Shown piece by piece: positions 1 through 64,000 of a stretch of 64,000 nucleotides of DNA. The position numbers and the translations under genes were made by a program. The notes beneath the pieces are model-generated. The model did not search any database. It saw only the letters and a list, made by a program, of their open reading frames with translations, and had not been told where the DNA came from. The stretch comes from a virus (taxonomy: Duplodnaviria > Heunggongvirae > Uroviricota > Caudoviricetes): IMG/VR virus record IMGVR_UViG_3300027007_000013; one strand, given 5' to 3'. Each line of letters begins with the position of its first letter. Positions within the stretch are counted from its first letter, which is position 1.

Positions 1-171
1 CCCGACGACTGGTACTCGCACCACTACCTCGACAGTGACCGTCAGCGCGAGATCGTCGAATCGCACTGCGACCAGGCGAGCCTCAGTGAGGGAGAGCGAA
101 CGCCCGTGTTCATGACCGCGATACTCCACTACGGACCCGCCTCGATACCACCAGAAGGGGTGGATGTATGA
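1..171 (+). CDS. hypothetical protein, C-terminal fragment (5' end lies outside the window)
   Basis: open frame from the window edge to TGA at 169-171; acidic composition like its neighbours. Confidence 0.3.
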   Translation, partial: PDDWYSHHYLDSDRQREIVESHCDQASLSEGERTPVFMTAILHYGPASIPPEGVDV

Positions 172-683
172 GCGAGTTCGTCCACGACCTGAATCGGTAC
201 GAGTTCCGGAGTGGGAAAGTCAGCCTGGACTTCCGACTGGACGTCCCGAAGGCGCCTCACGAGGACCTGAAAAGCAGTGTGACCATCGAGGAGGGGCTGG
301 TCGACTGCTTCGAGCTCAGGCTTGGCCTGTTGTCACGGGACCAGTACGAACCCGACGAGATACGTGAGGAGATGAACGCCATCGTCGGTGAGATGGACCT
401 CCCGCGGACTCGCTATCGAGCGCAGCGAGAGGAAATCATCGAGATGGAGGTCGAAGAACACGGACTCGATCCGGAGCGCATCCCCGACAAAGACCCCGAC
501 GATGAAATCAACCCCAAGATCTCGTACGATCCACACTGGGGAGAACTCGGGTTCTACCAGATACACCTCGAGTGCCACTCGTTCTGGCCGCCGATCTGGC
601 ACGAGGACGAGTTCATGGAGTTCGTAGAGGCGTACACCGCCGAGTTCGTGGAGCGGTTCGACTGGGATGATCTCGATGACTAA
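168..683 (+). CDS. hypothetical acidic protein
   Basis: 171-aa ORF, D/E-rich; start overlaps the upstream stop (ATGA). Confidence 0.5.
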   Translation: MSEFVHDLNRYEFRSGKVSLDFRLDVPKAPHEDLKSSVTIEEGLVDCFELRLGLLSRDQYEPDEIREEMNAIVGEMDLPRTRYRAQREEIIEMEVEEHGLDPERIPDKDPDDEINPKISYDPHWGELGFYQIHLECHSFWPPIWHEDEFMEFVEAYTAEFVERFDWDDLDD

Positions 684-1302
684 GAACACAGACTATCTGC
701 AACAGCACGGTCCCGTGGCGCCCACTGAGCTCCCCGTTCGAGGTGTCTCGTCAATTGATAAGATGAGCGGGCTCTGGAAGTTCAAGGTGAGTACCGGTAC
801 GGTCTCACGTGTCGGCGGGAGCCTGACACCGGTGTACTACCTCCGTGACATTCACCCACCCGAGCTCGTCGTGCAGCGGTGGTTAGAAGTGAACGAGCGT
901 GCTGTCGAGATGACTCCACGACACGGATTGCGGATGATATTGCGCCGTACTGGGAGCGAGTTCCACGACGCTATCGACGACCTACTCCCCATGGACGATT
1001 CCATGAAGGGGAGGGATCGGGTGGCCAGTGACGGTCAGAACAACCAGCGGATTCAACAGATAATGAGTAAAGTAGAACCACAGACAGCGGTAGGTATAGA
1101 GGAGTATCGAGTCCCGACCCCCGACGAGCTGAGAGAGCTCCGTCGTGATCTCGGCGTCACGCAATCGCAACTGGCGAGCGCGATCGGCTCGCAACAGACG
1201 ACGATCAGCCAGTTCGAGGTTGGGAACACGGACATGATGTCGTCAACGCTCCGAAAAGCCGTTGACTACCTGCGGGAGGTCGGTGATGTCGACGAGAGAT
1301 GA
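667..1302 (+). CDS. XRE-family helix-turn-helix transcriptional regulator
   Basis: C-terminal segment LRELRRDLGVTQSQLASAIGSQQTTISQFEVG matches the Cro/C1-type HTH pattern. Confidence 0.6.
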   Translation: MISMTKNTDYLQQHGPVAPTELPVRGVSSIDKMSGLWKFKVSTGTVSRVGGSLTPVYYLRDIHPPELVVQRWLEVNERAVEMTPRHGLRMILRRTGSEFHDAIDDLLPMDDSMKGRDRVASDGQNNQRIQQIMSKVEPQTAVGIEEYRVPTPDELRELRRDLGVTQSQLASAIGSQQTTISQFEVGNTDMMSSTLRKAVDYLREVGDVDER

Positions 1303-1756
1303 TCCCCACTTCATGGACGAAGTCGCGGGGAAGTTGGACGACCAGGGAACGTGCATCCTCTGCACCAAACCCACGCAGTCACACGCAGTCCTGATCAAAC
1401 CGAACCCCGAGTCGCACTCGTTCGACGTTGGTACGGTCGAAGATATGGAGGAGACGCTTGTCTCGCCACTATCGCTCTGTCACTCGTGCTACGTCGAGTT
1501 CGAGGGTGACGCGGAGTTGATCGCAGAAGCATACGAGATCAAGTTCCGCGAGATGAACGATGCGGCCGGGCTCGACTTCGAGAACCAGCTGGAGACCATG
1601 TTCGAGATGATCGAGAACGACGAGTACATGCTCTGTGTCGAATGTGGCTGGCTCGCCAGCTCAGAGTTCGACAAGGACGAGTGTCCAGAGTGTGGTGGGG
1701 ATGTCGTTCTGGAACGGGGGCGAGATGCACTGGAGGGTAACGAGTACACGCTATGA
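1286..1756 (+). CDS. zinc-finger protein (CxxC pairs)
   Basis: ILCTKP...CHSC and CVECG...CPECGG cysteine pairs; start uncertain (alternative ATG at 1309). Confidence 0.45.
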   Translation: MSTRDDPHFMDEVAGKLDDQGTCILCTKPTQSHAVLIKPNPESHSFDVGTVEDMEETLVSPLSLCHSCYVEFEGDAELIAEAYEIKFREMNDAAGLDFENQLETMFEMIENDEYMLCVECGWLASSEFDKDECPECGGDVVLERGRDALEGNEYTL

Positions 1757-2049
1757 CAGACATAGAGATCGAGACGAGAGAAGTGACCCGAACCGAGCAC
1801 TACGTCGAGCTCGGTGGAGAGAAGTTAGGTGTCGCCGAAGTGCTGGACTTCCTCGACGCTATCGAGGGGACGGATGGGTTCGCCCCGCTCCGGTGGAGCA
1901 GAGAGTATGACCACGTCGCTGAGGCCCTGATGGACGAAGGGATCGTCTCACGAACGGCCCGAGGAAGTTGGTACGAAGCAGATCTCGTTGCCCGGACTGA
2001 GCTCTACGACCAGCTACTTGAGCAGTACATCGAGGCCACCGATGGGTAA
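1753..2049 (+). CDS. hypothetical protein
   Basis: 98-aa ORF, start overlaps the upstream stop, acidic. Confidence 0.45.
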   Translation: MTDIEIETREVTRTEHYVELGGEKLGVAEVLDFLDAIEGTDGFAPLRWSREYDHVAEALMDEGIVSRTARGSWYEADLVARTELYDQLLEQYIEATDG

Positions 2050-2311
2050 GATGTACGACGAACACGGAGAGGTGCTGGAGTTCGTCGGCCACGAACAGAC
2101 ACGAACGCGGGGCGTTCTCCGGACCGATGGGATGGGACGATGGAGCATCGGACCCGAGACGCTCCATTCGCTCCTCCCAGACGGTATCGAGGAGGTTCAG
2201 GACGGCGACGACCTGGACGAGGAGCCCGAGTACGTGTTCCTGTTCAACATCACGGCCTATCGGCCGACGGGAGAGTTCCGCGAAGATGACCCCCACCCCG
2301 AAGACGCATGA
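2044..2311 (+). CDS. hypothetical protein
   Basis: ATG overlaps the stop of the previous gene (ATGGGTAAG); acidic C-terminus. Confidence 0.4.
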
Positions 2312-2525
2312 TGAGCACCTCCGACGCCTGTGTCCTCAAGCACCAATGACCGACCACCACCTACCACCAGAAACGGTTGAGATGACCCTCCCCAGATGGA
2401 TGGTCAAATGGCTCCGTGGCTCTGCGAGACACGAGAAACACACCGCTGTAACACCTGAAGGAGAAGCAGACGCGGAACGGATCGAGCAGATGCTGACCTA
2501 CTACCTGGAGATAGACGATGAGTGA
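2286..2525 (+). CDS. hypothetical protein
   Basis: in-frame ATG inside ORF 2127..2525, chosen to minimise overlap. Confidence 0.3.
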   Translation: MTPTPKTHDEHLRRLCPQAPMTDHHLPPETVEMTLPRWMVKWLRGSARHEKHTAVTPEGEADAERIEQMLTYYLEIDDE

Positions 2526-2892
2526 GTTCGACGACAGCGAGTTCGACGTCAGTGCGTTCGACCCTGATGTCGAATCCATCGACGAAATATTCCAAAGCGA
2601 CCGGGTAGACGTCGAAACATCACTCGGGACCGCGACCTGTGTAGTCACCAGGTACGTCGGCCCAGACGACGACACGGTGTTAGCCTCCCCGCAGAGCATG
2701 ACAGTACGAGACGAGACGATTAGAGACGGTACGATGATCCGGTCGATCCAGGTGGGTGCACAGCTCCCCATCGACATCGGTGGACAGACAGTCGTCGCGA
2801 GGCTGGGCTCGAAGACCTACACTGGCTGGCGGAAAGTCCACTTCGACGGCGCAGTGGTTGATGTCCCGCGTGGGGAGGTCGATCGTGCTTGA
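2518..2892 (+). CDS. hypothetical acidic protein
   Basis: 124-aa ORF, overlaps the upstream stop. Confidence 0.45.
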   Translation: MSEFDDSEFDVSAFDPDVESIDEIFQSDRVDVETSLGTATCVVTRYVGPDDDTVLASPQSMTVRDETIRDGTMIRSIQVGAQLPIDIGGQTVVARLGSKTYTGWRKVHFDGAVVDVPRGEVDRA

Positions 2893-2910
2893 GCTGAAAG
2901 GGAAGTATCG

Positions 2911-3312
2911 GTGCTTCATATGGGGGCACCGGAACAACCTGGAGATCACCGACACCAGAAAGAAAATCACCGTCAAGCGGTGCAGCGAGTGTGGGCGCAT
3001 CAAGTACAAGCGTTGGGGCTAATGGTCGACTACGGCCCACACTGGGATGCAGCGAGAACAGAGGAGCTCGAACGGAGTGACTACACCTGTCAGGGCTGCG
3101 GGCGAGAACACGACCCGAAGACACTGAAAGACGAGACAGGAATTGGTCTGCACGTCCACCACAAGGCGAAGTTCAGATTATTTGACACCGCCGAGGACGC
3201 ACACCGGCCCGAGAATCTTATCGCACTATGTAGTAGATGTCACGGACGAGTTGAGTCCGGGAAGTTGCCCGATTCAAGACCGGATGTGCGAGATGACGTG
3301 AGTATGCGCTAA
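2911..3312 (+). CDS. HNH endonuclease
   Basis: CQGCG...HVHHK...N...LCSRCH motif typical of the HNH nuclease fold; start may instead be ATG 3022. Confidence 0.6.
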   Translation: MLHMGAPEQPGDHRHQKENHRQAVQRVWAHQVQALGLMVDYGPHWDAARTEELERSDYTCQGCGREHDPKTLKDETGIGLHVHHKAKFRLFDTAEDAHRPENLIALCSRCHGRVESGKLPDSRPDVRDDVSMR

Positions 3313-6300
3313 TCGTCTGCGAACACCCGGCTGTAGGTGAGGTCGCTATCCTTGGTGCCAGCCCGGCCACTGTTATCGCCCAGATCAGTAAGATAGTTTT
3401 GTGTGTACTCGACCTGCTCGTCACTCAGGTCGTACAGCTCGCCCATCAGAACGTCCACGTCGTTGATGATCGGTCGTAGCGACCCCATGAAGAAGTCGCC
3501 TCGGCTTTCGCGGGACTTGCTGAACGTCCCCTTCATACGATCCCATAGAGTGTCGGCCATCTCGATGATCCTGTCTTCGCGTGCCTCGATAACGTCTTCA
3601 TCTGGCCACGGGAACGCAGACAGTTGAGTCCAGTTGTGGTGGTGCTGGTTCCCATAGGTGAGCCAGTAGATGTAGTAGAGAGATGAGTTGAGGACCAAGA
3701 ACGCAGCTTTCTGTTCAACCTCGGAATCGAAGTACAGGGGCTGTACCTCTCGTGCTGAGTAGAGCTCCTCCAGCATCGGGTTGATCCAGTACAGAACCCC
3801 CTCTCGACGCCACACCGGAAACACATCGTCGTCCGGCTTGTCCTTGGTGTACCTGTCACGGAACACTGTGTCCGAGTGATCTTCCAAGGTTGTCAGTACC
3901 CCCCGCTTCGTCTCTGGCCCAACCTTCGGGAGGATCGGCCCGTTAGTCCCACCTCCTCCAATCGAATCTCTCAGGATAAGACCGTCTGTCGAAGCATACT
4001 GAATGTCTTTGAACCGTTGCTGTCGGTTATCCTGATTGAATAGAATCAGATCACTTGTGAGGATATCGCCGTTGTCATCTGCTGTTTTCTGACCCGTGAT
4101 GATAGCGACACGGACGTGTGCGTTTTCGAACACACGAGACGGCCGGAATCCGAAGCATGCTATCTGTGCCGGGTCGAGGTTGTCGCGGAGGAGGTCGTGG
4201 AACTCACCGAGCGAAGATTGGTAGATGAGACGGAGCGTGGTGATGTTCCCGAAGTACCCGTTCTCATCCGTCAGCTGGAGCTGTCTCTCGACGAACGGGG
4301 CGGACACGTCGTTGATCGACTCTGTTTCGTACGGGGCGATGAACGTGTCCTCGTTCTGGTTCAGGATGTCCCCGTAGGGCGGGTTTCCGACCACGATGTC
4401 GAACGAAACACTCGATGACAGACCATTCGACTCGTCAAGGGGGAGTAGTTCCGGGAACTCGATGTCCCAGTGGAGAGGCGTCCCCGTGATGTTGTTCAGG
4501 TCGTAGCGCGTGGGCTGGCGCTCGACGTCAGGAAACACGAATCCATCTTCGAGCAAGTCGCGCAGGTCCTCGACGATCGACTCGTGCTCACCAACGGTAC
4601 CTGCATCGAGATGAGTCGTTGGGGCGCTATCTATCCTGTTCTCGATATCGAATGTGGCGCTCTTGTTCGTATCACGCCACTCTTGCCACTCGAACCCGAC
4701 GCTGCTCAGTGCATCTTTATCACTGGCTGTTAAAGCGACTGTGTCGCCATCCTCGTCCAGGCGTTGCGCCTTTACAGACTCGATGACCGGATAGAGGTCG
4801 CCCTCTGGGATCGACTCTACCAGTTCATCGAGCTCGTCGACGCTATTGATCTCCGTGCTTACCGTGTACGTGAGACTACTGAGATACCTCTCGTCCCGGG
4901 CATCACGAATCTCCGACTCTAACTCCATAATGTCTCGGCGCGACCCTTCGTTCTCGAACTTGTAGTCCCGACGCATCTCGGCGAGACCGGGAAGTCTGTC
5001 GTCGATCGCTTTCAGCTGTGTCTGGACGTTGCCCCTGATGGGGAAGCCGACGAGAGAGTTGCCGGACACGATGTTTACGTCGATGTTCGGGAGTGGTCCG
5101 TACCCCGATTCCCACCCGTTATCCTCGACGATCTTCAGCCAGACACGGAGCTTCGCGATCTCGACGCCGACCTTGTCCACGTCCACACCATAGACGACGT
5201 TCAGAGCCAGTTCCTGCTTGGCATCGAACTTTTCCCTATCGGAGGGTTCGTCGCCACCATTCAGCCCGCGCATGATAGATAGCTGGACCTGGTGTATTTC
5301 TTCCATCGCCGTTGTCAGGAAGTGGCCAGACCCACACGCTGGGTCGAGGATCGTCAAGTCGGTTAGCTGTGAGCGGATGTCCTTTAGTGCCTCCGGGTTA
5401 GCACCGTACATGGCGACACCGTCCTCGATGTAGCGTAGTACCTCAGAGAGATCAGTGCCGCTGAGTTCGTTACGGACGTACTCCTCGGAATCGTCGCTCG
5501 AATGTTCGATGAACGCCTCGGTCACGATGTCCATGATCTTCGGGTCCACCGTGTGTTCCGAGATGTGCCGGGTCACGTCGTTTGGCGTGTAGTACGCCCC
5601 GATCTCCTTCTGGCGACCCTCCTCGCCGCCAATGTGGTTGATCGTCTTCTCGAACACACTCCCGAGGATCGCGGGGTCGAAACTCCGGCCGTTCAGCTCC
5701 AACCGATGGCCCTCGATCAGATCGTCGATGATAGTCGGAAGTGTCCGGTCCAGTAAGTTGTACTGTGCCTCGTTTGGAATATTCTCGCGGAACAGACCAC
5801 CGTTCAGGTATGGGATGTCATCGTAGCGCCCTGTGCGCAGTTTTGGGTTCCGCTGGTCCTTGGGGGCGTTGAACAGGTCGTAGAAAAGCGGCTTGATGAA
5901 CGTCTCGTAGAGTGTGCCTGGGACAGTGTCCTTGTTTTCCTCATAGTCCCTGACGAGCGTTCGTAGGAATCCATCTGGGAGGACATCGCGTGTTTCGAGG
6001 AACTTGATGAACAGGAGACGGTTCATCAACGTGACTGCGAACAGGTCCTTCTCTTTGTCGGTCGCTCCACGCGGGGCGACTATGTCATCGCGGAGGCTGG
6101 TCTCGTAGTCGTGCTCGCTACTCTCGCCGAACAGTAGCTCGATGTAGAGTTCGTAAAACTCCTCGACATTGGCGCTCCGCGTGTCACGGAACTCCCTCGG
6201 TGCCGTTTGCGTCAGGAGGGTATGGAGGTTGTCGGGTTCGAAAACGGAGCTGAACGCGTCCAACTCCTCATCAACGTCGACGTCACCAAGCTGTCCCGAC

Positions 6301-6827
6301 CCGATGTGTCCAAGATCGCGAGCAATAGCGTTGATGGCTGGACGGAGATCGACCCGTTCGACCTCGTTAAACTCGAGGAAGTCGCCACCGTGCTCGGCGC
6401 GGTAGACGACCCACTCAAGACCGTCCGTTGCGATCCCATAGTCCGGCCACGCTTTGTTCGAGAGATAATCCTCGACGAGCTCCTGTTCGGCCTGCTCGAT
6501 TTTGTTCGGTGATTTGTTCTCCCCGATCAGAATAAACTCCCCACCCCTCTCGACTATCCGAAAGTCGGGTGCCTCGCGCTGTGTCGTCCCCGCAACGGCA
6601 CGCTGGCTGGCCGGTCGACCAGGTTGGCGGTTGAGTCCGACAGCCTCGATGAGTGGCCATATGAGATGTCCCTCAGTCCACTCCTCTGGCTGATTGTCAA
6701 GATCGGTTATTGTGAGCGTTTCGTCTCTCGCGATCACTCGCTCCACCTTGTGTACATCGTCTACGGTGCTGACGAGTTCGTCGAGAAAGTCTTCGATGAC
6801 TGGTCGAAGATAATGGTCACCTGACAT
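3309..6827 (-). CDS. N6-adenine DNA methyltransferase, large type IIG restriction-modification / BREX PglX-like protein
   Basis: 1172-aa minus-strand ORF with methyltransferase motif X (AYYTPNDV), motif I (ILDPACGSGHFL) and NPPY (IVVGNPPYGD); the only long minus-strand gene. Confidence 0.75.
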   Translation of the reverse strand: MSGDHYLRPVIEDFLDELVSTVDDVHKVERVIARDETLTITDLDNQPEEWTEGHLIWPLIEAVGLNRQPGRPASQRAVAGTTQREAPDFRIVERGGEFILIGENKSPNKIEQAEQELVEDYLSNKAWPDYGIATDGLEWVVYRAEHGGDFLEFNEVERVDLRPAINAIARDLGHIGSGQLGDVDVDEELDAFSSVFEPDNLHTLLTQTAPREFRDTRSANVEEFYELYIELLFGESSEHDYETSLRDDIVAPRGATDKEKDLFAVTLMNRLLFIKFLETRDVLPDGFLRTLVRDYEENKDTVPGTLYETFIKPLFYDLFNAPKDQRNPKLRTGRYDDIPYLNGGLFRENIPNEAQYNLLDRTLPTIIDDLIEGHRLELNGRSFDPAILGSVFEKTINHIGGEEGRQKEIGAYYTPNDVTRHISEHTVDPKIMDIVTEAFIEHSSDDSEEYVRNELSGTDLSEVLRYIEDGVAMYGANPEALKDIRSQLTDLTILDPACGSGHFLTTAMEEIHQVQLSIMRGLNGGDEPSDREKFDAKQELALNVVYGVDVDKVGVEIAKLRVWLKIVEDNGWESGYGPLPNIDVNIVSGNSLVGFPIRGNVQTQLKAIDDRLPGLAEMRRDYKFENEGSRRDIMELESEIRDARDERYLSSLTYTVSTEINSVDELDELVESIPEGDLYPVIESVKAQRLDEDGDTVALTASDKDALSSVGFEWQEWRDTNKSATFDIENRIDSAPTTHLDAGTVGEHESIVEDLRDLLEDGFVFPDVERQPTRYDLNNITGTPLHWDIEFPELLPLDESNGLSSSVSFDIVVGNPPYGDILNQNEDTFIAPYETESINDVSAPFVERQLQLTDENGYFGNITTLRLIYQSSLGEFHDLLRDNLDPAQIACFGFRPSRVFENAHVRVAIITGQKTADDNGDILTSDLILFNQDNRQQRFKDIQYASTDGLILRDSIGGGGTNGPILPKVGPETKRGVLTTLEDHSDTVFRDRYTKDKPDDDVFPVWRREGVLYWINPMLEELYSAREVQPLYFDSEVEQKAAFLVLNSSLYYIYWLTYGNQHHHNWTQLSAFPWPDEDVIEAREDRIIEMADTLWDRMKGTFSKSRESRGDFFMGSLRPIINDVDVLMGELYDLSDEQVEYTQNYLTDLGDNSGRAGTKDSDLTYSRVFADD

Positions 6828-6937
6828 AGATCCTGAACCCAGAGTCTATCGTCGCATCGTACCCCAGTATGTAGTAGTTACGCATCGCACATCGGTACCA
6901 CCAGCAACGACCGTACGTACACACTTTCGACGCTTAA

Positions 6938-7252
6938 GTGGGTAGCGGCCCATATAGGACTATGATTCGCATCGAGTGCGACGAGGCGTACCCATTCCTG
7001 ATGGGGTATCTCACACGTAGTTTCGAGAAAGAGATCGACGGTCAGCGGTGTGGTCCCGAAACGATCATGGCGGCGATGGACGCCGAAGGGGACGAACTGG
7101 TTATGACCGAGCTCCAGGCCAAGTGTGTGGTGGCGCTGTTAGAAGATGGATACGATGTCGAGGAATTGGACAACACGAAGGAAGCCATCGAGAAGTTAGA
7201 ACAGTTGAAAGATGACCTAACCACTGCACTCACTACCACCAGCAGCGGGTGA
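6938..7252 (+). CDS. hypothetical acidic protein
   Basis: 104-aa ORF diverging from the methyltransferase promoter region; ends in the ACCACCAG motif. Confidence 0.5.
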   Translation: MGSGPYRTMIRIECDEAYPFLMGYLTRSFEKEIDGQRCGPETIMAAMDAEGDELVMTELQAKCVVALLEDGYDVEELDNTKEAIEKLEQLKDDLTTALTTTSSG

Positions 7253-7273
7253 TTGAACATGTCAAGAAGGGCT

Positions 7274-7307
7274 GCACGTACATATACACACGCACATATG
7301 TACGTGC
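7274..7307. repeat. 34-bp palindrome GCACGTACATAT-ACACACGCAC-ATATGTACGTGC, copy 1 of 3 identical
   Basis: perfect 12-bp inverted arms; identical copies at 42371 and 63133. Confidence 0.9.
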
Positions 7308-7641
7308 ACTAATCCATGACATGTTTGGGGGTAAATCGGCATGACCCAAATATACCCTTAGAACAAAACGCGATCGGGGGACGGCGACGGGGTCGATTGA
7401 GACTAAGATACCTATACACAGGCAAAGCTTAAGTATGATTAGCGGTTTTTTCACCTCTCACGATCCTTACATCGTGGTACTGGGTACGAAAGTGTTATAT
7501 AGTACGAGAGGTTACTTTTAGGTACATCGAGTTCGGGTTCCTCCGCCCGCTTGATGCATCCCAACGTAAGTTGGACCGACACTCCGTTCCACGCCAAACC
7601 GGGCCCCCCGGTTTCCGCCCTTCCTCAAGGGCTTTTCAGAC

Positions 7642-7791
7642 ATGCCAATCATCCCCGAAGACTGTCCGCGTTGCGACGAAACCCTCGATGTTCAGATATC
7701 ACCAGCTGAGTGTGTACACTGCGGGTTCTTGCTTTATCGCATGAAGTGGAGCGAAAACCTGTATGAGTGAGTGATGGCGTAGCGATATGTA
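7642..7791 (+). CDS. small zinc-ribbon protein
   Basis: 49-aa ORF MPIIPEDCPRCDE...CVHCG with two CxxC pairs; below the ORF-track size cut-off. Confidence 0.3.
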
Positions 7792-8070
7792 ATGCCAGTC
7801 TGTGAGCTGTGCGGGAGAATACGCGCGTCCTGTGTGCTTGGGTTGACCCAGGAGCTACAGGACGACGACTGGCTCCGCCTGGACGTGAGACAGGTGAAGC
7901 TATCGTGCAACCAGTGTGCCGACACGCTGGTGAGTAAAGGGAAAGCAAGGGAAATGCCGTTAGAGGACGGGGATGCGCACGACATCTGGTACAAGAACTG
8001 TCTCGAAATCACAGACGGGAAGCAGTCGATCTGGGCCGGGTGGGTGCCCGATATGCGGAAGATGGTCTGA
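7792..8070 (+). CDS. hypothetical Cys-rich protein
   Basis: 92-aa ORF with CELCG and CNQC pairs. Confidence 0.4.
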   Translation: MPVCELCGRIRASCVLGLTQELQDDDWLRLDVRQVKLSCNQCADTLVSKGKAREMPLEDGDAHDIWYKNCLEITDGKQSIWAGWVPDMRKMV

Positions 8071-8519
8071 AAGTTTTCTGTAGTTGTGTCCAAGTTTAGT
8101 TGTGAAAGTGGGTTTGGACTGAGTGCAAGCTGGGTTGCGTTTGTGTATGGAAAGTGTCTCGTTTTGCTGAGGGGGGTGAAATCGCTATAGGGGAGTGGAT
8201 TTTGGATAGGGAGATTTTCGGACAAAATCGAGAGATGCTCGTTTAGAGACGCCGCTATTCGGTGGATACAGGCCTCCTACGGGCCTTCTGTGGGCACTTC
8301 AGATCGTCTACGAAGGGCACTCTCGGGGCTTCTCGGGCCTGTTTAGAGGCCGACGAAGCACTATGCGTGGATTCTGTGGCGCGGTATTTGGACGTTTGTC
8401 TATATATTCGCCCAGGACGCGATCTGCGACGTCGTCGGTGCGCCCAGGCGCTCCTGGTGGTAGCACGACGGGTGCGCGCGAACTGTCGATGGAGGGTCCA
8501 GAGTGCTCGTTCTCGCAAA

Positions 8520-8705
8520 AACGCTATCCCAGAGGCGCGTGCCGGCTTCGCGCCGCACCCCGCCGACTGTCGCCGTTGGCTCCTGTCGCCTATCCCTGAG
8601 CTCGTTATTGTCGGCGCGCTATCCCTGTGTCGTGCCGTTCTCGTTATCCTGCTCGCGCTATCCCTGCGCCGAGTGTGCTCGTTGGCGTGAAATGCATATC
8701 CCTTG
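8520..8705. repeat. iteron cluster 1: six copies of CGCTATCCC(TG) interleaved with GCTCGTT
   Basis: direct repeats at about 8522, 8588, 8618, 8643, 8658 and 8695, in a non-coding stretch upstream of the cassette array. Confidence 0.8.
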
Positions 8706-8908
8706 CTATGCGATGTGGAGACATTCCCAGTGCGACGTCGTCGTCTTCCTGTCCACACTCTATCACTATGCCTCACGATGATTGAACGCGCCCCAGCGCC
8801 GGAAACCGGCAACGGCGTGACACCCATCGAACCATGCTACGTCTGTCGATTACCAGCAGTCCTATCAGATATACATATATTTAATACCTTACCAGTCCAA
8901 GGATAAGT

Positions 8909-9277
8909 ATGGCAAGAAAAAGCCACCCGGCGGAGCAGACGTGGGACGAGCGGGTCGTCGAGCAGCTGGAGTCGCTCGAGTACGTCGAGCACGTGCACCT
9001 GGACGGCGGCGAGCGCGACTACATCGCGGGACAGCGCGACGTCGACCGCATGACGTGGGTCGTGAAGCTGGACGAGTCGACGATCCAGCAGATCGAGTTC
9101 GTGGAGGGCGCCGACGAGTTCAGCGAGACGCTGCGGGGCGTGCGCAACGACCTGGAGCTGGAGCTGGGCCTGGCGCCGGGCGACTCGTGGATGGAGTGGG
9201 ACGAGATGGCACGCGGGACGATCTACGTGACGGGCACGCACGACAACCGCCCGGGCGGGAGCGACGTCTTCCGCTGA
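8909..9277 (+). CDS. cassette protein with MARKSHP N-terminus, acidic
   Basis: ATG lies inside the conserved 5' hairpin; 122 aa. Confidence 0.55.
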   Translation: MARKSHPAEQTWDERVVEQLESLEYVEHVHLDGGERDYIAGQRDVDRMTWVVKLDESTIQQIEFVEGADEFSETLRGVRNDLELELGLAPGDSWMEWDEMARGTIYVTGTHDNRPGGSDVFR

Positions 9278-9397
9278 GCGCGGCGTGGCGCGGTTACCCG
9301 GCAACGGTTGGCGTCGAGGGACGTCGGTGGTTCGAGTCCACCGCCGGGCGTTGGGCCGAAAAGACCCGGGACTGGCCCGCCCGAACGGAGCGACAGA

Positions 9398-9702
9398 TGA
9401 GTGAAGAACTCGCGCCCGCGGCGGAGCGGGCACTGGCGGAGGAGCACAGGGACGAAATCGCGCTGACGATCATCGACGACGCCGTCGAGCTGTACGAGCT
9501 CGTGTCGCGTGTCGGCCTCATCGCCGAGGATGCAGCCGCCGAGCTCGAGTTCGTCGACGAGCAGGAGGGCTCGATCGACGACGTCCACATGGCGGTCGAC
9601 ATCCTGAACGAGCTCGACGACAAGCTCGTGTACATGAACCGACAGAAGCGTCATGTCGAGAGCCTGCTGAACGAGCTGGAGCTCGTCGAGGAGGACCTGT
9701 AG
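9398..9702 (+). CDS. hypothetical acidic protein
   Basis: internal ATG of ORF 8941..9702; the upstream part of that ORF is a GC-frame artifact overlapping 8909..9277. Confidence 0.5.
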
Positions 9703-9703
9703 A

Positions 9704-9871
9704 TGCCCGAGATCGAGGTGTCGGGCGACGTCGTCAAGGCGCGCCACTTCGGCGAGGTTGATGGCGAGTACGCGAAGCTCGTTGTCCACCGCGACCTGCT
9801 GGCTGACGACGAGAAGGCGACCGTCATCCTCGACGAGATGCGTGACGCGATCGCGCAGGAGGGCCGCTGAT
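9704..9871 (+). CDS. hypothetical small protein
   Basis: 55-aa ORF MPEIEVSGDVVKARHFGE..., tightly packed in the operon. Confidence 0.4.
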
Positions 9872-10067
9872 GCACGACACGTGTCAGTGTGAGGCGTGCA
9901 AGCTGGAGCGCCAGCGCGAGTACGAAGCGTCGTACCCCGAGCAGGCGCGGCGGGACAAGCTGGAACTGGGCGCTGAGGCGACGACCGAGTTCGCCCGCGA
10001 GGAGGCGCTGCTGCTGAAGACGGGGATGACCGAGCGCGACGCGCGGGCCCGGGGGCTGATCGACTGA
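9870..10067 (+). CDS. hypothetical small protein
   Basis: 65-aa ORF overlapping the upstream stop. Confidence 0.45.
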   Translation: MHDTCQCEACKLERQREYEASYPEQARRDKLELGAEATTEFAREEALLLKTGMTERDARARGLID

Positions 10068-10233
10068 TGACCGCGATGGACGACCTGCGCGTCGAGCGAC
10101 AGCACTCGCGCTACGCGGTCGCGTTGGAGAACATCGAGGCGCTCGCGCACGACGGGCTCGAGCAGATGAGCGTCGAGGAGAAAGACGCGATCCTGCGTGA
10201 GATCGAGACGGTCGCGACGGAGGCGTTCGAATG
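10066..10233 (+). CDS. hypothetical small protein
   Basis: 55-aa ORF MTAMDDLRVERQH... Confidence 0.4.
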
Positions 10234-10662
10234 AGCCGTCCGGCGGAGAAACGCGCGGCCGCGATGATGGAGTTGCTGGAGGAGGACGGGACGATGAGCG
10301 AGGGACACGACGACTCGACCGACCCGGAGTGTTGGCGGGAGTCGTTCCTGGAGAGTGCGTTCGAGGAGGCGTCGACGATGGTGACCCGCGCTTCGATGGC
10401 GTACGACGAGGAGCACGGTGAGATGAACGACGAGATGCACCCGATGGACGTCATCCGCGGGGAGAACCTGCTCCGCGTCTACGCGACGAGTCGGCCGTGG
10501 GCGATCCCGGTCGTGGTGGTCGAGGTCGCAGAGGCGCCGGCGTACTTCGACGAGCACAGCATGCTGACCGACGTTCGGGAAGTGTACGCCCGACGAAAGC
10601 CGGGGCTGTCGGAGGACCCGACGCACGTGAAGATCCAGATTCGTCCCGGGAGGCCACGGTGA
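10231..10662 (+). CDS. hypothetical acidic protein
   Basis: 143-aa ORF. Confidence 0.5.
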   Translation: MSRPAEKRAAAMMELLEEDGTMSEGHDDSTDPECWRESFLESAFEEASTMVTRASMAYDEEHGEMNDEMHPMDVIRGENLLRVYATSRPWAIPVVVVEVAEAPAYFDEHSMLTDVREVYARRKPGLSEDPTHVKIQIRPGRPR

Positions 10663-10835
10663 GCGACGTGGCGCGCGAACCCGGTGAGTCGTCGGTGGCC
10701 GAGATGTCGACGGAGTCGCTGCTGTTCCAGACGGCGATGAACGATCGCTATGGTGGCGAGGTCGCCGACCTGATCGACTGGGATCTCGACGTGGAGATGC
10801 GTCGCGAGCTCGCGTCGCGAGGTGTCGAATGGTAG
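10659..10835 (+). CDS. hypothetical small protein (GTG start)
   Basis: in-frame GTG abutting the upstream stop. Confidence 0.35.
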   Translation: MSDVAREPGESSVAEMSTESLLFQTAMNDRYGGEVADLIDWDLDVEMRRELASRGVEW

Positions 10836-10940
10836 TGTACGCCGCGACAGCCCTGGTCGTCTGGCTCGGTGGCCTGTTCGTCCTGTGGCTCGTGTTCATG
10901 GGGACGAAGCAGACAATCGAGCACAGGAGGGCCGAGTGAT
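10832..10940 (+). CDS. small hydrophobic single-pass membrane peptide
   Basis: MVVYAATALVVWLGGLFVLWLVFMG..., 36 aa. Confidence 0.3.
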
Positions 10941-11199
10941 GGCGAACTTCGGATGGTCGTACCCACCGGGCGCGGCGAACGACCCGGCGGCGCCGTACAA
11001 CGAGCCCGAGCGACCCGAGCCCGGGACTGTGATCACGCACGACGTCGCGGAGGCGTACTGCTCGACCTGTGACGAGACGATCGGGCCGCAATCACCGGAC
11101 GTCGTCGCGGACATGCTCGTCGCAGAGCACGAGGGGCACCTCGTCGAGGTGGAGTCGTGGACGGAGGAGGAAGTGTGGGAGGGTGACGATGCCCGGTAG
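10939..11199 (+). CDS. hypothetical protein with CxxC
   Basis: 86-aa ORF containing CSTCDE. Confidence 0.45.
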   Translation: MANFGWSYPPGAANDPAAPYNEPERPEPGTVITHDVAEAYCSTCDETIGPQSPDVVADMLVAEHEGHLVEVESWTEEEVWEGDDAR

Positions 11200-11353
11200 C
11201 TACGAGCGCCACCTGGACGAGTTCGGCATCTGTCGCTGCGGGGCGTCCCGCTCGGGAACGGAGCCGATGTCGCTGGAGTACCAGGACGACATGACCGGGC
11301 GATGGGTAATCGAGCAGGTGCCGGCGTGCGCTGACTGTTTCGGGCTGCTGTAG
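11189..11353 (+). CDS. hypothetical Cys-rich small protein
   Basis: 54 aa, with CRCG...CADC. Confidence 0.4.
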   Translation: MPGSYERHLDEFGICRCGASRSGTEPMSLEYQDDMTGRWVIEQVPACADCFGLL

Positions 11354-11762
11354 CCCAGCGCCCTTTCCGCTTTCGCGCGCCGCCCCGCGCCCGCCCTGTC
11401 TGGTCCGTCAACTCCGCGAGGTGATAGTAGAGGATCTGATTAAATGCAGGAATCGTGATGTGAATACAACCCATCTACCCCCACCGCCGTGGGCCCTACT
11501 CGGCGACGCCTTCTGACGGCCGTAGCCCCTACCCTCCAGGGTTGGCTCACGGCCCCCCACGCCCCGTGTACCGGGATTCATGCGCCTGTCTACGCCTGTC
11601 TCATTTCATACTCTCCGATGATACGACCCCCTCTGTTTCATCTCCGCGACCCGTCGCGTCAAACCGGCGGTGTATCAGATAGTAGAAACATTTAATATCG
11701 TATCACTCCAAGGATAAGATAGGACACCGGTCAAAACCGGTGGCCAACTGGAGTGACCAGAG

Positions 11763-12221
11763 ATGGCAAACGAGACCCAGGCGACTGAGGCACAGCAGAC
11801 GACCATCGCGGGCGACGTCGACGTCGTCGACCCAACGCAGCACGTCGTGGGCTTCAACGCGAAGACGATGAAGCGCGCGAAGTGGGAGGAGTACGACTTC
11901 GTGGTGACGGAGTCCGGCAACGTCGAGGTGCGCAACGCGTCCTACGGGGACGACGCGGACGAGCACACGTACCACGTGGTGACTGACGCCGCGGGCATCC
12001 CGAAGTGGTGCCTGCACGCGCTGAGCGACGCGCACGAGGACGACTGGAAGCCGTGCCCGGCGATGGCCTACCACGCGGCGAAGAAGAACAAGGCGACGGG
12101 CCTCGAGACCGACGAGCTCGTGGCGCGGGGCGAGTACAGAGTGTGCAAGCACGCTCTCGCCTACGCGCGCAACGAGGCGATCGTTCAGGCGGTCCGCCGC
12201 GTCAAGCAGGGTGACAACTGA
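11763..12221 (+). CDS. SWIM-type zinc-finger-like protein
   Basis: C..H...C..CKH pattern (KWCLHALSDAHEDDWKPCPAMAYH...CKHALAY); preceded by a 5'-hairpin variant and a GGAGTGA Shine-Dalgarno-like element. Confidence 0.5.
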   Translation: MANETQATEAQQTTIAGDVDVVDPTQHVVGFNAKTMKRAKWEEYDFVVTESGNVEVRNASYGDDADEHTYHVVTDAAGIPKWCLHALSDAHEDDWKPCPAMAYHAAKKNKATGLETDELVARGEYRVCKHALAYARNEAIVQAVRRVKQGDN

Positions 12222-12412
12222 TGTCGTGCCCGAATTGCGGCGGGGAGACCGGGCCGAACCCGGTGCGCGACGACCCGCGGACGCCGGCGATGGGCGGGCA
12301 CGATCCGGGACCGACCGTCGTGTTCTGCTCGGCGGAGTGTGTCGAAACGTATGACGGCGACCCCGTGCCGGCCACGTGGGGCATCGCTATCAGCAGCCCG
12401 GAGGGACAGTGA
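12221..12412 (+). CDS. small zinc-ribbon protein
   Basis: MSCPNCGG...CSAEC. Confidence 0.45.
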   Translation: MSCPNCGGETGPNPVRDDPRTPAMGGHDPGPTVVFCSAECVETYDGDPVPATWGIAISSPEGQ

Positions 12413-12639
12413 TGTTCCTGTTGGATGTCTACGCGGACGCTCACGACGAGTACCCGGTGCGGACGCTCGAGGCGACTGGTGTGGGGACGGCGGTGCTGAC
12501 GGCGGCCCGGACGGCCGAGTCCCTCGCGGACGAAGCGTGCCGGCTCCAGGTCGGCGCTGCTGGCGAGGATGAACTGTTCGAGATGTTCCCCGACCCGGGG
12601 CATGGGACCGTGGTGGTCCGGGAGGTCGGTCGCCGATGA
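12412..12639 (+). CDS. hypothetical protein
   Basis: ATG overlapping the upstream TGA. Confidence 0.4.
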   Translation: MFLLDVYADAHDEYPVRTLEATGVGTAVLTAARTAESLADEACRLQVGAAGEDELFEMFPDPGHGTVVVREVGRR

Positions 12640-12830
12640 ACGACGTCGAGTACGCGCTCTCCTGTGTCGAGATCGTGCACGGCTACCGCGATTACGTTCC
12701 GGAGGAGGTGCTGATGGGCGAGCCCGAGGTCGAACGGTTCGACAGTGCAGTGGCGAAGCTCGAACGCGCGATCGAGATGATCGATCCCGACGACCTCGCA
12801 GCCTACCACCAGCAGCGGGAGGCCGAGTGA
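12636..12830 (+). CDS. hypothetical acidic protein
   Basis: 64-aa ORF. Confidence 0.45.
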   Translation: MNDVEYALSCVEIVHGYRDYVPEEVLMGEPEVERFDSAVAKLERAIEMIDPDDLAAYHQQREAE

Positions 12831-13009
12831 TGGTGGCCCGGCCGCGGCGCTGGATGGTGGTGACCGACGCCTGGACTGACGCTGAGTCGCCCGTGTTCCG
12901 TCGCATCCGGTCGAAGTTGGAGGCGCACAAGCTGGCACAGTTAACCGTGCGAGCGTACGACGATGGACGCCCGGTCGATGTCGTGGAGGACCTGAGCGAT
13001 GAGCGGTAA
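12830..13009 (+). CDS. hypothetical protein
   Basis: internal ATG of ORF 12569..13009. Confidence 0.4.
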   Translation: MVARPRRWMVVTDAWTDAESPVFRRIRSKLEAHKLAQLTVRAYDDGRPVDVVEDLSDER

Positions 13010-13124
13010 CGTGCGCTGGCGGGGCCAGGAGTTCGGCGACGGCCAGTTCATCGTCTGGGAGGGTGACCCGAACACGTCGAAGGCGTACGTGGCCGGGACG
13101 CCAGTCCCGAACGAGCCCTGAGCT
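13002..13124 (+). CDS. hypothetical small protein
   Basis: 40-aa ORF followed by the conserved 3' boundary element. Confidence 0.3.
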
Positions 13125-13333
13125 GTTCCGCTTTTGCGCCGCGCCCCGCCGCTCGCCGACCCTGTCGTGTTTTCCTGTCGCCCCCTCGCGCGGCGTGGTG
13201 CGGCAACCCGGTGCCCTTGCGATGTCTCGGGTTTACCAGCAGTATCAAGTTATTAACATATCTTTATACTCGCTCCTCTCTTAGGTTAGGATAGGCACTG
13301 GGGAAACCCGGTGGCCATCTGGAGTGAAATCGA

Positions 13334-14998
13334 ATGGCAAGCAGTGACAACGACGTGGAGTACAGCACGGGACAGATCGGCGTCGACGAGGAGCGTATCA
13401 TCGACGAGCTGATCTTCAGCCAGGCGGAGGGCATCGTCGACGGCATCCGCGAGCTGGCGCAAAACGGCGTCGACGCACCCGGCTCGACGAAGGTCGAGAT
13501 CAACGTGACCCCGGAGCGGACGGTCGTGGTCGACGACGGAGACGGGATGGACCTGAGCGACGAGTCGGTCCGGGAGTTCCTGACGAACCTGGGCCAGTCG
13601 ACGAAGATCGACGATGAGGAGACGATTGGCCAGTTCGGCATCGGCTTCGGTCAGGCGCTGGCGGTCGGGAAAGTGATAGTGCACAGCCAGGACTCGAAGG
13701 TCGAGTTCGACGCGAAGAACTGGTTCCGCGACTACCGGCTGTACGAGGCCGAGGAGCACTTCGACGGCACGAAAGTGACGATCGAGCACTACGAGGACGA
13801 GGTGCCCGAGGCGGGCGCGAGTGAGTGGTCCGACCACCTCGCCGACATCCGCACCCGGTTCCAGTACATGGAGCTGGTCAAGGGCGTTGAGGTGTGGCTG
13901 AACGACGAGCAAGTATCCGGATACGACCCGGCTGAGGACGATGAGAACGCCACCGTCTACGACTCGGAACTGGCGTACATGGTCCTGAAGCACGAGAGTT
14001 ACGACTGGATAACGGTGTACTCGGCGGGCCTGAAAGTCACGGACGTCCGCGGCCACGGCATCGGGGGCACCGTGATCACGAAGCGCAACCTCGAGCTGAA
14101 CACGGCGCGGAACAGCATCCGGTCTGGGTGCGAGGTCTGGCCCGAGGTCGAGGCCGAGATCGAGGAGGCACGTGTCGAGCTCCTGGACGCCGTCTCTGAT
14201 TCGAAGCTGACGAACAGTGGTCGCGCGGCCGTGGGCCGCCTGGCCGCCCAGGGACACGAGGGGTTCGAGGACCGCGAAGTGTTCAAGCTGGCGAACGGTG
14301 AGATGACCACCCTCGAGACGATCCAGAGCCGAGACAGCATCATGTTCGCTGACCAGACGGACAAGGCCGGGGGCAAGCTGGCTGACCACGGGAAGACCGT
14401 CCTGATGCGCAGCGATGGCGCGGTTCAGGCGATTCGGGAAGCGGTGAACCTCGGTCAGCTGAGCATCCCGGAGACGAAAGACGTCCAGGCGTCGGCGGCC
14501 GCGATGGGCATCGCGAACGGCTACGAGATCCTCGAGCCCGAGGAGTTCCACAGCAAGCCCCTGGCGATGGCCCGCATCCTGCGGGAGAAGATGGAGCAGT
14601 ACAGCCCCTACGCGCTGGACCGGGAGATCGTGGCCGGAGCGGATAGCGGGGCCAACGCGTGGACGAAGCCGGACCCGTCGACCCTGAACCCGGTGGAGAC
14701 GGCGGCGATCGCCGACTCTGAGTTCGAGTCGTTCGTCGCGATCACGGACACCGCCTACAGCCAGTTGGCGAGCGAGGTCCTCGTGCTCGAGCTGTGGCGC
14801 ATCCTGGCTCACGAGTTCGCCCACACGGAGGATTCGACGGGTGAGCCGTCCCACGGGTCGGGCTTCGCGATGCGCTTCCGCAAGATCCTCGACAAGACCC
14901 AGCCGGCGGCCGTCGAGCTCCTGAACGAGATTCGCCAGGATGGTGTCACGGCAACGTTCGAGCGATACGACCACGGCGTCCCACACGCCCGCGCCTAA
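13334..14998 (+). CDS. GHKL-family (Bergerat-fold) ATPase with a C-terminal HExxH motif
   Basis: N-box ELAQNGVDA, G1 VVDDGDGM and G2 GQFGIGFGQA resemble Hsp90/MutL/MORC-type HATPase motifs; C-terminal LAHEFAHTED. Preceded by the cassette promoter and hairpin. Confidence 0.7.
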   Translation: MASSDNDVEYSTGQIGVDEERIIDELIFSQAEGIVDGIRELAQNGVDAPGSTKVEINVTPERTVVVDDGDGMDLSDESVREFLTNLGQSTKIDDEETIGQFGIGFGQALAVGKVIVHSQDSKVEFDAKNWFRDYRLYEAEEHFDGTKVTIEHYEDEVPEAGASEWSDHLADIRTRFQYMELVKGVEVWLNDEQVSGYDPAEDDENATVYDSELAYMVLKHESYDWITVYSAGLKVTDVRGHGIGGTVITKRNLELNTARNSIRSGCEVWPEVEAEIEEARVELLDAVSDSKLTNSGRAAVGRLAAQGHEGFEDREVFKLANGEMTTLETIQSRDSIMFADQTDKAGGKLADHGKTVLMRSDGAVQAIREAVNLGQLSIPETKDVQASAAAMGIANGYEILEPEEFHSKPLAMARILREKMEQYSPYALDREIVAGADSGANAWTKPDPSTLNPVETAAIADSEFESFVAITDTAYSQLASEVLVLELWRILAHEFAHTEDSTGEPSHGSGFAMRFRKILDKTQPAAVELLNEIRQDGVTATFERYDHGVPHARA

Positions 14999-15280
14999 GC
15001 GGGCCGTGGCGCGGCAACCCGGCGTCGGACCGGCGTGATGCTGCGGATCGAATCCGCCCGACGTCCTGGCGGCCTTCGCTACTGTCAAGTGAAGTGACCG
15101 CCTACACCCGCCTGGATGGGTCGGAGCCGTTTGTGGTAGGCTCATAGGCGGTGCGCCCGACCCGTCCCACTCCAGGTGGCCACGGCGTTTGCGATCGGGC
15201 TGGCTCCCTCGGGAGCTAAGTGGTCGCGACCGCGGGGTATCGCTCCCCGTGTCACCTTTCGTACTGATTGCTCTGATACC

Positions 15281-15318
15281 GTGTACGTACGTACAGACGC
15301 GTGTGTACGTACATACAG
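15281..15318. repeat. GTACGTAC-containing palindromic element (variant of the 34-bp palindrome family)
   Basis: GTGTACGTACGTACAGACGCGTGTGTACGTACATACA, downstream of the GHKL gene. Confidence 0.6.
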
Positions 15319-15416
15319 CCTTTCGGAATCCTGACTTGTCAGAACCCTTTATTACCGTATCCTGAGAAGGATTACATGGACCTCGAGAAAGCCGAGGCCA
15401 GCTGGAGTGACCAGAG

Positions 15417-15728
15417 ATGACAGATACAGCACGACTTGTCGTGAATGGCTATGTGGAACCGAGCGAGCGAGATACCCGAATTGTGTCGATCCTGGGGAGT
15501 CTGGCCGGCGTCCCGGACGGCCACCAGTTCGACTATCGCGGGATGACGATCGAAAAGCGCGTGACGACCGAGCGAGCGCGGCGCGAACCCGAGATCGCTG
15601 TCTACGACCCTGACGGCGAGTACGTCGACCAGTTCCAACCGCTCCTGTTCTCGTCGTACGAGATCGTGGAGATGCTCGACGAGATGCGAGCCTACTGGGT
15701 CGAGGAGAGTCGCGCCACGGCACTGTGA
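15417..15728 (+). CDS. hypothetical acidic protein
   Basis: preceded by a 14-codon upstream ORF (15376..15420) inside the hairpin module and a GGAGTGA element. Confidence 0.5.
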   Translation: MTDTARLVVNGYVEPSERDTRIVSILGSLAGVPDGHQFDYRGMTIEKRVTTERARREPEIAVYDPDGEYVDQFQPLLFSSYEIVEMLDEMRAYWVEESRATAL

Positions 15729-15860
15729 TCGTGGCCGCGACAGCGGTCGCAGTCGTGGTCGTCGGCCTGTGGCTGTTCTACGCCCTGGTCGTCTACCTCG
15801 AGTTGTGACCGAAAACTGGTATTTACCGCGTGGGGCCTACCGTGACATGGAGTACCAGAG

Positions 15861-16181
15861 ATGCCCCGACCGATCGAACGGATGGGTTGTGTTGCCGACC
15901 GACTGAGCGACGAGTGGGAGCTCGATGACATCGTGATCGAGCCGTCGGCGACCGTGACAGCAATCTACCGTCACGTATCCGGGGCGTACGTCATGTGGTC
16001 GGCCGACCCGGGACACACGGTACAGTTGTGGGAGGCCGACGGATCGGTCGAGACGTGGCTCGATGACGACGAGTTCGCTGACCTGGATTCGGCGACCGAA
16101 ACTGTCCAGACCTGCGTGGAAGTCATCGAACATGCGACCAACCGCGCCCTACCACCAGCAGCGTCGACCCCGCGCCCGTAA
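15861..16181 (+). CDS. hypothetical acidic protein
   Basis: 106 aa, with the GGAGTACCAGAG leader. Confidence 0.5.
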   Translation: MPRPIERMGCVADRLSDEWELDDIVIEPSATVTAIYRHVSGAYVMWSADPGHTVQLWEADGSVETWLDDDEFADLDSATETVQTCVEVIEHATNRALPPAASTPRP

Positions 16182-16356
16182 CGTTCCGCTTTTCCGCACC
16201 GCCTGCGCCAACCTGTCGACTTCCCGATTCAGTCTGACCTTGCTACGTTGTGTGATTACGGGCAAACACCTCAGATATACATATATTAATATTCACTCCA
16301 CCCTTAGGTAGAAGTAGGCCAGGAAAACTGGCCCACCCGAACGGAGATAGAGAAAG

Positions 16357-16506
16357 ATGCGATACAGAGTCTACGGTACGCACAGTGGCAACGAGTTTCA
16401 GGCACCTGTCGACGCAGTCGATGCGAGTGACGCGGTCGACGAGTTCCTCGAGTCGGTCGAGGACCCGACCGAGTTCAGCGACGTCGAGGCCGAGGTCTGG
16501 GGGTAG
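16357..16506 (+). CDS. hypothetical small acidic protein
   Basis: 50-aa ORF 10 nt after the GGAG that follows a hairpin variant lacking an ATG. Confidence 0.4.
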   Translation: MRYRVYGTHSGNEFQAPVDAVDASDAVDEFLESVEDPTEFSDVEAEVWG

Positions 16507-16509
16507 CCG

Positions 16510-16680
16510 ATGTCTGGCGAACCCCACACGGGCCCGATCGACGCACACGTGTGCGAGCTCGAACCGCTCGATGGCGACGAGTTCGCGACCGTCCACAGCA
16601 AGGGCCAGTGCACGATCTGCGGGACCGTGACGACGCCGGCCCGGGGCGTGAAGAACGCGAAGCGACAGCGGATGTGGTAG
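16510..16680 (+). CDS. small zinc-ribbon protein
   Basis: CELEP...CTICG. Confidence 0.35.
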   Translation: MSGEPHTGPIDAHVCELEPLDGDEFATVHSKGQCTICGTVTTPARGVKNAKRQRMW

Positions 16681-16682
16681 CG

Positions 16683-16991
16683 ATGGAGACAGAGAACGTC
16701 GCGATCGTCTCGCTGGAGGCGGCTGAAGTTGCCCGACGCGAGTTGGACATCCTGATTGAACAGACTGGCGGCCCGAACGCCGGGATCGATGAGTCGTGCT
16801 CGCCGATGGCCCTCGCGCGCCAACGCATCGAGCGCCTGGAAGGCGAAGGGATAGACCCGTTCACCGTGGCGACTGTGCTGCAAGTCATGTACGGCGTCGC
16901 GGAGGAGCGTGGTGTCGAGATCAGTAGCGCCGACCCGTTGCAGGACGACGTCTTCCGGGCACGAAGCGAGTTCGAGTCGGATCTCGAGTAG
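16683..16991 (+). CDS. hypothetical acidic protein
   Basis: internal ATG of ORF 16551..16991. Confidence 0.45.
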   Translation: METENVAIVSLEAAEVARRELDILIEQTGGPNAGIDESCSPMALARQRIERLEGEGIDPFTVATVLQVMYGVAEERGVEISSADPLQDDVFRARSEFESDLE

Positions 16992-17398
16992 TCTCGACCC
17001 TGCTGCGGTTTGCATCGTTCCTGGTGGTAGTGAGCGGTTCGATTCCGTGACGATGCCTGGCCCCCGAGCCCTCAGACGATACGTTGATAGGTTCGCGGGG
17101 CCTATGCTCACGCGGCATCCGTTAGTGATGCCGTTCCGTTCGGGTGGGATAGCACGCGTCGGGCTGTCTCGGCAAGGGCAACCACGTCAGTCGAGATCAG
17201 AGGCTCGTGCAAACCCGTTGCCCGGGGCATTTGTCCCCGGGCGCCCTTTGGTACCGCCTCGAGCGAGAGCTCTTGTTCTCTGACATCGCGTATCCGCGCC
17301 CGAGCGCGCAAACCCGGTGTGATCATGCTACGATCCTGTTCTATCAGCAATATTATCTGACAAAGATATTATTATATCAGCTCCAGCCTAAGGTAAAG

Positions 17399-17520
17399 TA
17401 TGGCACGAAAAAGCCACTCGAGCGGAGATAGCGTGAACAAGCAGCGGTACCGCGGCAACGAGTCGACCGCCGACTTCGACCTGGGCGACGCACTGAGCCA
17501 GATCTCGGAGAGCCGCGAGG
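17399..17520 (+). CDS. small acidic protein, MARKSH start
   Basis: 40-aa ORF beginning inside the hairpin element. Confidence 0.35.
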
Positions 17521-17532
17521 AGGACGAGGACG

Positions 17533-17742
17533 ATGAGTGAGCGCATGCACCGGGAGCCGAGCAAGTTCTCGGCTGACGAACTGTCAATCGGCGACGAGAT
17601 CGTGGTCGCTGGCCTCGTCCACGAGGTCATGTCGGTGGGAGAGCCCGGGAAGCAGTGCCTCGTGCGGACGGACCGGGGCGCGTTCTCGAAAGACGGCCTG
17701 AGTAGCGGGATCGACGACGGCTCCGTGGAGGTGCGCGACTGA
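17533..17742 (+). CDS. hypothetical protein
   Basis: 69-aa ORF. Confidence 0.45.
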   Translation: MSERMHREPSKFSADELSIGDEIVVAGLVHEVMSVGEPGKQCLVRTDRGAFSKDGLSSGIDDGSVEVRD

Positions 17743-17942
17743 TGCCGATGGCATGGGGCCTCGACGAGTCGTGCCCAGACTGTGGCGAGGACGAACTGAT
17801 CTGGTGGACGAAAGACGAGACTGAACGTGTCGACGAGGTGAAGGTGGACTGCACCGCCTGCGGGATGGCGTTCCCGAAGGAGATCGTCGAGAAGACTGAC
17901 GACACTCCTCGCGAGGAGATTGCACGGGGGATCGTCGCATGA
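17742..17942 (+). CDS. zinc-ribbon protein
   Basis: CPDCGEDE...CTACG. Confidence 0.45.
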   Translation: MPMAWGLDESCPDCGEDELIWWTKDETERVDEVKVDCTACGMAFPKEIVEKTDDTPREEIARGIVA

Positions 17943-18565
17943 GCTTCGAGTTCGACGAGGACTACGAGCTCGATGCGATGTTCGAGGGCGCGACCGAGTT
18001 CGACCCCGAGTACCAGCGCGAGCGGATGCGCGAACAGCTGGAGATCGCGGCCTGGGACATCCGTGAGGGACACGTCGAGGACGGCGAGACTTGGACGATC
18101 GAGGAGCCCAGCGTGCTGACGCCGGACCCGCTCGACGACACCGACTTCGAATGGACGCTGCGCTTCGACGACATCGACGTGCTCGGTGACGAGAGTGTTC
18201 CCGGTGTGTTCGAAGTGATGGACCCGGAGGGAGAGTACGCCGGTCAGTTCGGTGCGTACGAGGATGGCGAGGAGCTGTTGAACGCGCTGGGCCACATCGC
18301 CCAGACGTTCCACCGCGACCGGGAGATCGCGAAGTTCCACGCCCGCGTCGACGAGATGGAGCCCGGCGACAGTCACCTGCTCCCGAGTGGGAAGATCGAG
18401 CTGCGCGATGCCGAGAAGGCCGCGATCTTCGGCCCGGGTTACGAGGAGCGGGTCGTGACCAACGCCGACAAAGTGACGCCGAAACTCGTCAAGCGCGTCG
18501 AGGGCGACTGGCGGGCTGAGATGCGCGAGAAGTACCGCGGGACCCCGATGGAGGAGGAGTTCTGA
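17939..18565 (+). CDS. hypothetical acidic protein
   Basis: 208-aa ORF. Confidence 0.55.
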   Translation: MSFEFDEDYELDAMFEGATEFDPEYQRERMREQLEIAAWDIREGHVEDGETWTIEEPSVLTPDPLDDTDFEWTLRFDDIDVLGDESVPGVFEVMDPEGEYAGQFGAYEDGEELLNALGHIAQTFHRDREIAKFHARVDEMEPGDSHLLPSGKIELRDAEKAAIFGPGYEERVVTNADKVTPKLVKRVEGDWRAEMREKYRGTPMEEEF

Positions 18566-18741
18566 ATGACCTACGAGATTCCGGCCAACGCAAGTGACAG
18601 AGACGAACGTATCGCCGAGCGGATGAACGAGATGCTGTTCAACGAGTTCGACATCCCGCTCGATGATTTCGAGATCCTGAGTGAAGAAGCAGGCTCGTTC
18701 GAGATCACGATCGAACCAGGTGTCGGGACGGTGGACTGATG
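18566..18741 (+). CDS. hypothetical small protein
   Basis: 58-aa ORF. Confidence 0.4.
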
Positions 18742-18879
18742 GGCGTCCCCGTGGGTGAGGCTGATGGTGAGTTCGCTGTGGAGCTGACGTGCGTCGCCTG
18801 TGAGGGCACGTTCGAGACCGATGAGACGATGCCCAACGATTGCCCCGAGTGTGGGCGGCTGAGCTACACCGCGGCCTGA
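18739..18879 (+). CDS. small zinc-ribbon protein
   Basis: CVACEG...CPECG. Confidence 0.35.
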   Translation: MGVPVGEADGEFAVELTCVACEGTFETDETMPNDCPECGRLSYTAA

Positions 18880-18947
18880 CCGCGCTCCGCTTTTGCGCAC
18901 CGCCCCGTCGAATGAGTTATCAGTTTTGCGGTAGTATCGCCGAATAG

Positions 18948-19460
18948 ATGAGTGACGATCGCAAGCCGTGGGAGAACCCCGTGACGCTGGCGCGGGCCTA
19001 CGCCGAGTACGGCTCGGCTGAAGGCGTCGCTGACGCCTGGGGCTGTTCCGAACGGACGATCCGAACGTGGCTGCACGAGCACGACGAGATCCGCGTCAAG
19101 CGACAGGGTCGACGGCCGAGCTGGGAAGACACCGAGCCCCCGAACCACGTCCTCGAAGACGACGAGGGCTACGAGATCGTCGAGGCGTTCGTTCCCGTCC
19201 GCGACGACCGTGGCGAGCTCGTGAAGATCGAACGCAAAGCCGTCCGCATGCACCGGCTGATGTGTGTCCTCGAGTGGGGGTTCGACGCCGTCTGCGACAT
19301 GGAAGTGCATCACCAGGATGGAATGAAGTTGCATAACTTGCCGCGGAACCTGGTGCCGCTCGATCACCTGACGCACGCGAACATGCAGACGCATCGGCGC
19401 TGGCGGATGCCCTGGGTCGGTGACTACGAACAGGGCGACCCCGGCCCAGTGGACGCGTAG
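18948..19460 (+). CDS. HNH endonuclease with N-terminal HTH
   Basis: HTH-like GVADAWGCSERTIRTWL; HNH core EVHHQDGMKLHNLPRNLVPLDHLTHANMQTH. Confidence 0.6.
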   Translation: MSDDRKPWENPVTLARAYAEYGSAEGVADAWGCSERTIRTWLHEHDEIRVKRQGRRPSWEDTEPPNHVLEDDEGYEIVEAFVPVRDDRGELVKIERKAVRMHRLMCVLEWGFDAVCDMEVHHQDGMKLHNLPRNLVPLDHLTHANMQTHRRWRMPWVGDYEQGDPGPVDA

Positions 19461-19474
19461 TGGGTTACGTCTGG

Positions 19475-19620
19475 TGCGTATCCCACGTGTCGCGCGCGTT
19501 TCACGGGTCGCGTATCCCGCGCGCGTTATCCCAGGTGCGTATCCCGGGCCCTCGTTCTCGTGTACAGCGTATCCCTTGTGAGAGCACGCGAGAGCCCTCT
19601 CCCCCAGTAGAGATACGCAC
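19475..19620. repeat. iteron cluster 2: five direct copies of GCGTATCCC plus one inverted copy
   Basis: copies at about 19477, 19510, 19523, 19537, 19567, with an inverted copy at 19611; immediately 3' of the HTH-HNH gene. Confidence 0.8.
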
Positions 19621-19761
19621 CCTTCGCATATCAATCGAGTTACGTAAGCAGCTATTGCCGATTCGGCGCCCCAGCGCGGCAACCCGGTGATTGCCAACCC
19701 CTAATCTATGACTCATGTTGATAAAGAAACACTTAATATCCCTCCACTCTTAGGTTAAGAT

Positions 19762-19923
19762 ATGGGACAAAAATCCCAACTCGGGCGGAACGAGGTACAG
19801 AGCGTCAAAATTGAAACGCAGGGCTCCCATGCTACGCTCTCACACATCGAGGGCGTGTGGATCGAGGATGGAGAGCTGGTCATCCGCACCCTCGAGGACT
19901 TGCCAATTCACGGAGAAATCTGA
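19762..19923 (+). CDS. small cassette protein, MGQKSQ start
   Basis: 53-aa ORF starting in the hairpin. Confidence 0.4.
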   Translation: MGQKSQLGRNEVQSVKIETQGSHATLSHIEGVWIEDGELVIRTLEDLPIHGEI

Positions 19924-20111
19924 GGCACGTCCTCCCACGGGACGCGCCCCCATGTCAAGCCTTCGTCCACGCGCAGCGGAGAGTGGCGGCGCCGACGGCT
20001 CGCCCTCGCGGGCCCGAGCGCGGCAAACCGGCACCATGCGACGCCCGCGGAATCCCCGCAGTATCAGCCGTCTTACATATATTAAATACCCTACCCTGAG
20101 TAGGAAGAAGT

Positions 20112-20447
20112 ATGGGACAAAAATCCCACCCCCGACCGGAGCAGTGTGAAGTGCCAGGGTACTACTGGACCGCCCCCGAAGTCGTCGAGTGCTGGCGCGA
20201 CCCCGAGGACGTGCTGATCGCGTGGGACGACGGTGTGTACGTGCTGTGTGTCGGCGAGCCGGCCGAGCATGCGAGTGAGTCAGGGCGACCGCTGTGGTAC
20301 GCGCCCGAAGTGCGAGTGCACGACGTGTTCGTCGACGGCGAGCGATTCGAGCTGATCGAGCGCGACGACGAGCGCCTGCGCAACGTGCGGGAAGTGAGAG
20401 TGACGCACGGGACTGCAAGCGCCGTCGCCGAGCTCGAGTCAGCGTGA
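20112..20447 (+). CDS. cassette protein, MGQKSHP start
   Basis: 111 aa. Confidence 0.55.
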   Translation: MGQKSHPRPEQCEVPGYYWTAPEVVECWRDPEDVLIAWDDGVYVLCVGEPAEHASESGRPLWYAPEVRVHDVFVDGERFELIERDDERLRNVREVRVTHGTASAVAELESA

Positions 20448-20527
20448 TCGTCGCCGTCGTCGCGCTGCTGGTGGTGCTGATAGGGCTCGCCGTGTTCTGG
20501 GCTGTCGTGCGGGCGATGGCGTCGTAG
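20444..20527 (+). CDS. small hydrophobic peptide
   Basis: VIVAVVALLVVLIGLAVFWAVV..., 27 aa. Confidence 0.3.
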   Translation: MIVAVVALLVVLIGLAVFWAVVRAMAS

Positions 20528-20711
20528 GGCCCTGTCGCGTGCCGCTTTCCCGCCGCGCCCCGTCGACCGCCGTCTGTCGTTTCCCCTCCGTCCACTCCGT
20601 CACCTCCGCGCGCCGCGTCACTGAAACCCGGTGTCCATGCCACGATCCGTACCCGACGACAATATCAGCCGATTAACATATCTATATACTTGCCCCAGAC
20701 GAAGGTTAAGT

Positions 20712-20915
20712 ATGGCACGAAAATGCCTCCCGGACGGGTACAGCTGGACAGTCGACGGTGAAGACGCGCAGACGACCGAGATCTACGTCGAGAACGCAGA
20801 GGGTGAGCTGATCGGCAAAGACCACGTGGCGTCGCAGTTCGTGCGAACCGACGCCGAGCGCGAGGAAGTTGCGGCGCAGATCGCCGCGGGTGAGCGGGGG
20901 CGTCAGTTCCAGTAG
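20712..20915 (+). CDS. cassette protein, MARKCLP start
   Basis: 67 aa. Confidence 0.5.
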   Translation: MARKCLPDGYSWTVDGEDAQTTEIYVENAEGELIGKDHVASQFVRTDAEREEVAAQIAAGERGRQFQ

Positions 20916-21029
20916 AGCGGCGCCGACTGTCGGTTTTACGCCGTGCCCCGTCGACCATGCGACGTTCAGCGGAAGTCGACAATATCAGCTGTCATACATA
21001 TATTCATATTCGCTCCCGACCAAGATAAG

Positions 21030-21146
21030 ATGGGGAGAAAAGCCCCACCCGACGGAACCATGAGCTACGCGACCCACGTCCAGATCCGGAAGTTGCAGAG
21101 AGCGAGAGACAAGAGCCGCTGGCCGAGCGACGAGGACGACGAGTAG
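21030..21146 (+). CDS. small cassette protein, MGRKAPP start
   Basis: 38 aa. Confidence 0.4.
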   Translation: MGRKAPPDGTMSYATHVQIRKLQRARDKSRWPSDEDDE

Positions 21147-21179
21147 CGGGGCCGCCGCGGCCCCCTCGCCGACGCGTGT

Positions 21180-21209
21180 GTACGTACATACGCGCCCATA
21201 TGTACGTAC
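21180..21209. repeat. palindrome GTACGTACATA-CGCGCCCA-TATGTACGTAC (family variant)
   Basis: perfect 11-bp arms. Confidence 0.8.
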
Positions 21210-21330
21210 GCCCATCTCGAACCCTCACGTGCCCGAGCGCGGCAAACCGGCACCCTGCGACGTCCGTCACAAGTCGACACATATCAGCCGCTTTACGTGT
21301 CTTTAATACCCTACCAGCCCAAGGTATAGT

Positions 21331-21693
21331 ATGGAAGCCAAAAACTTCCCACCGCGAACGGTGCAGAGCGCAGAGCCAACCGACGTCGTCGAAGAAGACG
21401 GCTACCGAGTCCTGACGTACGAGGACGTCGACGTCGACATTCGGATCTCGCGGACGATCAGCCCCGAGACGCCGAAAATCTGGGTCGCCGGCGACCGACT
21501 CGACACGCAAGTGGAGACGGTGACCGACGTCGAGTTCCTCGGCTTCGAGCTCTGGCGATACACCTACCTCGAGGGTAAGCCGACCCATGCCGGTGAGGGT
21601 CGACACCGAGGCCGATTCGCCGAGGTCGAGATCGAGGAGAATCACTACGGCGAAGACGAAGTCCACGAGTTCAGCCTCAGGGTCAAGCGGTAG
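21331..21693 (+). CDS. cassette protein, MEAKNFP start
   Basis: 120 aa. Confidence 0.55.
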   Translation: MEAKNFPPRTVQSAEPTDVVEEDGYRVLTYEDVDVDIRISRTISPETPKIWVAGDRLDTQVETVTDVEFLGFELWRYTYLEGKPTHAGEGRHRGRFAEVEIEENHYGEDEVHEFSLRVKR

Positions 21694-22100
21694 ACGGGGC
21701 TGACGCCCGGTTTCGCGCGCCGCCCCGCCGCCCGACGACCCCTGTTTCCACTCCGTCTGGTCCAACGCGGAATAGTAGAGGAAATTATTATTTGCAGAGA
21801 TCGAGCCCTGAATACAACCCGCCTCAGCGAGGTTCATGGGCGCTACACGTCGGCGAGTTTTGTGAGGCATGGCTCCTACCCCTTCGAGTTGGCTCACGGC
21901 ATTCCGAGCGTCGTGTGGACGGTGTCTCCGCGAGGTTCGTGGGCATCTCAGGAAATGCCCCCTGATGATACGAGAACCCCTGTTTCCCTTCCGCGTGCCG
22001 CGTCACGCGAATCCGGCACGCGCCATGCGACGTCGACGTCCATCCAGCAGTAACAGCCGTCTTACATATCTATATACCTGCACCACTCTTAGGATAAGAT

Positions 22101-22478
22101 ATGGGAACCAAAAACCCATCCGAAGCGGAACAGAGCGACGAGATCCTCCCGGCCCTCGACCACCGCGGACTGACGGGCCACGGCAAGGCCCGACTCGAGG
22201 AGAGCGAGCTCGTGACCCCGTACCTCGTGCGGACCCTCCAGGAGGCGGACCCGGCCATCCTCCGGGCCCTCTCGCAAGTGGCTGACGCCGCCGCCTCGGC
22301 CCGGTACGGCCCCATCCAGGCCCAGCTGGCCAAGGACGAAAGCGCGAGCCGCGAGATCCAGCAGCAGTACTGGAACCAGCTGGACGACGTGAAGGGCCTG
22401 TCCCTCCTCTGCACGGAAATCCTGCGCGACGAGCGTGACGGCGTGCCCAGCGAGGACGACCCGAGACTCGGCTTCTAA
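22101..22478 (+). CDS. cassette protein, MGTKNPS start
   Basis: 125 aa. Confidence 0.55.
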   Translation: MGTKNPSEAEQSDEILPALDHRGLTGHGKARLEESELVTPYLVRTLQEADPAILRALSQVADAAASARYGPIQAQLAKDESASREIQQQYWNQLDDVKGLSLLCTEILRDERDGVPSEDDPRLGF

Positions 22479-22844
22479 CGCCGACCAGCGCACTACCACC
22501 AGCAGCGGCTGGCCTGCGCACCGGTTTTCCGCCGTGCCCCGTCGCCCACGTGACCCTCGTTTCCGCTCCGCCCGCGACTGTCTCGTGCGATCGTCGCGCC
22601 CTGCTTGCGTACGTGTCCCCCCACTGTTACGCTCGTCACGCCTGCGTTCGCGGCCTGTGCTATCCGCGTCCGACCCCTGTTTCATCTCCGCGTGCCAAGG
22701 CGCGGCAACCCGGTGGCGTCCCCGTCAGCAAACGGGCCCTTTCTGCAAGCAATCCGACACTGAAATCTATAAAACGCTGTCTCAAGCCCTCTACACGAGG
22801 ATTTAGACCAGAACCTTTATATCAAATCAAGTTCAAGAAGAAGT

Positions 22845-23084
22845 ATGGAATCAAAAATTCCATCCCGGACGGAGAGTGGCGAGAGTGTCGAAATCGCAGT
22901 CGGTCACCGAGCGGAGAGCGACGTCATCGCGCGGGCGCTCAACGAGAAGGCGCGGGAAGCCGAGCTCGAAGCGGAGCGGGCCGGGCCGAAAACGCAGCCC
23001 GTGCACGAGCTCGACGCCGCCGTGCTGCGAAGCGCCGCCGCCGAGTTCGAGCGCGAGTACGCCGAGTGGCGCGAGGAGCGATAG
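22845..23084 (+). CDS. cassette protein, MESKIPS start
   Basis: 79 aa. Confidence 0.5.
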   Translation: MESKIPSRTESGESVEIAVGHRAESDVIARALNEKAREAELEAERAGPKTQPVHELDAAVLRSAAAEFEREYAEWREER

Positions 23085-23086
23085 AG

Positions 23087-23248
23087 ATGCGCCCCGACGT
23101 GATCGAGTGGACGGGCGAGGCGCACCTGGTGACGACGGGCTGTGACGAGTGCGGGCGATCGTTCTCGATCGACGAGGACAGCGTGCGGTGGGCGGACGAG
23201 CGCGGACGACCCGTGTTCTGCGACTCGTGCGGGTCGGGAGGGCTGTGA
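23087..23248 (+). CDS. small zinc-ribbon protein
   Basis: CDECG...CDSCG. Confidence 0.45.
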   Translation: MRPDVIEWTGEAHLVTTGCDECGRSFSIDEDSVRWADERGRPVFCDSCGSGGL

Positions 23249-23353
23249 GATGCGGCGGCTGCGGACGGCGCTGCTGGCGGCGAGCGTCGTGACGCGGATC
23301 GTCGCGTTCCCGGCGGTGTTGGCTGTCGCGCGGGCCCGAGCGAGGGTCGTGCG

Positions 23354-23569
23354 GTGAGTTCCGTGCAGCGGCGGTTGTTCGAGGAGTCGGCGGTCGGGGC
23401 GGTCTGGGTCGAAGACAGTGACGGGGGTCGCGCGCTGGTGACCGTCGAGCGGCACCCGACGGTGTCGATGGGACGTCTGCTCGAGGCGCTCCGGGGACGT
23501 GACGACGTCGAGACGGTGCGCCAGACGACAGCGACGCACGTCGAGGCGATCGTGCGAGGTGACGCCTGA
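23354..23569 (+). CDS. hypothetical protein
   Basis: 71 aa; followed by a 27-aa hydrophobic peptide ORF at 23569..23649. Confidence 0.4.
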   Translation: MSSVQRRLFEESAVGAVWVEDSDGGRALVTVERHPTVSMGRLLEALRGRDDVETVRQTTATHVEAIVRGDA

Positions 23570-23746
23570 TGCTGGTGGTACTGCTCGTTGCCCTGCTCGT
23601 GGTGCTGTTCGGCGTCTGGCTCGTGCTGGCCGCGGCTACCGCGTTCTAACCTCGCGCGACGCGCCGCGGCAACCCGGTGAATCGGTCTAAGGGCTGTTAC
23701 TACCGCATCACTGATATTTAATACCTCATGCGTCGAAGATGAAGAT

Positions 23747-24208
23747 ATGGGACCAAAATCCCACCCAACGGGCGATGAAGCGAGCGATGAAGCGAGCGAC
23801 GACGTCGTTGTCGTCGATGAGTGTGCGACGTGGGTCGGGCGACGCGAAGACGTGAGTGAAGACGAAGCCGTCGCCGCGATGAGCGATGTCGAGCGGGCCG
23901 TGAAGCGGGTCGCAGACGAGCGATGGGTCGACGTCGTGCGGGTCGCGATGTGCGACGACGAAGTGCGGGCCGTCGTGAAGATGAAGCAGTGTGAAGGGCC
24001 GGGTGCGGGCGCGACGACGTGGGCGAGCGCGTTGTGCGACGTCGAGTTGGGCGACGGGCGCGAGCGCGAAGTCGATGTGAGCGTGACGTTGCCGGGCCGT
24101 GAAGGGATGTCGGGCGATGTGATGGGCGAAGTCGAAGTCGACGGGCGCGAGTGGGAAGTGCGACGTGAAGTGTGGGTCGACGAAGACGGGCGCGAAGTCG
24201 GGCCGTAG
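23747..24208 (+). CDS. cassette protein, MGPKSHP start
   Basis: 153 aa, extremely acidic. Confidence 0.5.
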   Translation: MGPKSHPTGDEASDEASDDVVVVDECATWVGRREDVSEDEAVAAMSDVERAVKRVADERWVDVVRVAMCDDEVRAVVKMKQCEGPGAGATTWASALCDVELGDGREREVDVSVTLPGREGMSGDVMGEVEVDGREWEVRREVWVDEDGREVGP

Positions 24209-24335
24209 CGCGAGCGTGGGCGACGTCGCCGCCGGGCGATGTCGTCGCGTGTCGGTTTCGCGCCGCGCCACCGCCCAACCAGCAGTTACAGCCGGAACAC
24301 GTGCCTATATATCAGTATCATGAGAAGTAAGAAGT

Positions 24336-24674
24336 ATGGAACCGAAAAGTTCCCACCGAGCGGAGTACAGTGAGCCGCCCATCGAGCTGGCGAATGCCGT
24401 GCGACGCGGCGAGCACTACCTGCTGGGCGACGTTGGAGAGTTCGTGGTCGACGAGATCGCTGTTGGGTACCCAGTCGAGGAGCGAGACGGCGTGGTCGCC
24501 CCGAACCGCGAGGCGTTCGTCACGCGTATCGAGTTTGTGGCGCCGGGCGAGTGTATCGTGATGGGTCTTGCCGAGCTCGAGGACCGCATCGATCGAACCG
24601 ATGTGTTGCCCCTGACCGTGCGCGAACGCGATGAGGAGCTGCACGCGGAGTGGGAGAGCCACGGGCTGCTGTAG
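24336..24674 (+). CDS. cassette protein, MEPKSSH start
   Basis: 112 aa. Confidence 0.55.
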   Translation: MEPKSSHRAEYSEPPIELANAVRRGEHYLLGDVGEFVVDEIAVGYPVEERDGVVAPNREAFVTRIEFVAPGECIVMGLAELEDRIDRTDVLPLTVRERDEELHAEWESHGLL

Positions 24675-24778
24675 TCGAGGCGCACCGCTGCGGTCCGCTT
24701 TTGCGCCGTGCCCCGCCGCTCGTCGCTGCTATTACCGGTACGCTGACACTTATACTTGCACGAGTGGTAGGTAGAAGT

Positions 24779-24970
24779 ATGGTCAGAAACGACCACCCGA
24801 ACGGAGAGCTGAGCGAGTACCAGAAGGCGAACGAGCTGAGCGACGACGAGTTGCGACAGCGCGTGATCGAGCTGCGGAGCGAGCCCGCGCCGCTGGTGGG
24901 AGTGGACAGCGAGTTGGAAGCCGCCGAGGAGGTCGCGCGAGACCGCGGGCTCGGGCTGGGGATGAGCTGA
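24779..24970 (+). CDS. cassette protein, MVRNDHP start
   Basis: 64 aa; the ATG lies in the hairpin, slightly upstream of the ORF-track start. Confidence 0.45.
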   Translation: MVRNDHPNGELSEYQKANELSDDELRQRVIELRSEPAPLVGVDSELEAAEEVARDRGLGLGMS

Positions 24971-25117
24971 TGCTGGGCCACAGCGGGCCGTTCTGTCCGG
25001 ACTGCGGTGCAGAGGGACTGAGCGATGAGTGGGTCGAGGGCGGGCGACGGATGGTGGCGCGACAGTGCCCAGAGCCGAGATGTAGCTCGTACTGGGAGTA
25101 CGAGGTGGGCTGCTGAT
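24969..25117 (+). CDS. small zinc-ribbon protein
   Basis: CPDCG...CPEPRC. Confidence 0.35.
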
Positions 25118-25346
25118 GCAGCGACGGATCGACGCGACCGTGGTGATCGGGAGCGACCGAAAGACGGTGTCGGTGTGGGTCGACGAAGACGCGTCCGATG
25201 CGACCCGCGAGGCCGCGGTCGAGGAGATTGTCGGCGACGTCCGGTCGTGGGAGAGTGAGCCGGTCGAGCTCGAGGGATGGGGCGAGACGGGCTGGGTCCA
25301 GGGCGATGGCCGGGACGCGATGCCCCGCCGCGAGCCCGGCTGGTAG
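25116..25346 (+). CDS. hypothetical protein
   Basis: 76 aa. Confidence 0.45.
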   Translation: MQRRIDATVVIGSDRKTVSVWVDEDASDATREAAVEEIVGDVRSWESEPVELEGWGETGWVQGDGRDAMPRREPGW

Positions 25347-25718
25347 CCCCGCCTCGCGATTGTGGCCAGTGTCGGTTTTGCGCCGTGCCCCGCCGACCCC
25401 TGCTTCCGGTCCAACGACGCTGTCCAGCGGATTGAGCCGACTGTGCGCCCGCATCTGACTGTCTCCGGAGGGTCCAAGGGCGTCTCACGTCGGCGTGTTT
25501 CTGACGCTGTGACTCCTACCCTGTAGGGCCTGCTCACGGCGTTTTGACGCCTGTGCGGACACTGTCTCCCGGCGTTCTGTGAGCGTCTCAGGCTGTCGCT
25601 TGCCGTGATGTCGTACGCATGTCATGACCCCTGTTTCCACTCCGCGCCACGTCGCGTCAAACCAGCAGTATCAGCCGCCAAACATATCTATATACTTGTA
25701 CCCTGAGAAGCATAAGAT

Positions 25719-25961
25719 ATGGGAAAGAAAAGTCCCACCCGAGCAGAACTGGCACAGAAACGCCGCGGCATCGTCAGCGCGCTCCCGTTCACGTGCCCGA
25801 CCGAGCGAGGCGACCAGATCGTGGTGCACGTGCAAGACCGCAAGCTGGAGAAGTTCGAGCGCGTCGCGAAGCAGCTCGAGCTCGAAATCGTCGACCGCGA
25901 AGACGGCGGGAGTTCGCAGCAGGGCCGGCGCCTGCGCATGACGCTGGAGACGGCCTCGTGA
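25719..25961 (+). CDS. cassette protein, MGKKSPT start
   Basis: 80 aa. Confidence 0.5.
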   Translation: MGKKSPTRAELAQKRRGIVSALPFTCPTERGDQIVVHVQDRKLEKFERVAKQLELEIVDREDGGSSQQGRRLRMTLETAS

Positions 25962-26111
25962 GCCGCGTCGTCCGGGTCCCGCGTCTCGGCGACCGCCGTA
26001 ACCCGTGCACCGTCATGCACGAGACGCACACGGGTCGCCTGAAAGTGCGCGACCGCTACGGCTACGCCCTGCGGGTCGACCCCGAGGAGGTCGTCGAGTA
26101 GCGCAACCGCC

Positions 26112-26633
26112 ATGTATCGCGACTACGAGATTCGATTCGAGCCGATGGACTGGCCGACGCCCGTGTACGTCAGCGAGGACGAACCCAGCCCCGACGCGGT
26201 CGACCCGATCGAGAACTGGAACGTGAAGCCGGTCGGTGGGCTGTGGACAGCACCGCTGCTCGATGACAGCGACGGCCTCGCGACCGCCTGGACAGAGTGG
26301 ATGAACGCCGAGCAGTACGTCCCGTATGGCGAGAACGCTCGCCTGTACGCCCTCGAACCGCGTGACGACGTCGACCTGTTCGTGGTCGACAGCCTCGATG
26401 CCGCGAAGGAGCTGTACGCGTTCGGCGACAGCGGACCGGCCGAGGTGCTCTCGAGCGCGGTCGACTACGAGGCGATCGTCGACGAGTACGACGGCGTCCG
26501 CCTGACGCATGAGGGCCAGATCGACACGCGCCTGTCGTGGGAGGCGAATCTGAACGGCTGGGATTGTGCGTCGACGGTGTGGTTCGACTGGTGCTTCGAG
26601 TCGGTCGAAGACCTGGGCCCGCTGGAGTTGTAG
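26112..26633 (+). CDS. hypothetical acidic protein
   Basis: 173 aa. Confidence 0.55.
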   Translation: MYRDYEIRFEPMDWPTPVYVSEDEPSPDAVDPIENWNVKPVGGLWTAPLLDDSDGLATAWTEWMNAEQYVPYGENARLYALEPRDDVDLFVVDSLDAAKELYAFGDSGPAEVLSSAVDYEAIVDEYDGVRLTHEGQIDTRLSWEANLNGWDCASTVWFDWCFESVEDLGPLEL

Positions 26634-26793
26634 CCGGGCCCGCTTTTGCGCCGTGCCCCGCCGTCAGCCGACAGCAAACGGGCCTGTTCTGTGGACCGTT
26701 CCGTCCTGTTTTCGCGGATTCGGGCGTCTCAGGCCGTCTACGCGCGGAATGGTGTGGGAAAACTATATACCTGTAAGTGTCCAAGTATAAGAT

Positions 26794-26991
26794 ATGGGAC
26801 AAAAAATCCCAACCCGACGGAGAGCGACGCCGGCGAACCTCGAGCAGAGACTCGCCGAGATCGAGCGAGAGCTGCGGGCGATGAGCCGGGGCGACGTCGA
26901 CGCAGGGACGTGCCGCTGGCTGCTGGAGGAGAAAGCCGAGCTGCGAGCCGAGCGCAACCGCCTGTTCGCGGCGACGGGGCGGTGGTCGTGA
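26794..26991 (+). CDS. cassette protein, MGQKIPT start
   Basis: 65 aa. Confidence 0.5.
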   Translation: MGQKIPTRRRATPANLEQRLAEIERELRAMSRGDVDAGTCRWLLEEKAELRAERNRLFAATGRWS

Positions 26992-27129
26992 TGAGCGACG
27001 ACGAGTTCCCGGGACCCGCGCCGATGGGCGCACGACCGCCGGACGTCGTCGAGCGGGCGAAGGAGATCGCGTACGGCGAGGTGTCGGCGACGTCCGAAGA
27101 AGTCGCCTGGGCGCTGGAGGTGATCGCGG

Positions 27130-27369
27130 ATGAGCGATGAGTTGCTGGGCGTGATCGAGGTCGAGAGCAGCAAGCCGTACGTGAAAGACGTGTACGACGT
27201 GGTCCGCGTCGATGGGCCCGATCTCGAGACGGTCTGCGTCGAAGCTGGCGAGCGCCACGAGCTGGGCGACCGCGTCCGCTGGCCGAACGAGCTCGTGACG
27301 GTGATGTCCCGGGCGACGCTGTACGACCCCGACGGCAACGAGATCGAGATGGCTGAGCTCGGCCGATAG
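27130..27369 (+). CDS. hypothetical protein
   Basis: 79 aa. Confidence 0.45.
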   Translation: MSDELLGVIEVESSKPYVKDVYDVVRVDGPDLETVCVEAGERHELGDRVRWPNELVTVMSRATLYDPDGNEIEMAELGR

Positions 27370-27645
27370 GGCCCCGGCTCCCGCCTCGGCCTACGCGCGC
27401 CAAGGCGCCGCAACCCGGCAACGCGTGTGGGTACGTACCGACGTGTGTGTATGTACAGACGCCGACCCCGAACCCCGATTCGCCCGACCGGCTGCACTAC
27501 CACCAGCAGCGACCGGCTCAGCCGACAAAAAACGGGCCCACATCACGACGGTTTTCACGCGCGGAATCCAAAACGAACGCCTCAGGGCTCCTACGCGCGG
27601 AATGTGACCAGAAACTATATACCTGTCAAAGTACAAGTATGTAAT

Positions 27646-27882
27646 ATGGAATCAAAAATTCCATCCCGACGGAGCAGCGAAGCGTGCGAGAACGGTGTCG
27701 AGAACGCGATCAGTGAGCGAGAACGTCGCCTCGTGCGGGACGTGACGGCCATCGTCAACGAGCTCGAGACGATCTCGCAGCACGACGAGATGCTGAGCGG
27801 GCGAATGACGAAGCAGTGGGCCGAGGGGCTGTGCGACGCAGTCGACGAGTTCGCCGAGTCGGACCCGCACGCGCAGGAGTAG
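27646..27882 (+). CDS. cassette protein, MESKIPS start (last cassette of the array)
   Basis: 78 aa. Confidence 0.5.
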   Translation: MESKIPSRRSSEACENGVENAISERERRLVRDVTAIVNELETISQHDEMLSGRMTKQWAEGLCDAVDEFAESDPHAQE

Positions 27883-28473
27883 GGCGGGCGAGCGGGCTTT
27901 TTTGTGGGCGCTGATGTCGCGTGCCGATTTTCCGCCGTGCCCCGCGCCGCGTCGTCCAGCCGAACGGTGGGTGTCGTTCCCGTGGGCGCTCGAGCTGACG
28001 CCGTGTCGTACGGTGACGCTCTGACCCGTGCAGTCGGTCGCGTCGTACGGCGGGCCCCCTGAACGGCGCCCCACTAAAGTCAAATTTTAGATATATCCTC
28101 GTTTCGACCTACTTTTCAGGGCACACCGCTGTGAGAGGTGCGTATCGACAATAATCTATCATAACCCCTCCCGAATAGCTCCCCATAACCCTGTCTTCAA
28201 CGATGTCGCCCGTCCACGTCCCCATTTGTCGGGCACACCGATTTTCAGGCACTCGCCTCTGGTGGTAGTGAGTTTCGGTGACATGAACCATATCGATTGA
28301 CCTGTATGTACCCATATTTCGAATCATAACGAAAATTATATATCCGCTTACTGACTATCTTAGAATGTCCCTCCCGTGGAACGGAGTGACGCATTGCATG
28401 AAGCGAACGCACGACCGGCCTGGAGACCCGGTCACGTACCCGAGTAGCACCGCACTCACTACCACCAGGGACG

Positions 28474-28788
28474 GTGATTCTGGTGAGTGAAGCTGACCAG
28501 TTCACGCCTGAGATGGTGGAACGTATCGAGGAGTTGCAAGATGATGAGTCGGTCGACTCGCGTAACACGAACCGCCACGAGGATGGTTGGGTTCGATTCT
28601 ACGTCGAGTGCCCTGACTGTCACGTCCCGATGGCCCGAACGACGGTCGAAGCCAAAGACGTCGACGAGACCCACTCGCGATCGACGCACCGATGCATTTG
28701 TCCCGAGTGTCACGCAGTCCAGACGAACCTGACTGTCTACCGCGAGACCTACAACTTCGACGAGAAGCACCGGAGGAGTGATGAGTAA
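28474..28788 (+). CDS. zinc-binding protein
   Basis: CPDCH...CICPECH. Confidence 0.45.
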   Translation: MILVSEADQFTPEMVERIEELQDDESVDSRNTNRHEDGWVRFYVECPDCHVPMARTTVEAKDVDETHSRSTHRCICPECHAVQTNLTVYRETYNFDEKHRRSDE

Positions 28789-29083
28789 CACGTACTTCGT
28801 GAACGACGTCTCTCGACAGCAGGCCGGTGACCTGTGGCACGTTGCCGAACAGAGTACCGACCCGTACTCGAACTGGGTTGCCCGAGCGGCCCGGAGTTTG
28901 TACGAGGAACTGGACATCGATGATCGTGGGCGGATTCGACTCGATGGCAACCAGACGTACCATCGAGCGCGCAAGTTGGTCGAAGCCCATGCCTCCGGAA
29001 TAGGTTATGTCAACCGTCCTGAATTAGCCCAGTCGTGGGAAGACATGCTCGACCGCGTCTTGAACGCACAGGTGGTGCCCTGA
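28778..29083 (+). CDS. hypothetical protein
   Basis: 101 aa. Confidence 0.45.
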   Translation: MMSNTYFVNDVSRQQAGDLWHVAEQSTDPYSNWVARAARSLYEELDIDDRGRIRLDGNQTYHRARKLVEAHASGIGYVNRPELAQSWEDMLDRVLNAQVVP

Positions 29084-29331
29084 TGTCGAGTGATCCGCGG
29101 ATGCTCCAACTGCTCCAGAGTCAGAACGAACTGCTTCGTCAGCAGAACGCGTTTGTCGCCGATCTCGCGAAGACGCAGAACGACCTGCTGCGATTCCAGT
29201 ACCTGGAGCGTCTTGGTCGGATGCCAGAGGTCGAGATGGCCGAGGAGTACGTCCACTCGGACAAGGTCGAGCGACTCCGCATCACTGTAGTCAAAGGCTC
29301 TGATGGGGACACCCCAAAACTTCACGATTAA
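29083..29331 (+). CDS. hypothetical coiled-coil protein
   Basis: Q/L-rich heptad-like N-terminus. Confidence 0.45.
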   Translation: MSSDPRMLQLLQSQNELLRQQNAFVADLAKTQNDLLRFQYLERLGRMPEVEMAEEYVHSDKVERLRITVVKGSDGDTPKLHD

Positions 29332-29333
29332 AG

Positions 29334-29762
29334 ATGACATTAGCAAGTGGAGCGGAAGACTTGCCGAAACGACTCGGAGAACTGTTCGACGACCCACGTC
29401 TCGGGCTGGTCAGTGTCCGGCATGGGTCGGGGCGCGACGGCGTCCTCCCGTACAAGTCGGTTTCTCAACTCCCGAACGAGAAGCCGGCCATCGAGATCGC
29501 ACACGAAGATCCGTATCTCACAGAGACGACGCTCACGTTCGACGCACTACTGGCTGAGTACGGTTGCACGTACACGACGGTTGGCGAGAACACCTACGTC
29601 TACGAGGTGACCAGTCTCGGCGAGGACGCGATGAAGGACATGGACGTCGTCCGCGGCCTTGCAGACGCTGGGTTGTCGGCACTGGCCGCTGGTGACATAG
29701 ACGGTGTGGAGGACGTGCTCAGGGAGATAGAGGACATCGCTGTTCAGTGGGAGGACCCGTGA
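29334..29762 (+). CDS. hypothetical protein
   Basis: 142 aa. Confidence 0.5.
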   Translation: MTLASGAEDLPKRLGELFDDPRLGLVSVRHGSGRDGVLPYKSVSQLPNEKPAIEIAHEDPYLTETTLTFDALLAEYGCTYTTVGENTYVYEVTSLGEDAMKDMDVVRGLADAGLSALAAGDIDGVEDVLREIEDIAVQWEDP

Positions 29763-30013
29763 CGGGCGACGACGGATACGTACCACCAGGAGCGATGCCC
29801 CGAAACGCGAATCGGATGAAAGAGGCTGTCAGACAGTGGAACGCTGCGGTCGAAGGGCTCCAGGAGCTCGTCGACGATCTCGATGATCTCGACATCCCCG
29901 ACCGACACGACATGCGGGAAGCTGAGGAGACCATCATGCACGACCTTCCGGACGCGGAGCTGTTCCTGCGCGATGCGTGGGATGACCTAACAACGGTATT
30001 CGATGATGAGTGA
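29747..30013 (+). CDS. hypothetical protein (GTG start)
   Basis: 88 aa. Confidence 0.4.
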   Translation: MGGPVTGDDGYVPPGAMPRNANRMKEAVRQWNAAVEGLQELVDDLDDLDIPDRHDMREAEETIMHDLPDAELFLRDAWDDLTTVFDDE

Positions 30014-30209
30014 CGACGAAACAATCACGGTAGAAACGGACGGAGAAACGTACGCAGACATCCGCGTCGACGGCGAGGTGGCTGCATCGGTCGATGTTGT
30101 CGACAAGGACCAGGTGAAAGCAAAGCTCTACGAGCTGACGAACGCGGCTGACCGAGACGCGATAGACGTCTGGTTCCTGGACCGGCCGACGGAGGGCGAC
30201 GATGAGTGA
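30003..30209 (+). CDS. hypothetical protein
   Basis: 68 aa. Confidence 0.45.
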   Translation: MMSDDETITVETDGETYADIRVDGEVAASVDVVDKDQVKAKLYELTNAADRDAIDVWFLDRPTEGDDE

Positions 30210-30645
30210 GCAGGAGGAACCGATCACGTTGGCCGAGCTCCTGGGAGACGAGGAGGTCGAGTTCGTCGTGTTCAAAGACGGCGACGAGGTGACCACATTC
30301 GAGGACTTCGGTGCAGCTGTCGACCGTGTGCTCGAGACTGTGGGCCTCGATGTTGGCGTGGTCCAGAACGTCGGTGGCCCGCGGCGCCCGGTGTACCTCT
30401 CGATGGCGGGTGTCGTTGAGACACTGCTCGCCGACGTGCCCGACGATGTCCACTTACAGCTGCGAGAAAAGTACAGCGAGTTGATCGACCGACATGGTAA
30501 GCTCAAGGACGCTGCTCGTGAGGCCGACGTGACCGACGACCCGATGCACGCACCCGGTGAGATCCGGGCCGAGGCGGATGGTGTGCTCTACGGCATCCAG
30601 GCTATCGAGGAGGTTCTGAACGACATCGAGGGAAACGATGAGTGA
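30202..30645 (+). CDS. hypothetical acidic protein
   Basis: 147 aa. Confidence 0.5.
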   Translation: MSEQEEPITLAELLGDEEVEFVVFKDGDEVTTFEDFGAAVDRVLETVGLDVGVVQNVGGPRRPVYLSMAGVVETLLADVPDDVHLQLREKYSELIDRHGKLKDAAREADVTDDPMHAPGEIRAEADGVLYGIQAIEEVLNDIEGNDE

Positions 30646-31060
30646 ACACGTCGCGACGTACGCACTGGAGCTCAAGCGCGACGTTGGGGGGATGACAGTC
30701 TGGTATCAGGTCGAGGCCGAGGGCGATGTCGATCTCGACGAGGACGAGCTACGTGAGATGGGTGTCGACGCTGTCGAGGCGAACCTCCCTGACGCCCCTG
30801 TCGGCGACCTGGTCCTCGCGTTTGCCGAGATGACCGAGCTGGAGACGTCGGCGTACACGTTCGAGTTCTCTGAGACGGTAAACTACCACGCAGATGGCAC
30901 CGACTGTCAGGGCCTCGCTGCTGGTGGTAGTCTCGACGAGGATGGTGAGCTACGTCTCACGGTCTACCGGACGGAGATGGACGGCGTAGACGTGAGCAAA
31001 CCGACGAAGGTGGACCGGGTGGCCATCGACGACGTGAAGGCGGTAGTGGACGATGAGTAG
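30638..31060 (+). CDS. hypothetical acidic protein
   Basis: 140 aa. Confidence 0.5.
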   Translation: MSEHVATYALELKRDVGGMTVWYQVEAEGDVDLDEDELREMGVDAVEANLPDAPVGDLVLAFAEMTELETSAYTFEFSETVNYHADGTDCQGLAAGGSLDEDGELRLTVYRTEMDGVDVSKPTKVDRVAIDDVKAVVDDE

Positions 31061-31394
31061 CACCGTCCAGGGACAGGTGTCGAAAGCCTCCTCGTCGTTT
31101 TCGAGCTGGTGGGAGATCGAGCTCGAGATACCGTTCGAGATGGCGATGGATGCGTACTTCGTCTACCGCGAGTCGAGCCACAAGTGCTCTGACCGTATGG
31201 CGAACGCCCTGTACTACGGCATGAAGCTCGCTAACCACGAGCGGTCGGATATGGTCGAGGTCGAAGTCACTTACTACGACCAGGGGTGGCGGACCTGGTT
31301 GCTGAAGACCGTCAACATGCGCCCGTACTTTGCGTCCGACCCGGAGCAGGTGAAGCATCTGGAGGAGTTGGCCGACCTGTTGGAAAACATCTGA
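31053..31394 (+). CDS. hypothetical protein
   Basis: 113 aa. Confidence 0.5.
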   Translation: MSSTVQGQVSKASSSFSSWWEIELEIPFEMAMDAYFVYRESSHKCSDRMANALYYGMKLANHERSDMVEVEVTYYDQGWRTWLLKTVNMRPYFASDPEQVKHLEELADLLENI

Positions 31395-31585
31395 TGTCAG
31401 TCGAGGAGACCGGCGTGTGCCCCCACTGTGAGATCAACCTCAAGCAGACGGGGACAGCCTTCGGGAAGTACGACAGCGCACTCCTGTTCACGTACGAGGG
31501 TCACCTGGTGTTCGAGTGCCCTGATGTCCCCCCACAGACACGAGCGCACCTCAATGAGGGAAAGGGTCATACTTCCCTGAAGTGA
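31394..31585 (+). CDS. small Cys-rich protein
   Basis: CPHCE...FECPD. Confidence 0.4.
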   Translation: MSVEETGVCPHCEINLKQTGTAFGKYDSALLFTYEGHLVFECPDVPPQTRAHLNEGKGHTSLK

Positions 31586-31595
31586 AATGTCAGGT

Positions 31596-31973
31596 ATGAG
31601 TTTCGAAAAGTACCAGGGGTCGAGCCGTGGTCGGAAAACGATCAGTCACCCATGTGTTAAAATCTGGTCGTCCGGTAAGATCGCCTTCAACGACGTGGCT
31701 GTCGAGGAGTGGCTGGATAATGCAGAGTACGTCGGGATCTGGACGCACAGTGAGATTCCACAGGTGGCCATCGCTCCGTCGACGAAGTCAAACTCGGGTC
31801 TCCCACACGTCTATGCGCTCCATACGCAGGGGACGTACAACGGCAAGCTCCTCCAGGTACGCAAGTTGCTCCGCGATTTCGGATGTTCCCGACCGGACGA
31901 ATCTCTCGAGCTCGACGCCTGGTACGACGACGATCGGGAGATGATGGTTGTCGACCTGGACCCACTGACGTGA
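31596..31973 (+). CDS. hypothetical protein
   Basis: about 125 aa. Confidence 0.45.
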   Translation: MSFEKYQGSSRGRKTISHPCVKIWSSGKIAFNDVAVEEWLDNAEYVGIWTHSEIPQVAIAPSTKSNSGLPHVYALHTQGTYNGKLLQVRKLLRDFGCSRPDESLELDAWYDDDREMMVVDLDPLT

Positions 31974-32014
31974 CCCCCACCCCCGGGACACCGATATAGC
32001 CTGTCCGAGCGGTG

Positions 32015-32057
32015 AGCCCTATTGGTACGGCGAGTCGGTTCGATTCCGACCAGGGCC
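32015..32057 (+). ncRNA. tRNA-like acceptor/T-arm minihelix (not a complete tRNA)
   Basis: GCCCT..(13 nt)..GTCGG-TTCGATT-CCGAC-CC-AGGGC: a canonical T-loop with a 5-bp acceptor-like stem; no D or anticodon arms. Confidence 0.5.
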
Positions 32058-32091
32058 GTGTGCGCCCACACGCTGGCGCCCAAGAAGTAGC

Positions 32092-32520
32092 GTGGAACGG
32101 AACCATGACGCAGATAACCCAGGAGGTGGCGCAACGATGGAGGTAATCGTTACGCCGTACGGCAACGAACCGAAGTTAGTGACGAAGGCGGAAAGTCTGG
32201 TGCGCGACGGCTACGCTGCTGATGTGTGGGTACTATGCGAACGCATCCTCGCCTCGAATGGGGCTGATATGCTGGTCCAGTTGCGAAACGAGGATGGGGA
32301 CAACTGGCTCATCGAGGAGAAGGGGCTCGGGACAGCTGTGCTCCAGCAGGACTGCATCGCGATCGAGGCCGAACACCAGACGGAGAACGCGGTCCTCGTT
32401 GGTCGATACGCGACACCTGGCGGTCAGGGGACGGAGTCCGGGCTCCACCTCCGTGATACGCTCGGAGACATATGGCTTCCGAAAAGCCAGATCACCTCGT
32501 TTGAACTGAAGTCTGACTGA
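32092..32520 (+). CDS. hypothetical protein
   Basis: 142 aa; alternative ATG at 32137. Confidence 0.45.
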   Translation: MERNHDADNPGGGATMEVIVTPYGNEPKLVTKAESLVRDGYAADVWVLCERILASNGADMLVQLRNEDGDNWLIEEKGLGTAVLQQDCIAIEAEHQTENAVLVGRYATPGGQGTESGLHLRDTLGDIWLPKSQITSFELKSD

Positions 32521-32540
32521 CACCACCCCAACGATAGACC

Positions 32541-33074
32541 ATGCGACAAGATACCACAACGGAAGACGTGAACACACTGGAGCTGACGGTGAACGATGGC
32601 CACCCGCTCGACGCGGTCGCTGCGGCGCTTGATGCGCTGGACGTGACTGAGGACCGTATCCAGACAGCACAGATCGCAGTCACCTACGAACCCGACCACT
32701 CGGTACCACCAGAACCGGCTGTCGAAGATGAGCCAGTGCAGGACGAGGAAGAAACCGTCGAGCTCGACATCAACGTGGTCGATACCTGCTCCGTTTCGTA
32801 CGGGAGTCAAGCGCACGCGATCCTCAAACACCTCGAGGAGATCACGGACGAGAACGAGTGGGCAACCCCACTTGGGGTCGCAGAGCGACTCGGTGATGAA
32901 AGCAAAGCGACGACCGTGAGCGCGCAGATCTCGAAGTACCACGATCGTGAGTTGGTAGAGAGAGCGCCACGAGACGACATCCCGCAAACGGCATACAAGT
33001 ACAAGATCACGCTTCTTGGGCGGGAGGCGTTGCGTCGGTGCGAGTTCGAGGAGGACCAGAGCATCCCTGCATGA
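32541..33074 (+). CDS. putative winged-helix DNA-binding protein
   Basis: acidic N-terminal half; the C-terminal region is weakly reminiscent of a winged-helix domain (inference only). Confidence 0.4.
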   Translation: MRQDTTTEDVNTLELTVNDGHPLDAVAAALDALDVTEDRIQTAQIAVTYEPDHSVPPEPAVEDEPVQDEEETVELDINVVDTCSVSYGSQAHAILKHLEEITDENEWATPLGVAERLGDESKATTVSAQISKYHDRELVERAPRDDIPQTAYKYKITLLGREALRRCEFEEDQSIPA

Positions 33075-33352
33075 GTCGAAAACGGGCGGGACTCTCGCCG
33101 CGACAACTCGGTGCGTTGACTCGCGGTGGGTTGGTCGAGGTAGACGATGGGACGCGACGCTCCGTCGAGCTGTACTGTGTACAGGACGATGCAGAGGTGT
33201 GGACGAGAATCGCGACGACAGACGATGGGGAGGAGTTGACCGTACTTTCGTTCCCCGAGAGTACGTGGGAGGACGTCCTCGATGTCCTCGGTATCGACGA
33301 TGGACGCGATAAGGTCAAGGTCGGCTCGATGGTGTGGGTGTGTCGAGACTGA
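33071..33352 (+). CDS. hypothetical protein
   Basis: internal ATG of ORF 33038..33352. Confidence 0.4.
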   Translation: MSRKRAGLSPRQLGALTRGGLVEVDDGTRRSVELYCVQDDAEVWTRIATTDDGEELTVLSFPESTWEDVLDVLGIDDGRDKVKVGSMVWVCRD

Positions 33353-34051
33353 CGCTGCTGGTGGTAGTGGTGACAGGTCGATATTAAATATTCTTATACT
33401 TGCCACTGTATCGGGATGAGTGATCGGCGTAGATCAGGGTTAAAACTGTCTGATGGGCTTATCTGTGGGACAACCCGAAAGTTATAATGAGTTGGGGAGC
33501 AGAGTGTATGATACCGGATATGGATAGCCACATCGGGGTGGTAGACACGATGTTGATCACCCCAGACCCACACGAGCTGCACACGCACTACGAACTACTG
33601 GAGCTTGGGCGCGAGGAGTTCCACGGGACAGTCACTGTCGTTGGACTGGCATCGTAGCCTGACGAGACGATCTTCGAGATATGACCCCCACACTCGGGAC
33701 GCGGTTTACTGGTGTCCACCGTGAGTCCGATGTGTTGGTTCCATTGGTCAAAAACTCGGCCGTATGGCCCGTTAGGGCGGGATTATCGTACTATGTAGGG
33801 TCTGTATCTAAATACTTGCACGCCGTAGTGTATGCTACGGGAAAGTGCCCTGTCCTCTCAACAGTGCAGAGCACAGACCCGTTCAACTGGGTAGCTGCGA
33901 GCGACCCCCTTTCGGAACGTGAGCGATCCACCTGGGGAGGTGTCGCCTCACGTCGCTCTCAGTTTTACGTACTCACGCCCGTGAGACTGGTGTCTCTCAT
34001 TCCGTTCGATTCGGGACACGGGAATCACCCATCTGGGTGAGGTTTCAAACG

Positions 34052-34459
34052 ATGGAAGAACTACCGCCGACAGCTGAGCCGGCGCACGAACAGGAGTATA
34101 ATGTGACGATGCCGCGCGAGATGGTCGTCTACTACGACACGGTGCTGGACCAGACGATCACGGTCCGTGACGTCGACGACTCGGACGACGGGTTCGTCAC
34201 GTACCACCCTGACGGTGACCCGGAGGGGATGCAGAGCGATCCCATGAATCGCTTCTTGGCGTGGTTGGCCGCTGGCCGCTTCGTCAAGCTGGGCGACCGA
34301 ATGGAAGCACATGGGCTCGACGCGAGTGACAAGGAGGTAGCCCGAGTCTTCGCCGAGGCGTACGGATACGACCCGCGCGAGTTCCGACCGATGGAGCTCG
34401 CTCGGTTCCTCCTATCCGAGCGGCTCGACGAAACGTTGATCATGGAGGAAGATGGATAG
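34052..34459 (+). CDS. hypothetical acidic protein
   Basis: 135 aa. Confidence 0.45.
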   Translation: MEELPPTAEPAHEQEYNVTMPREMVVYYDTVLDQTITVRDVDDSDDGFVTYHPDGDPEGMQSDPMNRFLAWLAAGRFVKLGDRMEAHGLDASDKEVARVFAEAYGYDPREFRPMELARFLLSERLDETLIMEEDG

Positions 34460-34785
34460 CGCGCTGCAAGACTTCGACGAAATAGAGGTGTCGGACGACG
34501 ACTGGCACCACCTGGAGGTCACGATGTGCGGCGCGGAGGTCGAGGGGATCGTCTTCGACGGCGACATCGTCTTCGCCACGGAGCAGTACATGTCGGGGCG
34601 AACCGACCTGGACGACGTCGACGTGGGTCGCTAACTGGGTACGACCCATGTATCTTCCCCATTACCGGTCTATTCACTCCTGCTGACTATTCGATATAGA
34701 TTGTACGGCATCAACCCCGAAACGGGTATTTGTATATAAAATCACCGCAACACTTTTCTGATACTAAAGACCAACTATCACATAG

Positions 34786-35460
34786 ATGAGTGGTGGACGC
34801 CGCCCGGACATTGACAGGTCCCCGTTCCGGGACGAGATCCGTATGCTCCTCAAGAGCAAGGGTCGTGCGCATAGCCCGACCTACGAGGAGCTGCAAGAGA
34901 CGATCGAAGAACGGTACGGAGAGGAACTCACTGTCCGACAACTCCGCGACTACATGAACAAGGAGTTGCTCCCCGAGGAGCTCATGCCCGCCAAGGAGGC
35001 GCAGGAGGAGTTAGAGCGCCGGAAGGAAACGGTCGATATCGCCGCCAAGCGACAGGAACTGGTCGAGCTACAAGAGTCGCGACTGGGGAAAGCAGTCGAC
35101 ACGGAGGAGCAGATGGGTGGGATGCTCCTCGACCAGGTGAATGAACAGATCGAGCTGAAAGACAAACTGCTCGAATCCCTGTCGAAAGACTACGAACGGC
35201 TTGGTGTCCTCCAGTCCACGTCGGACATCGATATCGACGTCAACCAGATTCAGGCCGACCCGTTCAGTCAGATGCTCGCCGAGTCCCTCCAGATCGAGCT
35301 CGAGGAAGATACTGACGACGAGCATGCTGACTACCGCGACCCGGAGGACATCCGCAACGAAGCTGAGTCTGACGAGGAGTTCGAGGAAGGTGAGTCCGAG
35401 GACGCCTGGATGGACAAAGACCCCGACGAGATCAGCCTCGACGACCTCCCCGACGAGTAG
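34786..35460 (+). CDS. putative terminase small subunit (coiled-coil, acidic C-terminus)
   Basis: immediately upstream of the terminase large subunit; basic N-terminus, coiled-coil middle, very acidic tail. Assignment by position only. Confidence 0.4.
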   Translation: MSGGRRPDIDRSPFRDEIRMLLKSKGRAHSPTYEELQETIEERYGEELTVRQLRDYMNKELLPEELMPAKEAQEELERRKETVDIAAKRQELVELQESRLGKAVDTEEQMGGMLLDQVNEQIELKDKLLESLSKDYERLGVLQSTSDIDIDVNQIQADPFSQMLAESLQIELEEDTDDEHADYRDPEDIRNEAESDEEFEEGESEDAWMDKDPDEISLDDLPDE

Positions 35461-35477
35461 CCACTACCACCAGAAGC

Positions 35478-35514
35478 GTGTGTACGTACATACGCGCCCA
35501 TACGTACATACACC
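35478..35514. repeat. GTACGTACATAC repeat element (palindrome-family variant)
   Basis: GTGTGTACGTACATACGCGCCCATACGTACATACAC, directly after an ACCACCAG motif. Confidence 0.6.
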
Positions 35515-35532
35515 CCCTGAAGCCCTCCCCAA

Positions 35533-37176
35533 ATGCCCACAGCGAACCTCCTGAACACGAAGGCCGGCAAGTTCGGCCAGGTCCCCGGCGCCGCCTCTCG
35601 CGCTCGCATGTCCGAGCTCGTCGAGGGGAAAGGTGCGATCGACCTTCGCGACTACCAGTCCCACTTCGAGCAAGCGTTCGACGATCCCGTCGAAGCACAG
35701 ATCAAGTTCGAGAACTGGTGTTGCCGAGTCAAAGACACGCTGATCTCGTCGTCGGGTATCGATCTCCGACCATACCAGAAGGAGTTCTCCGATCGCATCA
35801 TCAAGTCCGTCGTTCGGAATGATGGACAGACGTTCTTCGCCGAATGGGCTCGTCAGAGTGGAAAAACGGAGACACTGGCCTCGACGGCCTACGCGGTGTC
35901 TGTCCTGTTTGCCCCGATCCGCATCGGTATTTTCGGTCCGAAGCAGCGACAGGCGCAGATCATGTGGGACCGCGTGAAAGAGCGGTACAACCAGGAGGTT
36001 CTCGACGGACTTGGGCTCGAGATCGAGAAGTATGGGGGAAACACGTTCAAGCTCTCCTCTGGGTCCGTGGTTCAGGCGATCACGGCTGGCTCGGGGAACA
36101 TTGAGGGGGAGACATTCGACCTGATCCTCATCGACGAGACGCAGAAGATCAGCCGCCGGATGCTCCTTGCGGAGATCTGGCCGATGGGGGCGGAGACCAA
36201 CGCGACGAAGTGTTGTATCGGAACGCCGCACTTCCAGGACTGCTGGTTCCGAGAGCAGCTGGAGCGGCTGAAGGGCACGCCGTTCTGTATGATATACGAC
36301 TGGCGGACGCCGGCGAAATACTCGAAGAACTACCGGAAATCGATCGCCCGCCAGCTGGAGCAGATGAGTCCGGAGTCCGAGGAGTTCCGCACACAGTACG
36401 AGCTCGAGTGGATTCTGGAGTCGGGGATGTTCATCACGATAGAGGACTGGCGCCGGATGAACCCGCCGCCGCTCATGACCCCGGTCGTGACGAAAGAGGA
36501 GCTGTACGACAGCGAGATCAACTCGAAGTGGCAAGTGAGAGCGGGCGTCGACCTCGCGAAAGAACACGACTCGACTGTTCTGACGGTCACTGGCAAATAC
36601 TTCGGGTCGTGGGAGCCATACTGGGATGGCTTCTCGGAGGAGACGATCGTACTCCTCGACGTGGTCGAATTGGAGGGCCTCGAGTACCCGGACCAGATAG
36701 ACATCATTCAGGAGGAACTGGACCGATGGCACGCCGACGTGCTTGGAGTGGACTCGACTGGTGTCGGCGACCCGGTGACAGATATCCTGAAGCGAGAGCT
36801 GAACCAGCACGTCGAGGGCATCAAGTTCACGTCATCGAGCAAGCACGACCTGTACAAACACGTCGAGCGGAAGGTGAAGGTCGAGGAGGAATGGGACTAC
36901 TGCAACTTCGTGATCCCAAAGAAGGTCCGCTCCTACCCACACCTGGAGGTGTCGATGCGGAAGATGGAAGAACAGTGGTTGGAGCTGACGAAAGAGTACA
37001 AAGGGTCACGCATGAGTGTTGAGGGACCGGATAGCGGGCACGACGACTACCCGGACAGTGCAGCCCTCTCCATGTGGGTGCAGGACGCCGACTACAACAT
37101 CGACGAGAAGCACATGACCTCGCCAACCCCAGTCCTGGGGACGATGAACGGCATCGGGGCGAAGATCGGGTACTGA
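35533..37176 (+). CDS. terminase large subunit
   Basis: Walker A FAEWARQSGKT, Walker B DLILIDETQ, C-terminal RNaseH-like nuclease region; 547 aa. Confidence 0.8.
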   Translation: MPTANLLNTKAGKFGQVPGAASRARMSELVEGKGAIDLRDYQSHFEQAFDDPVEAQIKFENWCCRVKDTLISSSGIDLRPYQKEFSDRIIKSVVRNDGQTFFAEWARQSGKTETLASTAYAVSVLFAPIRIGIFGPKQRQAQIMWDRVKERYNQEVLDGLGLEIEKYGGNTFKLSSGSVVQAITAGSGNIEGETFDLILIDETQKISRRMLLAEIWPMGAETNATKCCIGTPHFQDCWFREQLERLKGTPFCMIYDWRTPAKYSKNYRKSIARQLEQMSPESEEFRTQYELEWILESGMFITIEDWRRMNPPPLMTPVVTKEELYDSEINSKWQVRAGVDLAKEHDSTVLTVTGKYFGSWEPYWDGFSEETIVLLDVVELEGLEYPDQIDIIQEELDRWHADVLGVDSTGVGDPVTDILKRELNQHVEGIKFTSSSKHDLYKHVERKVKVEEEWDYCNFVIPKKVRSYPHLEVSMRKMEEQWLELTKEYKGSRMSVEGPDSGHDDYPDSAALSMWVQDADYNIDEKHMTSPTPVLGTMNGIGAKIGY

Positions 37177-37256
37177 ACCCCTCTGACAACCTAACATTTT
37201 TCTGGTAATACCACATTAGCAATACACTTAAGCGTAGGTAGTACCAGATTTGTGAT

Positions 37257-37397
37257 ATGGGAAGAACAGTCGAGACGGGCGCCGTGAACGAGCGTCCTGA
37301 AGATATTCGGGAAGAAGGACAGTGTCCGTGCTGCGGGACCGAAGTATCCGCAGAAGACCACGACCACGAGTGCAGCTGCTCGGACGAGAGCGAGTAA
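37257..37397 (+). CDS. small zinc-ribbon protein
   Basis: CPCCG...CSCSD. Confidence 0.3.
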   Translation: MGRTVETGAVNERPEDIREEGQCPCCGTEVSAEDHDHECSCSDESE

Positions 37398-37413
37398 CCT
37401 GGAGTCGCCCTGA

Positions 37414-39147
37414 ATGAGTGACGCAGAAACACCGACAGACGACGCGAACGATCCAGTCGAGATCACCGCCGAGGTCGAGTCGGCTGACGGCACAACGGCA
37501 ACGGTCACCCGATCGGCATCGCTGGCCGAAGTTGTCTCTGAGCCCCGCGAGATCCTCGAGAAAGATCAGTTCGAGACTGACTTCGACCTGTATGAACGGC
37601 TCATAGAGATCGACCCCGAACTGGCTGGGACGATCCGCGCACAGGCACAGCTGGCCTCTGGCTTCGAACTAATCCACCCCACTACAGAAGGAGACAGTGA
37701 GGAGCCGACGGACGCAGATGTGACCGCACATAACGACTGCATGGAGCTGGTCCAGGCCCTGGACCTCGACCTGTCCCAGCCGTCGATGTTCAAGCACATG
37801 ATCGGGATGGGTAACGACATCTCGAAGATCATCTATTCGGATGGCGTTGGCGTGACTGGTCTCCAGTCGCTCCCCCTCCGGTCGGTGACGATCATCGACG
37901 AGGACACACAGCCGGGTGTGCAGAACGCAATTGCTGAAGCGAAAAAGCAGGCGCAGGACGACGAGGAGATCGAGCTCACGACGTACACCGATAACCTCCC
38001 GGACGCAGTCGTACAGGATGCCGACTTCTACGTCCTGAACGAGGGCAAGAAGGACATGAAGATGATCGAGTCGTGGAAGATCCTTCACCTCGCTGTCGAG
38101 CGCCGTGGCAACTGGTTCACCGACAAGTTCGACCGCAAGACCTACGGGGTGTGGGGTGCCCCGCGAATCGAGCCGACAAAGTTCGCCCTCCAGGCCAAGC
38201 ACAACACGCTCACGAACAAGGTGTCGATGGATGACTCACTGATCGCCCGTGAGATCTACCACATCGACGTCGCCACGCTATTCGGCCACATCAATAACGA
38301 CGACAAACGAGAGAAGAAAGCGAAAAAGTACGCCTCCGACCTCAAGGAGACACTCGAGGGACTGGGTCCCGACGAGAAGCCGATCCTCCCGGACGAAGTG
38401 AGCGTCGACGTTCAGGGACCCGAGGGGAAGGCCAAAGAGCACGGTGACTTCCTCGACCTGATGAACGATTCCATCATGCACGCACTGACGTTCAACGTCT
38501 CTGGCGTCGGGCGTGACGCTGGTGGACCGTACATTGGGAACCGGCCGGCGAAGGATACGTCGCTGAACAACGTCCGGCACCTTCGCGAGACGATGGGTCG
38601 ACAACTCCGGAAGCTGTTCAAGATCCACCTGCTCCTCAAGCACCCCGAGTGGCGCGAGGATATGGCCGACCCCGAGGACGTCTCGACATGGAAGCTCCGC
38701 GATGACATCACGCTCCCCAAAGTCGAGTGGGCGCAGATGGAAGACGGAGACCTCGAGCGCATCGTCAACGCGGCGACGAAAGCGTACGGGTCGAAGCTGA
38801 TCACGCGTAACGAGGCCCGAGAGATGTTCGGCCTCGACCCGATCCCCGACGACGAGATCGACCGCCTGTTCCAGGACCAGTTCATGAACATGGAGATTCA
38901 GGACGAGTTCAACCGACGCCAGCAAGAGCGTCAACAGGAGGATGCCCCCGAACGGGATCAGGATACTGAGGAAGAAGACGAGGAGGATGCAAGTGTTGCT
39001 CAGACCGCCTCCACCTCACTACCACCAGAAGCGCAAGAAACAGTCGCGAATGAATCGTTCCGATCGGCGCTGGCCACAGGGTTCGATGACGCTGTGTCGA
39101 ACATGAACGTCGCGCTGAGTCAGGGGGATGCTGATGACACTGAGTGA
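37414..39147 (+). CDS. portal protein
   Basis: 577-aa gene immediately after the terminase with an acidic C-terminal tail; assignment by synteny and size. Confidence 0.6.
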   Translation: MSDAETPTDDANDPVEITAEVESADGTTATVTRSASLAEVVSEPREILEKDQFETDFDLYERLIEIDPELAGTIRAQAQLASGFELIHPTTEGDSEEPTDADVTAHNDCMELVQALDLDLSQPSMFKHMIGMGNDISKIIYSDGVGVTGLQSLPLRSVTIIDEDTQPGVQNAIAEAKKQAQDDEEIELTTYTDNLPDAVVQDADFYVLNEGKKDMKMIESWKILHLAVERRGNWFTDKFDRKTYGVWGAPRIEPTKFALQAKHNTLTNKVSMDDSLIAREIYHIDVATLFGHINNDDKREKKAKKYASDLKETLEGLGPDEKPILPDEVSVDVQGPEGKAKEHGDFLDLMNDSIMHALTFNVSGVGRDAGGPYIGNRPAKDTSLNNVRHLRETMGRQLRKLFKIHLLLKHPEWREDMADPEDVSTWKLRDDITLPKVEWAQMEDGDLERIVNAATKAYGSKLITRNEAREMFGLDPIPDDEIDRLFQDQFMNMEIQDEFNRRQQERQQEDAPERDQDTEEEDEEDASVAQTASTSLPPEAQETVANESFRSALATGFDDAVSNMNVALSQGDADDTE

Positions 39148-39994
39148 CCAACTCATGGAGCACGTAGACACACTCCGTTCGGAGCACGAAGAAGCGACCG
39201 AGACACACATGCGCGACGCATACGATGATGGGGCGTACCAGGAAGCAAAGTGGCTTCGTAACCTGGGCGTCCAGGTCACTACCCCCGACCCTGAGCCGGG
39301 GGACGAGCTCGATGAAATCCGAGAGCGAGCTGCGTCTCGCACCCGGTGGTACGACGATGCGCTGGAAAATGCCGTATTCTCAAGTCTCGAAGAATCGAAG
39401 GGTAGCGTCTATGAGACGCTTGCTCGCGTGTTCGACGATGGGTTCACGATCACTCCCGGAGAAGCGCCGGTCAAGTGGGTCAGTCCCGATGGTTCGGCGT
39501 CGTTTGACGACCGCACGGTCGCCTCGATAACGCTCGATCCTGAGACCTACTTCGAATGGGTGACGGCGGTGGCTATTGTCGAAGCACGGAGTGCCGGCCG
39601 CGTATCCGTTCAGCTCGAACTGGGCGAAGTCATGGGTCACGTGTGGGTCGACCCGCTCGACGAACAGACGACCCCCATGGCCGCTCGCCTCCACGGTGAA
39701 ACGTACGGCCGAGACGGCTTCCCGTTTTACCCACCTGTCGCATACGGCGGGCGGTCGCGTGTGTGGCCGGTGTTCGAAGCATCGTCGACGCCGGCGGCAC
39801 GGCTCCCGTCGGTAGATACGCTCGTGGGCCAGCGAGAACGCTGGTTCATCAACTACTCGCGGATGCAGAACGGGGAGCTCCCGGAAGACGACTGGGCGAG
39901 CGAGCCTGTGGTCGAGGGAGAATACAACCTGGCGTTCATCTACACGCAGTTACTCCCGCGAGACCCTGCACAGTACCTCCCCACCAACGAATAA
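39128..39994 (+). CDS. head morphogenesis protein (MuF/SPP1 gp7-like)
   Basis: position after the portal and size of 288 aa; by synteny. Confidence 0.45.
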   Translation: MLMTLSDQLMEHVDTLRSEHEEATETHMRDAYDDGAYQEAKWLRNLGVQVTTPDPEPGDELDEIRERAASRTRWYDDALENAVFSSLEESKGSVYETLARVFDDGFTITPGEAPVKWVSPDGSASFDDRTVASITLDPETYFEWVTAVAIVEARSAGRVSVQLELGEVMGHVWVDPLDEQTTPMAARLHGETYGRDGFPFYPPVAYGGRSRVWPVFEASSTPAARLPSVDTLVGQRERWFINYSRMQNGELPEDDWASEPVVEGEYNLAFIYTQLLPRDPAQYLPTNE

Positions 39995-40260
39995 TGTCCC
40001 CCAACAAACCACTCGCAGACTGGCAAAAGCTGACGATCATGGCCCAGGCCCCGTTCCGGGGCAACCGGACTATCGCAAAGCGCGCGGAATGCTCTGTCTG
40101 GGCTGTTAGGAAGTACCGCTCGATGATGAAGGAGAACGGCCACGCCCTCGACGTCGGAGTGACCGAGGAGTACGATGAAGCCCTCGTCTCAGAGGAAGCG
40201 ATGGAGATTTTCGACACGATCGTCGACGAAGGGCTGAACCAGGAGCGCGGGAGGATATGA
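39994..40260 (+). CDS. hypothetical HTH-like protein
   Basis: NRTIAKRAECSVWAVRKYR. Confidence 0.4.
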   Translation: MSPNKPLADWQKLTIMAQAPFRGNRTIAKRAECSVWAVRKYRSMMKENGHALDVGVTEEYDEALVSEEAMEIFDTIVDEGLNQERGRI

Positions 40261-40487
40261 TGCCCCGGGCGAAGGACGTGGTGAGCGTCCTCCTGGTCGG
40301 CGCTGTCACGAGCGTGTGGCTCTACCAGACGCTCGACCCGGCGCTGGCTGAGGACTTCGCTATTAAAGCCCTCGCACTCACGTTCGCGGCTGCTGGTGGT
40401 ATCACACTGTTCGGTCGTGGGACGATGAGAGCTGCAAAGAGGGTGGCTGAATCGACACTCCGCCCGCGAGAAAAGACCGAGGAATGA
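40257..40487 (+). CDS. small membrane protein
   Basis: two hydrophobic segments. Confidence 0.4.
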   Translation: MMPRAKDVVSVLLVGAVTSVWLYQTLDPALAEDFAIKALALTFAAAGGITLFGRGTMRAAKRVAESTLRPREKTEE

Positions 40488-40885
40488 GACTCGTCAAACA
40501 GGAGAACTGGAACGATTGTGCGCCAGCATGTTTGGCCATGGTCACTGGCGTACCGATTACCGAAGTCAAAGGGTTCGTTCACGTCCCGACGACACACGCG
40601 GAGATGTATGCGTTTCTGTATCATCGGGTCGACGAAGTGAATCTGATCCCGATTCTCGACGAGATGAAATTTCGCGACGTGAGAAGGAGAGATGAGCTGT
40701 TCCGCGACAATCGCCCGTTCGATGAGCGGACGGTGATCCTGACCGTGTCTGCGCCGTATCCAGAAGTCTCCTGGCACGCCCTCGTCATCCACGACGGAGA
40801 GGTACTGGACCCGAAGCAGGAGTGGAACGACGTTGACGGACTCACAGACGTAAGTTGCGTATGGGGATTCGACATCAAGCCCTGA
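40484..40885 (+). CDS. papain-like (C39-type) cysteine peptidase domain protein
   Basis: NWNDCAPACLAMV supplies the catalytic Cys; WHALVIHDGEV supplies the His. Confidence 0.5.
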   Translation: MRLVKQENWNDCAPACLAMVTGVPITEVKGFVHVPTTHAEMYAFLYHRVDEVNLIPILDEMKFRDVRRRDELFRDNRPFDERTVILTVSAPYPEVSWHALVIHDGEVLDPKQEWNDVDGLTDVSCVWGFDIKP

Positions 40886-40974
40886 GCCTGTCGACTTCCC
40901 AGACAGGTGGGAGATAGAAGGGTCGAATCACCAGACAAGTAAGCTTTTTATCAATGTAACGTATTTGGTAATAT

Positions 40975-41994
40975 ATGCAAGCTGTTGTAGATGCAACTGG
41001 AAACGCACCCAGCCTCGCACCCCTGAACGCGCGCCGCTCTCGATTCAGCCTCCCAGTCGCTGGAGAGACGATCATCGAGCGCGTCGTAAGCGGGCTCGTC
41101 GATATCGGTGTTGAACGGATCGCGATTGTCACGGACGAAGACTCCATCCGGACGATCTTCGGCGCTGAGCGCGGTGTCGATCGGCTCGGCATGGAGGACG
41201 TCGAACTGTGTTTCATCCCGCACTACTACGGCGACACAGCGTCGAAGACACGCGGTCTGGCGGAAGACACTGGCTTCCTGTGGGTCCGTGGCGATACACT
41301 CTACGACTGGGAGACGATTGCCCAACTCGCCGAGCACGATGCGGCACTCGGATACGTCCCTCACCCGCACGAGGCGGCCCACGGGAAGCTCCAGATCAAC
41401 GGTGACGACCTGCGCGCATCGCCCGGCGAATACACACACTCTGGGGCACACCTGGCCTACGCGTACAAGTTCCCACCCCGAGCTCACGAGTGGGACTACG
41501 GAATCGATCCGATGACAGAGGAACTCGCCACGGAGCCCGGCACAGAGGAGGTCTCGATTCGCTGGACGCCGATCACGAACCCGAGAGACTATCTGCAAGC
41601 GAACCTCGAGCGGGCCGGTGCTGGTGGTAGTGAGATGTCGGTCGATGGAACACTGGTCGGACCCTGCGTGATCGGAGAGGACGTGACCGTCGGACCGGGT
41701 GCTGTGGTCGAATCGTCTGTGCTCCTGGACGGTGCGACTATCGGTGCCGGATCGTACGTTGGATACTCAGTGGTCGACGAGGGCGTCACTATCGAACAGA
41801 ACGTGACGACGAATACGCGAGCAGCCAGTGGGGAAACGGTCGTCGCAGAGTTCGGCGGCGAACGGGTAGACACTGGGATGACGGAGTTCGGGACAGTCTT
41901 CGGCCCAGGGGTGACGGTTCAGGCCGGGGCGACGGTCATGCGCGGGACCACGATCGACACGGGACTGACTGTTGATCCTGGGGAAGTTCGCTGA
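40975..41994 (+). CDS. sugar-phosphate nucleotidyltransferase fused to a left-handed beta-helix (GlmU-like)
   Basis: N-terminal nucleotidyltransferase fold; C-terminal hexapeptide repeats VGPCVIGEDVTVGPGAVVESSVLLDGATIGAGSYVGYSVV. Confidence 0.6.
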   Translation: MQAVVDATGNAPSLAPLNARRSRFSLPVAGETIIERVVSGLVDIGVERIAIVTDEDSIRTIFGAERGVDRLGMEDVELCFIPHYYGDTASKTRGLAEDTGFLWVRGDTLYDWETIAQLAEHDAALGYVPHPHEAAHGKLQINGDDLRASPGEYTHSGAHLAYAYKFPPRAHEWDYGIDPMTEELATEPGTEEVSIRWTPITNPRDYLQANLERAGAGGSEMSVDGTLVGPCVIGEDVTVGPGAVVESSVLLDGATIGAGSYVGYSVVDEGVTIEQNVTTNTRAASGETVVAEFGGERVDTGMTEFGTVFGPGVTVQAGATVMRGTTIDTGLTVDPGEVR

Positions 41995-42038
41995 GTGCGT
42001 GAAAACCCGTATCAGAGCCTGATAGCGTAGGAGATTCA

Positions 42039-42365
42039 GTGTACGTCGAAGACCTCTCATCCGGCTACCTGCTGACGAAGCTCAGCGTCGAACTGTGGGA
42101 CGAGGACTACGGGGCGATGGACTACGCAGACCACGGAATCCTGTCTGACGTCGTCTACGACGGTGGCCGCCATCCGTTGTTGATCAAAGGACAGCGACAT
42201 CGGTCGATGTACATCCCCGTCTACCCCGAATCGTCGGTCCCACGAGATACGGTATTCGTCCCTGGTGAGGGTCGAGCACCGCAGCCGGAACAGGAACGCA
42301 TACTTGTCGCAAAACGTGCACATGCCCTCAAGCTACTCAGGCTGATGAGCCACGACCCCCTCTGA
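42039..42365 (+). CDS. hypothetical protein
   Basis: 108 aa. Confidence 0.4.
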   Translation: MYVEDLSSGYLLTKLSVELWDEDYGAMDYADHGILSDVVYDGGRHPLLIKGQRHRSMYIPVYPESSVPRDTVFVPGEGRAPQPEQERILVAKRAHALKLLRLMSHDPL

Positions 42366-42370
42366 ACCCC

Positions 42371-42404
42371 CGCACGTACATATACACACGCACATATGTA
42401 CGTG
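42371..42404. repeat. 34-bp palindrome, copy 2 of 3 identical
   Basis: identical to 7274..7307. Confidence 0.9.
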
Positions 42405-42902
42405 CAAAAGGGTAGAGAGTCTGAAAGGGATTAGGTAGGAAAGTTTTCATTCCGACGTGTGCCGACCCTGTTTCCAGACCGTAACCCCCCACCTCTCGGG
42501 CCTGTAAACCACTCTCCACGCAATCCGGCCGAAAAGGCCCTCTAAACCGCACTCTCAGAGCTTCTATCCTTTGAATATGCCATGTCTGAGCGACATTCTG
42601 GGTATCCAGACTGGTTTCCCCTCACCAACCACTCATGTCCGATACCGCAGGATAACCACCCTGACACTCGTACCACCAGGAACGAAGGCCCGTATTCCTT
42701 CAAGATATACAGAGACAAGCAGAGTGGAATCGATAGACTGCACTGACCTCCACGCATATACGAAAAACGACAGAACAGAAATCTTTAATATCACATCCCA
42801 CATATTTCTATTCACCCACAGCTACCCAGTGGGACGTGCTCCCCGAGTGCGTAGAACGGAGATATACATGAAGGAATGGCGACAGAAGTGGAGGAATAGT
42901 CT

Positions 42903-43784
42903 ATGAACGAACGTGCGCAGTCAGCGGCTGGGCCGATTGCGGTCGTGGTCCTGGTCGGTGCCGTTATCCTTGTCGGAGTTGGTCTCGCGTCGATGCAGAC
43001 AGTCGACGAGGGACACGTCAAAGTGGTCACCTACAAAGGCAACGCCGAAGGGACGTTCTACCCCGGCAACTGGTATTTCATCAACCCGATCACGCAGGGG
43101 ACCGTGTCGGTCGACGTTCGGCCACAGGTGATGCAGATGGTTGCTGCACAGGGAGAAGGCGAGCGTTCCGAGTTCGACGACTCGATCAAAGTAGTGACTA
43201 ACGACAACATGCGAGTGCCAGTTGACGTTGCGATCACCTACCAGGTCGACGACCCGGTCACCTTCTATGAGGAGTGGAAGACTCACGACCAGGCCCGACA
43301 GCGGGCGATCCGACCTGGGTCCCGGGCCGCCATCTACACCGTTGGTGGTGGGATGTCCGGTACCGAGATCACCAACGACGAGGCACGAGAGCGGATGCGC
43401 CTCGCTGTTGCTGAAGAACTGGAAGACCGGTTCGACGGGACGGGGCTCGCTCTGATCGCTGTCGACATCCGTGGCGTGTACCCACCCGACTCGTTCCTGG
43501 ATGCGGCCGAGAACGCCCAGGCCGAGCGTCAGGAGATCATCGCTGAACAGCACCGACAGGAAGTTGCCAGAGAGCACGCAGAAACGCTCCGTATCGAAGC
43601 CGAAGGTGAGCGAGACGCCCGCCTGATCCGCGCCGAAGCGTACGAGAACGACGCTGTCCTCGAAGCGATGTACATCGACGAGCTCAGCGAGTCCAACGTG
43701 ATCTACGTACCGGTCGGTAACGATGGCGTGCCACTGTTCATGGACGTCAGCGACGACGAGAACAGTACAAGCGGGAGTCCGTAA
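42903..43784 (+). CDS. SPFH/band-7 (stomatin/prohibitin-like) membrane protein
   Basis: N-terminal TM helix then a band-7-like region (VDEGHVKVV...ITYQVDDPVTFYE) and a coiled-coil tail. Confidence 0.55.
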   Translation: MNERAQSAAGPIAVVVLVGAVILVGVGLASMQTVDEGHVKVVTYKGNAEGTFYPGNWYFINPITQGTVSVDVRPQVMQMVAAQGEGERSEFDDSIKVVTNDNMRVPVDVAITYQVDDPVTFYEEWKTHDQARQRAIRPGSRAAIYTVGGGMSGTEITNDEARERMRLAVAEELEDRFDGTGLALIAVDIRGVYPPDSFLDAAENAQAERQEIIAEQHRQEVAREHAETLRIEAEGERDARLIRAEAYENDAVLEAMYIDELSESNVIYVPVGNDGVPLFMDVSDDENSTSGSP

Positions 43785-43787
43785 GTC

Positions 43788-43970
43788 ATGGCTCTCGCGG
43801 TCGTGGGCCTCCTGCTCGTGTGGGTGTCTCTGTGCATCGTTACGTTCGTCGCCTATCGGATGTACATGCGCCACCGCGACCGGAAGCACGAGGAGCGTAT
43901 CAAACAGCTGGAGACGCAGCAAACGCTGTTCGAGAACGACGAGCTGTTCGACGACGAGGACCTGTAAGAT
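43788..43970 (+). CDS. small membrane protein
   Basis: MALAVVGLLLVWVSLCIVTFVAY...; followed by another 31-aa TM peptide at 43969..44064. Confidence 0.35.
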
Positions 43971-44071
43971 GATCCCGCCCGAATCGTACTGGATGGCGGC
44001 GGGAGCGGTACTGGGCGTCGCGGGGACGCTCCTGGGACTGTACCTCGACGGGTACATCCCGTAGCGGCGAC

Positions 44072-44117
44072 TGTCGGCCCGGCTGGGTCATTCGGGGTTC
44101 GAATCCCCGACCGACAC
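44072..44117 (+). ncRNA. tRNA-like acceptor/T-arm minihelix
   Basis: TGTCGG..(15 nt)..CGGGG-TTCGAAT-CCCCG-A-CCGACA: a perfect T-arm with a 6-bp acceptor-like stem. Confidence 0.5.
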
Positions 44118-44128
44118 TGGGGTGACCA

Positions 44129-44941
44129 ATGCAAATCAAACAAATCGCAGGCACGCCGCACCCCGAGCGACTGGTGAGTCTGTGTGCACGAAACGACTAT
44201 CGAGCTGATGGCGTCATCGACCACTCATTCGCCGAGATCATGGCGGGTGTGAAAGTGGACGACGACGTCGTCGACGATCTCCGTGAGGAGTGGTTTGACG
44301 ACGACGATGTTGCACGGGACGACCCGTGGGATGCGATGCCAGCCGAGTTCAGAACAGAAGCAGAACAACGATCGCTCCTCAAGCATACCATGAACGAGGG
44401 CCACTGGGGCGTGTTCGAGCACCCACAGGCGACGCTCGCGCTCGAGGGTATCACCCGGACATCGATGGCGCAGATCACGCGCCACCGACACTTCACGTTC
44501 GACATCATGTCCCTCCGATACGTCACACTCGACTTCGACTCGGTCGAGGAGATGAAGGAGCGATTCGCCGAGCCTGATGAGATCACGGCCGAGGAGGTCG
44601 TGAGTCGGAACGGCGTCGAGACCATCGACATGGACCCCGACGAGCGCGAGGAGATCTGGTGGGAGACGATCGCCCACACCGCCCACACCTACAACACACT
44701 CGTGGACGCTGGCGTCCCTCAGGAAGAAGCGCGCAAAGTCCTCGGTATGGGAACGAAGGTCAACATCATGATGTCTGGGAACGCCCGGGCCTGGATGCAC
44801 CTTCTGAACATCAGAGGGAAAGCGAACGTCCAGGGAGAGGCCCGAAACATCGCTGACGGCGTGATGGGCGAGATGAAGGAGTGGATGCCGTACACGTTCG
44901 AGCGGTACGACGACATGCTCCCACTGAGACTGAACCCATGA
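44129..44941 (+). CDS. thyX: flavin-dependent thymidylate synthase ThyX
   Basis: ThyX signature RHRHFTFDIMSLRY (RHRX7S). Confidence 0.8.
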   Translation: MQIKQIAGTPHPERLVSLCARNDYRADGVIDHSFAEIMAGVKVDDDVVDDLREEWFDDDDVARDDPWDAMPAEFRTEAEQRSLLKHTMNEGHWGVFEHPQATLALEGITRTSMAQITRHRHFTFDIMSLRYVTLDFDSVEEMKERFAEPDEITAEEVVSRNGVETIDMDPDEREEIWWETIAHTAHTYNTLVDAGVPQEEARKVLGMGTKVNIMMSGNARAWMHLLNIRGKANVQGEARNIADGVMGEMKEWMPYTFERYDDMLPLRLNP

Positions 44942-45384
44942 GTCAGAAGAAGCTTCCACGATACCAACGGCTGACACCACCGAGAGTACACAACGATGAT
45001 TACGCCACATACAGAGGCGAATCGATCGGATGGGTTGGACGAGCGGAGAACCGTCGTGGGAATGTATTCGTCCAGTATCGACCGAAGGGGGTGAAAGAGC
45101 TCCGTAAAGAGGACGGTCGTCGAACAGTCTCGTTCACGACGGGAATCCTCGACTACGTACGCGAGCAGCTTGGTGCCAAATGGTTGCTCTCGATCATGTA
45201 CACAGGGCGCGTCCTGGAGTACGACCTTGCGCAGTTCGATGATGGATGGGTCGGTGGTAAGCACCCGGAGACGACGGAGGCGATCGTCAACCTGTACTTT
45301 GAGGACGCGCTGTACGAGTGGGAGTACGGCCAGATCAAACTGACTGAGCCGATAAACGAGCTCGAGAAGGAGTATGAACAGTGA
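44938..45384 (+). CDS. hypothetical protein
   Basis: 148 aa. Confidence 0.45.
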   Translation: MSQKKLPRYQRLTPPRVHNDDYATYRGESIGWVGRAENRRGNVFVQYRPKGVKELRKEDGRRTVSFTTGILDYVREQLGAKWLLSIMYTGRVLEYDLAQFDDGWVGGKHPETTEAIVNLYFEDALYEWEYGQIKLTEPINELEKEYEQ

Positions 45385-45549
45385 ACCCAACGGAAGCGCG
45401 ACAGCGCGTGAAGGACGAGTTCGCACTGGCGGCCGACCTGATGGCGACTGGTGACGTCGAACCAGAAGTGATGCGAGAAATGGTTGACAACGTGATCGGT
45501 CGATACAACGCCTATCTCGGCGACGAGATCGAAAACATCTACGAAGACA

Positions 45550-46008
45550 ATGAGTAACGCAAACACTACAGACGCAGACGCAACGATTCAGAGCAGAGAC
45601 GACATCCCGGACCGCGACGAGCTCGTCGAGCTTCGACGCGACCGTGGCCTCACGAACGGTGAGATCGCAGAGAATCACATCACCGAGTTCAGCTCTCGAC
45701 AGATAGGGATCTTCGCCTCGATGTACGGCATCGAGAAGGGCTGGAAGGACGCTGAGTACGTGCAGGAACAAATCGATAGAGGGGTGACCCCCGAAGAACT
45801 GGCCGAGCAGTGGCCGATCACGGCCGGCACCGTTCGCGGCTGGATGGCCGAACACGGTATCGAGGAGAACCCGATCCCTGACGCTTACGCCGACGCGGTC
45901 GAGGCGCTGGAACACCTCGCCGAGGTCGTCGACGACGACGATCTCGCGACCGAGTACGAGGAGTTCGCGAACGAGCTCGTCGACGACGAGGGTAGCCTGT
46001 TCAACTAA
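45550..46008 (+). CDS. HTH-containing protein
   Basis: EELAEQWPITAGTVRGWMAEHGI. Confidence 0.45.
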   Translation: MSNANTTDADATIQSRDDIPDRDELVELRRDRGLTNGEIAENHITEFSSRQIGIFASMYGIEKGWKDAEYVQEQIDRGVTPEELAEQWPITAGTVRGWMAEHGIEENPIPDAYADAVEALEHLAEVVDDDDLATEYEEFANELVDDEGSLFN

Positions 46009-46010
46009 CC

Positions 46011-46751
46011 ATGGCCTCGGTAAAGGAACTGTTCAGGTGGCACATGGGCCTCAAAGCAGATATCGCGGAGATGGCGGAGAGTCTGGAGGTTGAGAACCCT
46101 GACGAACTGGTGAGACAGCTGCGCGACGACGGATACCCGATTAGAGACGACGACCCAGACTACGGAACAATGGCAACCACGCAAGACACAGAAACTGACG
46201 GACAGAACGATGAACACCCCCTCGCGACGGAGAAAAACAGTCTCAAATCTGTTGACAACCTGAACGAGATCTACGCGGACCTGGAGACGAGGGACGATTA
46301 CCCATACGACGAAGTTCCATCGAAAGAGCTGTTGAAGCGACTCCTGCACTACTGGGGGTTGAAAAAGATCCATGCGGCTGGTATCCTGGAGGAGAAGTCG
46401 TCAGCAATCAGCACGTACACGGAAGCGTACGGCTTAAAGAGAGCGTGGAACGATCCTGACGCGATCCAGCGTGCGATCGACAACGGAGATACGGTTCATG
46501 AGCTCGCCGAGCGATGGGTTATCAGTGAGTCCACGTTGAGAAAAGCCATCGACAAGTACGACATCCGCACGATGTCGCTCATGGTCGCCTACTCGGAAAT
46601 CATCGAAGCAGGAGACGTGATACTCGAGCAGACGGACAACCCCGAGTTGGAAGAACAGCTTCGACAGGTGATCACGACTGTGAAAGCGGAGAGAGGGATG
46701 GAAAGTAGTGAGATCGGACAAAAGACAGTTGTAGAGGCTGAGGCCGAATGA
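46011..46751 (+). CDS. HTH-containing protein
   Basis: TVHELAERWVISESTLRKAIDKYDI; paralogous HTH to the 45550 and 18948 proteins. Confidence 0.5.
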   Translation: MASVKELFRWHMGLKADIAEMAESLEVENPDELVRQLRDDGYPIRDDDPDYGTMATTQDTETDGQNDEHPLATEKNSLKSVDNLNEIYADLETRDDYPYDEVPSKELLKRLLHYWGLKKIHAAGILEEKSSAISTYTEAYGLKRAWNDPDAIQRAIDNGDTVHELAERWVISESTLRKAIDKYDIRTMSLMVAYSEIIEAGDVILEQTDNPELEEQLRQVITTVKAERGMESSEIGQKTVVEAEAE

Positions 46752-47065
46752 GTACCGAGCGGTATGAGGAGTCTTCGGTCGGTGAGCCGAACATCCTCGA
46801 AGAAGCCAACGACACGGTCGGTCAGCGGGCCGAGGAGTACGGGCCGCCGACTGAGAACTTCCGGTGCATCGCCGACATGTGGTCTGGATACCTCGGCATC
46901 GAGGTGACGCCGTACGACTACGCGATGCTCATGCAGCTCGCGAAGATCGGGCGCACCAAGACCGGTGGACCTGACCGGGACACGCACGTCGACATCCCGG
47001 GATATGCGCTCACGGCCGATCTCGTCAATCAGGACGGGTCGGAGCCAGGGCCGTACCTCGGCTGA
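46748..47065 (+). CDS. conserved phage-like small protein
   Basis: 105 aa with the RAEEYGPPTENF...DMWSGYLG motif. Confidence 0.45.
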   Translation: MSTERYEESSVGEPNILEEANDTVGQRAEEYGPPTENFRCIADMWSGYLGIEVTPYDYAMLMQLAKIGRTKTGGPDRDTHVDIPGYALTADLVNQDGSEPGPYLG

Positions 47066-47067
47066 TG

Positions 47068-47115
47068 TCCTAACTAATCTCACCCACACGAGCCGTTCGA
47101 ATCTTAGTTAGGACA
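47068..47115. repeat. inverted repeat TGTCCTAACTAA(24 nt)TTAGTTAGGACA
   Basis: perfect 12-bp arms; the loop contains the T-loop-like GTTCGAATC. Confidence 0.8.
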
Positions 47116-47254
47116 GCGAAACGCTCAGTTCCCAAACTCGTGTTTCGAGACGACGATGGAGCTACAGTAATGCGTTTGACCGATAGTAAGAAAATAGACC
47201 TATCAGTATTAGAAAACTATATACTCGCACACTGACTACTCTTAGCAAACAAGC

Positions 47255-48217
47255 ATGCCCACCCAGTTAGCAGTTGAAGCGGACAGCAAGAACCACTGGG
47301 CGCTCCTGTGCCTCGCGCTCTACCAGGAGGAGCACGCGGCGGGAGCTACCACACGTGAGTTGTACGAAACGGCCGATGGCGTCTTCGACAACGCACAGCG
47401 CCTCTCCGGCGCGTTCCACTCCCTGTACAACAAGCGCCGCCTCCTCGAGCGTGAAGACGACCTGAGTCATCCGAGGGCGTACCGCTACTATCTGAACGAA
47501 AGCGGATGGTCGATGCTCAAGCACATCGGAAGCCCGACGCGAACGCCCGGCGGTGATCGTGTTCGGAGTATCGACATCCCTGACAAACCACCGGCTGTCA
47601 AAGCGCCAAGTGAGTACAAGCAGGTCGAGATCACCGACGATGCTGACGAAGCAGGTCAGGACCCTGGCCCGTTCGAGTCCGCCAAGTCACGGCGCCGGTA
47701 CTTTGCCCAACAGGACGAGAGTGAGTATCTCGACTGGCTGGAGAACAAGTGGGCGCCGAACCACCGCCTGACTGACGAGCAGTCTGGGATGACGGGGGAG
47801 GAGGTCGACGAGATGATCGAGCTGAACCGTCGAGCGGAGGCGAACGGCGAGGTTCGGTTCGAAGGCCACGATGAGATGATGGAGCAGGTGTTCGGCGATG
47901 ATGACGACGAGGAGGAGTCGGTGGAGACGATCGATCTCTCACCCGACTGGGACTGGCTTGGGACGCAACTCGTCAAGCTCGGATTCGTCGGTCTCGCACG
48001 GGATGCGTTCGAGGCGAAGCTCTCGCCGCGCATCGTCTACAACGACGTTCTCGACACGATTCAGGAACACGCTGGTGATCCAGATGCCGACCTGGACCTG
48101 GAGACCGGCGCAGGTGGTGCGACCATGGTTGAGGCACCGGCCGACCCGGAGCAGGTGTCCCGGTTCAAGCAGGCACTCGGCATCGACAACACGGACTCCG
48201 ACACAGCCACCGCCTAA
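47255..48217 (+). CDS. hypothetical protein with a possible N-terminal winged helix
   Basis: 320 aa; TATATAC box about 30 bp upstream. Confidence 0.5.
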   Translation: MPTQLAVEADSKNHWALLCLALYQEEHAAGATTRELYETADGVFDNAQRLSGAFHSLYNKRRLLEREDDLSHPRAYRYYLNESGWSMLKHIGSPTRTPGGDRVRSIDIPDKPPAVKAPSEYKQVEITDDADEAGQDPGPFESAKSRRRYFAQQDESEYLDWLENKWAPNHRLTDEQSGMTGEEVDEMIELNRRAEANGEVRFEGHDEMMEQVFGDDDDEEESVETIDLSPDWDWLGTQLVKLGFVGLARDAFEAKLSPRIVYNDVLDTIQEHAGDPDADLDLETGAGGATMVEAPADPEQVSRFKQALGIDNTDSDTATA

Positions 48218-48238
48218 AAAACACCTACCACCAGCAAC

Positions 48239-48278
48239 GCCCGTTTGGAGCACGGCGGTTCAACTCCGCCGGCGGGCC
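48239..48278 (+). ncRNA. tRNA-like acceptor/T-arm minihelix
   Basis: GCCCG..(9 nt)..CGGCGG-TTCAACT-CCGCCG-GG-CGGGC. Confidence 0.45.
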
Positions 48279-48326
48279 TGCGCTCCCCACCAGCGCGTTA
48301 GAAAACCGTGGGACGGAGTACAAGAA

Positions 48327-48578
48327 ATGACCGCAGATACCCAGTCTACCAGCACCGGGTCTACCGAGAACCGGGAGCTGATGAGAGTGGACGTGCTCGC
48401 TGAGGACGGGCACCTCCACGAGTTTCGCAATGTCGTCGATGCGCACGAGCGTGGCGACGGCGTCCAAGTAACGTATCTCGACGACGGTGAGGAAATCGTC
48501 GAAACCGTGGGCGAGATGGGTGGGCGCATCGTGTGCGCACTCATACCGGCCAGGTACGGGGGACAGAGCGATGATTGA
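48327..48578 (+). CDS. hypothetical protein
   Basis: 83 aa. Confidence 0.4.
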   Translation: MTADTQSTSTGSTENRELMRVDVLAEDGHLHEFRNVVDAHERGDGVQVTYLDDGEEIVETVGEMGGRIVCALIPARYGGQSDD

Positions 48579-48828
48579 CCCGGTCCACCTGGTGGTCCTC
48601 GACGGTGAGTGTGACGTGTTCGAGGACGGCTACGGGATTCAGCCGGCGCACCGCGTCGCCGTGACCGACTATTACGGTGACTTCGAGTTCCCTGGCTCGG
48701 AGGTGTATTCAACGGCCATCAAAGCGCACGGCGCCAACGGGATCGTCTACATCCGAGAGTCTGATATCAACTACATCGTCGACCTGTCTGACGACGAGTT
48801 CCGACCCGTCGGCGAGGAGAGTGCGTGA
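48571..48828 (+). CDS. hypothetical protein
   Basis: 85 aa. Confidence 0.4.
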   Translation: MIDPVHLVVLDGECDVFEDGYGIQPAHRVAVTDYYGDFEFPGSEVYSTAIKAHGANGIVYIRESDINYIVDLSDDEFRPVGEESA

Positions 48829-49349
48829 CCATGACTGATGACTTTGTCCCTGTCCGCCGCGAGGTCGCCGAGCTTGCCGCCCAGGAGCTGTTCGAACAGG
48901 CGGAGTACACAGACGTCCCAGAACAATCGGACCGCCGTGAGCGGCTGCTGGAGGCCGCAGAATCGATCACAGTATCAGTCAATGGCGACCACGATGGGAA
49001 GCTCAGTCACCCGGACAGAGAGACGTGCGTCCGAGAGGAGGTGTTTCTCGAGGAAGACCCAACTGACGAGTACCTGGACGAGGCCGGGTGGAACGTCGTC
49101 TACAACTGTCCGATGTGTGGCCGGCGTTACGAATACTTCTACGGGTTCGAGGGCATCTACGACACGGAGACGAAGCGGTACATTACGTCAGAGTCGTTCG
49201 ACCCCTCGTGGGAGTGGGACGAAGAAGACGGGTACCACGATGGACAGTGTTTCTCAATCCCCGCCACCGACGACGCCCGGTACGAACGGGTGTACATCAT
49301 GGATGGGCTGTACGACCCACTCGATCACGAACAGATCTGGAGTGCCTGA
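48825..49349 (+). CDS. hypothetical protein with CPMCG
   Basis: 174 aa. Confidence 0.45.
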   Translation: MTMTDDFVPVRREVAELAAQELFEQAEYTDVPEQSDRRERLLEAAESITVSVNGDHDGKLSHPDRETCVREEVFLEEDPTDEYLDEAGWNVVYNCPMCGRRYEYFYGFEGIYDTETKRYITSESFDPSWEWDEEDGYHDGQCFSIPATDDARYERVYIMDGLYDPLDHEQIWSA

Positions 49350-50035
49350 TGGCGGTTACGACACAGGTCCCGACAACACTCGCCGACTGGTACCACCAGC
49401 ACGACTACGGCGCCGTGCAGGACCGGCTCGCCACTGTCCGAGACGTCACGCTCGACGGTGAGATCGAGCAGGCGGCCGAGAACATCCGGCGAGCTTACCA
49501 CTTCGCCGTCCTCTCGATTCGGACGGTCAAAGACATCCACGAGCATGCGTTCGACCTATGGATGGACGGCACTGCGCTTGAGGACGCAGTACGCATCGCC
49601 GGCGTCAACTTTTACCGGAACAAAGTCGGTTGGATTCGACAGACTGAGGAGTCGGTTCACTGGAAGGGGCTTGTTCGGAGTGTTCGAGAACACGTCGCCC
49701 GTGACGAGCTCGGCTCACTCATGGACCTGAACGAACGACTGTCCGGTGTCCACTACGCGAAGTGGGGCTTCACACTCGCACTGTCCGGTGTGTGGGAAGT
49801 GATCTGTATCGATAGCAACGTCAAGAATCACTACGGGATCGACGGGCGACTCGATCTTCGGTCGAACGATGGGATCGACACCTACCGTGAGATGATCGAC
49901 CGTGTGGTGCGCGACGTGCCCGGCGACGTCCCGCCGTTTGTCGCGCAGTGGGTGGTGTACGATTACCAGCGCGGTGAACACGCCACGCACGACCCGTACT
50001 TCGAATCGGCCTACCCGTTCGCGGAGGGTGTCTGA
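49349..50035 (+). CDS. hypothetical protein, possibly DNA-modification accessory
   Basis: 228 aa directly upstream of the two TGT-like genes. Confidence 0.4.
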   Translation: MAVTTQVPTTLADWYHQHDYGAVQDRLATVRDVTLDGEIEQAAENIRRAYHFAVLSIRTVKDIHEHAFDLWMDGTALEDAVRIAGVNFYRNKVGWIRQTEESVHWKGLVRSVREHVARDELGSLMDLNERLSGVHYAKWGFTLALSGVWEVICIDSNVKNHYGIDGRLDLRSNDGIDTYREMIDRVVRDVPGDVPPFVAQWVVYDYQRGEHATHDPYFESAYPFAEGV

Positions 50036-51036
50036 TGGACATCGACGAGATCTACGAGCAAGAGATTGACGCTCGCGAAGACATCGTCGAGGCGTGTCCC
50101 ATCGACATCTACGTCGCGTCGATCAACCCCTACTGGGCATACCCGAACAAGCTGATGTCGTACTACGAGACGCGGCCCGGCGTTCGTGATTCGTGTCGCC
50201 AGGTGATCGTCGACTCTGGGAAGACGCGTATCGGTAACATGAGCGAGATCATCCAGGCGGCTATCGACATGGATGCTGACCAGGTGATACCGCCGGACCC
50301 GACGCCATACACAGACGGGTACGACGAGCTCACGCCCCACGGCCACGCCGAGGAACAGGCACAGCACTACTGGGAGTGGTATCGAGAAGACGTCGACGGG
50401 ACGATTTTGCTCCCGATCCACCCGCCGTATCAGCGGTTTATTGAGGAGCTCGGTCGGTGGGACCCTGGGCACATACTCGGGTACGAGGACGACCCGTACT
50501 TCGACTACCCGAGTACGCCTGAAGCTGAAGAACGCTACCTCGCCGGTGTCGAGCACTACTCGCTCACGTACGACCTGATCGGTGCCGCCGATGGCGTTGC
50601 GGTCGGGAGCCTCCTGGGCCTCGACGTCTTCGAGCAGATCACGGCACTCAAGCAAGTACGAGAGGCGGTCGGGCCGTACAAACACGTCCACGCACTTTCG
50701 CCGACCCCTCGGCCCGAGATGCTGCTGTTTCTCCGGCGAAACCCTGGGATTATCGACTCACTCGACCTGTCGACGCCCGAGACGGCGCCGGCTGGGAACA
50801 AGCTTCCCGACCTGCGGTTCTATCCGCAGATGAAGTACCTGTTCCCACCAGCCCATGCGAACATCAGCCCCGTCAGAGGTGCAGCGTCGACGATGATCGC
50901 GCTCATGCTCAACTTCTGGCTGAGTGAGTGGGTCAAAGAGGAGGAGTTGATGGAGATGCTCGAGGAGCACTACGACTGGGTCGAGCGTGAGCAGACCGCC
51001 CAGACCGGCCTGGAGGCGTTCGGACATGGCGACTAA
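50035..51036 (+). CDS. TGT-fold protein (DpdA-like paralogue)
   Basis: QVIVDSGK and GIIDSLD segments echo the two Asp-containing TGT motifs; weaker match than the next gene. Confidence 0.4.
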   Translation: MDIDEIYEQEIDAREDIVEACPIDIYVASINPYWAYPNKLMSYYETRPGVRDSCRQVIVDSGKTRIGNMSEIIQAAIDMDADQVIPPDPTPYTDGYDELTPHGHAEEQAQHYWEWYREDVDGTILLPIHPPYQRFIEELGRWDPGHILGYEDDPYFDYPSTPEAEERYLAGVEHYSLTYDLIGAADGVAVGSLLGLDVFEQITALKQVREAVGPYKHVHALSPTPRPEMLLFLRRNPGIIDSLDLSTPETAPAGNKLPDLRFYPQMKYLFPPAHANISPVRGAASTMIALMLNFWLSEWVKEEELMEMLEEHYDWVEREQTAQTGLEAFGHGD

Positions 51037-52255
51037 CCTCGTCGACGACGGTCATCGTCCCACGCCGGAACGAGACACGTTCCGTCACGTCTGGGCGAGA
51101 GAACGCGGGCCCTGGGTCGTCCTTGAGCGCATCAAAGGGACGCGAATGGAGAGCGGTGAGATCGTCGCTGAGTGCGATGACTACCTGGAGGCACTCGCGT
51201 TCGCTGTCGATTCCGAGACAGAGGACTGGGTTATCACGGAGATCGCTGGTCAGTGCTGCAACTGTGGACAGCTGGTTGTCGTCGACGAGCTCGCTGAGGA
51301 GCCGACGTGTCCACACTGCAACGACGTCCTCTGGCTGGCCGCCGAGCAGCGACGGTTGGCCGAGTTTGCCCGCGACCGGCTGGCGTTCGATATGTACTGG
51401 GGTGTTGCCTCTGGCGCACAGCGGAAAGCGATCCGTGTCCTTGCGCACGGATTCGACCATCGCGAGCCAGACAATCTCAACATCATGCTGAACTACGCGA
51501 CGCAGAATAATCAGCTCCTGACCGAGAAGGGACTGGAGCTCATGACGAACGTCGAGACCCTGTTTATCGACTCTGGCGGCTACTCGTTCTTCGAGCGAGA
51601 GGGTGGATACGACACTTCAGACTGCGAGTACCTGCGATACATCGCCCGCGTGCAACCTGATTACTTCGCACTCAGGGATTACCCGTGTGAGCCTGACATC
51701 CTGGATGCACGCGACACGACCGTCCAATACCACCAGCAACGGACGACAGAGAAAGCCCAGATCCTGCTCGATATGCTTGATGACTTTGCGATCACGGCCA
51801 CACCAGTTGCGGTCGTGCAGGGGTGGTCGCCCGATGATTATCGGTCACACCTCCGGCAACTCTATCGCGCTGGTGTCCTCGACGAGGTGGAGCACATCGG
51901 CATTGGGACCCTCTGTGGTCGCGAAGACGTTGCCCAGATCGCGACCATCGTCGAGGCCGTCAGAAAGAGTGTTGGACCGGACTTCAAAATACACGGGTTC
52001 GGTGTCAAGCGAGAGGCGTTAGAACGCCCGGACGTCGTCGAGTCACTCGACTCGGCCGACACACTCGCGTACAGCATGAAGCCGATGTACGATTCAATCG
52101 CTACTGGTGGTATGGTCGCGAACACGTGGAAACACGAAGCGCGAGGGTTCCTGGATTACTATGCCACGATCCACGAGTCGCTCAGACGAATCGAGCACGG
52201 GGAAGCCGACGAAGATATAGTCGCCCAACAGACGCTTGCATCATATGGTGACTGA
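51026..52255 (+). CDS. tRNA-guanine-transglycosylase-family protein, DpdA-like DNA-guanine transglycosylase
   Basis: LFIDSGGYSF matches the TGT substrate-Asp motif (bacterial FTDSGGFQ); VVESLDSAD matches the region of the second Asp; N-terminal CxxC...CxxC. Confidence 0.6.
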   Translation: MATNLVDDGHRPTPERDTFRHVWARERGPWVVLERIKGTRMESGEIVAECDDYLEALAFAVDSETEDWVITEIAGQCCNCGQLVVVDELAEEPTCPHCNDVLWLAAEQRRLAEFARDRLAFDMYWGVASGAQRKAIRVLAHGFDHREPDNLNIMLNYATQNNQLLTEKGLELMTNVETLFIDSGGYSFFEREGGYDTSDCEYLRYIARVQPDYFALRDYPCEPDILDARDTTVQYHQQRTTEKAQILLDMLDDFAITATPVAVVQGWSPDDYRSHLRQLYRAGVLDEVEHIGIGTLCGREDVAQIATIVEAVRKSVGPDFKIHGFGVKREALERPDVVESLDSADTLAYSMKPMYDSIATGGMVANTWKHEARGFLDYYATIHESLRRIEHGEADEDIVAQQTLASYGD

Positions 52256-52386
52256 AAGAAAGAGTTCTATTGGCACACAGTCTTGCGATTAGAACAGGTA
52301 AGAAAACAGAAACATATTTTACCTCCTACTGCATACATAGATTACCCACCGGGCACAGGGCCTGGTGGCGTGGAACGGAGTTACTG

Positions 52387-53439
52387 ATGGAAGACGGACC
52401 AGATACGCATGACGTCCCCGGGCACGACCGGGCGACAGGCATCGACGACCCCGTACCGGACCGCGAGTATGGGGACCAGGACCACCGGCCTGAGGACGAG
52501 GTCGATCCCGCCGAAGACGACCGCTACACGATGGAGGACGAGTACGCGGTGGATGAGGTCGGCGGATATGGTTCCAGCAAACACTACGGCACGTACTGTG
52601 CGTTCGACTTCGCACAGGCGGCGGAACAGGCTCAGGATGAGCACCCCGCTCTCGACCTGGGCCTCGTCCATGTGACTCACCTGGAAACGGGAGAGACGCA
52701 GCATGTAGAGCTCGAGCCCACGGGACAGGACCCAGACGGAACGGTCGACGTGGCCACGGACACGGTTGAGCTCGAAGGCGAGATCGGAACGCTCGAGCCC
52801 GACGTTGACGAGGAGGAGATGGAGAGAGTCAACGACTCACTCGAGGACTGGATAACGACACTGGAGCTGAACGCGTTCCTCGAGACCTACGACTACCTGT
52901 GGGCCGAGTATCCGGTCGACGATGGGGAGGACGTTGTCTACGTCGTTCCGGATGCAGAACGGTCGTTCACGAACAAGGAGGAGCTCGCATACTTCATCCA
53001 CCAGCTCGAACAGTACCCGAAGCAGGTGAGCGTCAGGGCACAGGTGCAGTGTCGCTTTGACCTGATGCTGGCGTCGCCGGATAGCGACCCGGAAACAGCC
53101 GCGAATGATCAGGTCGCATCGGCAATCGAATCAGTGGGCGTCACAGTTGACGGCGTGAACGTGATCGACGTCGAAGATGTCCCCAAGTATCCTGAGAGTG
53201 AGCAGGCCGACGTGGAAGACCCGATCCCAGACATCGGCGACACTATTCGATTCATCCTCCCCGGAGATGGTGTCGAACGCGATGGTGTTGTCAAAACGGT
53301 TCGCGGGTTCGACGGCGATATCGAGATCGAGGTGGAAACCGCGGACAAGAACAATCAGACGTACGTCTCTCCAGAGCACATCACGAGTGTCCAGCCAGCT
53401 GATGATGCTGACACGCCCGATCACGAGGTGTTCAACTGA
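52387..53439 (+). CDS. hypothetical highly acidic protein, C-terminal PDHEVFN
   Basis: 351 aa. Confidence 0.5.
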   Translation: MEDGPDTHDVPGHDRATGIDDPVPDREYGDQDHRPEDEVDPAEDDRYTMEDEYAVDEVGGYGSSKHYGTYCAFDFAQAAEQAQDEHPALDLGLVHVTHLETGETQHVELEPTGQDPDGTVDVATDTVELEGEIGTLEPDVDEEEMERVNDSLEDWITTLELNAFLETYDYLWAEYPVDDGEDVVYVVPDAERSFTNKEELAYFIHQLEQYPKQVSVRAQVQCRFDLMLASPDSDPETAANDQVASAIESVGVTVDGVNVIDVEDVPKYPESEQADVEDPIPDIGDTIRFILPGDGVERDGVVKTVRGFDGDIEIEVETADKNNQTYVSPEHITSVQPADDADTPDHEVFN

Positions 53440-53810
53440 TGTTCAACCCAGTTTCATGGGTTCGACGGTTGGTGTCGGGGTCTCCAGACCCTGACCCCTC
53501 CCCTGTGGAGGCCGACATCGAGCCTCCGGAGACTGTGGCGCGCGATGTAGCACTCTACCCGGACATCGACGACATGATCGAGTTCGCTGAACGCCGCGGT
53601 CGGGTGCTCCGATACGATGATGCAGAGACGGTGGTTGTCAAGCTCGACGAGACACAGTCGATGACGCCGGTTGCTGTCGAACAGATCGACTGCATCGTTG
53701 CTGGTGGTAGTCCGCACCTCCCCGACCATGATGTGTTCGGGACGGAGACGCCTGACCACCCAGTGTTCGAAGCCGACGAGGACCTTCCGGACCACGAGGT
53801 GTTCGCCTGA
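53439..53810 (+). CDS. hypothetical acidic protein with three C-terminal PDH(E/D/P)VF repeats
   Basis: LPDHDVFGTETPDHPVFEADEDLPDHEVFA. Confidence 0.45.
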   Translation: MFNPVSWVRRLVSGSPDPDPSPVEADIEPPETVARDVALYPDIDDMIEFAERRGRVLRYDDAETVVVKLDETQSMTPVAVEQIDCIVAGGSPHLPDHDVFGTETPDHPVFEADEDLPDHEVFA

Positions 53811-53992
53811 TGGCCGACAGAGGGCCGTGGGCGATCGTAGAACTGTCTGTCGGGGATCGAGCTGACCAGTTCTACAACGATGAGGGGGAGTTGCTGACGG
53901 TATCTCTCCCTGTCTACGGTGTGTTCGACGACGAGGAACTGGCGGAGGACAATGTCGAGGAGAACCAGACGGTGATCGAGGTGTTCCCGTGA
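53810..53992 (+). CDS. hypothetical protein
   Basis: 60 aa. Confidence 0.4.
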   Translation: MADRGPWAIVELSVGDRADQFYNDEGELLTVSLPVYGVFDDEELAEDNVEENQTVIEVFP

Positions 53993-54306
53993 TCCTCGAT
54001 GACAGGTTCCTGGAGGGGCTGTACTACGACGCCCAATACGGCGACATCGTTCGTCTCGACAGGGACGAGAAAGCAGGCGTTGTTATCATCCTCAGTCCGG
54101 ACAGAGAGGAGCTCGACCGTGTCGACCCAGTCGACTTCGACGAGGGAGACATGTACCCAGTCCCGGAACTGGCTGTCGACGACCCAGCGACGTTCATGGC
54201 CAACGTCTACGAAGACGCGCTCGAGGTCGACGCACTCGATGTTCGAGAGTGGGCCGGGTACATGTACGCCAGCGATCGCACAACACTCGTCGAGGTTGAG
54301 CCATGA
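53989..54306 (+). CDS. hypothetical protein
   Basis: 105 aa. Confidence 0.45.
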   Translation: MILDDRFLEGLYYDAQYGDIVRLDRDEKAGVVIILSPDREELDRVDPVDFDEGDMYPVPELAVDDPATFMANVYEDALEVDALDVREWAGYMYASDRTTLVEVEP

Positions 54307-54566
54307 CGGTCGTCGATGTCGTCATCTCGTTCGCAACCTCGGCGAAAGTCGAGATAGGCGATTACGACAGGGAGACCGCCTTCGGCGATGACTTCCCATG
54401 GAAGGAGTTCGACGAGGCACTGGTCGAGTATCTCGACTCACTCTCCGAGGACGAGCTTCGTGAGCTCTATCGAGAGCCAGAGGCGATCGCCATGGACGAT
54501 CCGATCTTCGGCGGCTTCGGTGACGCAGCGGCGGACGTCGAGATGGAGGTGAACGATGGCGCCTGA
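54303..54566 (+). CDS. hypothetical protein
   Basis: 87 aa. Confidence 0.45.
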   Translation: MTVVDVVISFATSAKVEIGDYDRETAFGDDFPWKEFDEALVEYLDSLSEDELRELYREPEAIAMDDPIFGGFGDAAADVEMEVNDGA

Positions 54567-54701
54567 ACGGTACGCCTCGTACATCGAGTTCGAGGATGAT
54601 GTCGACCAGGCGTTCAAGGACCTGGTACAGGAGACGCTGGAGCAGTCAGCGTTTATCGAGACGCACTGGGTCGGTGAGCATCTCGCAGTTGAGGAGGTTG
54701 A

Positions 54702-55022
54702 GTGATGTCGGGTGTCGAGTTCAGTGGAGAGACCGCTCGCATCGACGACACGGCTGACCACGACGAGACGGTCGATCACGTTCCAGACAACATGGCCGCT
54801 CACTTCGCGGGTGCCTATGAAAAGGGCGCGCTCGCGAGGCGACGCGGCGAAGACCAGTCAGCGAACCCGTACATCGCACGGTACAACCCAGACTCGGCGA
54901 TGGGGGGTGAGTGGGGTCATGTCTGGTCGAACGCCTGGCGACTCGGCTGGGAGAACGAACGCCGTGAACAAGAGGGAGAATCGATCCTGAGCTACCGGAA
55001 AGCCTGGAAGATGGGGCGATAA
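54702..55022 (+). CDS. hypothetical protein
   Basis: 106 aa. Confidence 0.45.
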   Translation: MMSGVEFSGETARIDDTADHDETVDHVPDNMAAHFAGAYEKGALARRRGEDQSANPYIARYNPDSAMGGEWGHVWSNAWRLGWENERREQEGESILSYRKAWKMGR

Positions 55023-55222
55023 TGGCGACCGCTGACGAGACGACACAGGAGACCCTCTCACCCATACCACCAGCAGCCCGGTGTGTGAACTACGCCGACT
55101 GTGGCAACGAGACGCCTGGTGGCGAGGATGCTGGGAACATGATGTGCGATGCGTGTCTCGACGCTGCACGTGCTGGTGGGACAGGACACGACCTGGCGAC
55201 GCCCGACGAAGACGACGCATAG
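55022..55222 (+). CDS. small Cys-rich protein
   Basis: CVNYADCG...CDAC. Confidence 0.4.
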   Translation: MATADETTQETLSPIPPAARCVNYADCGNETPGGEDAGNMMCDACLDAARAGGTGHDLATPDEDDA

Positions 55223-55320
55223 TACGTAGACTATCTGAATCGAATCGAATTGAAGGAATCAACCATGCCATAACTGAACGGCAAACTGAACCGAAGTGAC
55301 GTAGCAAGAGACTGAGATAG

Positions 55321-55758
55321 ATGGCACAACACACACGGCCATACCCGTACGCAGAATCGCTCAAGAACACCCAGCTGATGGCGTTGTACGACCGAGGACC
55401 GTTGTTCTCGGATGAGCTCCCCAACGGAGCCCGTTTTACACCGCGCTCTCGCCCGTATGTCGGGTCGGTACAACCGACGTGGGGGAGTGGCAAGTCAGTC
55501 TGGTATCTCTGGGGAGACGAACGGCAAGCGATCCGCCGATTCGTTAAGACGTACGAGGATGAAGTACGGGACGCTATGGTTAGCAAGAACAGCGCACTCT
55601 GTGCTCGACTGGACGACGCTCTCTGGCGGATGCTTTGCGAGGAGTTCTACTGGGGCGTTGCCACAGACGAGGAACAGAAAGAAATTGGTGCACGACAGCG
55701 GCGGGTCCGATCGCAAGCCACACAGAACGAGATCGACGCGGAGGCACAGGATGTCTGA
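55321..55758 (+). CDS. hypothetical protein
   Basis: 145 aa. Confidence 0.45.
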   Translation: MAQHTRPYPYAESLKNTQLMALYDRGPLFSDELPNGARFTPRSRPYVGSVQPTWGSGKSVWYLWGDERQAIRRFVKTYEDEVRDAMVSKNSALCARLDDALWRMLCEEFYWGVATDEEQKEIGARQRRVRSQATQNEIDAEAQDV

Positions 55759-56194
55759 AGACGACGGCTCTACTGACGCCGATACTGACGTCGACGAAAT
55801 GGGGCTGGACCCTGACAACGAAATCGTGTACTTCGAGCGACGACAGGAGGACGAAAGCGAGTTCCCTGATACGTATCGCGACGCGCAGATACGAGAACTC
55901 GCAAACTCTCGGGAGACGCTGGCGATCGAGTTGACGCTTCGCCAACTTCAGGGGTGGGCGGATACACTCGGAGCGAAACTCTCCGAACAGCGGCGTCGGG
56001 TTGGAGAAGATCTCGCGGCCGTCGACGAGGTGTACATCCTCTACCGGACGAGAGATGGAATCAAAGTCGACGCGAAGGGTGTCGCGTTCACACTCAGAGC
56101 GGCGAAAGAGGCACAAATGGAGCTGAGATCTGATCTCGACGAACCGTGGTGTGAGGAAATAGAGCTCGAAACACTCCCGTTTTTCACGGGCTAA
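55755..56194 (+). CDS. hypothetical acidic protein
   Basis: internal ATG of ORF 55412..56194. Confidence 0.45.
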
Positions 56195-56352
56195 CTACGC
56201 GCCCTCACACGCACTCTAACGGAATCCGATGCCCGGCCCATACTGGTCCTTACTATACGGATACAACAGATACAACGCCTATACAGCACCTTCTGAGCGA
56301 TCATTATGTTTAGATAATAGGGTTTTTATCCCATACCGCCATACTAACGGAG

Positions 56353-57009
56353 ATGACACTGGTGGCCGAGTTCAGTGTGACGACGCCGATTCTGGAAGAT
56401 ACTCGCTTGTCGTTCCCACATATATCACTCGAGATGGTGAGTCTCTATCTCACAGAGGACGGTCAGGTAAAGTTAGTGCTATGGGTTGAAGGAGATGGTG
56501 AGGAGGAGTTTTTTATGGAAATGCAGCACGATATGACAGTGGATGACGTGGAGGTGTTGGCACACCTCGATGATGACTCCCGAATCCTGTGCTCGGTGGT
56601 ACTGACTGAAGAAGCGTCAAAGATGACGTCATACTCACAGGTAGTCGAATCGGATGTCGTTTGGATCAGTGTGGTCATGCAGGGAGACAGGGGCCGATGG
56701 TTGGTTCGGATACACGACAGAGACCGTCTGAGCCGATTCGTTCGAGGGATACGAGACGAGAATAATGAATCGATTCAACTGGTGAGTCTGTACGACGATG
56801 CCGAGATGAAACGTGGTGAGCGAGGACGGGTAGAGGTTTCTGTGCCCCAGTTAGATGCGCTGTCTACCGCGTACGAGATGGGGTACTTCGACAATCCACG
56901 ACGAGCATCACTCGATCAGGTGGGTGATCAGCTGGGGATCTCGTCTGGAGCTGTGAGTGGACGGATCAGACGGGCTGTGAGAACATTGGTTCGAGAGACC
57001 GTAGAGTAG
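56353..57009 (+). CDS. Bat-like HTH_10-family transcriptional regulator
   Basis: C-terminal LDALSTAYEMGYFDNPRRASLDQVGDQLGISSGAVSGRIRRA is the haloarchaeal HTH_10 signature. Confidence 0.65.
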   Translation: MTLVAEFSVTTPILEDTRLSFPHISLEMVSLYLTEDGQVKLVLWVEGDGEEEFFMEMQHDMTVDDVEVLAHLDDDSRILCSVVLTEEASKMTSYSQVVESDVVWISVVMQGDRGRWLVRIHDRDRLSRFVRGIRDENNESIQLVSLYDDAEMKRGERGRVEVSVPQLDALSTAYEMGYFDNPRRASLDQVGDQLGISSGAVSGRIRRAVRTLVRETVE

Positions 57010-57099
57010 ATTGTGGGCGTGAGTAACAGATGGTTATACATAAAGTATTGATAGCGACACGGTACGTGTTATAGCCATATGCGGCGATTGATCGGTAGA

Positions 57100-57260
57100 G
57101 AGGAGTCTGGCCAAAACCACCGCCTAAACAGGTAGTATTTTATTTTTATGTAATGGTTTAATGTCCAACTCTAAATAGCTATTTCAGGCTCTCTAAGAAC
57201 TGTTTATAGTAATTCTGTCTATTTAAGAAGACTGATACAACGTAACACTTATCTCCTAAT
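57100..57260. other. AT-rich region (about 30% GC in a ~60% GC genome), candidate DNA-unwinding element / replication origin
   Basis: GTAGTATTTTATTTTTATGTAATGGTTTAATG...CTATTTAAGAAG. Confidence 0.4.
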
Positions 57261-57334
57261 CGCGACAAGGTACGAGTACCCCTCGGCGAAGGGGGTCGTC
57301 CCACGACGGGACGCGGCTACCCACACCTCCCCAG

Positions 57335-57712
57335 ATGTCGACAGCCACACGAAACCAATCGGTAGAGATTGGTACAGAAACGACGACGCTCGTCCGGGTC
57401 GCTATAGAAGATGGCGACCATGGATACGTTATCGTCCAGTTCGAAACGGACTACGAGCCCGCAACGCACTCAGAAGTACAGGAGCGAGTGCGGGCAATGT
57501 GGAACAATCTCCCCGTCCGCGAGTATCGGACACTTGCCGGCCGAGTAGTTACACAGTGGCCCGGTGCTGTCGCTGGTGTCTGTGGTGGAGTTCTTCAACA
57601 CGATCCGTCCCAAGAGACATGGCATTGCGAACATTGCGATGTCCGACTTCCCCCAGGAGTCTGGGCGGCTCATGTTGAAGGCTGCTTTCGCTCACAGTGG
57701 AGAGATCAATGA
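57335..57712 (+). CDS. Cys/His-rich protein
   Basis: WHCEHCD...EGCF. Confidence 0.45.
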   Translation: MSTATRNQSVEIGTETTTLVRVAIEDGDHGYVIVQFETDYEPATHSEVQERVRAMWNNLPVREYRTLAGRVVTQWPGAVAGVCGGVLQHDPSQETWHCEHCDVRLPPGVWAAHVEGCFRSQWRDQ

Positions 57713-58152
57713 CGACAGAACCAACTGACGTACTGGAAGAACAGAAAGCAACATTCGAAGCGAAGAATGAGGACTACTCGGACACGTGGATCGTGTCGGG
57801 TATCGCCCTCTCCTCGCTTCACGACGAGCCCGTGGTGCTCGATTCAGACATCGACCACATCGTGAACGGAAACGTTCACCGTCTCCTCGACAAGGTGCTG
57901 CGCGGCTACAGCGCAACGATCATCAACGACGACGTCAACTTCGAAGCGGCGGTTGACTCGTTCAGAGATGCAGCAACCTACGCGGCGATGCTCGCGTCGG
58001 TGCTCGAGGGAGAACCAACGGAACGGCTTCACACGGCGTACGATAACGCCCTCGCAGGCGGTATCGACGAAGGCGATCTCGATGTGCTGATCAACGCCCA
58101 CGAGAGTAGTACACCGACCAGCATCGGCTACAGCCCGGAGGACCCGCGATGA
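57697..58152 (+). CDS. hypothetical protein (possible all-alpha NTP-pyrophosphohydrolase-like)
   Basis: 151 aa. Confidence 0.4.
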   Translation: MERSMTTEPTDVLEEQKATFEAKNEDYSDTWIVSGIALSSLHDEPVVLDSDIDHIVNGNVHRLLDKVLRGYSATIINDDVNFEAAVDSFRDAATYAAMLASVLEGEPTERLHTAYDNALAGGIDEGDLDVLINAHESSTPTSIGYSPEDPR

Positions 58153-58490
58153 GCTGGGACACCGAGTTCGACGACCGCTACCAGGAGATGGCCTGGGTCG
58201 TCGCAGATGGCTGGGAGATGCGTCCGGAGTACAGTAGCGACCGAGACTACGTCGCGCAACTCGAAGCTGTCCGCGAGGAAGTGCTCGAGCTCTCGCACGC
58301 GATCCGTGGCGAGGGACGTGACGACCCGTCGATTGTCGGTGAGGAACTCGCCGACTGTCTGATCACGCTCCACCTGCTGGCTGTGCAGTTAGATGTCAAC
58401 CCCTGGCCATACTACCACGCCAAGCAAGAGTACAACATGAACAAGACGGGCACACGGACGGAGTCGGGCAAAGTCATAGACGACGCGTAA
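58149..58490 (+). CDS. MazG-like nucleoside triphosphate pyrophosphohydrolase
   Basis: EVLELSHAIRGE...VGEELADCLITLHLLA resembles the EExxE / EELxD MazG metal-binding motifs. Confidence 0.55.
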   Translation: MSWDTEFDDRYQEMAWVVADGWEMRPEYSSDRDYVAQLEAVREEVLELSHAIRGEGRDDPSIVGEELADCLITLHLLAVQLDVNPWPYYHAKQEYNMNKTGTRTESGKVIDDA

Positions 58491-58585
58491 ACCGCCATAC
58501 GGCGGCAACGTACACACTTATTATCCCCCAGCGACTACAAGATAAGCACCCACTCCTGGAGCGGAGTGTATCAGAATAGAGTAAT

Positions 58586-61576
58586 ATGAGCCAACCAGAC
58601 AGTAGTGTGCGCCTCCCGAAGAAGCAAACAACGGGAGCCACGCTCGAAGACCGACTGACAGAGAACGCGTACCAGCGGATTATTCCACAGCGATACCTCA
58701 AGAAGGACGAGAACGGTGTGCCAACGGAGGAGCCAGAAGACCTGTTCGAACGCGTGGCGAAGAACATCGCCATCGCTGAGGCGATCCACACGGACGAGAC
58801 GGTGTGGATAGAACCCAGGCACATCAAGCCCGACCACCCGCGACGCGAGGACCTGATCCGCGAGGTATTCGACGACTACGGCATCGCTGATGCCGAGGGC
58901 ATGGAGCCGACCACGGAACTGGACGAGGAGAACGCCAAGTGGGTCTCCTACGATACAATCATCGACGACCTCGACACTACCACCAGAAGCGTCGTCGAGG
59001 ACACGAAAGAGCGGTTCCAGGATCGTATGGAGCGTCTGGATTTCATCCCGAACAGCCCCACCCTCGCCAACGCCGGCGACGAGCTCCAGCAACTCAGCGC
59101 ATGTTTCGTGATGTCCCCGGAAGACGACATCGCTGACATCCACGACACGCTTCGTGATGCTGCGCTGACGTTCCAGTCGGGAGGCGGCGTTGGGTATGCG
59201 TTCAGCTACCTTCGACCCTACGGTGACCGTGTCGGCTCGACTGGTGGTATCGCATCGGGCCCGCTCACGTTCATGCGGACCTACGACCAGATGTGCCGGA
59301 CGATCGCCCAGGGCGGGATGCGCCGCGGCGCGCAGATGGGTGTGATGCGAGTCACGCACCCTGACGTGATCTTCTTCATCCACTCGAAGAACAAGGACGT
59401 CTCACTCGCGCAGGCCCTCCGTCTGAACGACCCGAAGGACTACGTAAACTCGTCGTACGGGGAAGCCCTCGAAGAAGCCCGCGACACACTCGAGCGGTTC
59501 ACTGACGACGAAGGACGTCTCGAACCACACCTCCGAAACGCTGTCGAGGCACAGCTCGCCAACTTCAACATCAGCGTGACGGTCACCGACGACTTCATGC
59601 TGGCCGTGGAGAACGACGAGCTCCACACGTTCATCAACCCGCGCACTGGACAGCCCCACATCGCGACCGAGGAGACCAAAGAGATGTACGAGTGGTTCGA
59701 CCTGGGTCACCACGTCACTGTGGGAGAGCCACTACGTGTCCCGGCTCGCGAGATCTGGGATGACATCATCGAAGGTGCGCACGAGAACGGCGAACCAGGG
59801 GTGCTGTTCATCGACAGTGCGAACGCGGACCACTCGTTCCCGACGGAATCGACGCCGACATGGCGCGACGACGATCAGTTCGAGATGTCGACGACCAACC
59901 CCTGTGGCGAGCAATGGCTCATGGAGAACGAGGCGTGCAATCTGGGCCACATAAACCTCTCGACGCTTGTGGCCGAGGATGCACCCGACTGGCGAACGTA
60001 CCTCGACACATACGGCGCCCCGAGTGGGTACGAACCCGACCGGTCTGAGATGGCATACGTCGTTGGTGATTTCCTCGAGAAAGCCATCGACTGGGAGGAG
60101 CTCGACGCCCGCGTCGACGACGGCGTTCGGTTCCTCGACAACGTCGTCACCATGTCGTCATTCCCCACCCCGGAGATCGAACAGACAGTACGGGATAACA
60201 GGAAGATAGGACTCGGGATCATGGGACTGGCCCAGATGTTCGTGCAGATCGGGACCAAGTACGGGAGCGATGTCTCGAACGAAGTGACCAGACAGGTGAT
60301 GCGCCACATCAACCAGCGGTCGAAAGACGCATCGCTACGTCTGGCTGACCAGCGTGGGTCGTTCGAAAACTGGGAGCACTCGAAGTACGCCGACCCGACC
60401 GCCCACACAGACTGGTTCGAGCGCCAGACTGGAGAGGCGGCCGACGTCTGGGAAGATGGCTACCCGATACGGAACCACAACACGACCACAGTGGCGCCGA
60501 CTGGGACAACTGGAATGATCGGAAACACGAGCGGTGGATGTGAACCGATCTTCGGTGTTGCACACTTCAAAAACGTCTCTCAGGACATCCAGGGAGACGA
60601 GCAGCTCGTTGAGTTCGACGACTATTTCCTCCGTGTCCTGGAGGCTAACGACGTCGACGTCGAAGCGGCGAAGACAGAGTGTCTCGAGCAGATGCAAGCC
60701 AACGAGTTCGAGGGTGTGAAGGGGCTCGAAACGGTCCCGGACGAGATCGGCGAGCTATTCGTCACCACGGACATGCTCAGTGGCCTCGAGCACGCGTCTG
60801 TCCAGTGTGCCGCCCAGGAGGGCGTGGACAGTGCGATCAGCAAGACCGTCAACTTCCCCAACAGCGCGACCAAACAGGACGTGCAGGAAGTGTACGCGTA
60901 CCTGTGGAGCCACGGAGCCAAGGGAGGAACGATCTACCGCGATGGGTCCCGTTCGAAGCAAGTGATCTCAACCAGAGCTGATCACGGAGACGTGGCCGGC
61001 GGAGAGCCCATGTCGCGAGAGGACGCTGAGGCTCGAATCGACGAGCTCGCAGAGGAACACGGTATCCCACTGGCCGCCGCTGAGCAACCCGCTACTGGTG
61101 GTATCGAGCTGGCTGAGCCGGGCAAGGTTCTGTCTGCTCGACGCGAGCGCATCAAGACGGGATACGGGAACATGTACGTCAACATCGGGTTCGACGACGA
61201 GGGTCGCCCCATCGAGACGATCTGCAACATCGGGAAGTCGGGCGGGTTCACCAACTCGATGGTCGAGGCCATCGGCAAACTGTCGTCGCTGGCACTCCAG
61301 GCTGGCGTTCCAGCCGAGGAAGTAGTCGAGAAACTCGACGGCATCTCCTCGCCGGACATCGGGTTCGACGATGGTGAGCAGATAGCCTCACTCCCGGACG
61401 GTATCGCCACCGCACTTCGTCGTGCGGTCGAGGCCGAGAGTGAAGCGACACTCGAGATCAAAGCCCACAACGATCACAACCCGAACGAGGAGTCCTGTCC
61501 GGACTGTGGCGGCGACGTCGTTTACGACGGTGGGTGCCCGAAGTGCGCCCTCGAGTGTGGTTGGTCGAAGTGCTGA
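58586..61576 (+). CDS. nrdJ: ribonucleoside-diphosphate reductase, adenosylcobalamin-dependent (class II)
   Basis: 996 aa; active-site NPCGEQ; C-terminal CPDCGG...CPKCALECGWSKC zinc ribbon. Confidence 0.85.
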   Translation: MSQPDSSVRLPKKQTTGATLEDRLTENAYQRIIPQRYLKKDENGVPTEEPEDLFERVAKNIAIAEAIHTDETVWIEPRHIKPDHPRREDLIREVFDDYGIADAEGMEPTTELDEENAKWVSYDTIIDDLDTTTRSVVEDTKERFQDRMERLDFIPNSPTLANAGDELQQLSACFVMSPEDDIADIHDTLRDAALTFQSGGGVGYAFSYLRPYGDRVGSTGGIASGPLTFMRTYDQMCRTIAQGGMRRGAQMGVMRVTHPDVIFFIHSKNKDVSLAQALRLNDPKDYVNSSYGEALEEARDTLERFTDDEGRLEPHLRNAVEAQLANFNISVTVTDDFMLAVENDELHTFINPRTGQPHIATEETKEMYEWFDLGHHVTVGEPLRVPAREIWDDIIEGAHENGEPGVLFIDSANADHSFPTESTPTWRDDDQFEMSTTNPCGEQWLMENEACNLGHINLSTLVAEDAPDWRTYLDTYGAPSGYEPDRSEMAYVVGDFLEKAIDWEELDARVDDGVRFLDNVVTMSSFPTPEIEQTVRDNRKIGLGIMGLAQMFVQIGTKYGSDVSNEVTRQVMRHINQRSKDASLRLADQRGSFENWEHSKYADPTAHTDWFERQTGEAADVWEDGYPIRNHNTTTVAPTGTTGMIGNTSGGCEPIFGVAHFKNVSQDIQGDEQLVEFDDYFLRVLEANDVDVEAAKTECLEQMQANEFEGVKGLETVPDEIGELFVTTDMLSGLEHASVQCAAQEGVDSAISKTVNFPNSATKQDVQEVYAYLWSHGAKGGTIYRDGSRSKQVISTRADHGDVAGGEPMSREDAEARIDELAEEHGIPLAAAEQPATGGIELAEPGKVLSARRERIKTGYGNMYVNIGFDDEGRPIETICNIGKSGGFTNSMVEAIGKLSSLALQAGVPAEEVVEKLDGISSPDIGFDDGEQIASLPDGIATALRRAVEAESEATLEIKAHNDHNPNEESCPDCGGDVVYDGGCPKCALECGWSKC

Positions 61577-61695
61577 TCGCGTAGACTCACCGTTTTTCGG
61601 ATAGCTTGAAACCAAACGAGTGGAAGCCACTCGTGTATGAAAACACTCTTAATCTGATAGTACCAAGAATGTGATAACGCCTCCCCAGGTGTCAC

Positions 61696-62505
61696 ATGGA
61701 CAAAGAAACAACGGAAGTGTCGGCCCACACCAACTGGGTCCACCCGCAGCTGCGAAACGCGGGCTTCGATATCTTCGACGTGGAGGGGTACAGTCTGGAC
61801 GAGGACGCGGATTCGGTCGAGCTGTTCATCGACCGCCGGAGAGTCCGCGACGTCCGAGGGTACAACGCTGGCCGAGTCTGGCGCGAACTACAGCAGACAG
61901 TCGACGATACAGAACTGGAGGCGAAGGAGCGGCTCGCCACGCGCGCAGGCTGTGACTACGTCGTCGCGGTCTATGACGACAAACGCGTCCGAGTGTACCG
62001 AGTAGACAGCCAGGGTGTCGAAACGATCACCGAGGAACTGTCCTTCCCCGAGTTCGGTGTCTGGGTGTTCAGCCACAACTCGACGACCGAGCTCGGTAAG
62101 GAGTTCATCCACGACGACGACTTCCCGACGCTGGACGCGGCCCTGAGACAGAACGGGACGCCGTGGCCGCCGAACCTCGATGGGTTCTGGTACGACGATG
62201 ATGGGGTGCAGTGTCTCATCGAGTATCAGACCACGAACGTCACGTCCCCGGCGAATCACTCGAACAACCGCTATTTCTCACAGGACCACGGCCGCTGGAA
62301 ACACCTCTGGGGGCTGGCACAGGCGCTCGACCTCCCGCTCGTGATCGTCGTCTGGTCGCCCAACGAGAAGTACCAGAACGAAGTGAAGGTAAAGATCGTC
62401 CACGAGGTCAACTTCAGCGGTCGTGACCGCGGCCTGTCTTACTCCAGTGTGCAGCTGCTGGAGCCAGCGCAGGTGAGTGACGAGATCCGGATGGTGGCCC
62501 AATGA
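61696..62505 (+). CDS. hypothetical protein
   Basis: 269 aa. Confidence 0.5.
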   Translation: MDKETTEVSAHTNWVHPQLRNAGFDIFDVEGYSLDEDADSVELFIDRRRVRDVRGYNAGRVWRELQQTVDDTELEAKERLATRAGCDYVVAVYDDKRVRVYRVDSQGVETITEELSFPEFGVWVFSHNSTTELGKEFIHDDDFPTLDAALRQNGTPWPPNLDGFWYDDDGVQCLIEYQTTNVTSPANHSNNRYFSQDHGRWKHLWGLAQALDLPLVIVVWSPNEKYQNEVKVKIVHEVNFSGRDRGLSYSSVQLLEPAQVSDEIRMVAQ

Positions 62506-62870
62506 CGTTCGAGTACCAGCACGCCCGGGCCGACCGGGTCGTCGACGGTGACACGATCTGGATGACAGTGGATGTTGGGTTCTACCAGTACGTGAAGATC
62601 CCGTTCCGACTCATCGACGTCGATACGCACGAGATCCACTTCGTTAGCCACGATAGCGAGGAGTACAAGCAGGGAATGGTGGAGAAACAGTTCGTCATCG
62701 ATTGGCTCACTGAAGCTGAGCTCGGTCGTGGCGACTGGCCGCTGGAGCTGATCACATACGGCACCGGAAAGTACGGTCGGTGGTTGGCCTACGTCAAGCG
62801 CAAGAGTGACGGCGCGATCCTGAACGAGGACCTGCTCGACGCGTTCGACGACATTCGGTACGGTGAGTGA
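62502..62870 (+). CDS. staphylococcal-nuclease-like thermonuclease
   Basis: RVVDGDTI, RLIDVDTHE and GKYGRWLAYV match the SNase catalytic and calcium-site motifs. Confidence 0.65.
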   Translation: MTFEYQHARADRVVDGDTIWMTVDVGFYQYVKIPFRLIDVDTHEIHFVSHDSEEYKQGMVEKQFVIDWLTEAELGRGDWPLELITYGTGKYGRWLAYVKRKSDGAILNEDLLDAFDDIRYGE

Positions 62871-63129
62871 GATGGGGCGTGAGAGCGTACCGGTCAGTCG
62901 TCGCGACCTGCTGATCGCCCTGGGCGCCGGGTCCGTAACACTGGCTGGCGACTTCGTCAGAACGAGAACGACAGTCGTTGGGGACGAGTGTGAGCCAGTG
63001 ACGGTGTGTACACCCACCGGATACGGTGACTGTGGCTACGGTGAGGGTCCCTTTGGCGGAACCGACCCGAGCGCCGACTTGCTCGGCTACAGTGAGGGTG
63101 GGTACGGGACCGGAGGATACGGCGGATAG
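62863..63129 (+). CDS. Gly/Tyr-rich secreted protein with a twin-arginine signal
   Basis: SRRDLLIALGAGSVTLAG is a Tat-type motif. Confidence 0.45.
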   Translation: MSEMGRESVPVSRRDLLIALGAGSVTLAGDFVRTRTTVVGDECEPVTVCTPTGYGDCGYGEGPFGGTDPSADLLGYSEGGYGTGGYGG

Positions 63130-63132
63130 GCG

Positions 63133-63166
63133 CACGTACATATACACACGCACATATGTACGTGCA
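63133..63166. repeat. 34-bp palindrome, copy 3 of 3 identical, between convergent genes
   Basis: identical to 7274..7307. Confidence 0.9.
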
Positions 63167-63171
63167 GGGTT

Positions 63172-63726
63172 TTAGAGCAGGTTGTCGACGACAGTTAGTG
63201 TTCGGGTGGTGAGTTCGTCGAGCCCACGATTGTTTTGTACGACGGCGTCTGCACGCTGGAAGTAGTCCCTGACCCCCGCATCGTGCTCGCGATCGGTCCG
63301 TTCGCGCAAATATCGAGCACTGTCGATGGGGTCCTCGCCCCCTTTCCCCCTACCCTCACGGGTTGCAAACCACCTAACACGGTCGCCGAAGGTCGCGTCG
63401 ACCCACACAACGTGTGCCTCAATGTCTAACTCGGCCGCGAGGTAGTCAACTTCGGCGGGATTCCGGGTCCCTTCCAGGACAACGACATCGGACTCGTCGA
63501 GATGCTCGCGGATGGGGCCGGTGCAGGGAACGGCCACTCCATACTCACCATGCTCCTCTCTGAGAGCTTCGGCGTAGGCCCACACTTCATCCTCGTCGCT
63601 CGACTCCATGGCTTCTCTGAGCGTCTCACCCATGCTCACGACTGGAAACCCCTGTTCTCCCAGGAGTTGAGCGGCTGTGCTTTTCCCACTTGCCGGATAT
63701 CCCGCGAGTGCTATGATAGTCATCAT
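63172..63726 (-). CDS. P-loop nucleoside/nucleotide kinase-like protein
   Basis: Walker A IALAGYPASGKST; likely start at the internal MM rather than at 63771. Confidence 0.55.
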   Translation of the reverse strand: MMTIIALAGYPASGKSTAAQLLGEQGFPVVSMGETLREAMESSDEDEVWAYAEALREEHGEYGVAVPCTGPIREHLDESDVVVLEGTRNPAEVDYLAAELDIEAHVVWVDATFGDRVRWFATREGRGKGGEDPIDSARYLRERTDREHDAGVRDYFQRADAVVQNNRGLDELTTRTLTVVDNLL

Positions 63727-63902
63727 GATATGTAATATATCCCGAAACAAGAACATTGCGCTCACTACCACCAGAAGCGTTTGATTGTGCCCCGTCTATC
63801 CGGGTGAGGTGACCCGAGTATAACAAATATATTCTCGATTGTATCTGTTCAAAGAGTAGTTACGAAAACTGGTATATATGTTCGTGCGTGTTTGACAACT
63901 TG

Positions 63903-64000
63903 ATGGGTGACCCACAGACCGCCGAAATCCTTCTCGACACCCCCGAGGTAGTCGTCGAGACGGCTGCGGACGGAGATACCGTCGAGAGCGTCAAGCTCGT
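63903..64000 (+). CDS. hypothetical protein, N-terminal fragment
   Basis: ATG after a TATATAT box; the ORF runs off the window. Confidence 0.3.
   Translation, partial: MGDPQTAEILLDTPEVVVETAADGDTVESVKL

Follow-up and report, generated by a model that had tools for sequence, protein, structure and literature searches.

The window, by which we mean the whole 64,000-nucleotide stretch that was analysed, belongs to an undescribed virus-like, plasmid-sized element of haloarchaea, and no deposited phage or halovirus resembles it at the nucleotide level. An array of about 19 kb is made up of genes headed by a repeated module of 90-150 nt. An nhmmer profile (four-copy seed, one iteration) recovered 19 module copies with E-values from 1.7e-29 to 1.2e-10, all on the + strand and within positions 8813-27688, and none in the remaining 45 kb of the window or on the - strand. 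A covariance model of the hairpin only recovered the identical 19 sites, with no further site in the window at E<=1. An earlier note on this DNA had described 19 near-identical, homologous heads with a common order of parts. Both points are confirmed, as profile and covariance model agree far above chance, and the aligned copies run 5' to 3' from an upstream motif through a BRE/TATA box, AAGGATAAG and an A(T)GG hairpin to CCCGAnCGGAG. The literal strings given in that note are composites, and a 29-mer among them has no match at up to 3 mismatches. With up to 3 mismatches allowed, the upstream motif CAGCAGTATCAGCCG occurs at 8 sites where 1.6 would be expected, and five of the eight fall inside + strand modules. 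Four of the 19 copies (class B) retain the hairpin but offer no usable ATG there; a Shine-Dalgarno (SD)-like sequence and another ATG come farther downstream. The features are as follows, all on the + strand.

8813..8945, +, module 1, class A; ATG 8909 in frame with a 122-aa ORF; hairpin TGGC/GCCA
11628..11766, +, module 2, class B; AGG 11721, no ATG; hairpin CACCGGT-CAAA-ACCGGTG, then CTGGAGTGA and ATG 11763
13189..13338, +, module 3, class B; hairpin CACTGGG-GAAA-CCCGGTG (U.G wobble), GGAGTGA, ATG 13334 (GHKL ATPase)
15331..15420, +, module 4, class B; ATG 15376 opens a 13-codon frame only; hairpin CCTCG/CGAGG, GGAGTGA, ATG 15417
16218..16361, +, module 5, class B-like; AGG 16316, hairpin GGCCAG/CTGGCC, CGGAG, ATG 16357
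17295..17440, +, module 6, class A; ATG 17400
19666..19795, +, module 7, class A; ATG 19762; BRE-like AGAAAC
20009..20154, +, module 8, class A; ATG 20112
20609..20740, +, module 9, class A; ATG 20712
20933..21063, +, module 10, class A; ATG 21030; hairpin TGGGG/CCCCA
21228..21375, +, module 11, class A; ATG 21331; hairpin GGAAG/CTTCC
21994..22138, +, module 12, class A; ATG 22101
22754..22890, +, module 13, class A; ATG 22845; hairpin ATGGAAT/ATTCCAT
23655..23787, +, module 14, class A; ATG 23747
24233..24377, +, module 15, class A; ATG 24336; hairpin GGAAC/GTTCC
24676..24819, +, module 16, class A; ATG 24779; hairpin TGGTC/GACCA
25634..25752, +, module 17, class A; ATG 25719
26700..26830, +, module 18, class A; ATG 26794, providing the N-terminus MGQKIPTRR
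27555..27688, +, module 19, class A; ATG 27646
13334..14998, +, GHKL-type ATPase (HATPase_c_3, Pfam match), sole gene of unit 3
18948..19460, +, HNH endonuclease with a weak HTH, after the unit 6 T-tract and without a module of its own
8534..27955, +, span of 13 copies of the T-tract element CCGCTTTTGCGCCGYGCCCCGCCG, putative terminators, starting at 8534, 11360, 13119, 18878, 20533, 20923, 21699, 22513, 24244, 24687, 25362, 26630 and 27914
11397..11648, +, conserved non-coding spacer of about 250 nt between T-tract and module; further copies at 21745-21995 and 25403-25646
19447..28230, +, hyperplastic half of the array, mostly single-gene units, most without a counterpart in a 79%-related element

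The GHKL ATPase and the HTH-HNH gene thus lie inside the array, as the earlier note had it, with the HTH being weak. T-tract elements occur on the + strand only and are confined to 8.5-28 kb of the window. Twelve of the 13 start from 3 nt before to 86 nt after the stop codon of a unit's last ORF; the remaining copy, at 8534, precedes module 1. With no more than 3-4 T in a run, the element would be a weak archaeal terminator, which weakens the case for the T-tract as the putative site of termination.

The modules differ in how they meet the downstream gene. Sixteen copies bear a module ATG, and in 15 of them it reads in frame into a high-GC3 ORF, an outcome for which random frames would give a chance of about 8e-7 (an arithmetic estimate). 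The in-frame count over all copies is 15/19, correcting the 16/19 claimed earlier. AGG replaces ATG in three copies, and the ATG of a fourth (15376) opens a dead-end frame only. Class B copies are kept at syntenic positions in relatives.

The hairpin has a stem of 4-8 bp and begins at nucleotides 1-5 in all 19 copies (nucleotides 1-4 in 18 of them). In the folds of the first 24 nt, 18 of the 19 begin at nucleotides 1-3. Thirteen distinct stems are present among the 19 copies, and the loops are always A-rich. Class B stem-loops are longer than those of class A, with GAAA, CAAA or other A-rich loops. The mean minimum free energy of the first 24 nt of the modules is -6.8 kcal/mol. A set of 31 internal gene starts of the array averages -4.6 (Mann-Whitney p=0.002), and random 24-mers average -4.2 (p=1e-4). 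Class A hairpins have little stability (-4 to -7 kcal/mol at 37 C), and random 24-mers of the same GC-rich DNA attain the module mean in 17% of cases. The module hairpins are distinguished from random ones only by position, loop type and covariation. In an alignment of 46 distinct copies, covariation scores 0.388 against 0.149 in shuffles (0/500 attain it), with 42 double-change cells against 12.9 and lower scores in every slid register; these counts overstate independent events, because the copies are paralogous and were aligned to fit the model. U.G wobbles are present in orthologous class B stems and would appear as A-C mismatches on the other strand, which points to a structure in the sense-strand RNA.

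Related elements were sought with the GHKL ATPase as an anchor, and two that carry the modules were found, a metagenome contig of 155 kb and a Halorarum halophilum "plasmid" of 149 kb. IMG/VR contig 3300027007_000012 and ENA ORDC01000044 hold 14 module copies in the part examined, and Halorarum halophilum CP058532.1 holds 12 in the 21.7 kb examined. Over the left half, the array and its relatives are colinear, with DNA identity of 68-84%. In the right half they have only five short segments in common, in permuted cassette order, and DNA conservation with the 79%-related element resumes at 28230. The cassette-like character proposed earlier is therefore borne out, since relatives keep the flanks and the left half while cassettes of the right half are gained, lost, reordered and given new heads. 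The homolog of the module 18 protein in a relative starts with MR and has no module, a case in which a gene gains or loses a module along with its first codons. The module 12 ortholog is headed by a different module subtype in the relative, with homology beginning near +30. The module 18 indel, the one well-resolved case, is not a simple module-by-module crossover, which counts against the explanation proposed below.

Several other explanations of the repeats deserve consideration. The earlier note described a conserved N-terminal peptide, M-[GAE]-x-K-[SNI]-[HP]-P, and such a peptide could be a selected protein tag for targeting, capsid packaging, processing or turnover, with the DNA similarity merely following. 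The in-frame ATGs and the likeness of the first 4-6 residues across unrelated proteins would fit a tag, which we nevertheless consider improbable. Hairpin and downstream motif are kept in the four copies without a usable ATG, differing loop lengths place CCCGAnCGGAG in each of the three frames counted from the ATG, covarying stems change the residues (MARKSH, MGQKS, MESKIP, MVRNDH, MEAKNF), and conservation extends 5' of the ATG through the TATA box. The covarying stems, the three-frame motif and the ATG-less class B argue that the conserved entity is the nucleic acid and that the peptide is a by-product. A nucleic acid signal could also act as duplex DNA, with the inverted repeat at +2 to +20 serving as operator for a dimeric regulator on the start site rather than as RNA structure. 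Repressor operators typically overlap start sites as this repeat overlaps the predicted one, and an HTH protein is encoded nearby (667-1302) in addition to the HTH-HNH protein inside the array. A single regulator would need a single sequence, but the arms differ in 13 ways in 19 copies and are still complementary, and a loop of 4 to 9 nt makes the half-site spacing vary. The U.G wobbles, being A-C mismatches on the opposite strand, also speak against duplex DNA, as does an excess of G.U over A.C (19 vs 3) in the model alignment, a count that partly reflects misalignment. An operator has about as little chance of being correct as the peptide tag.

Many dispersed copies with an inverted repeat, together with observed cassette gain and loss, could also suggest MITE-like copies of a mobile element or integron attC-like recombination sites without a regulatory role. 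We regard this as very improbable, given that all copies share a single orientation and a fixed register to the next ORF, have a TATA box at promoter distance, and include modules that donate a start codon. The inverted repeat is just 4-8 bp long, the aligned flanks show neither terminal inverted repeats nor target duplications, and no integrase was found among 20 window ORFs scanned outside the array. A different question is what the cassettes carry. They might mainly encode proteins that counter restriction or other defences, acidic DNA mimics among them, in a fast-evolving early locus. This reading concerns the cargo and not the module, and is compatible with our proposal for the latter. 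It would agree with the small ORFan genes, the hyperplastic region and the rapid turnover of cassettes, and elsewhere the element devotes genes to evading defence, namely DpdA (50987-52255) and a large Eco57I-type methylase (3309-6827). The small proteins are acidic as the earlier note stated, but not distinctively so, with a median pI of 4.47 and 20% D+E in the array against 4.41 and 19% elsewhere in the window. Acidity is no evidence for DNA mimics, as that note had taken it to be, because all proteins of the element, including those for capsid packaging and metabolism, are equally acidic, which is normal for a halophile. A Pfam and PHROGs scan of the 49 other array proteins (the GHKL ATPase aside) gave the HNH endonuclease as the only significant match and nothing resembling an anti-restriction or anti-defence family in these general libraries. 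An array devoted mainly to anti-defence is rather unlikely.

Repeated intergenic sequences with BRE/TATA promoters are known from HF1, HF2 and other haloferacalesviruses, where activity and start sites were shown experimentally (Russ et al. 2021, PMC8707807). The similarity to HF1/HF2 suggested earlier does not hold in detail. The window and those viruses are unrelated, and the module is not their repeat, as the HF2 motifs TCTTTAAGTC and CGTCTNNTAGAG are absent from the window or at chance level. What is shared is the occurrence of such repeats in a haloarchaeal tailed virus and a conserved sequence spanning the initiation region. HF2 has only seven class I repeats (58 bp) and two class II repeats (29 bp), which are spread across 77 kb on both strands, in contrast to 19 one-strand modules in the window, and an ATG hairpin is not described for the HF1/HF2 repeats (PMC8707807).

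The closest precedent is the TATA and inverted-repeat motif of Halogranum tailed virus 1 (HGTV-1), which is conserved 5' of most ORFs in one arm and has been likened to the promoter-early stem-loops (PeSLs) of T4, according to the account in PMC3950731 citing Sencilo et al. 2013. At about 144 kb, this haloarchaeal virus is comparable in size with the 149-155 kb contigs of the window's relatives. That account likewise gives HGTV-1 a long run of small ORFan genes on one strand, with a conserved module of TATA-like box and inverted repeat ahead of each. In NC_021328 (128-143.6 kb), cgaaagaCTTAATAC at about -29 to -23 is followed by AGT and ATGG, with a small hairpin beginning at nucleotides 1-3 in 21 of 33 genes and sometimes followed by CGAnCGGAG. 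The HGTV-1 array shares the core from TATA to ATGG hairpin with the window modules. The window profile matches only array modules in HGTV-1 (E=5e-5), and all 7 matches of an HGTV-1 profile in the window are modules. The upstream half of the HGTV-1 module (CTCCTCGTGGCACGAGGAG stem-loop and GGTATATAAA) is absent from the window, whereas no counterpart of the window's upstream motifs (CAGCAGTATCAGCCG and others), T-tract or SD-bearing class B was seen in HGTV-1. Only three weak protein matches link the two (two-thirds of HGTV-1 examined; TerL 25% identity). The published inverted repeat, as that account words it, may be either the upstream stem-loop or the ATG hairpin. In T4-type phages, PeSLs are composite terminator/promoter motifs in hyperplastic regions. 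Related genomes differ at these motifs by indels and swaps, for which homologous recombination among the repeats has been proposed (Arbiol et al. 2010, PMC2839356; Comeau et al. 2014, PMC4122927). Both systems have short repeated promoter and stem-loop motifs punctuating clusters of small, variable, mostly unknown genes, and the window array shows conserved flanks, a hyperplastic interior, permuted cassettes and swapped modules. The window has an archaeal BRE/TATA promoter instead of a sigma-70 early promoter. Its stem-loop lies 3' of the predicted start site, in the message over the start codon, and is not a terminator hairpin; termination appears separate, at the T-tract. The window module also contributes coding sequence. 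Recombination at the window modules is proposed from sequence comparison.

We propose that the array probably consists of 19 autonomous archaeal transcription units, with copies of a single portable regulatory module at their heads. The predicted BRE/TATA box ends about 23 nt 5' of A(T)GG, with the AT-rich part at about -30 to -24 in aligned copies. This position agrees with the geometry mapped by experiment for the haloarchaeal HF2 repeats (TATA from -26, BRE at -33 to -37; Russ et al. 2021, PMC8707807) and supports the promoter assignment. By such spacing and analogy, BRE/TATA at about -37 to -24 and the proximal AAGGATAAG would drive each unit, with the three or four variants of the upstream motif probably being regulator sites. 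Initiation at, or no more than about 3 nt from, the A of ATGG would make the transcripts of 15 units leaderless, with a small stem-loop formed by their first 15-25 nt and taking in the UG of AUG. The class A module would also donate the start codon and about 8-10 codons to any gene downstream. In the other four units, the 5' stem-loop would lie in a 40-nt leader, followed by the Shine-Dalgarno-like GGAGTGA and an internal ATG. Units would end at the conserved T-tract element. Start-codon accessibility is among the features setting the efficiency of leaderless initiation in bacteria, and a hairpin over the AUG should hence hinder translation. This leaves its benefit unexplained and counts against the proposal. 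We infer that the hairpin most likely marks the 5' end of the sense RNA, protecting it against 5' decay or setting the level of translation. The same 60-150 nt repeated 19 times in one orientation may further provide a substrate for recombination, by which cassettes could be added, removed, reordered and given new heads.

The array of small genes at about 8.8-28 kb is built on a real and strongly non-random repeat, here called the module, which spans 90-150 nt and heads each of 19 units. A profile search (nhmmer; four seed copies, one iteration) confirmed 19 copies, on the + strand only and between 8813 and 27688, at E-values of 1.7e-29 to 1.2e-10. The sole extra match (E=0.008) is a partial upstream half adjoining module 13. 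A covariance model of the hairpin alone found the identical 19 sites and zero further window sites at E<=1, and a repeat search of the window returned many overlapping families with coinciding copies in the array. The outline given in the earlier note, of cassettes each headed by the same promoter and 5' hairpin, is correct, but its readings of the cargo and of a shared peptide went too far. The strings it quoted are consensus-like composites, since its literal 29-mer has no occurrence within 3 mismatches in the window and the 15-mer CAGCAGTATCAGCCG matches only loosely (8 sites at <=3 mismatches vs 1.6 expected). With no match to the 29-mer, the exact-string search was abandoned for the profile.

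Modules also occur in two relatives of the element. Its GHKL ATPase (13334-14998, unit 3) has a homolog with 79% identity on two contigs, one of 88.6 kb in IMG/VR and one of 154.8 kb in ENA (ORDC01000044), and another with 66% identity on CP058532.1, a 148.9-kb plasmid of Halorarum halophilum. The profile has 14 copies in the examined part of the 79% relative and 12 in the 21.7 kb around the GHKL gene of CP058532.1 (67707-89383), to which the comparison with that replicon applies. No modules were found by the profile around a 46%-identical GHKL homolog on the Halalkaliarchaeum desulfuricum chromosome. CP058532.1, whose record describes a plasmid from a cultured haloarchaeon, has both the module array and syntenic genes, and could represent a plasmid-like provirus belonging to this virus group. 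The GHKL protein is found on contigs of up to 320 kb. The window's own GHKL protein is also on a 320-kb contig, so the element may be free, integrated or misassembled.

Pattern scans were a poor guide to such relatives, and the hairpin pattern alone retrieved the 79% relative. A first gapped DNA pattern gave 26 single chance matches in IMG/VR, none confirmed by the profile, one further pattern gave zero matches in the collections scanned, and a scan of the genome collection returned 5 bacterial chance matches only and missed Halorarum. No Rfam family reaches its gathering threshold over the window. Megablast of 8-28 kb and 30-50 kb against 50,697 phage records found no match. The best match of the large terminase (TerL) is Bacillus phage BCD7 at 31% identity, with the TerL of Halogranum tailed virus 1 (HGTV-1) at 25%, and no HF-type virus is among the 30 TerL matches listed. 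The element also encodes an SPFH protein, an HTH protein and the following:

3309-6827, - strand: Eco57I/MmeI-type methyltransferase fusion of 1172 aa
44129-44941 and 58586-61576: ThyX and a class II-like ribonucleotide reductase with a TSCPD domain
50987-52255: DpdA-family protein (7-deazaguanine DNA modification)

Given these four proteins, the element probably modifies its own DNA.

With the A of ATGG as the anchor, no gaps are needed to align the copies between about -35 and +4. The first part of the module is in many copies a GC-rich segment (GCGCGGCAACCCGGTG, CCATGCGACGT). The upstream motif exists in three or four variants, namely CAGCAGTATCAGCCG in about 11 copies, GATAAAGAAAC or AGAAAC types and a CGCGCGGAAT-type. 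An AT-rich box with the consensus ttTata lies at about -30 to -24 and a conserved AAGGATAAG(A/T) at -12 to -2, followed in order by A(T)GG, the hairpin and CCCGAnCGGAG. In the HF2 repeats, primer extension shows that TATA begins at -26, with the BRE at positions -33 to -37 (PMC8707807). By analogy with this geometry, the start site predicted for the module should be the A of ATGG or about one base upstream.

The modules fall into two classes. In class A (15 copies), the ATG is in frame with the next ORF, and these ORFs show the high-low-high GC pattern of real genes. Fifteen of the 16 ATG-bearing copies are in frame, which by our arithmetic has a probability of about 8e-7 under random framing. 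The four class B copies (anchors 11721, 13293, 15378 and 16316) have AGG or a dead-end 13-codon frame instead. Their stems are longer and their loops A-rich (GAAA, CAAA or others). The stem is followed by CTGGAGTGA or CGGAG and by an ATG 30-42 nt downstream. The GGAGTGA of class B resembles the complement of the 16S rRNA 3' end. Class B copies are conserved at syntenic genes in both relatives. A Shine-Dalgarno-led internal start was considered for class A and rejected on the one copy translated through the motif, where at 8909 the GGAG has no in-frame start codon at Shine-Dalgarno distance.

Nucleic acid rather than peptide is conserved across the modules. The earlier note had described a conserved N-terminal peptide shared by the proteins, but the peptide is not the conserved entity: the stems covary, and, since loop length varies, the CGGAG-like motif is read in any of frames 0, 1 and 2 counted from the ATG. 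When the first 24 nt are folded, all 19 copies form a hairpin beginning at nt 1-5, in 18 of them at nt 1-3. There are 13 different stems of 4-8 bp (e.g. TGGC/GCCA, TGGGA/TCCCA, ATGGAAT/ATTCCAT, GGAAC/GTTCC, TGGTC/GACCA, CACCGGT/ACCGGTG and GGCCAG/CTGGCC), all with A-rich loops of 4-9 nt. Covariation was scored on 46 distinct copies, taken from three lineages and from a few sites in HGTV-1; these copies are paralogs in a model-fitted alignment. The score is 0.388 compared to 0.149 +/- 0.023 for shuffled sets, and 0 of 500 shuffles reach it. Double-change cells in this set number 42 vs 12.9, and slid registers all score below the true one. The covariance-model alignment shifts some 3' arms, which makes both the figure of 72% paired cells and the G.U counts imprecise. 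Orthologous class B stems contain U.G wobbles, which indicates sense RNA. Hairpin energies in the modules are modest, with a mean of -6.8 kcal/mol; 31 internal gene starts average -4.6 (p=0.002), and random 24-mers -4.2. MAFFT with RNAalifold predicted zero structure over the 19 hairpin segments because varying loop lengths misalign the 3' arms, and the covariance model and a direct stem table were used in their place.

The units also appear to have a dedicated end. A T-tract element, CCGCTTTTGCGCCGYGCCCCGCCG, occurs in 13 copies, on the + strand and between 8.5 and 28 kb only. Twelve of the 13 start from 3 nt before to 86 nt after the stop codon of a unit's last ORF, and the copy at 8534 sits upstream of module 1. 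The Halorarum element carries the same sequence. Most simply, the T-tract element would be an oligo-T terminator.

Other repeated elements lie inside and outside the array:

7232, 17020, 22492, 23571, 27496, 30920, 33357, 35463, 41620, 48224 and 53700: examples of sites of the 12-mer GCTGGTGGTAGT
6909-6924, 15283-15316, 21176-21213, 27427-27460, 35478-35511, 42371-42406 and 63131-63166: GTACGTAC/ACATAC-rich palindromes
11397-11648, 21745-21995 and 25403-25646: conserved non-coding spacer of about 250 nt, also at 8144-8384 and 17147-17375 in the 79% relative (L040) and at 17061-17299 in the CP058532.1 segment (L031)

The 12-mer has 20 sites on both strands of the window at <=1 mismatch, vs 0.1 expected, several of them 2-30 nt past stop codons and others within genes. 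Its reverse complement has ACCAGCAG in common with the upstream motif of the module. The palindromic elements (24 matches in the window vs 4.7 expected) include three in array spacers, one immediately upstream of the large terminase gene, and, at 42371 and 63131, two 36-nt copies of identical sequence. These palindromes may represent a further class of promoter or regulatory element. The spacer copies, about 70% identical, are located between a T-tract element and the next module and contain a BRE/TATA-like ATAGTAGAGGA..TGATTAAATG of their own, with GAATACAAC about 25 nt on. No conserved ATG was seen in the spacer, and RNAalifold gave no consensus structure for it. The spacer might act as a second promoter or encode a non-coding RNA. 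A JGI-called ORF of 190 aa on the - strand at 8255-8827 has a pI of 12.0 and 6% D+E, vs a pI of about 4.4 for the proteins around it. The same interval holds GC hairpins resembling those of the modules as well as the + strand T-tract element at 8534-8572, and it is probably a non-coding region in which the ORF call is spurious. G+C in the array (8000-28000) is 0.62-0.66, 3-8 points higher than the 0.52-0.61 of the structural and metabolic rest of the window, a difference that might stem from a separate origin of the cassettes or from constraints of the GC-rich spacers.

Comparison with the 79% relative shows where the array changes. From 8.8 to 19.4 kb and from 28.2 kb onward the two run colinear with a DNA identity of 68-84%, interrupted by small gene replacements within these stretches. 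The stretch from 19.4 to 28.2 kb retains only five short matching segments; most window cassettes there are without a counterpart, and shared ones are reordered. Against this one close relative, each variable cassette starts with a module. Two junctions are informative. The protein at 26794 begins MGQKIPTRRRATPANLEQ, and its homolog in the relative begins MRRSTPADLEQ right after the preceding gene, without a module; the window has an additional gene, a T-tract and a module before it. At 22101, orthologs 84% identical are headed by differing module subtypes, with homology from near +30. On the evidence of these junctions, the module behaves as a unit that can be added to or swapped before genes and that donates their first codons. 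Turnover is not always module-bounded. Three small window genes at 12221-12830 are replaced by unrelated DNA in the relative (12224-12820 vs 8959-9523), within an otherwise colinear multi-gene unit and away from any module.

The cargo of the array is less distinctive than had been proposed. Some 50 + strand ORFs, whose median length is 71 aa, were mapped in the array, and Pfam identifies the GHKL ATPase among them. Across the 49 non-GHKL proteins, Pfam and PHROGs gave a single significant match, to an HNH endonuclease (phrog_7545, E=1e-17) with a weak HTH:

18948-19460: HNH endonuclease gene, between the unit 6 T-tract and module 7, without a module of its own

Both relatives have this gene in the corresponding position, 76-79% identical, and it looks like a resident homing-type endonuclease. 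A few small array proteins contain CxxC pairs. Ocr/ArdA-like DNA mimics inhibit restriction enzymes through a fold that copies the charge and shape of B-DNA. The suggestion that the acidic proteins are such anti-restriction factors found no similarity to those families in Pfam and PHROGs among the 49 proteins, and homolog sets for the array ORFans, at 2-3 sequences, are too shallow to yield dependable structure models. Acidity is not a special feature of the array either, with a median pI of 4.47 and 20% D+E vs 4.41 and 19% outside it. Such acidity is the usual signature of haloarchaeal proteomes.

Several known systems resemble the array in part. The earlier note raised the intergenic repeats of HF1/HF2, whose class I has the beta motif TCTTTAAGTC and the gamma motif CGTCTNNTAGAG and whose class II contains CCCTTTAC (PMC8707807). 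In the window, both motifs are at chance level: TCTTTAAGTC has 2 one-mismatch matches vs 1.4 expected, both outside the array, and CGTCTNNTAGAG has 8 matches vs 4.8 expected, none within a module. The window is unrelated to haloferacalesviruses. HF2 has experimentally proven promoters but only nine repeats, whereas this unrelated virus has 19 modules with different motifs. Integrons also carry repeat-bounded cassettes, which are promoterless, end in attC and lie beside attI with the tyrosine recombinase IntI. Each cassette of the window instead has its own TATA box, the repeat is at the 5' end with a stem of only 4-8 bp, and no integrase family appeared in a scan of 20 window ORFs lying beyond the array; attC cassettes were rejected as an explanation.

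A closer match is HGTV-1, in which a conserved motif with a TATA-like box and an inverted repeat precedes most ORFs of one arm; a review (PMC3950731) likens it to the promoter-early stem-loops (PeSLs) of T4. A TATA-like box and an inverted repeat likewise head a same-strand array in the window, with 19 modules for 19 units. The HGTV-1 array (NC_021328, 128-143.6 kb, - strand) has a stem-loop CTCCTCGTGGCACGAGGAG with GGTATATAAA, cgaaagaCTTAATAC at about -29 to -23, AGT and ATGG, with a small hairpin beginning at nt 1-3 in 21 of 33 genes. The window profile matches HGTV-1 modules at E=5e-5, reciprocal detection of the core from TATA to ATGG hairpin has E of about 1e-4 to 1e-5, and all seven matches of the HGTV-1 profile in the window are modules. 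The window lacks the upstream stem-loop CTCCTCGTGGCACGAGGAG of HGTV-1, and in the two-thirds of HGTV-1 compared the two viruses have only three weak protein matches in common. The sequence matches suggest that two large haloviruses, otherwise unrelated, share the core, which could be due to descent, transfer, or shared host constraints and promoter grammar. For modular shuffling, T4 PeSLs would be the functional analogue. As with PeSLs, indels or replacements against one close relative are bounded by modules, except at 12221-12830. A promoter-like box repeated with a stem-loop in a hyperplastic region may also correspond to the PeSL composite of early promoter and stem-loop, but the promoter is of archaeal type and the stem-loop is 5'-internal rather than a terminator. 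PeSL-like promoter cassettes were already known from HGTV-1. New here are the covarying start-codon hairpin, the predicted leaderless and leadered classes, the putative unit-end element, and examples of module gain and swap.

The reading that we consider likely is that the modules act as promoters for the host RNA polymerase, giving messages that would be leaderless, or short-leadered in four cases, with 5' ends folded into a stem-loop. Units would end at the T-tract elements, and the module repeats would drive cassette exchange. The least secure step is the role of the hairpin, which might be 5'-end protection, timed translational control or factor recognition. Bacterial work names start-codon accessibility as one feature setting the efficiency of leaderless initiation, and a stem over the AUG therefore looks costly. 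A speculative and rather unlikely extension is that the 5' stem-loop and CCCGAnCGGAG form a virus-specific RNA tag of a post-transcriptional regulon. A viral or host factor would recognize tagged 5' ends, leaderless or, in class B, leadered, and stabilize them, license their translation during host shut-off, or itself cleave them at GGAG at a fixed time, much as T4 RegB does. The tag would be portable, providing any captured gene with a promoter, a start codon and about nine codons, and would be found in no fewer than two giant viruses of haloarchaea, HGTV-1 and this element, that are not otherwise related.

To our knowledge, little is known about the timing and shuffling of accessory genes in archaeal viruses. 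The locus presents 19 natural variants of one promoter and 5'-end design within a single genome, with a built-in contrast between predicted leaderless units and units with Shine-Dalgarno-like leaders, both with the same 5' hairpin. As a related element resides in cultured Halorarum halophilum (CP058532.1), start-site mapping and reporter tests are feasible. The idea of repeated regulatory cassettes as engines of modular exchange, developed on T4-type phages and one halovirus, would extend to a second, unrelated archaeal virus lineage, in which the module donates coding sequence in addition to putative regulation. If the AUG hairpin is functional, it would bear directly on leaderless translation and the control of 5' decay in haloarchaea.

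Follow-up and report, generated by a model that had tools for sequence, protein, structure and literature searches.

An analogue of the element analyzed here has already been published for HGTV-1, where it was likened to the PeSLs of T4 (PMC3950731), and repeat promoters have been mapped experimentally in the halovirus HF2 (PMC8707807). For leaderless mRNAs, a structured 5′ end was found to block translation in Haloferax (PMC8241225), and initiation in bacteria is governed by the accessibility of the start codon (PMC8459731). Here we analyze an array of repeated hairpins in a 64-kb stretch of viral DNA (64,000 nucleotides, called the window below) and compare it with a related metagenomic virus, L001, and with HGTV-1.

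A same-strand array of 19 modules

A 13-seed nhmmer profile gave 19 matches in the window (E values of 2e-19 to 0.012), all on the plus strand within 8845-27688, and the same profile found no further repeat in the rest of the 64 kb. The number is the one originally described, and the array of start-codon hairpins is confirmed as real. Each match is an intergenic-repeat module standing before a cassette of small ORFan genes, with a BRE/TATA box followed by a stem-loop of 4 to 7 bp and a CCCGA(N)CGGAG-like motif, and each cassette closes with a T-run. The 19 first proteins have nothing in common beyond their N-terminal ∼8 residues, and in the precomputed Pfam results for genes called on ∼16 kb of the source contig, HATPase_c_3 is the only hit. 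A haloarchaeal host, as had been proposed, fits the ribonucleotide reductase encoded in the window, whose 80 best genomic relatives are all from Halobacteria.

The original prediction placed the gene's ATG inside every hairpin, which holds for 15 of the 19 gene starts and fails for modules 2 to 5 (copies 11654, 13234, 15337, and 16257). Module 1 (8878-8935), the first of the 15, has a TATA box at 8878-8885, the ATG of a 122-amino-acid acidic ORF at 8909, a hairpin of −4.9 kcal/mol at 8910-8925 (TGGC aagaaaaa GCCA, loop in lower case), and the motif CCCGGCGGAG at 8926-8935. Module 6 (17369-17427; TATA 17369-17376, ATG 17400) pairs TGGC acgaaaaa GCCA at 17401-17416 before CTCGAGCGGAG. The stem TGGGA caaaaa TCCCA is found in module 7 (19731-19790; TATA 19731-19738, ATG 19762, hairpin 19763-19778) and in module 8 (20081-20141; TATA 20081-20088, ATG 20112, hairpin 20113-20128, motif CCCCCGACCGGAG), whose peptide starts with MGQKSHP. 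Module 9 (20681-20738; TATA 20681-20688, ATG 20712) forms GGCA cgaaaa TGCC at 20714-20727. Module 10 (20999-21057; TATA 20999-21006, ATG 21030) forms TGGGG agaaaag CCCCA at 21031-21047, followed by CCCGACGGAA and a further in-frame ATG at 21060. GGAAG ccaaaaa CTTCC lies at 21333-21349 in module 11 (21300-21363; TATA 21300-21307, ATG 21331), and ATGGG aaccaaaaa CCCAT at 22101-22119 in module 12 (22070-22130; TATA 22070-22077, ATG 22101). Modules 13 (22814-22874; TATA 22814-22821, ATG 22845, hairpin 22845-22863, motif CCCGGACGGAG) and 19 (27615-27674; TATA 27615-27622, ATG 27646, hairpin 27646-27664, motif CCCGACGGAG at 27665-27674) both carry ATGGAAT caaaa ATTCCAT. TGGGA ccaaaa TCCCA occupies 23748-23763 in module 14 (23716-23774; TATA 23716-23723, ATG 23747), GGAAC cgaaaa GTTCC 24338-24353 in module 15 (24305-24365; TATA 24305-24312, ATG 24336), and TGGTC agaaac GACCA 24780-24795 in module 16 (24748-24806; TATA 24748-24755, ATG 24779, motif CCCGAACGGAG). 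Module 17 (25688-25748; TATA 25688-25695, ATG 25719) has TGGGA aagaaaag TCCCA at 25720-25737, and module 18 (26763-26822; TATA 26763-26770, ATG 26794) has TGGGA caaaaaa TCCCA at 26795-26811 and CCCGACGGAG at 26813-26822.

Three of the remaining copies (11654, 13234, and 16257) read ATAGG or GTAGG where the others have ATGG, and their genes begin 35 to 45 nucleotides further 3′, after GGAGTGA or GGAG. Module 2 (11688-11765, TATA 11688-11695) includes a 5′ untranslated region and has a hairpin at 11722-11745 with the core CACCGGT caaa ACCGGTG (−11.7 kcal/mol, z −3.76), a Shine-Dalgarno GGAGTGA at 11750-11756, and its ATG at 11763. Module 3 (13260-13336, TATA 13260-13267) likewise includes a 5′ untranslated region and folds CACTGGG gaaa CCCGGTG at 13294-13316 (−14.6 kcal/mol, z −3.28) with an interior U·G pair, ahead of GGAGTGA at 13321-13327 and the ATG of the HATPase_c_3 protein at 13334. 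In module 5 (16283-16359, TATA 16283-16290), the hairpin at 16314-16336 has the core GGCCAG gaaaa CTGGCC (−12.8 kcal/mol, z −3.44) and is followed by CCGAACGGAG at 16337-16346 and an ATG at 16357. The fourth, module 4 (15345-15420, TATA 15345-15352), folds TGG.CCTCG agaaagc CGAGGCCA at 15377-15400 (−11.0 kcal/mol, z −4.23); its hairpin ATG (15376) starts a 14-codon uORF (15376-15420) rather than the main ORF, and the uORF stop (TGA 15418-15420) overlaps the main ATG (15417, behind GGAGTGA at 15404-15410) as ATGA.

Among the stem arms quoted in the first description, TGGAAT/ATTCCA, TGGTC/GACCA, CACCGG(T)/(A)CCGGTG, GGCCAG/CTGGCC, and CCTCG/CGAGG were found as such. The arms TGGGAC/GTCCCA and TGGCAC/GTGCCA never occur together in one copy, the true stems being TGGGA/TCCCA and GGCA/TGCC, and TGGAAC/GTTCCA has to be corrected to GGAAC/GTTCC. 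Likewise, CCCGACGGAG follows the hairpin exactly in only two copies (26813 and 27665) and is degenerate elsewhere. That description had also overlooked the longer mobile promoter cassette, the HGTV-1 analogue, and the four hairpins whose ATG is not used as the gene start.

Selection acts on pairing

We fitted 27 sequences (16 window copies and 11 from L001) to a covariance model. Paired cells made up 76.5% of the alignment stem compared to 61.8% in shuffles, double changes were present at all 7 stem pairs, and the covariation score was 0.343 against 0.073 in shuffles, with slid controls scoring at most 0.061. None of 500 shuffles attained the observed score. At stem position 5, we counted GC 16 times, AU 5 times, CG 5 times, and UA once, with no unpaired cell. 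An alignment-free test, in which each 5′ arm was folded with its own 3′ arm or with the 3′ arms of other copies, gave −5.45 versus −3.55 ± 0.39 for the window (0 of 2,000 swaps), 3 of 2,000 for L001, and 0 of 2,000 for HGTV-1. At least 10 different stems occur among the copies.

Taken one by one, the ATG-type hairpins are weak, with folding energies between −4.1 and −7.4 kcal/mol and z scores between −0.02 and −2.25, and their stability does not exceed that of shuffled sequences; random 26-nucleotide windows of the same GC-rich region fold about as well, with a mean of −5.1 kcal/mol, so the case for structure rests on covariation. Irrespective of how long the stem is, the ATG-containing hairpin alone stays within a narrow range, roughly −3.5 to −6.8 kcal/mol, the 4-bp stems being all G-C and the 7-bp stems A-U rich. 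Hairpins with the gene start downstream are stronger, at −11 to −14.6 kcal/mol with z scores between −3.3 and −4.2.

The conserved CGG of the downstream motif lies in frame 0, 1, and 2 in 3, 8, and 4 window copies, respectively. Together with the 19 unrelated first proteins, this places the constraint on nucleotides and not on peptide. The proposal that selection acts on pairing, and not just on the MGQKSHP peptide, is thus borne out by two independent covariation tests, the three-frame motif, and the unrelated first proteins.

A mobile promoter cassette shared with L001

Orthologous copies of the window and L001 differ by compensatory changes. In module 2, CACCGGT/ACCGGTG (w11654) corresponds to CATCG/CGATG in L001 (L8394); in module 3, the ortholog L9916 has TACTGAGG/CCTCGGTG, with one A-T pair inserted relative to w13234; and in module 5, the ortholog still pairs via U·G. 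TGGC/GCCA of module 6 (w17338) is TGGGA/TCCCA in L14065, a hairpin 3 nucleotides longer, so that the frame is preserved, and TGGGG/CCCCA of module 10 (w20969) is TGGGA/TCCCA in L16613, a change from G-C to A-T. The hairpin AUG is in frame for every ortholog pair, indels notwithstanding, and two cassettes use it to start a uORF joined to the main ORF through the ATGA overlap. The hairpin AUG is therefore a working ribosome entry point.

Synteny breakpoints between the two genomes coincide with the repeats. At module 12, L001 homology spans 22097-22476, from ∼4 nucleotides before the ATG to a point 2 nucleotides before the stop codon ends, and at module 18, the 3′ end is a junction, with L001 homology beginning at 26822. 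The same gene is found with the module in the window (26794, MGQKIPTRRRATPANLEQRL) and without it in L001 (20209, MRRSTPADLEQRL), led there by a Shine-Dalgarno sequence. The hairpin is part of a PeSL-like mobile promoter cassette.

All 19 copies have an AT-rich/TATA box at −31 to −24 from the ATG or its equivalent, the spacing of the mapped HF2 repeat promoters (PMC8707807), and a BRE-like AGAAAC lies at −36 to −31. The helix begins 1 to 4 nucleotides past the start predicted from promoter geometry in 18 of 19 copies compared to 14 of 56 other gene starts. This geometry and the HF2 spacing agree with the earlier suggestion that leaderless mRNAs would carry the hairpin at their extreme 5′ end.

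Possible roles of the hairpin

We consider the element likely to be an RNA hairpin that is under selection and lies at the transcript 5′ end, where it would head ∼19 early, mostly leaderless viral mRNAs and set their fate. The portable module comprises, in order, oligo-T terminator remnants, the BRE/TATA promoter, the predicted start, the hairpin, and the C-rich CGGAG motif, and recombination has put it ahead of unrelated small genes. Host RNA polymerase would start ∼27 nucleotides 3′ of the TATA center, at the AUG or 1 to 2 nucleotides before it, so that RNA nucleotides +2 to ∼+18 could fold at once, leaving 1 to 3 nucleotides at the 5′ end unpaired. We tentatively propose, as a possible main role, 5′-end protection and/or the setting of expression, such as the translation rate. 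The hairpin may shield the 5′ end from 5′-end-dependent decay, for instance by an RNase J-type 5′-3′ exonuclease, and may give the AUG a uniform local structure irrespective of the ORF behind it. With the AUG in the helix, the stem would be kept marginally stable so that ribosomes can still open it, and where the AUG has shifted 3′ of the hairpin and follows a Shine-Dalgarno sequence, the helix is far stronger (∼−10 to −14 kcal/mol). The block that 5′ structure imposes on leaderless translation in Haloferax (PMC8241225), together with the control of leaderless initiation by start-codon accessibility (PMC8459731), explains why ATG-containing stems would stay weak. The outer GG/CC pairs are retained in the untranslated-region type, which therefore derives from the ATG type by insertion of an inner helix, and its 5′ position could for that reason be inherited and not selected. 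In addition, a leaderless AUG enclosed in a hairpin should be translated less well, which makes it less than obvious that the role is purely beneficial.

A translational attenuator or switch is a role that we regard as rather unlikely. The helix would sequester U2-G3 of the leaderless AUG, limiting or conditioning initiation on early mRNAs, and could open with temperature, salt, a helicase, or a viral factor for temporal control. The gene AUG in 15 of 19 hairpins, a uORF AUG in a sixteenth, the narrow stability range, and the reports from Haloferax (PMC8241225) and bacteria (PMC8459731) all fit this role. However, the four copies that keep the hairpin without its ATG as gene start argue against pure AUG masking: in 11654, 13234, and 16257, as in the L001 orthologs of these copies, a stronger hairpin is kept that contains no start codon and overlaps neither the Shine-Dalgarno sequence nor the AUG. 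The uORF coupling moreover implies efficient initiation at the hairpin AUG.

Every loop in the window and L001 has AAA, including the noncoding CAAA, GAAA, and GAAAA. This A-run and the CCCGA(N)CGGAG motif, both superfluous for simple 5′ protection, point to an extra partner. A viral or host RNA-binding factor that reads the stem and A-rich loop and/or the motif, coordinating early transcripts, would be such a partner, but as the hairpin's main explanation we find it improbable. It would resemble lambda N with boxB/boxA, in antitermination through oligo-T terminators, or T4 RegA/RegB, in early-mRNA shut-off at start regions or GGAG. Constant loop composition over varying stems, a linear motif conserved as nucleotides across three frames, and one copy 3′ of each of the 19 promoters with a T-run ending every cassette speak for it; a loop length of 4 to 9 nucleotides and HGTV-1, with its different loops and loose motif, speak against it. 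No candidate RNA-binding protein was identified, and archaea are not known to have an N-like or RegB-like system.

A DNA-level element, be it an operator for a dimeric regulator, an attC- or IS200-like site for cassette recombination or nicking, or an antisense terminator, is very unlikely. Synteny does break at the repeats, the minus-strand loops are runs of T4 to T7 able to terminate archaeal transcription, and a thermodynamic strand test did not favor the sense strand, the antisense folding slightly better. However, an operator would be expected to conserve sequence and not to covary, 5-bp stems with loops of 5 to 9 nucleotides would, on nucleic-acid thermodynamics, be too weak for extrusion from a DNA duplex, and neither an integrase nor an HUH nuclease was found among the few window proteins scanned or the precomputed Pfam hits for ∼16 kb of the source contig. 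All copies point the same way and join their genes in frame, and HGTV-1 lacks A-run loops. The interior U·G pairs of w13234/L9916 and L12910 would become C·A mismatches on the other strand, and the A/C-rich unpaired regions of the sense strand leave the sense RNA with one clean hairpin, from which we infer that RNA is the folded molecule. The least credible reading, disfavored by present data, is that pairing has no function of its own and is a by-product either of repeat history, through a palindrome already in the ancestor and duplicated along with the module, or of N-terminal codon or peptide constraint: the weakness of single hairpins and the TGGGA/TCCCA stem common to many copies, probably by descent, would suit it, but not the stem diversity, with all four Watson-Crick pair types at one fully paired position, the arm-swap significance in three genomes, the compensatory differences between orthologs, or the way the 3′ arm and motif are read in different frames from copy to copy.

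Comparison with HGTV-1

HGTV-1, a cultivated and distantly related virus of Halogranum, also has the start-codon hairpin at promoter-proximal gene starts, which makes laboratory testing possible. Its loops are purine-rich (gga, aag, cagata, and cactaca), in contrast to the A-runs that the window and L001 share, and it keeps the downstream motif only loosely.

An archaeal-type promoter module repeated at 19 gene starts

An intergenic repeat is present in 19 copies between 8.8 and 27.7 kb of the window, all on the plus strand, and a profile built from 13 seed copies found no other match in the 64 kb. Every one of the 19 aligned copies carries an AT-rich box (TTTAATA, CTATATAC and similar) at −31 to −24 from the gene start, often with AGAAAC or ACATAT in front of it. 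Counted from the A of the ATG, this gives a TATA box at −31 to −24 and a BRE-like block at −36 to −31. The window encodes a class II-like ribonucleotide reductase with a TSCPD domain (58586-61576, plus strand) whose best 80 genomic relatives are all Halobacteria, at 53 to 59% identity, and we therefore place the host among the haloarchaea and interpret the AT box as a TATA box of the archaeal type. A bacterial promoter, in which the AT box would be a −10 element and AAGGA would serve as the Shine-Dalgarno sequence, was rejected on the basis of the same relatives and of the BRE/TATA geometry, which fits.

Downstream of the AT box, a proximal block (..AAGGATAAG(A)T) is conserved and leads into ATGG or ATAGG, where a stem-loop of 14 to 24 nt begins, with stems of 4 to 7 bp and loops of 4 to 9 nt. 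On its 3' side lies a C-rich motif with the consensus CCCGA(N)CGGAG, and the module extends ∼30 nt into the ORF. The parts upstream of the promoter, T-runs and heterogeneous small inverted repeats, are found in only some copies; some repeats also have small G+C inverted repeats followed by CAA(A/C)CCGG(T/C)G. In many copies a T-run block, CCGCTTTTGCGCCGTGCCCCGCCG, lies upstream, directly 3' of the stop codon of the preceding cassette (13128-13162, 20542-20576, 21707-21741, 24695-24729, 26640-26674, and others), and is probably an archaeal oligo-T terminator.

The original prediction described a start-codon hairpin across all 19 copies. This holds for 15 or 16 of them, while in the rest, which read ATAGG or GTAGG, the gene start lies downstream of the hairpin. 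The ATG of the real gene is inside the hairpin in 15 copies, with ORFs of 38 to 153 codons encoding acidic, halophile-type proteins; in these copies the hairpin spans +2 to +18 of the predicted transcript, downstream of the TATA box. For the one copy that is directly comparable, at 8845, the gene caller of the source contig, which belongs to a JGI metagenome, picks the same hairpin start. In copy 15337, the hairpin ATG opens a 14-codon upstream ORF (uORF) that contains the Shine-Dalgarno sequence GGAGTGA and whose TGA overlaps the main ATG (ATGA). Leaderless uORFs of this kind, 11 or 14 codons long, occur at 15376-15420 in the window and at 16254-16289 in L001, a locus of a related metagenomic virus; they are a natural counterpart of the synthetic "bicistronic design" for context-independent expression. 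Copies 11654 and 13234 have ATAGG in place of ATGG and a far stronger hairpin, followed by CTGGAGTGA and an ATG 6 to 7 nt further on, and copy 16257 combines GTAGG and a strong hairpin with an ATG 43 nt downstream.

The hairpin ATG is in frame in every ortholog pair despite indels and, given also the two cassettes with an ATGA-coupled uORF, ribosomes evidently start at it. We also considered whether GGAG in the ATG-type copies could be the Shine-Dalgarno sequence of another start further downstream and discarded this, as an in-frame start is not consistently present.

Homology to a related virus begins and ends at modules

Searches for relatives with megablast and blastn, using the region and one repeat against 50,697 phage records, gave no match, nor did a search with the window's portal protein; its terminase and portal have remote relatives at best. 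A single relative was obtained by a protein-guided scan of IMG/VR, UViG_3300027007_000012 (88.6 kb), the same virus as a 154.8-kb ENA contig, with a HATPase protein 79% identical to that of the window. Since this related contig reaches at least 154.8 kb, the window virus is a large uncultivated haloarchaeal tailed virus. A scan of IMG/VR DNA with the window-derived module pattern returned the same relative and nothing further, and a scan of genomes for further carriers of the module found none.

The 21.6-kb L001 locus of the relative has at least 13 module copies. It is colinear with the window up to window position 19.4 kb, beyond which only four cassette bodies are common to both, and the homology blocks of these four begin and end at modules. 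The block at 22097-22476, for example, begins ∼4 nt ahead of the ATG and stops 2 nt before the stop codon is complete, and position 26822, where another homology starts, is the base immediately 3' of the downstream motif. A MITE or transposon origin of the repeat was rejected: the copies are in a single orientation, all are fused to gene starts, and terminal inverted repeats are absent.

Ortholog pairs between the two viruses show the stems changing on both sides. TGGC/GCCA in the window corresponds to TGGGA/TCCCA in L001, where the hairpin is exactly 3 nt longer and the frame is kept, and TGGGG/CCCCA likewise corresponds to TGGGA/TCCCA. CACTGGG/CCCGGTG has become TACTGAGG/CCTCGGTG, with a single A-T pair inserted, and CACCGGT/ACCGGTG is matched by CATCG/CGATG. 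In GGCCAG/CTGGCC versus AGGTCA/TGGCCT, a U.G pair keeps the pairing.

Compensatory changes support selection on structure

Taken one by one, the ATG-type hairpins have little stability (−4.1 to −7.4 kcal/mol, z −0.02 to −2.25) and have no thermodynamic significance against shuffles, while the four other hairpins reach −11 to −14.6 kcal/mol (z −3.3 to −4.2). Random 26-nt windows from the region of 62 to 66% GC average −5.1 kcal/mol and other gene starts −3.2 kcal/mol. The AUG-containing hairpins keep within about −3.5 to −6.8 kcal/mol, whatever the stem length. As thermodynamics alone is not convincing, evidence from covariation was required. A plain MAFFT alignment of the hairpins was structurally inconsistent and was dropped, and we therefore used a covariance-model alignment and an alignment-free swap test.

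The covariance model was built from 7 copies of identical geometry and used to align 27 ATG-type copies from the window and the related virus. In this alignment, which is fitted to the structure, 76.5% of cells in paired positions can pair versus 61.8% in shuffles, and all 7 pairs have changes on both sides. The covariation score of 0.343, compared to 0.073 for shuffles, was reached by none of 500 shuffles, and slid controls gave at most 0.061. Stem position 5 illustrates the pattern, with 16 G-C, 5 A-U, 5 C-G, and 1 U-A pairs and not one unpaired cell.

Because the alignment is fitted to the structure, we added the swap test, in which the first 8 nt of one copy are joined to the next 18 nt of another and folding energies are compared. 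In the window, the 5' segments fold at −5.45 kcal/mol with their own 3' arm versus −3.55 ± 0.39 kcal/mol with the arms of other copies, a difference matched in 0 of 2,000 permutations; for L001 the count was 3 of 2,000. The compensatory base changes that had been proposed are thus borne out by both approaches. A second hairpin within CCCGA(N)CGGAG was rejected as a general structure, for the consensus permits only 2 to 3 bp, with a C.A clash. Rfam 15 gave no match at the gathering threshold on either strand of the whole window, and a tRNA scan of the window found no tRNA genes.

It had also been proposed that selection acts not only on the encoded MGQKSHP peptide, and three observations agree. 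The first proteins of the 19 cassettes have no detectable mutual similarity past ∼8 N-terminal residues, and the downstream motif has its conserved CGG in frame 0 in 3 window copies, in frame 1 in 8, and in frame 2 in 4. Moreover, one small gene occurs both with and without the module. At 26794-26991 in the window (MGQKIPTRRRATPANLEQRL...), it stands behind a module, is promoter driven and predicted to be leaderless, and has a module-derived N-terminal extension of 7 to 8 residues; in L001 (20209-20385, MRRSTPADLEQRL...), it is an ordinary internal operon gene with a Shine-Dalgarno sequence in front. The two versions become homologous at the nucleotide level right after CGGAGAG, the exact 3' end of the module. 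The unrelated proteins, the motif in all three frames, and the module-free ortholog together indicate that the MGQKSHP-like peptides are a by-product of the module.

The hairpin is also found in the cultivated virus HGTV-1

In Halogranum tailed virus HGTV-1, a 144-kb haloarchaeal myovirus, a conserved motif has been described before most ORFs of one genome arm, consisting of a TATA-like box and an inverted repeat and likened to the promoter-early stem-loops (PeSLs) involved in transcription and gene shuffling; the account of this motif in the published summary makes no mention of a start-codon hairpin (PMC3950731, on Sencilo et al. 2013). Reading the arm directly, we found the proximal geometry of the window, CGAAAnnCTTAATAC, ∼22 nt, and GT-ATGG, and start codons that also lie within small hairpins. 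These include TGGAG caaaa CTCCA followed by CCCTCGAACG, TGGAG caaca CTCCA followed by ACAACGAGCGGAAG, TGGTTG/CAACCA (twice), TGGGT/ACCCA, several TGGC/GCCA, and TGCCT/AGGCA, in which the otherwise constant G4-C pair is now C4-G. For 21 promoter-associated starts, chosen regardless of pairing, the swap test gave −4.61 versus −2.86 ± 0.33 kcal/mol (0 of 2,000 permutations).

Upstream of the BRE, and enclosed by AT-rich boxes, the HGTV-1 repeat also contains a 19-nt inverted repeat, CTCCTCGTGGCACGAGGAG (CTCCTCGTG-GCA-CGAGGAG), which is probably the published one. A 68-nt unit containing it is present in 21 copies on the minus strand of the 16-kb stretch searched (34000-49856 of the fetched locus L087, or 128-143.8 kb of NC_021328). 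Two extra TATA-like boxes flank CTCCTCGTGGCACGAGGAG and the BRE/TATA pair that serves the gene lies downstream, giving up to three AT boxes per repeat. The window repeats have no match to CTCCTCGTGGCACGAGGAG.

Judged by their proteins, HGTV-1 and the window virus are only distantly related: the terminases are 24.6% identical, and the first 50 kb of HGTV-1 gave three weak protein matches. The window-derived covariance model scores the HGTV-1 copies weakly and hardly detects them. A scan for the BRE/TATA/GTATGG pattern returned only HGTV-1 itself and one other halovirus contig, whose three matching promoters have no hairpin; on these three cases, the hairpin is not general to leaderless starts of haloviruses.

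Other repeated elements of the window

Near-palindromes of the form GTGTACGTAC(A/G)TAC, paired ∼22 nt apart, gave 17 matches versus 0.48 expected. They lie at 15281-15318, 21176-21211, 27425-27460, and 35478-35513, and also at 6909-6922 and 7296-7309, which places them upstream of three repeat promoters and directly before the ATG of the T4-type large terminase gene (35533-37176, plus strand). They look like an operator for a dimeric regulator and could connect the packaging genes to some of the early cassettes. At 19476-19575 there are four exact GCGTATCCC direct repeats, 27 to 34 nt apart, and a second cluster, of CTATCCCTG-type repeats, occupies 8560-8705, at the divergent junction that lies to the left of module 1. 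The two clusters resemble iterons and may mark an origin of replication or an array for a regulator.

Three modules are preceded by an intergenic element of ∼230 nt (core ..GGCTCCTACCC..GGCTCACGGC..) at 11407-11635, 21756-21982, and 25414-25633, kept at syntenic places in L001 (8147-8358, 17158-17334, and 19709-19795). It has no ORF, and RNAalifold gave no convincing structure for it (−8.2 kcal/mol, with the covariation term a penalty). The cassette region (8000-28000) has a GC content of 62 to 66% versus 52 to 61% in the rest of the window, which includes the structural, DpdA, and ribonucleotide reductase regions. Further genes encode an Eco57I/MmeI-like methyltransferase of 1,172 amino acids (3309-6827, minus strand) and a DpdA-family protein, linked to 7-deazapurine DNA modification (50987-52255, plus strand).

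What the hairpin may do

From the BRE/TATA spacing, the transcript is predicted to start at the A of the ATG or 1 to 2 nt before it. The helix then starts within ∼4 nt of the predicted 5' end, and would probably begin 1 to 3 nt from it. RNA is the likelier folded molecule for several reasons. Five-base-pair stems with loops of 5 to 9 nt cannot extrude from duplex DNA, and a protein operator would conserve its sequence instead of covarying. The unpaired parts of the sense strand are A/C-rich, leaving one clean hairpin, and three helices have interior U.G pairs that on the opposite strand would become C.A mismatches. These U.G pairs, all in helices with the start codon downstream, are the only feature of the strand comparison that favours the sense strand, as by energy the antisense folds better (−7.1 versus −5.95 kcal/mol); the antisense is G/U-rich, however, which makes the energy and G.U test uninformative. 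Across the window, L001, and HGTV-1, the antisense of the first 26 nt is more stable than the sense for 45 of the 52 hairpins. The loops read as runs of T4 to T7 on the minus strand, which could stop antisense transcription at the promoter.

The reading we tentatively favour is a 5'-terminal element with two roles: the hairpin would shield the leaderless mRNA from 5'-end-dependent decay and would also standardise the start region of a portable module. The principal alternative, a translational attenuator, seems rather unlikely. A structured leaderless 5' end abolishes translation in Haloferax (PMC8241225), leaderless initiation is governed by accessibility of the start codon (PMC8459731), and the narrow range of stabilities would fit a trade-off with ribosome access because 5' structure blocks leaderless translation. 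Masking of the AUG is nevertheless not likely to be the core role, since the hairpin persists, and is stronger, in copies where it holds no start codon.

Less probable again is that the hairpin is a handle for a trans-acting factor. This is suggested by the A-run of the loops and by a CGGAG motif conserved independently of frame, both of which protection of the mRNA leaves unexplained. In the most novel form of this reading, also improbable, the hairpin with its A-rich loop and the adjacent CCCGA(N)CGGAG would be the cis-site of a viral or hijacked-host RNA-binding regulator of all early transcripts at once, either an antiterminator of the nut/N type that reads through the oligo-T stops between cassettes or an operator or nuclease target for early-to-middle shut-off, similar to RegA/RegB. 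If true, archaeal viruses would have their first example of such a system, and one acting on leaderless mRNAs. DNA-level roles, or no function at all, take whatever likelihood these readings leave.

Leaderless mRNAs are the majority in haloarchaea, and a structured 5' end should block their translation. Nevertheless, two distantly related lineages of haloarchaeal tailed viruses, one comprising the window virus and its close relative and the other HGTV-1, retain a covarying hairpin over many early start codons. If the hairpin protects or meters mRNAs, it would reveal a rule for the fate of leaderless mRNAs in archaea, and the promoter, start codon, and insulating hairpin would form a compact, context-independent expression module for Haloferax genetics; the uORF-coupled form, with two cases, would be likewise usable. 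The concept of mobile regulatory cassettes, developed for the PeSLs of T4-like phages, is extended by these findings to viruses of archaea, where one gene is seen both with and without its module. As HGTV-1 is cultivated, the hairpin is directly testable.

Comparison with known systems

In integrons, the attC site is an imperfect inverted repeat of 57 to 141 bp that closes a promoterless cassette on its 3' side and is served by a cognate integrase. The window hairpins, in contrast, are 14 to 24 nt long and sit at the 5' end of cassettes that each have their own promoter, and no integrase was found among the subset of window ORFs whose proteins were checked.

The lambda nut site (boxA and boxB) acts with the N protein, and RegA and RegB control early mRNAs in T4, GGAG being the RegB target. 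The module resembles these systems in having a small hairpin with a purine/A-rich loop next to a linear motif, just past early promoters. It differs from them in element order, copy number, and variable loop length. In boxB a fixed 5-bp stem carries a GNRA-like purine pentaloop to which the arginine-rich N protein binds; the stems of the window vary from 4 to 7 bp, and only a few copies have GAAA or GAAAA loops. We know of no archaeal precedent for control of the lambda N or T4 RegA/RegB kind.

Stem-loops at the 5' end stabilise bacterial and phage mRNAs, as in the E. coli ompA 5' untranslated region (UTR) and the T7 phi10 leader. The window hairpin is similarly a short helix a few nucleotides from the (predicted) 5' end, with structure kept over sequence. 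Those elements are bacterial and lie in a 5' UTR upstream of a Shine-Dalgarno sequence, whereas the mRNA of the window is archaeal and predicted to be mostly leaderless, and the helix includes the AUG.

In T4-like phages, PeSLs are cassettes of promoter and stem-loop that recur in front of ORFans and mediate modular shuffling (PMC2839356, PMC4122927). Like them, the module is a repeated composite regulatory cassette of ∼100 bp, here in 19 copies, with its own promoter (predicted, archaeal type) and a probable terminator function nearby. It also lies upstream of ORFans in a plastic genome region, where breakpoints between related genomes fall in the repeats and the first proteins are unrelated and have no Pfam matches. 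In PeSLs, however, the stem-loops are terminators within or upstream of a sigma-70 promoter or just before the transcript start (PMC2839356, PMC4122927), and the cassettes end in a Shine-Dalgarno sequence and ATG. The window module instead has an archaeal promoter and, 3' of the TATA box, a hairpin that is predicted to be transcribed and contains the start codon, and the module as a whole reaches ∼30 nt into the ORF.

HF2 and other members of Haloferacalesvirus, also haloarchaeal tailed viruses, have class I and II intergenic repeats with BRE/TATA promoters (PMC8707807). In the experimentally mapped HF2 repeat promoters, the BRE occupies −33 to −37 and the TATA box adjoins it on the downstream side, activity requires a conserved block that surrounds the mapped transcript start, and in repeat IR4.5 a 9-bp inverted repeat replaces this block (PMC8707807). 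Sequence similarity to the window module is absent, and neither a covarying hairpin nor involvement of the start codon is described for HF2. Of the conserved alpha, beta, and gamma motifs of the HF2 repeats, gamma (CGTCTNNTAGAG) shows no enrichment in the window (8 matches versus 4.8 expected), with none of the matches inside the repeats.

The literature searched contains no description of a covarying hairpin that holds the start codon of leaderless archaeal-virus mRNAs. Repeated promoter cassettes (HF2 and HGTV-1), PeSLs, and bacterial 5'-terminal stabilising hairpins were already known; what appears to be new is a start-codon hairpin common to distantly related viruses, in fused, uORF-coupled, and UTR forms.

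Follow-up and report, generated by a model that had tools for sequence, protein, structure and literature searches.

The window, which is the whole 64,000-nucleotide stretch of DNA analysed here, comes from a haloarchaeal tailed virus (acidic proteome, GC ~60%) and carries seven intergenic tRNA-like minihelices, six of a canonical layout (elements A to F) and one atypical (element G). Judging from their sequence, we consider it likely, with a probability of about 0.7, that these are viral t-elements punctuating polycistronic transcripts. Indeed, they closely match the signal that frees 5S rRNA in the host, and they are therefore most likely sites at which host enzymes would cut long viral transcripts. 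Punctuation by RNase P or tRNase Z had already been suggested by a sequence-only reading of three of these sites. This suggestion is favoured by the host t-element architecture, the match of the elements to a single model and their compensatory changes, from which we infer cleavage and an effect on expression.

In the canonical layout, an acceptor stem is followed by a D-loop-like linker of 8–23 nt containing GG and by a T-arm, and there is neither a D-stem nor an anticodon arm. All seven elements lie on the coding (+) strand and in a non-coding gap (7/7), where genes are closely spaced without a conserved promoter between them. Five elements start 18–41 nt past a stop codon, and N-U-G/GG stands 3′ of each element. 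The acceptor/T-arm pair with GGUUCRANYCC and without an anticodon arm, which defines a t-element, is present in the six canonical elements, while in G the stem is accompanied by a UCGAA loop. The three sites of the sequence-only reading (C, E and F below) all exist as described, but that count was too low, A, B, D and G having been missed. Furthermore, the T-arm, which had been read as separated by 1–2 nt from the 3′ strand of the first stem, is better described as abutting an acceptor of seven positions, frequently mismatched at 7:66 and/or 1:72.

Element A (9296..9350) begins 18 nt past the stop at 9277. Its acceptor is ACCCGGC/GCCGGGC, its linker of 23 nt holds an additional hairpin (6 bp), its T-arm is GGTGG-TTCGAGT-CCACC and its discriminator is G9350; its minimum free energy (MFE) fold is the minihelix, it is matched by the covariance model at E = 0.0033, and a T-stem pair changes from U-A to G-C in its ortholog (L002:6021-6064). 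Element B (17012..17057), 20 nt past the stop at 16991, has a perfect 7-bp acceptor (GCATCGT/ACGATGC), the linker TCCTGGTGGTAGTG and the T-arm AGCGG-TTCGATT-CCGTG (E = 1.8e-8), with compensatory changes in the orthologs L002:13728-13777 and L010:31923-31982. Element C (32015..32058) shows the highest covariance ranking (E = 1.7e-10) and consists of the acceptor (A)GCCCT(A)/(C)AGGGC(C), the linker TTGGTACGGCGA and the T-arm GTCGG-TTCGATT-CCGAC; in its ortholog (L001:3392-3434) the helices are identical and the upstream flank has diverged. Element D (33977..34024), which precedes the ATG at 34052 by 27 nt, has the acceptor GCCCGTG/CACGGGA, an inner hairpin of 4–5 bp (AGAC-TGGT-GTCT) and the T-arm TTCCG-TTCGATT-CGGGA (E = 1.9e-6). 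Its orthologs (L001:5399-5446, L006:7810-7858 and L015:228-274) carry double compensatory changes in all three helices.

Element E (44072..44117), with acceptor TGTCGG(C)/(A)CCGACA and T-arm CGGGG-TTCGAAT-CCCCG, precedes the thyX ATG (44129) by 11 nt and is matched by the model at E = 1.9e-7. Its counterpart by position in a relative (L007:11716-11760) also stands upstream of thyX, behind an upstream gene different from that of the window; every stem is altered there and the pairing is kept. E was found neither in L001 nor in a related Halobaculum plasmid, and it is therefore dispensable. Element F (48239..48278), 21 nt past the stop at 48217, has a 7-bp acceptor with two G.U pairs (GCCCGTT/GGCGGGC), the 8-nt linker TGGAGCAC and the T-arm GGCGG-TTCAACT-CCGCC. 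Although outside the training set, it scores E = 0.0041, with a fold z-score of −2.4, and its orthologs (L003:8197-8236 and L011:12273-12314) show an acceptor change from G-C to A-U as well as T-stem changes. The stop codons placed before the three sites of the sequence-only reading hold at 31973 and 48217; the one at 44064 belongs to a doubtful ORF, and the gene upstream of E more likely ends at 43967.

The atypical element G (15021..15066) begins 22 nt past the stop at 14998 and forms a 7-bp acceptor-like stem (GGCGTCG/CGACGTC) around a hairpin, with the UCGAA loop in place of a 7-nt T-loop. Its covariance score is 14.1 bits (E = 0.27), and it is kept in L002 and L010 behind an orthologous HATPase gene. 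G and A have an upstream box in common.

Short GC stems form easily at 60% GC, and a loose scan returns about two weak matches per strand, so the matches could in principle be chance products of GC-rich DNA. We give this explanation practically no credit, as motif count, covariance ranking, pairing statistics and the negative control are all contrary to it. GGTTCRANTCC occurs five times in the window, always on the + strand, against 0.44 expected, and 0/100 shuffles reach five. The covariance model was built from viral copies only and run with filters off on both strands of the whole window: its top six matches are the six canonical elements (E from 1.7e-10 to 4e-3), the next match having E = 0.029. 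On 50 kb of HVTV-1, used as negative control, the virus-only model returned nothing at E <= 0.1. The minihelix is the MFE fold of 6/7 elements, with weak fold z-scores (−0.7 to −2.4). Moreover, five of the six canonical elements (A, B, C, D and F) occupy the same genomic position in relatives, the synteny being kept in at least five independent ones. Motif excess, model ranking, pairing and synteny thus refute a chance origin.

Two other identities were rejected. The elements are not canonical tRNA genes: as the sequence-only reading had correctly stated, there is no complete tRNA, ARAGORN reporting none in the window and none at the orthologous sites, and the Rfam tRNA family giving no match even at E <= 10 in a 2-kb slice. 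Only 8–23 nt separate the 5′ acceptor strand from the T-stem. Intrinsic terminators were rejected on the basis of the downstream N-U-G/GG, which lacks a U-run.

A way to assess whether the fold is maintained is to compare its pairs among related viruses, a check which the sequence-only reading had named. The orthologous sets contain 54 changed pair cells, with 27 double compensatory changes, found across both helices, 9 single pair-keeping changes and 9 pair-breaking ones, mostly at the terminal positions 1:72 and 7:66. The pairing is hence kept. The T-loop shows 5 changes in 98 positions in the same sets, and in the ortholog alignments the elements are conserved islands between diverged flanks. 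In the 17 copies taken together, pairing holds in 89.7% of the pair cells, compared with 56% for shuffles and no more than 48% for slid registers, and the covariation score of 0.83 (against 0.20) is reached in 0/500 shuffles. These family-wide pairing figures are inflated, since the copies were partly picked by a scan requiring pairing. The acceptor is short, with 5–6 reliable pairs; 1:72 is unpaired in 11/17 copies and 7:66 in 7/17.

These data bear on the hypothesis that the elements are neutral, decaying remnants of virus tRNA genes which lost the D and anticodon arms and have no present function. The lineage is rich in tRNA genes, with 25 in the Halobaculum plasmid relative, and C resembles the tRNA-Arg genes of this cluster in T-arm, acceptor 3′ strand and trailer; the most probable origin of C is a tRNA gene of the virus that underwent an internal deletion. 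A comparable event is described in the HF1 group, where a tRNA-Arg(TCT) with a 28-nt internal deletion is reported at the position occupied by the full gene in a sister virus (PMC7230728). The presence of E in some relatives and its absence from others is also coherent with remnants. However, decay would lose pairing, against the prevalence of compensatory over breaking changes reported above, and the T-loop is near-invariant while flanks and linkers diverge. Seven copies share one reduced architecture on the coding strand, this architecture equals that of the functional host t-element, and both copies found in the HF1 group (see below) are kept in every genome checked. We thus regard decaying remnants as unlikely.

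The covariation weighs also on the proposal, contained in the sequence-only reading, that the elements are remnants of integration (att) cores, that is, host tRNA 3′ halves kept for site-specific recombination. Precedent exists in the HF1 group, in which a partial tRNA-Thr beside an integrase is reported to act as attP (PMC8707807, PMC7230728). In the window, instead, the elements have both acceptor strands, the 5′ one covarying with the 3′ one, and the seven copies have a single orientation. A core must equal the host tRNA, yet the copies diverge freely between relatives. An integrase domain was not found in the 20 ORFs tested, haloarchaeal plasmids gave no match to the elements beyond the generic T-arm, and a relative that has been cultured and sequenced exists as a free plasmid, circular and carrying a ParA gene. 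The att proposal therefore does not hold up, and we judge it highly improbable.

The punctuation reading draws on the comparison with the host. In 4/4 haloarchaeal rRNA operons (Haloarcula, Halorussus, Natrinema and Natronorubrum), the virus-only model R1 matches an element that abuts 5S rRNA on the upstream side (E between 6e-7 and 1.6e-4). Read from the sequence, the discriminator of the Haloarcula marismortui element is the last base ahead of 5S nucleotide 1; for the remaining three operons, coordinates alone place the end of the model match at the 5S match or just ahead of it. The host t-element thus immediately precedes the RNA whose 5′ end it defines. Host and viral elements have in common the 7-position acceptor, often with A1.C72, the ~10-nt linker with UGG, the T-arm GGUUCGAUUCC, the discriminator followed by U, and the placement, in sense orientation, within a longer transcript, a context that for the viral elements is presumed. 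The viral 3′ trailer (N73, U, G/GG) also matches the one found at the 25 genuine tRNA genes of the relative's cluster. By R1 score, the viral elements group in a single family with the 5S-leader element on which experiments have been done. The two differ in use: the host has one per rRNA operon, maturing a stable rRNA, whereas the viral elements lie between protein-coding genes and number as many as seven in 64 kb. Cleavage is demonstrated for the host element and predicted for the viral ones. The Haloferax (H. volcanii) 5S t-element is processed by tRNase Z and RNase P, as stated in PMC4326828 after Hölzle 2008, and is described by Hölzle 2008 and 2012 as cited there and in PMC7714728; it has been used in vivo as an RNase P/tRNase Z cassette (PMC4326828). 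The Natrinema copy starts with ACCGATATTGG, the first 11 nt of the primer marking the start of the Haloferax t-element.

Similar signals operate in organelles. In animal mitochondria, tRNA units embedded in polycistronic transcripts are the sites cut by RNase P and RNase Z. Those units are functional tRNAs, while the viral elements lack the anticodon arm, which makes a decoding role impossible. Plant mitochondrial t-elements (wheat, Arabidopsis) are also tRNA-like and were found via the same GGTTCRANYCC motif, which the viral elements carry together with the tRNA-like fold; they flank mRNAs, the RNase P cut giving mRNA 3′ ends and the RNase Z cut 5′ ends (PMC1920247). The plant system differs in being organellar, with a protein-only RNase P and with many t-elements keeping a fuller, non-canonical cloverleaf, and it does not share common descent with the viral one.

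As punctuation signals, the RNA elements would fold into a coaxial acceptor/T-arm helix of ~12 bp, with an "elbow", presented to host RNase P and tRNase Z. RNase P would cut on the 5′ side and free the upstream mRNA with a tail of ~20–40 nt past the stop; tRNase Z would cut past the discriminator and free a downstream RNA starting with U, often with a small hairpin. Such a hairpin is found after C (32062..32079, + strand; GCGCC-(8 nt)-GGCGC), 4 nt past the discriminator, and similar ones, read from the sequence, follow A (9353-9378), D (34026-34039) and F (48280-48296). These hairpins are kept in the ortholog alignments and could provide a structured 5′ end to the downstream RNA. Among the downstream RNAs, one looks like a structured, conserved non-coding RNA and not like an mRNA. 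Directly 3′ of B, the stretch 17058..17340 (+ strand) has a fold z-score of −3.95, with 0/200 shuffles equally stable, and a ~120-nt core near-identical in L002 and L010; an Rfam search of the stretch returned no match. It is a candidate viral ncRNA, with a 5′ end that cleavage at B would set, as for 5S rRNA.

The same top half could be functional for a purpose other than punctuation, as a CCA-tagged 3′ stabiliser of the upstream mRNA (CCA addition or stability had been listed by the sequence-only reading and looks the same as processing in these analyses), as a released small RNA titrating tRNA-binding host factors or defence nucleases, or as a promoter-linked element with a transcription start inside. 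The position 18–41 nt past a stop also suits a 3′-end cap, and in plant mitochondria excised t-elements can be stable and receive non-templated C/A additions (PMC1920247). On the other hand, a cap or a decoy could only arise through these same cuts, by tRNase Z and/or RNase P, and these roles are therefore add-ons rather than true alternatives. The AT-rich boxes upstream of the window elements are not conserved in relatives, and a start inside the element leaves the covariation between 5′ and 3′ acceptor strands unexplained. Overall, we hold a purpose of this kind to be improbable, if slightly less so than decay.

Model R1 also identified, in another virus family, two conserved, unannotated, coding-strand copies in 7/7 HF1-group genomes examined (Serpecor1 and six others). 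The region around them is present in 41 records, and there are compensatory changes. In HF2 they lie at 2905-2949 and 4375-4418, each followed by GTAGC-NNNN-GCTAC; both are without annotation in the HF1/HF2-group records examined, and term searches of four halovirus papers found no mention of them in the passages reached. The HF2 study reports transcripts of up to 35 kb, Northern bands of 0.5–9 kb with processing suspected, and a 5′ end mapped by primer extension ("TSS T-4384") (PMC8707807). T-4384 is position 10 inside the second element, at neither the predicted RNase P site (4374/4375) nor the tRNase Z site (4415/4416), and a promoter box stands just upstream, as a promoter-linked element would have it. 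Thus some of the transcripts, at least, begin inside the element, and in these it cannot form. Also described in HF1-group viruses are an aberrant but conserved tRNA-Pro, which lies 17 nt ahead of terL, and an operon containing a hammerhead ribozyme (PMC7230728, PMC8707807); RNA-level cut sites are therefore not unusual in halovirus operons. The partial tRNA-like genes of this group belong to the same kind of virus, but they are described as pseudogenes, as attP or with function unassigned.

Tentatively, and at somewhat less than even odds, two or more unrelated groups of tailed haloarchaeal viruses (the tRNA-rich lineage and the HF1/HF2 haloferacalesviruses) may keep minihelices of tRNA-gene origin as a punctuation system of their own for transcripts. 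The RNase P and tRNase Z of the host would cut primary transcripts of ~20–35 kb into defined mRNAs and, in the tRNA-rich lineage, would also release a conserved viral ncRNA of ~200–280 nt, as the host releases 5S rRNA. If true, punctuation in the two groups would account for the processing of long halovirus transcripts, which the HF2 paper raises as a question (PMC8707807).

Searching for T-arm hairpins flanked by an acceptor stem, we identified six tRNA-like minihelices on the + strand of the window: A (9296-9350), B (17012-17057), C (32015-32058), D (33977-34024), E (44072-44117) and F (48239-48278). A seventh copy on the same strand, G (15021-15066), is atypical and has no real T-loop. The sequence-only reading had described three of these elements, C, E and F; the three sites are present as described, but their number was set too low. 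It had also stated that no complete tRNA is present, and indeed ARAGORN found none in the window or at the orthologous sites, while the Rfam tRNA model gave no match at gathering or relaxed thresholds (E <= 10 included), also on a 2-kb slice. A complete or unusual tRNA is ruled out by these negative results. In our view the best explanation, to which we assign a probability of about 0.7, is that the elements are viral t-elements, at which RNase P / tRNase Z would punctuate polycistronic transcripts.

Read in the tRNA register, the acceptor stem has seven positions and sits directly against a T-stem of 5 bp. Positions 2-6 form pairs essentially without exception; at 1:72 an A.C is frequent, and at 7:66 a mismatch. 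The linker, between the acceptor 5' strand and the T-stem, spans 8-23 nt and nearly always carries UGG or GG; the T-loop has 7 nt (UUCRANU), and the discriminator base, following the acceptor 3' strand, precedes an invariant U. The motif GGTTCRANTCC occurs five times in the window, always on the + strand, with 0.44 occurrences expected. The minimum free energy structure computed by RNAfold is the minihelix for 6/7 elements, with weak z-scores (-0.7 to -2.4), and therefore thermodynamics alone would not carry the case for the elements.

Then, we built a covariance model of this tRNA top half (R1) from eleven viral copies, element F being outside the seed. Since MAFFT could not align the 5' acceptor strands across the variable linkers, these were trimmed to a fixed length (12 nt) and the helices left unaltered; the linker is thus not faithfully modelled in the seed alignment (A3/R1) or in the pair counts (A5). 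Another alignment (A4), which contained real tRNAs from the cluster of a relative, was kept out of the statistics. When R1 was run without filters over both strands, its top six matches in the window were the elements A-F (E = 1.7e-10 to 4e-3), including F despite its absence from the seed, and the next match had E = 0.029.

All seven elements lie within gaps of a deliberately conservative gene map. Five of them follow an upstream stop codon, at 18 nt (A), 22 nt (G), 20 nt (B), 21 nt (F) and 41 nt (C), and D and E are placed 27 and 11 nt upstream of the next start codon. The long non-coding regions after G and B end in AT-rich promoter-like sequence, and a small hairpin, kept in relatives, stands 1-4 nt downstream of A, C, D and F. 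No functional theme emerged from Pfam among the genes flanking the elements.

Other motifs were found near the elements. A and G have a common upstream box, CGTGGCGCGG(Y)(W)A(Y)CCGG (9270-9296 and 14999-15021), kept at the orthologous loci L002 and L010, which suggests that the two may be paralogous duplicates of a longer unit. CCACCAGC is present on both sides of F, upstream (48225-48238, conserved in the orthologous loci L003 and L011) and in the loop of the downstream hairpin (48285-48293). A target-site duplication was considered for this pair and dropped, because the downstream copy sits in a conserved hairpin loop and flanking repeats are absent at all other elements. Imperfect ACGTAC-type palindromic repeats with the core GCACGTACATATGTGCGTGTGTATATGTACGTGC lie in three long non-coding regions (7255-7324, 15283-15320 and 42352-42421), with AT-rich promoter-like sequence downstream of each. 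The IMG/VR contig relative has retained the copy at 42352 (L001 16440-16480), and a consensus pattern for these palindromes gave zero matches.

The gene content of the window is that of a tailed virus infecting halophilic archaea. Nearly all predicted genes are on the + strand, their products are strongly acidic and the GC content is ~60%; they encode the large terminase (TerL, 35533-37176), the portal (37414-39147), ThyX (thyX, 44129-44941), a class II ribonucleotide reductase (58586-61576), an SPFH protein and an Eco57I-type methylase. A DpdA-like protein encoded on the + strand at 51098-52255 (PF23859, E = 7e-20, with a weak TGT match) suggests 7-deazaguanine modification of the viral DNA. 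Megablast against the phage collection found no near relatives, TerL identity to bacterial phage terminases was only about 30%, and a scan of genome contigs with the TerL alignment gave no match. The relatives are an 88.6-kb IMG/VR contig (L001-L003; about 80-95% protein identity), NZ_CP058532.1, a 148.9-kb circular plasmid from Halobaculum halophilum (L006, L010, L011; TerL 84%), and the metagenome contigs L007, L008, L009, L012 and L015 (TerL 64-70%). The plasmid carries 25 tRNA genes in one cluster (L010 3010-9106; plasmid 53-59 kb), whose place, judging from synteny, would be just upstream of the window; with this cluster and a ParA gene, it looks like a plasmid-maintained virus. An intein containing LAGLIDADG interrupts TerL in several relatives (L001 7342-8432; proteins P0004, P0006 [L008 5519-8191]), and the window's TerL copy has none.

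Among these relatives, syntenic orthologs were found for A, B, C, D and F, and G is also conserved. Element E has only a positional counterpart, located before thyX in the metagenome contig L007 and following a different upstream gene. It is missing both in the IMG/VR contig, which lacks the SPFH block, and in the Halobaculum plasmid, which has it. The whole block of SPFH/Band_7 gene, small ORF and element E (42903-44120) is absent from this contig, the closest relative (L001 16437-16980), where the same 540-nt non-coding region directly abuts thyX. Aligned together with flanks of 90 nt, the elements form islands of conservation.

Across 17 copies, a set partly picked by a scan that demands pairing and including paralogs that may descend from different tRNAs, standard pairs occupied 89.7% of the pair cells, compared with 56% after shuffling and <=48% in slid registers, and the covariation score was 0.83 vs 0.20, a value reached in 0/500 shuffles. 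Because of this selection and of the possibly different parent tRNAs, the comparison within orthologs is the fairer test. The pairing read from the sequence alone was borne out there: the orthologous sets contain 54 changed pair cells, 27 of which are double compensatory changes, 9 single pair-keeping, 4 pair-creating and 5 between unpaired states, and the 9 pair-breaking changes fall mostly at 1:72 or 7:66. T-loop changes were only 5 in 98 positions. Element D covaries in all three helices, its inner hairpin passing from AGAC/GUCU to AGGC/GCCU. Such compensatory changes, together with the uniform architecture of the copies, are hard to reconcile with neutral tRNA remnants. The sequence-only reading had also proposed remnants of tRNA-gene 3' halves carried as integration (att) cores. 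The paired, covarying 5' strand contradicts this alternative, as do the free sequence divergence between relatives, the number of copies and the absence of an integrase from the 20 ORFs tested. A blastn search of element C against plasmids returned only generic T-arm matches (Xanthomonas and similar hosts) and was uninformative on host tRNAs.

The viral elements have a structural counterpart in haloarchaea. In Haloferax volcanii a tRNA-like t-element lies directly upstream of the 5S rRNA, where the tRNase Z cut generates the 5S 5' end, and the same t-element, flanking a crRNA on both sides, is an in vivo substrate of RNase P and tRNase Z, as reported in PMC4326828 (citing Hölzle 2008, 2012). 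We retrieved four rRNA operons on haloarchaeal plasmids via their 5S genes, and R1, which derives from viral copies only, found an element in 4/4 of them (E = 6e-7 to 1.6e-4). In Haloarcula marismortui the discriminator immediately precedes 5S nucleotide 1 (position 300/301); in the other three operons, judging from coordinates only, the R1 match extends to the 5S match or stops just short of it. Like the viral copies, the host elements have the A1.C72 mismatch, a ~10-nt linker with UGG, the T-arm GGUUCGAUUCC and a U past the cut site. The Natrinema copy opens with ACCGATATTGG, corresponding to nt 1-11 of the published primer for the start of the Haloferax t-element; in a scan of genome contigs this primer (ACCGATATTGGTATGGCAACC) matched only two Bacteroidales MAGs. 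On the basis of these common features, the viral elements belong structurally to the t-element class, with putative cleavage. Polycistronic viral transcripts would then be punctuated at t-elements via RNase P / tRNase Z cuts. The closest functional analogue for mRNA punctuation are the plant mitochondrial t-elements, which have been found by the same motif search and from which RNase P generates mRNA 3' ends and RNase Z 5' ends (PMC1920247). The tRNA-like top half may also be used otherwise, as a CCA-tagged 3' cap or as a decoy, and the same cuts would still be required.

Directly 3' of B we observed a structured non-coding stretch (17058-17340, + strand; L002:13778-14070; L010:31983-32290). 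It folds with z = -3.95 and has no Rfam match, and its core of ~120 nt is nearly unchanged in relatives with only 64-84% protein identity. By analogy with the 5S rRNA, it is a candidate new viral ncRNA that would be released by cleavage at B.

The minihelices recur in haloviruses of a different family, the HF1 group. In Serpecor1 (L023), R1 gave two full-length matches (E = 5e-6 and 8e-6) on the - strand, at 31242-31286 and 29775-29820, both intergenic, on the coding strand and unannotated, and a further, weaker match upstream of the SPFH gene. The region with both minihelices is present in 41 records, and both were found in 6/6 further HF1-group genomes examined, including HF2 (L024; 2905-2949 and 4375-4418). 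In all HF1-group genomes checked they fall in the early region and carry no annotation in the records. Their acceptor stems show compensatory U-A/C-G exchanges, and downstream of each come the hairpin GTAGC-NNNN-GCTAC and the start context GTGACACCGATG. As a negative control we used the first 50 kb of HVTV-1, in which R1 had zero matches at E <= 0.1; the elements are therefore lineage-specific, not universal.

For the HF1 group, PMC7230728 and PMC8707807 report a tRNA-Arg from which 28 internal nt are deleted, an aberrant, conserved tRNA-Pro located 17 nt before terL, an operon-internal hammerhead ribozyme, and a suspected processing of transcripts, which reach up to 35 kb while Northern bands measure 0.5-9 kb. 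Very long primary transcripts converted to much shorter RNAs are described for HF2 and phiH1 (PMC8707807); for HF2, that paper offers no signals or enzymes. The one 5' end mapped near a viral element, 'TSS T-4384' of HF2 (primer extension, PMC8707807), lies within the second element, at its position 10 and past a promoter-like box. Primer extension does not discriminate between genuine starts, processed ends and stops of the reverse transcriptase. If T-4384 is a start, those HF2 transcripts would lack the 5' acceptor strand and would not be substrates.

As for the origin of the elements, the trailer past the discriminator (U, then G or GG) is of the same kind as in the 25 real tRNA genes of the Halobaculum relative. 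Element C is similar to the tandem tRNA-Arg genes of that cluster in its T-arm, acceptor 3' strand and trailer. Together with the published deleted tRNA-Arg, this similarity suggests that viral tRNA genes that lost the D-stem and anticodon arm may be the source of such elements. The search for parent tRNAs was convincing for C only and left the other elements without a named parent. Virus tRNA genes would thus be recyclable as putative processing signals once their decoding role is lost.

A recurrent, conserved, sense-strand copy of the host tRNase Z / RNase P signal provides a concrete hypothesis for the shortening of halovirus transcripts, directly testable in the existing HF2-Halorubrum and Haloferax systems. 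The viral elements are also natural variants of the t-element cassette, already a tool for making crRNAs in Haloferax, and their identification flags unannotated, putative functional elements in dozens of deposited halovirus genomes.
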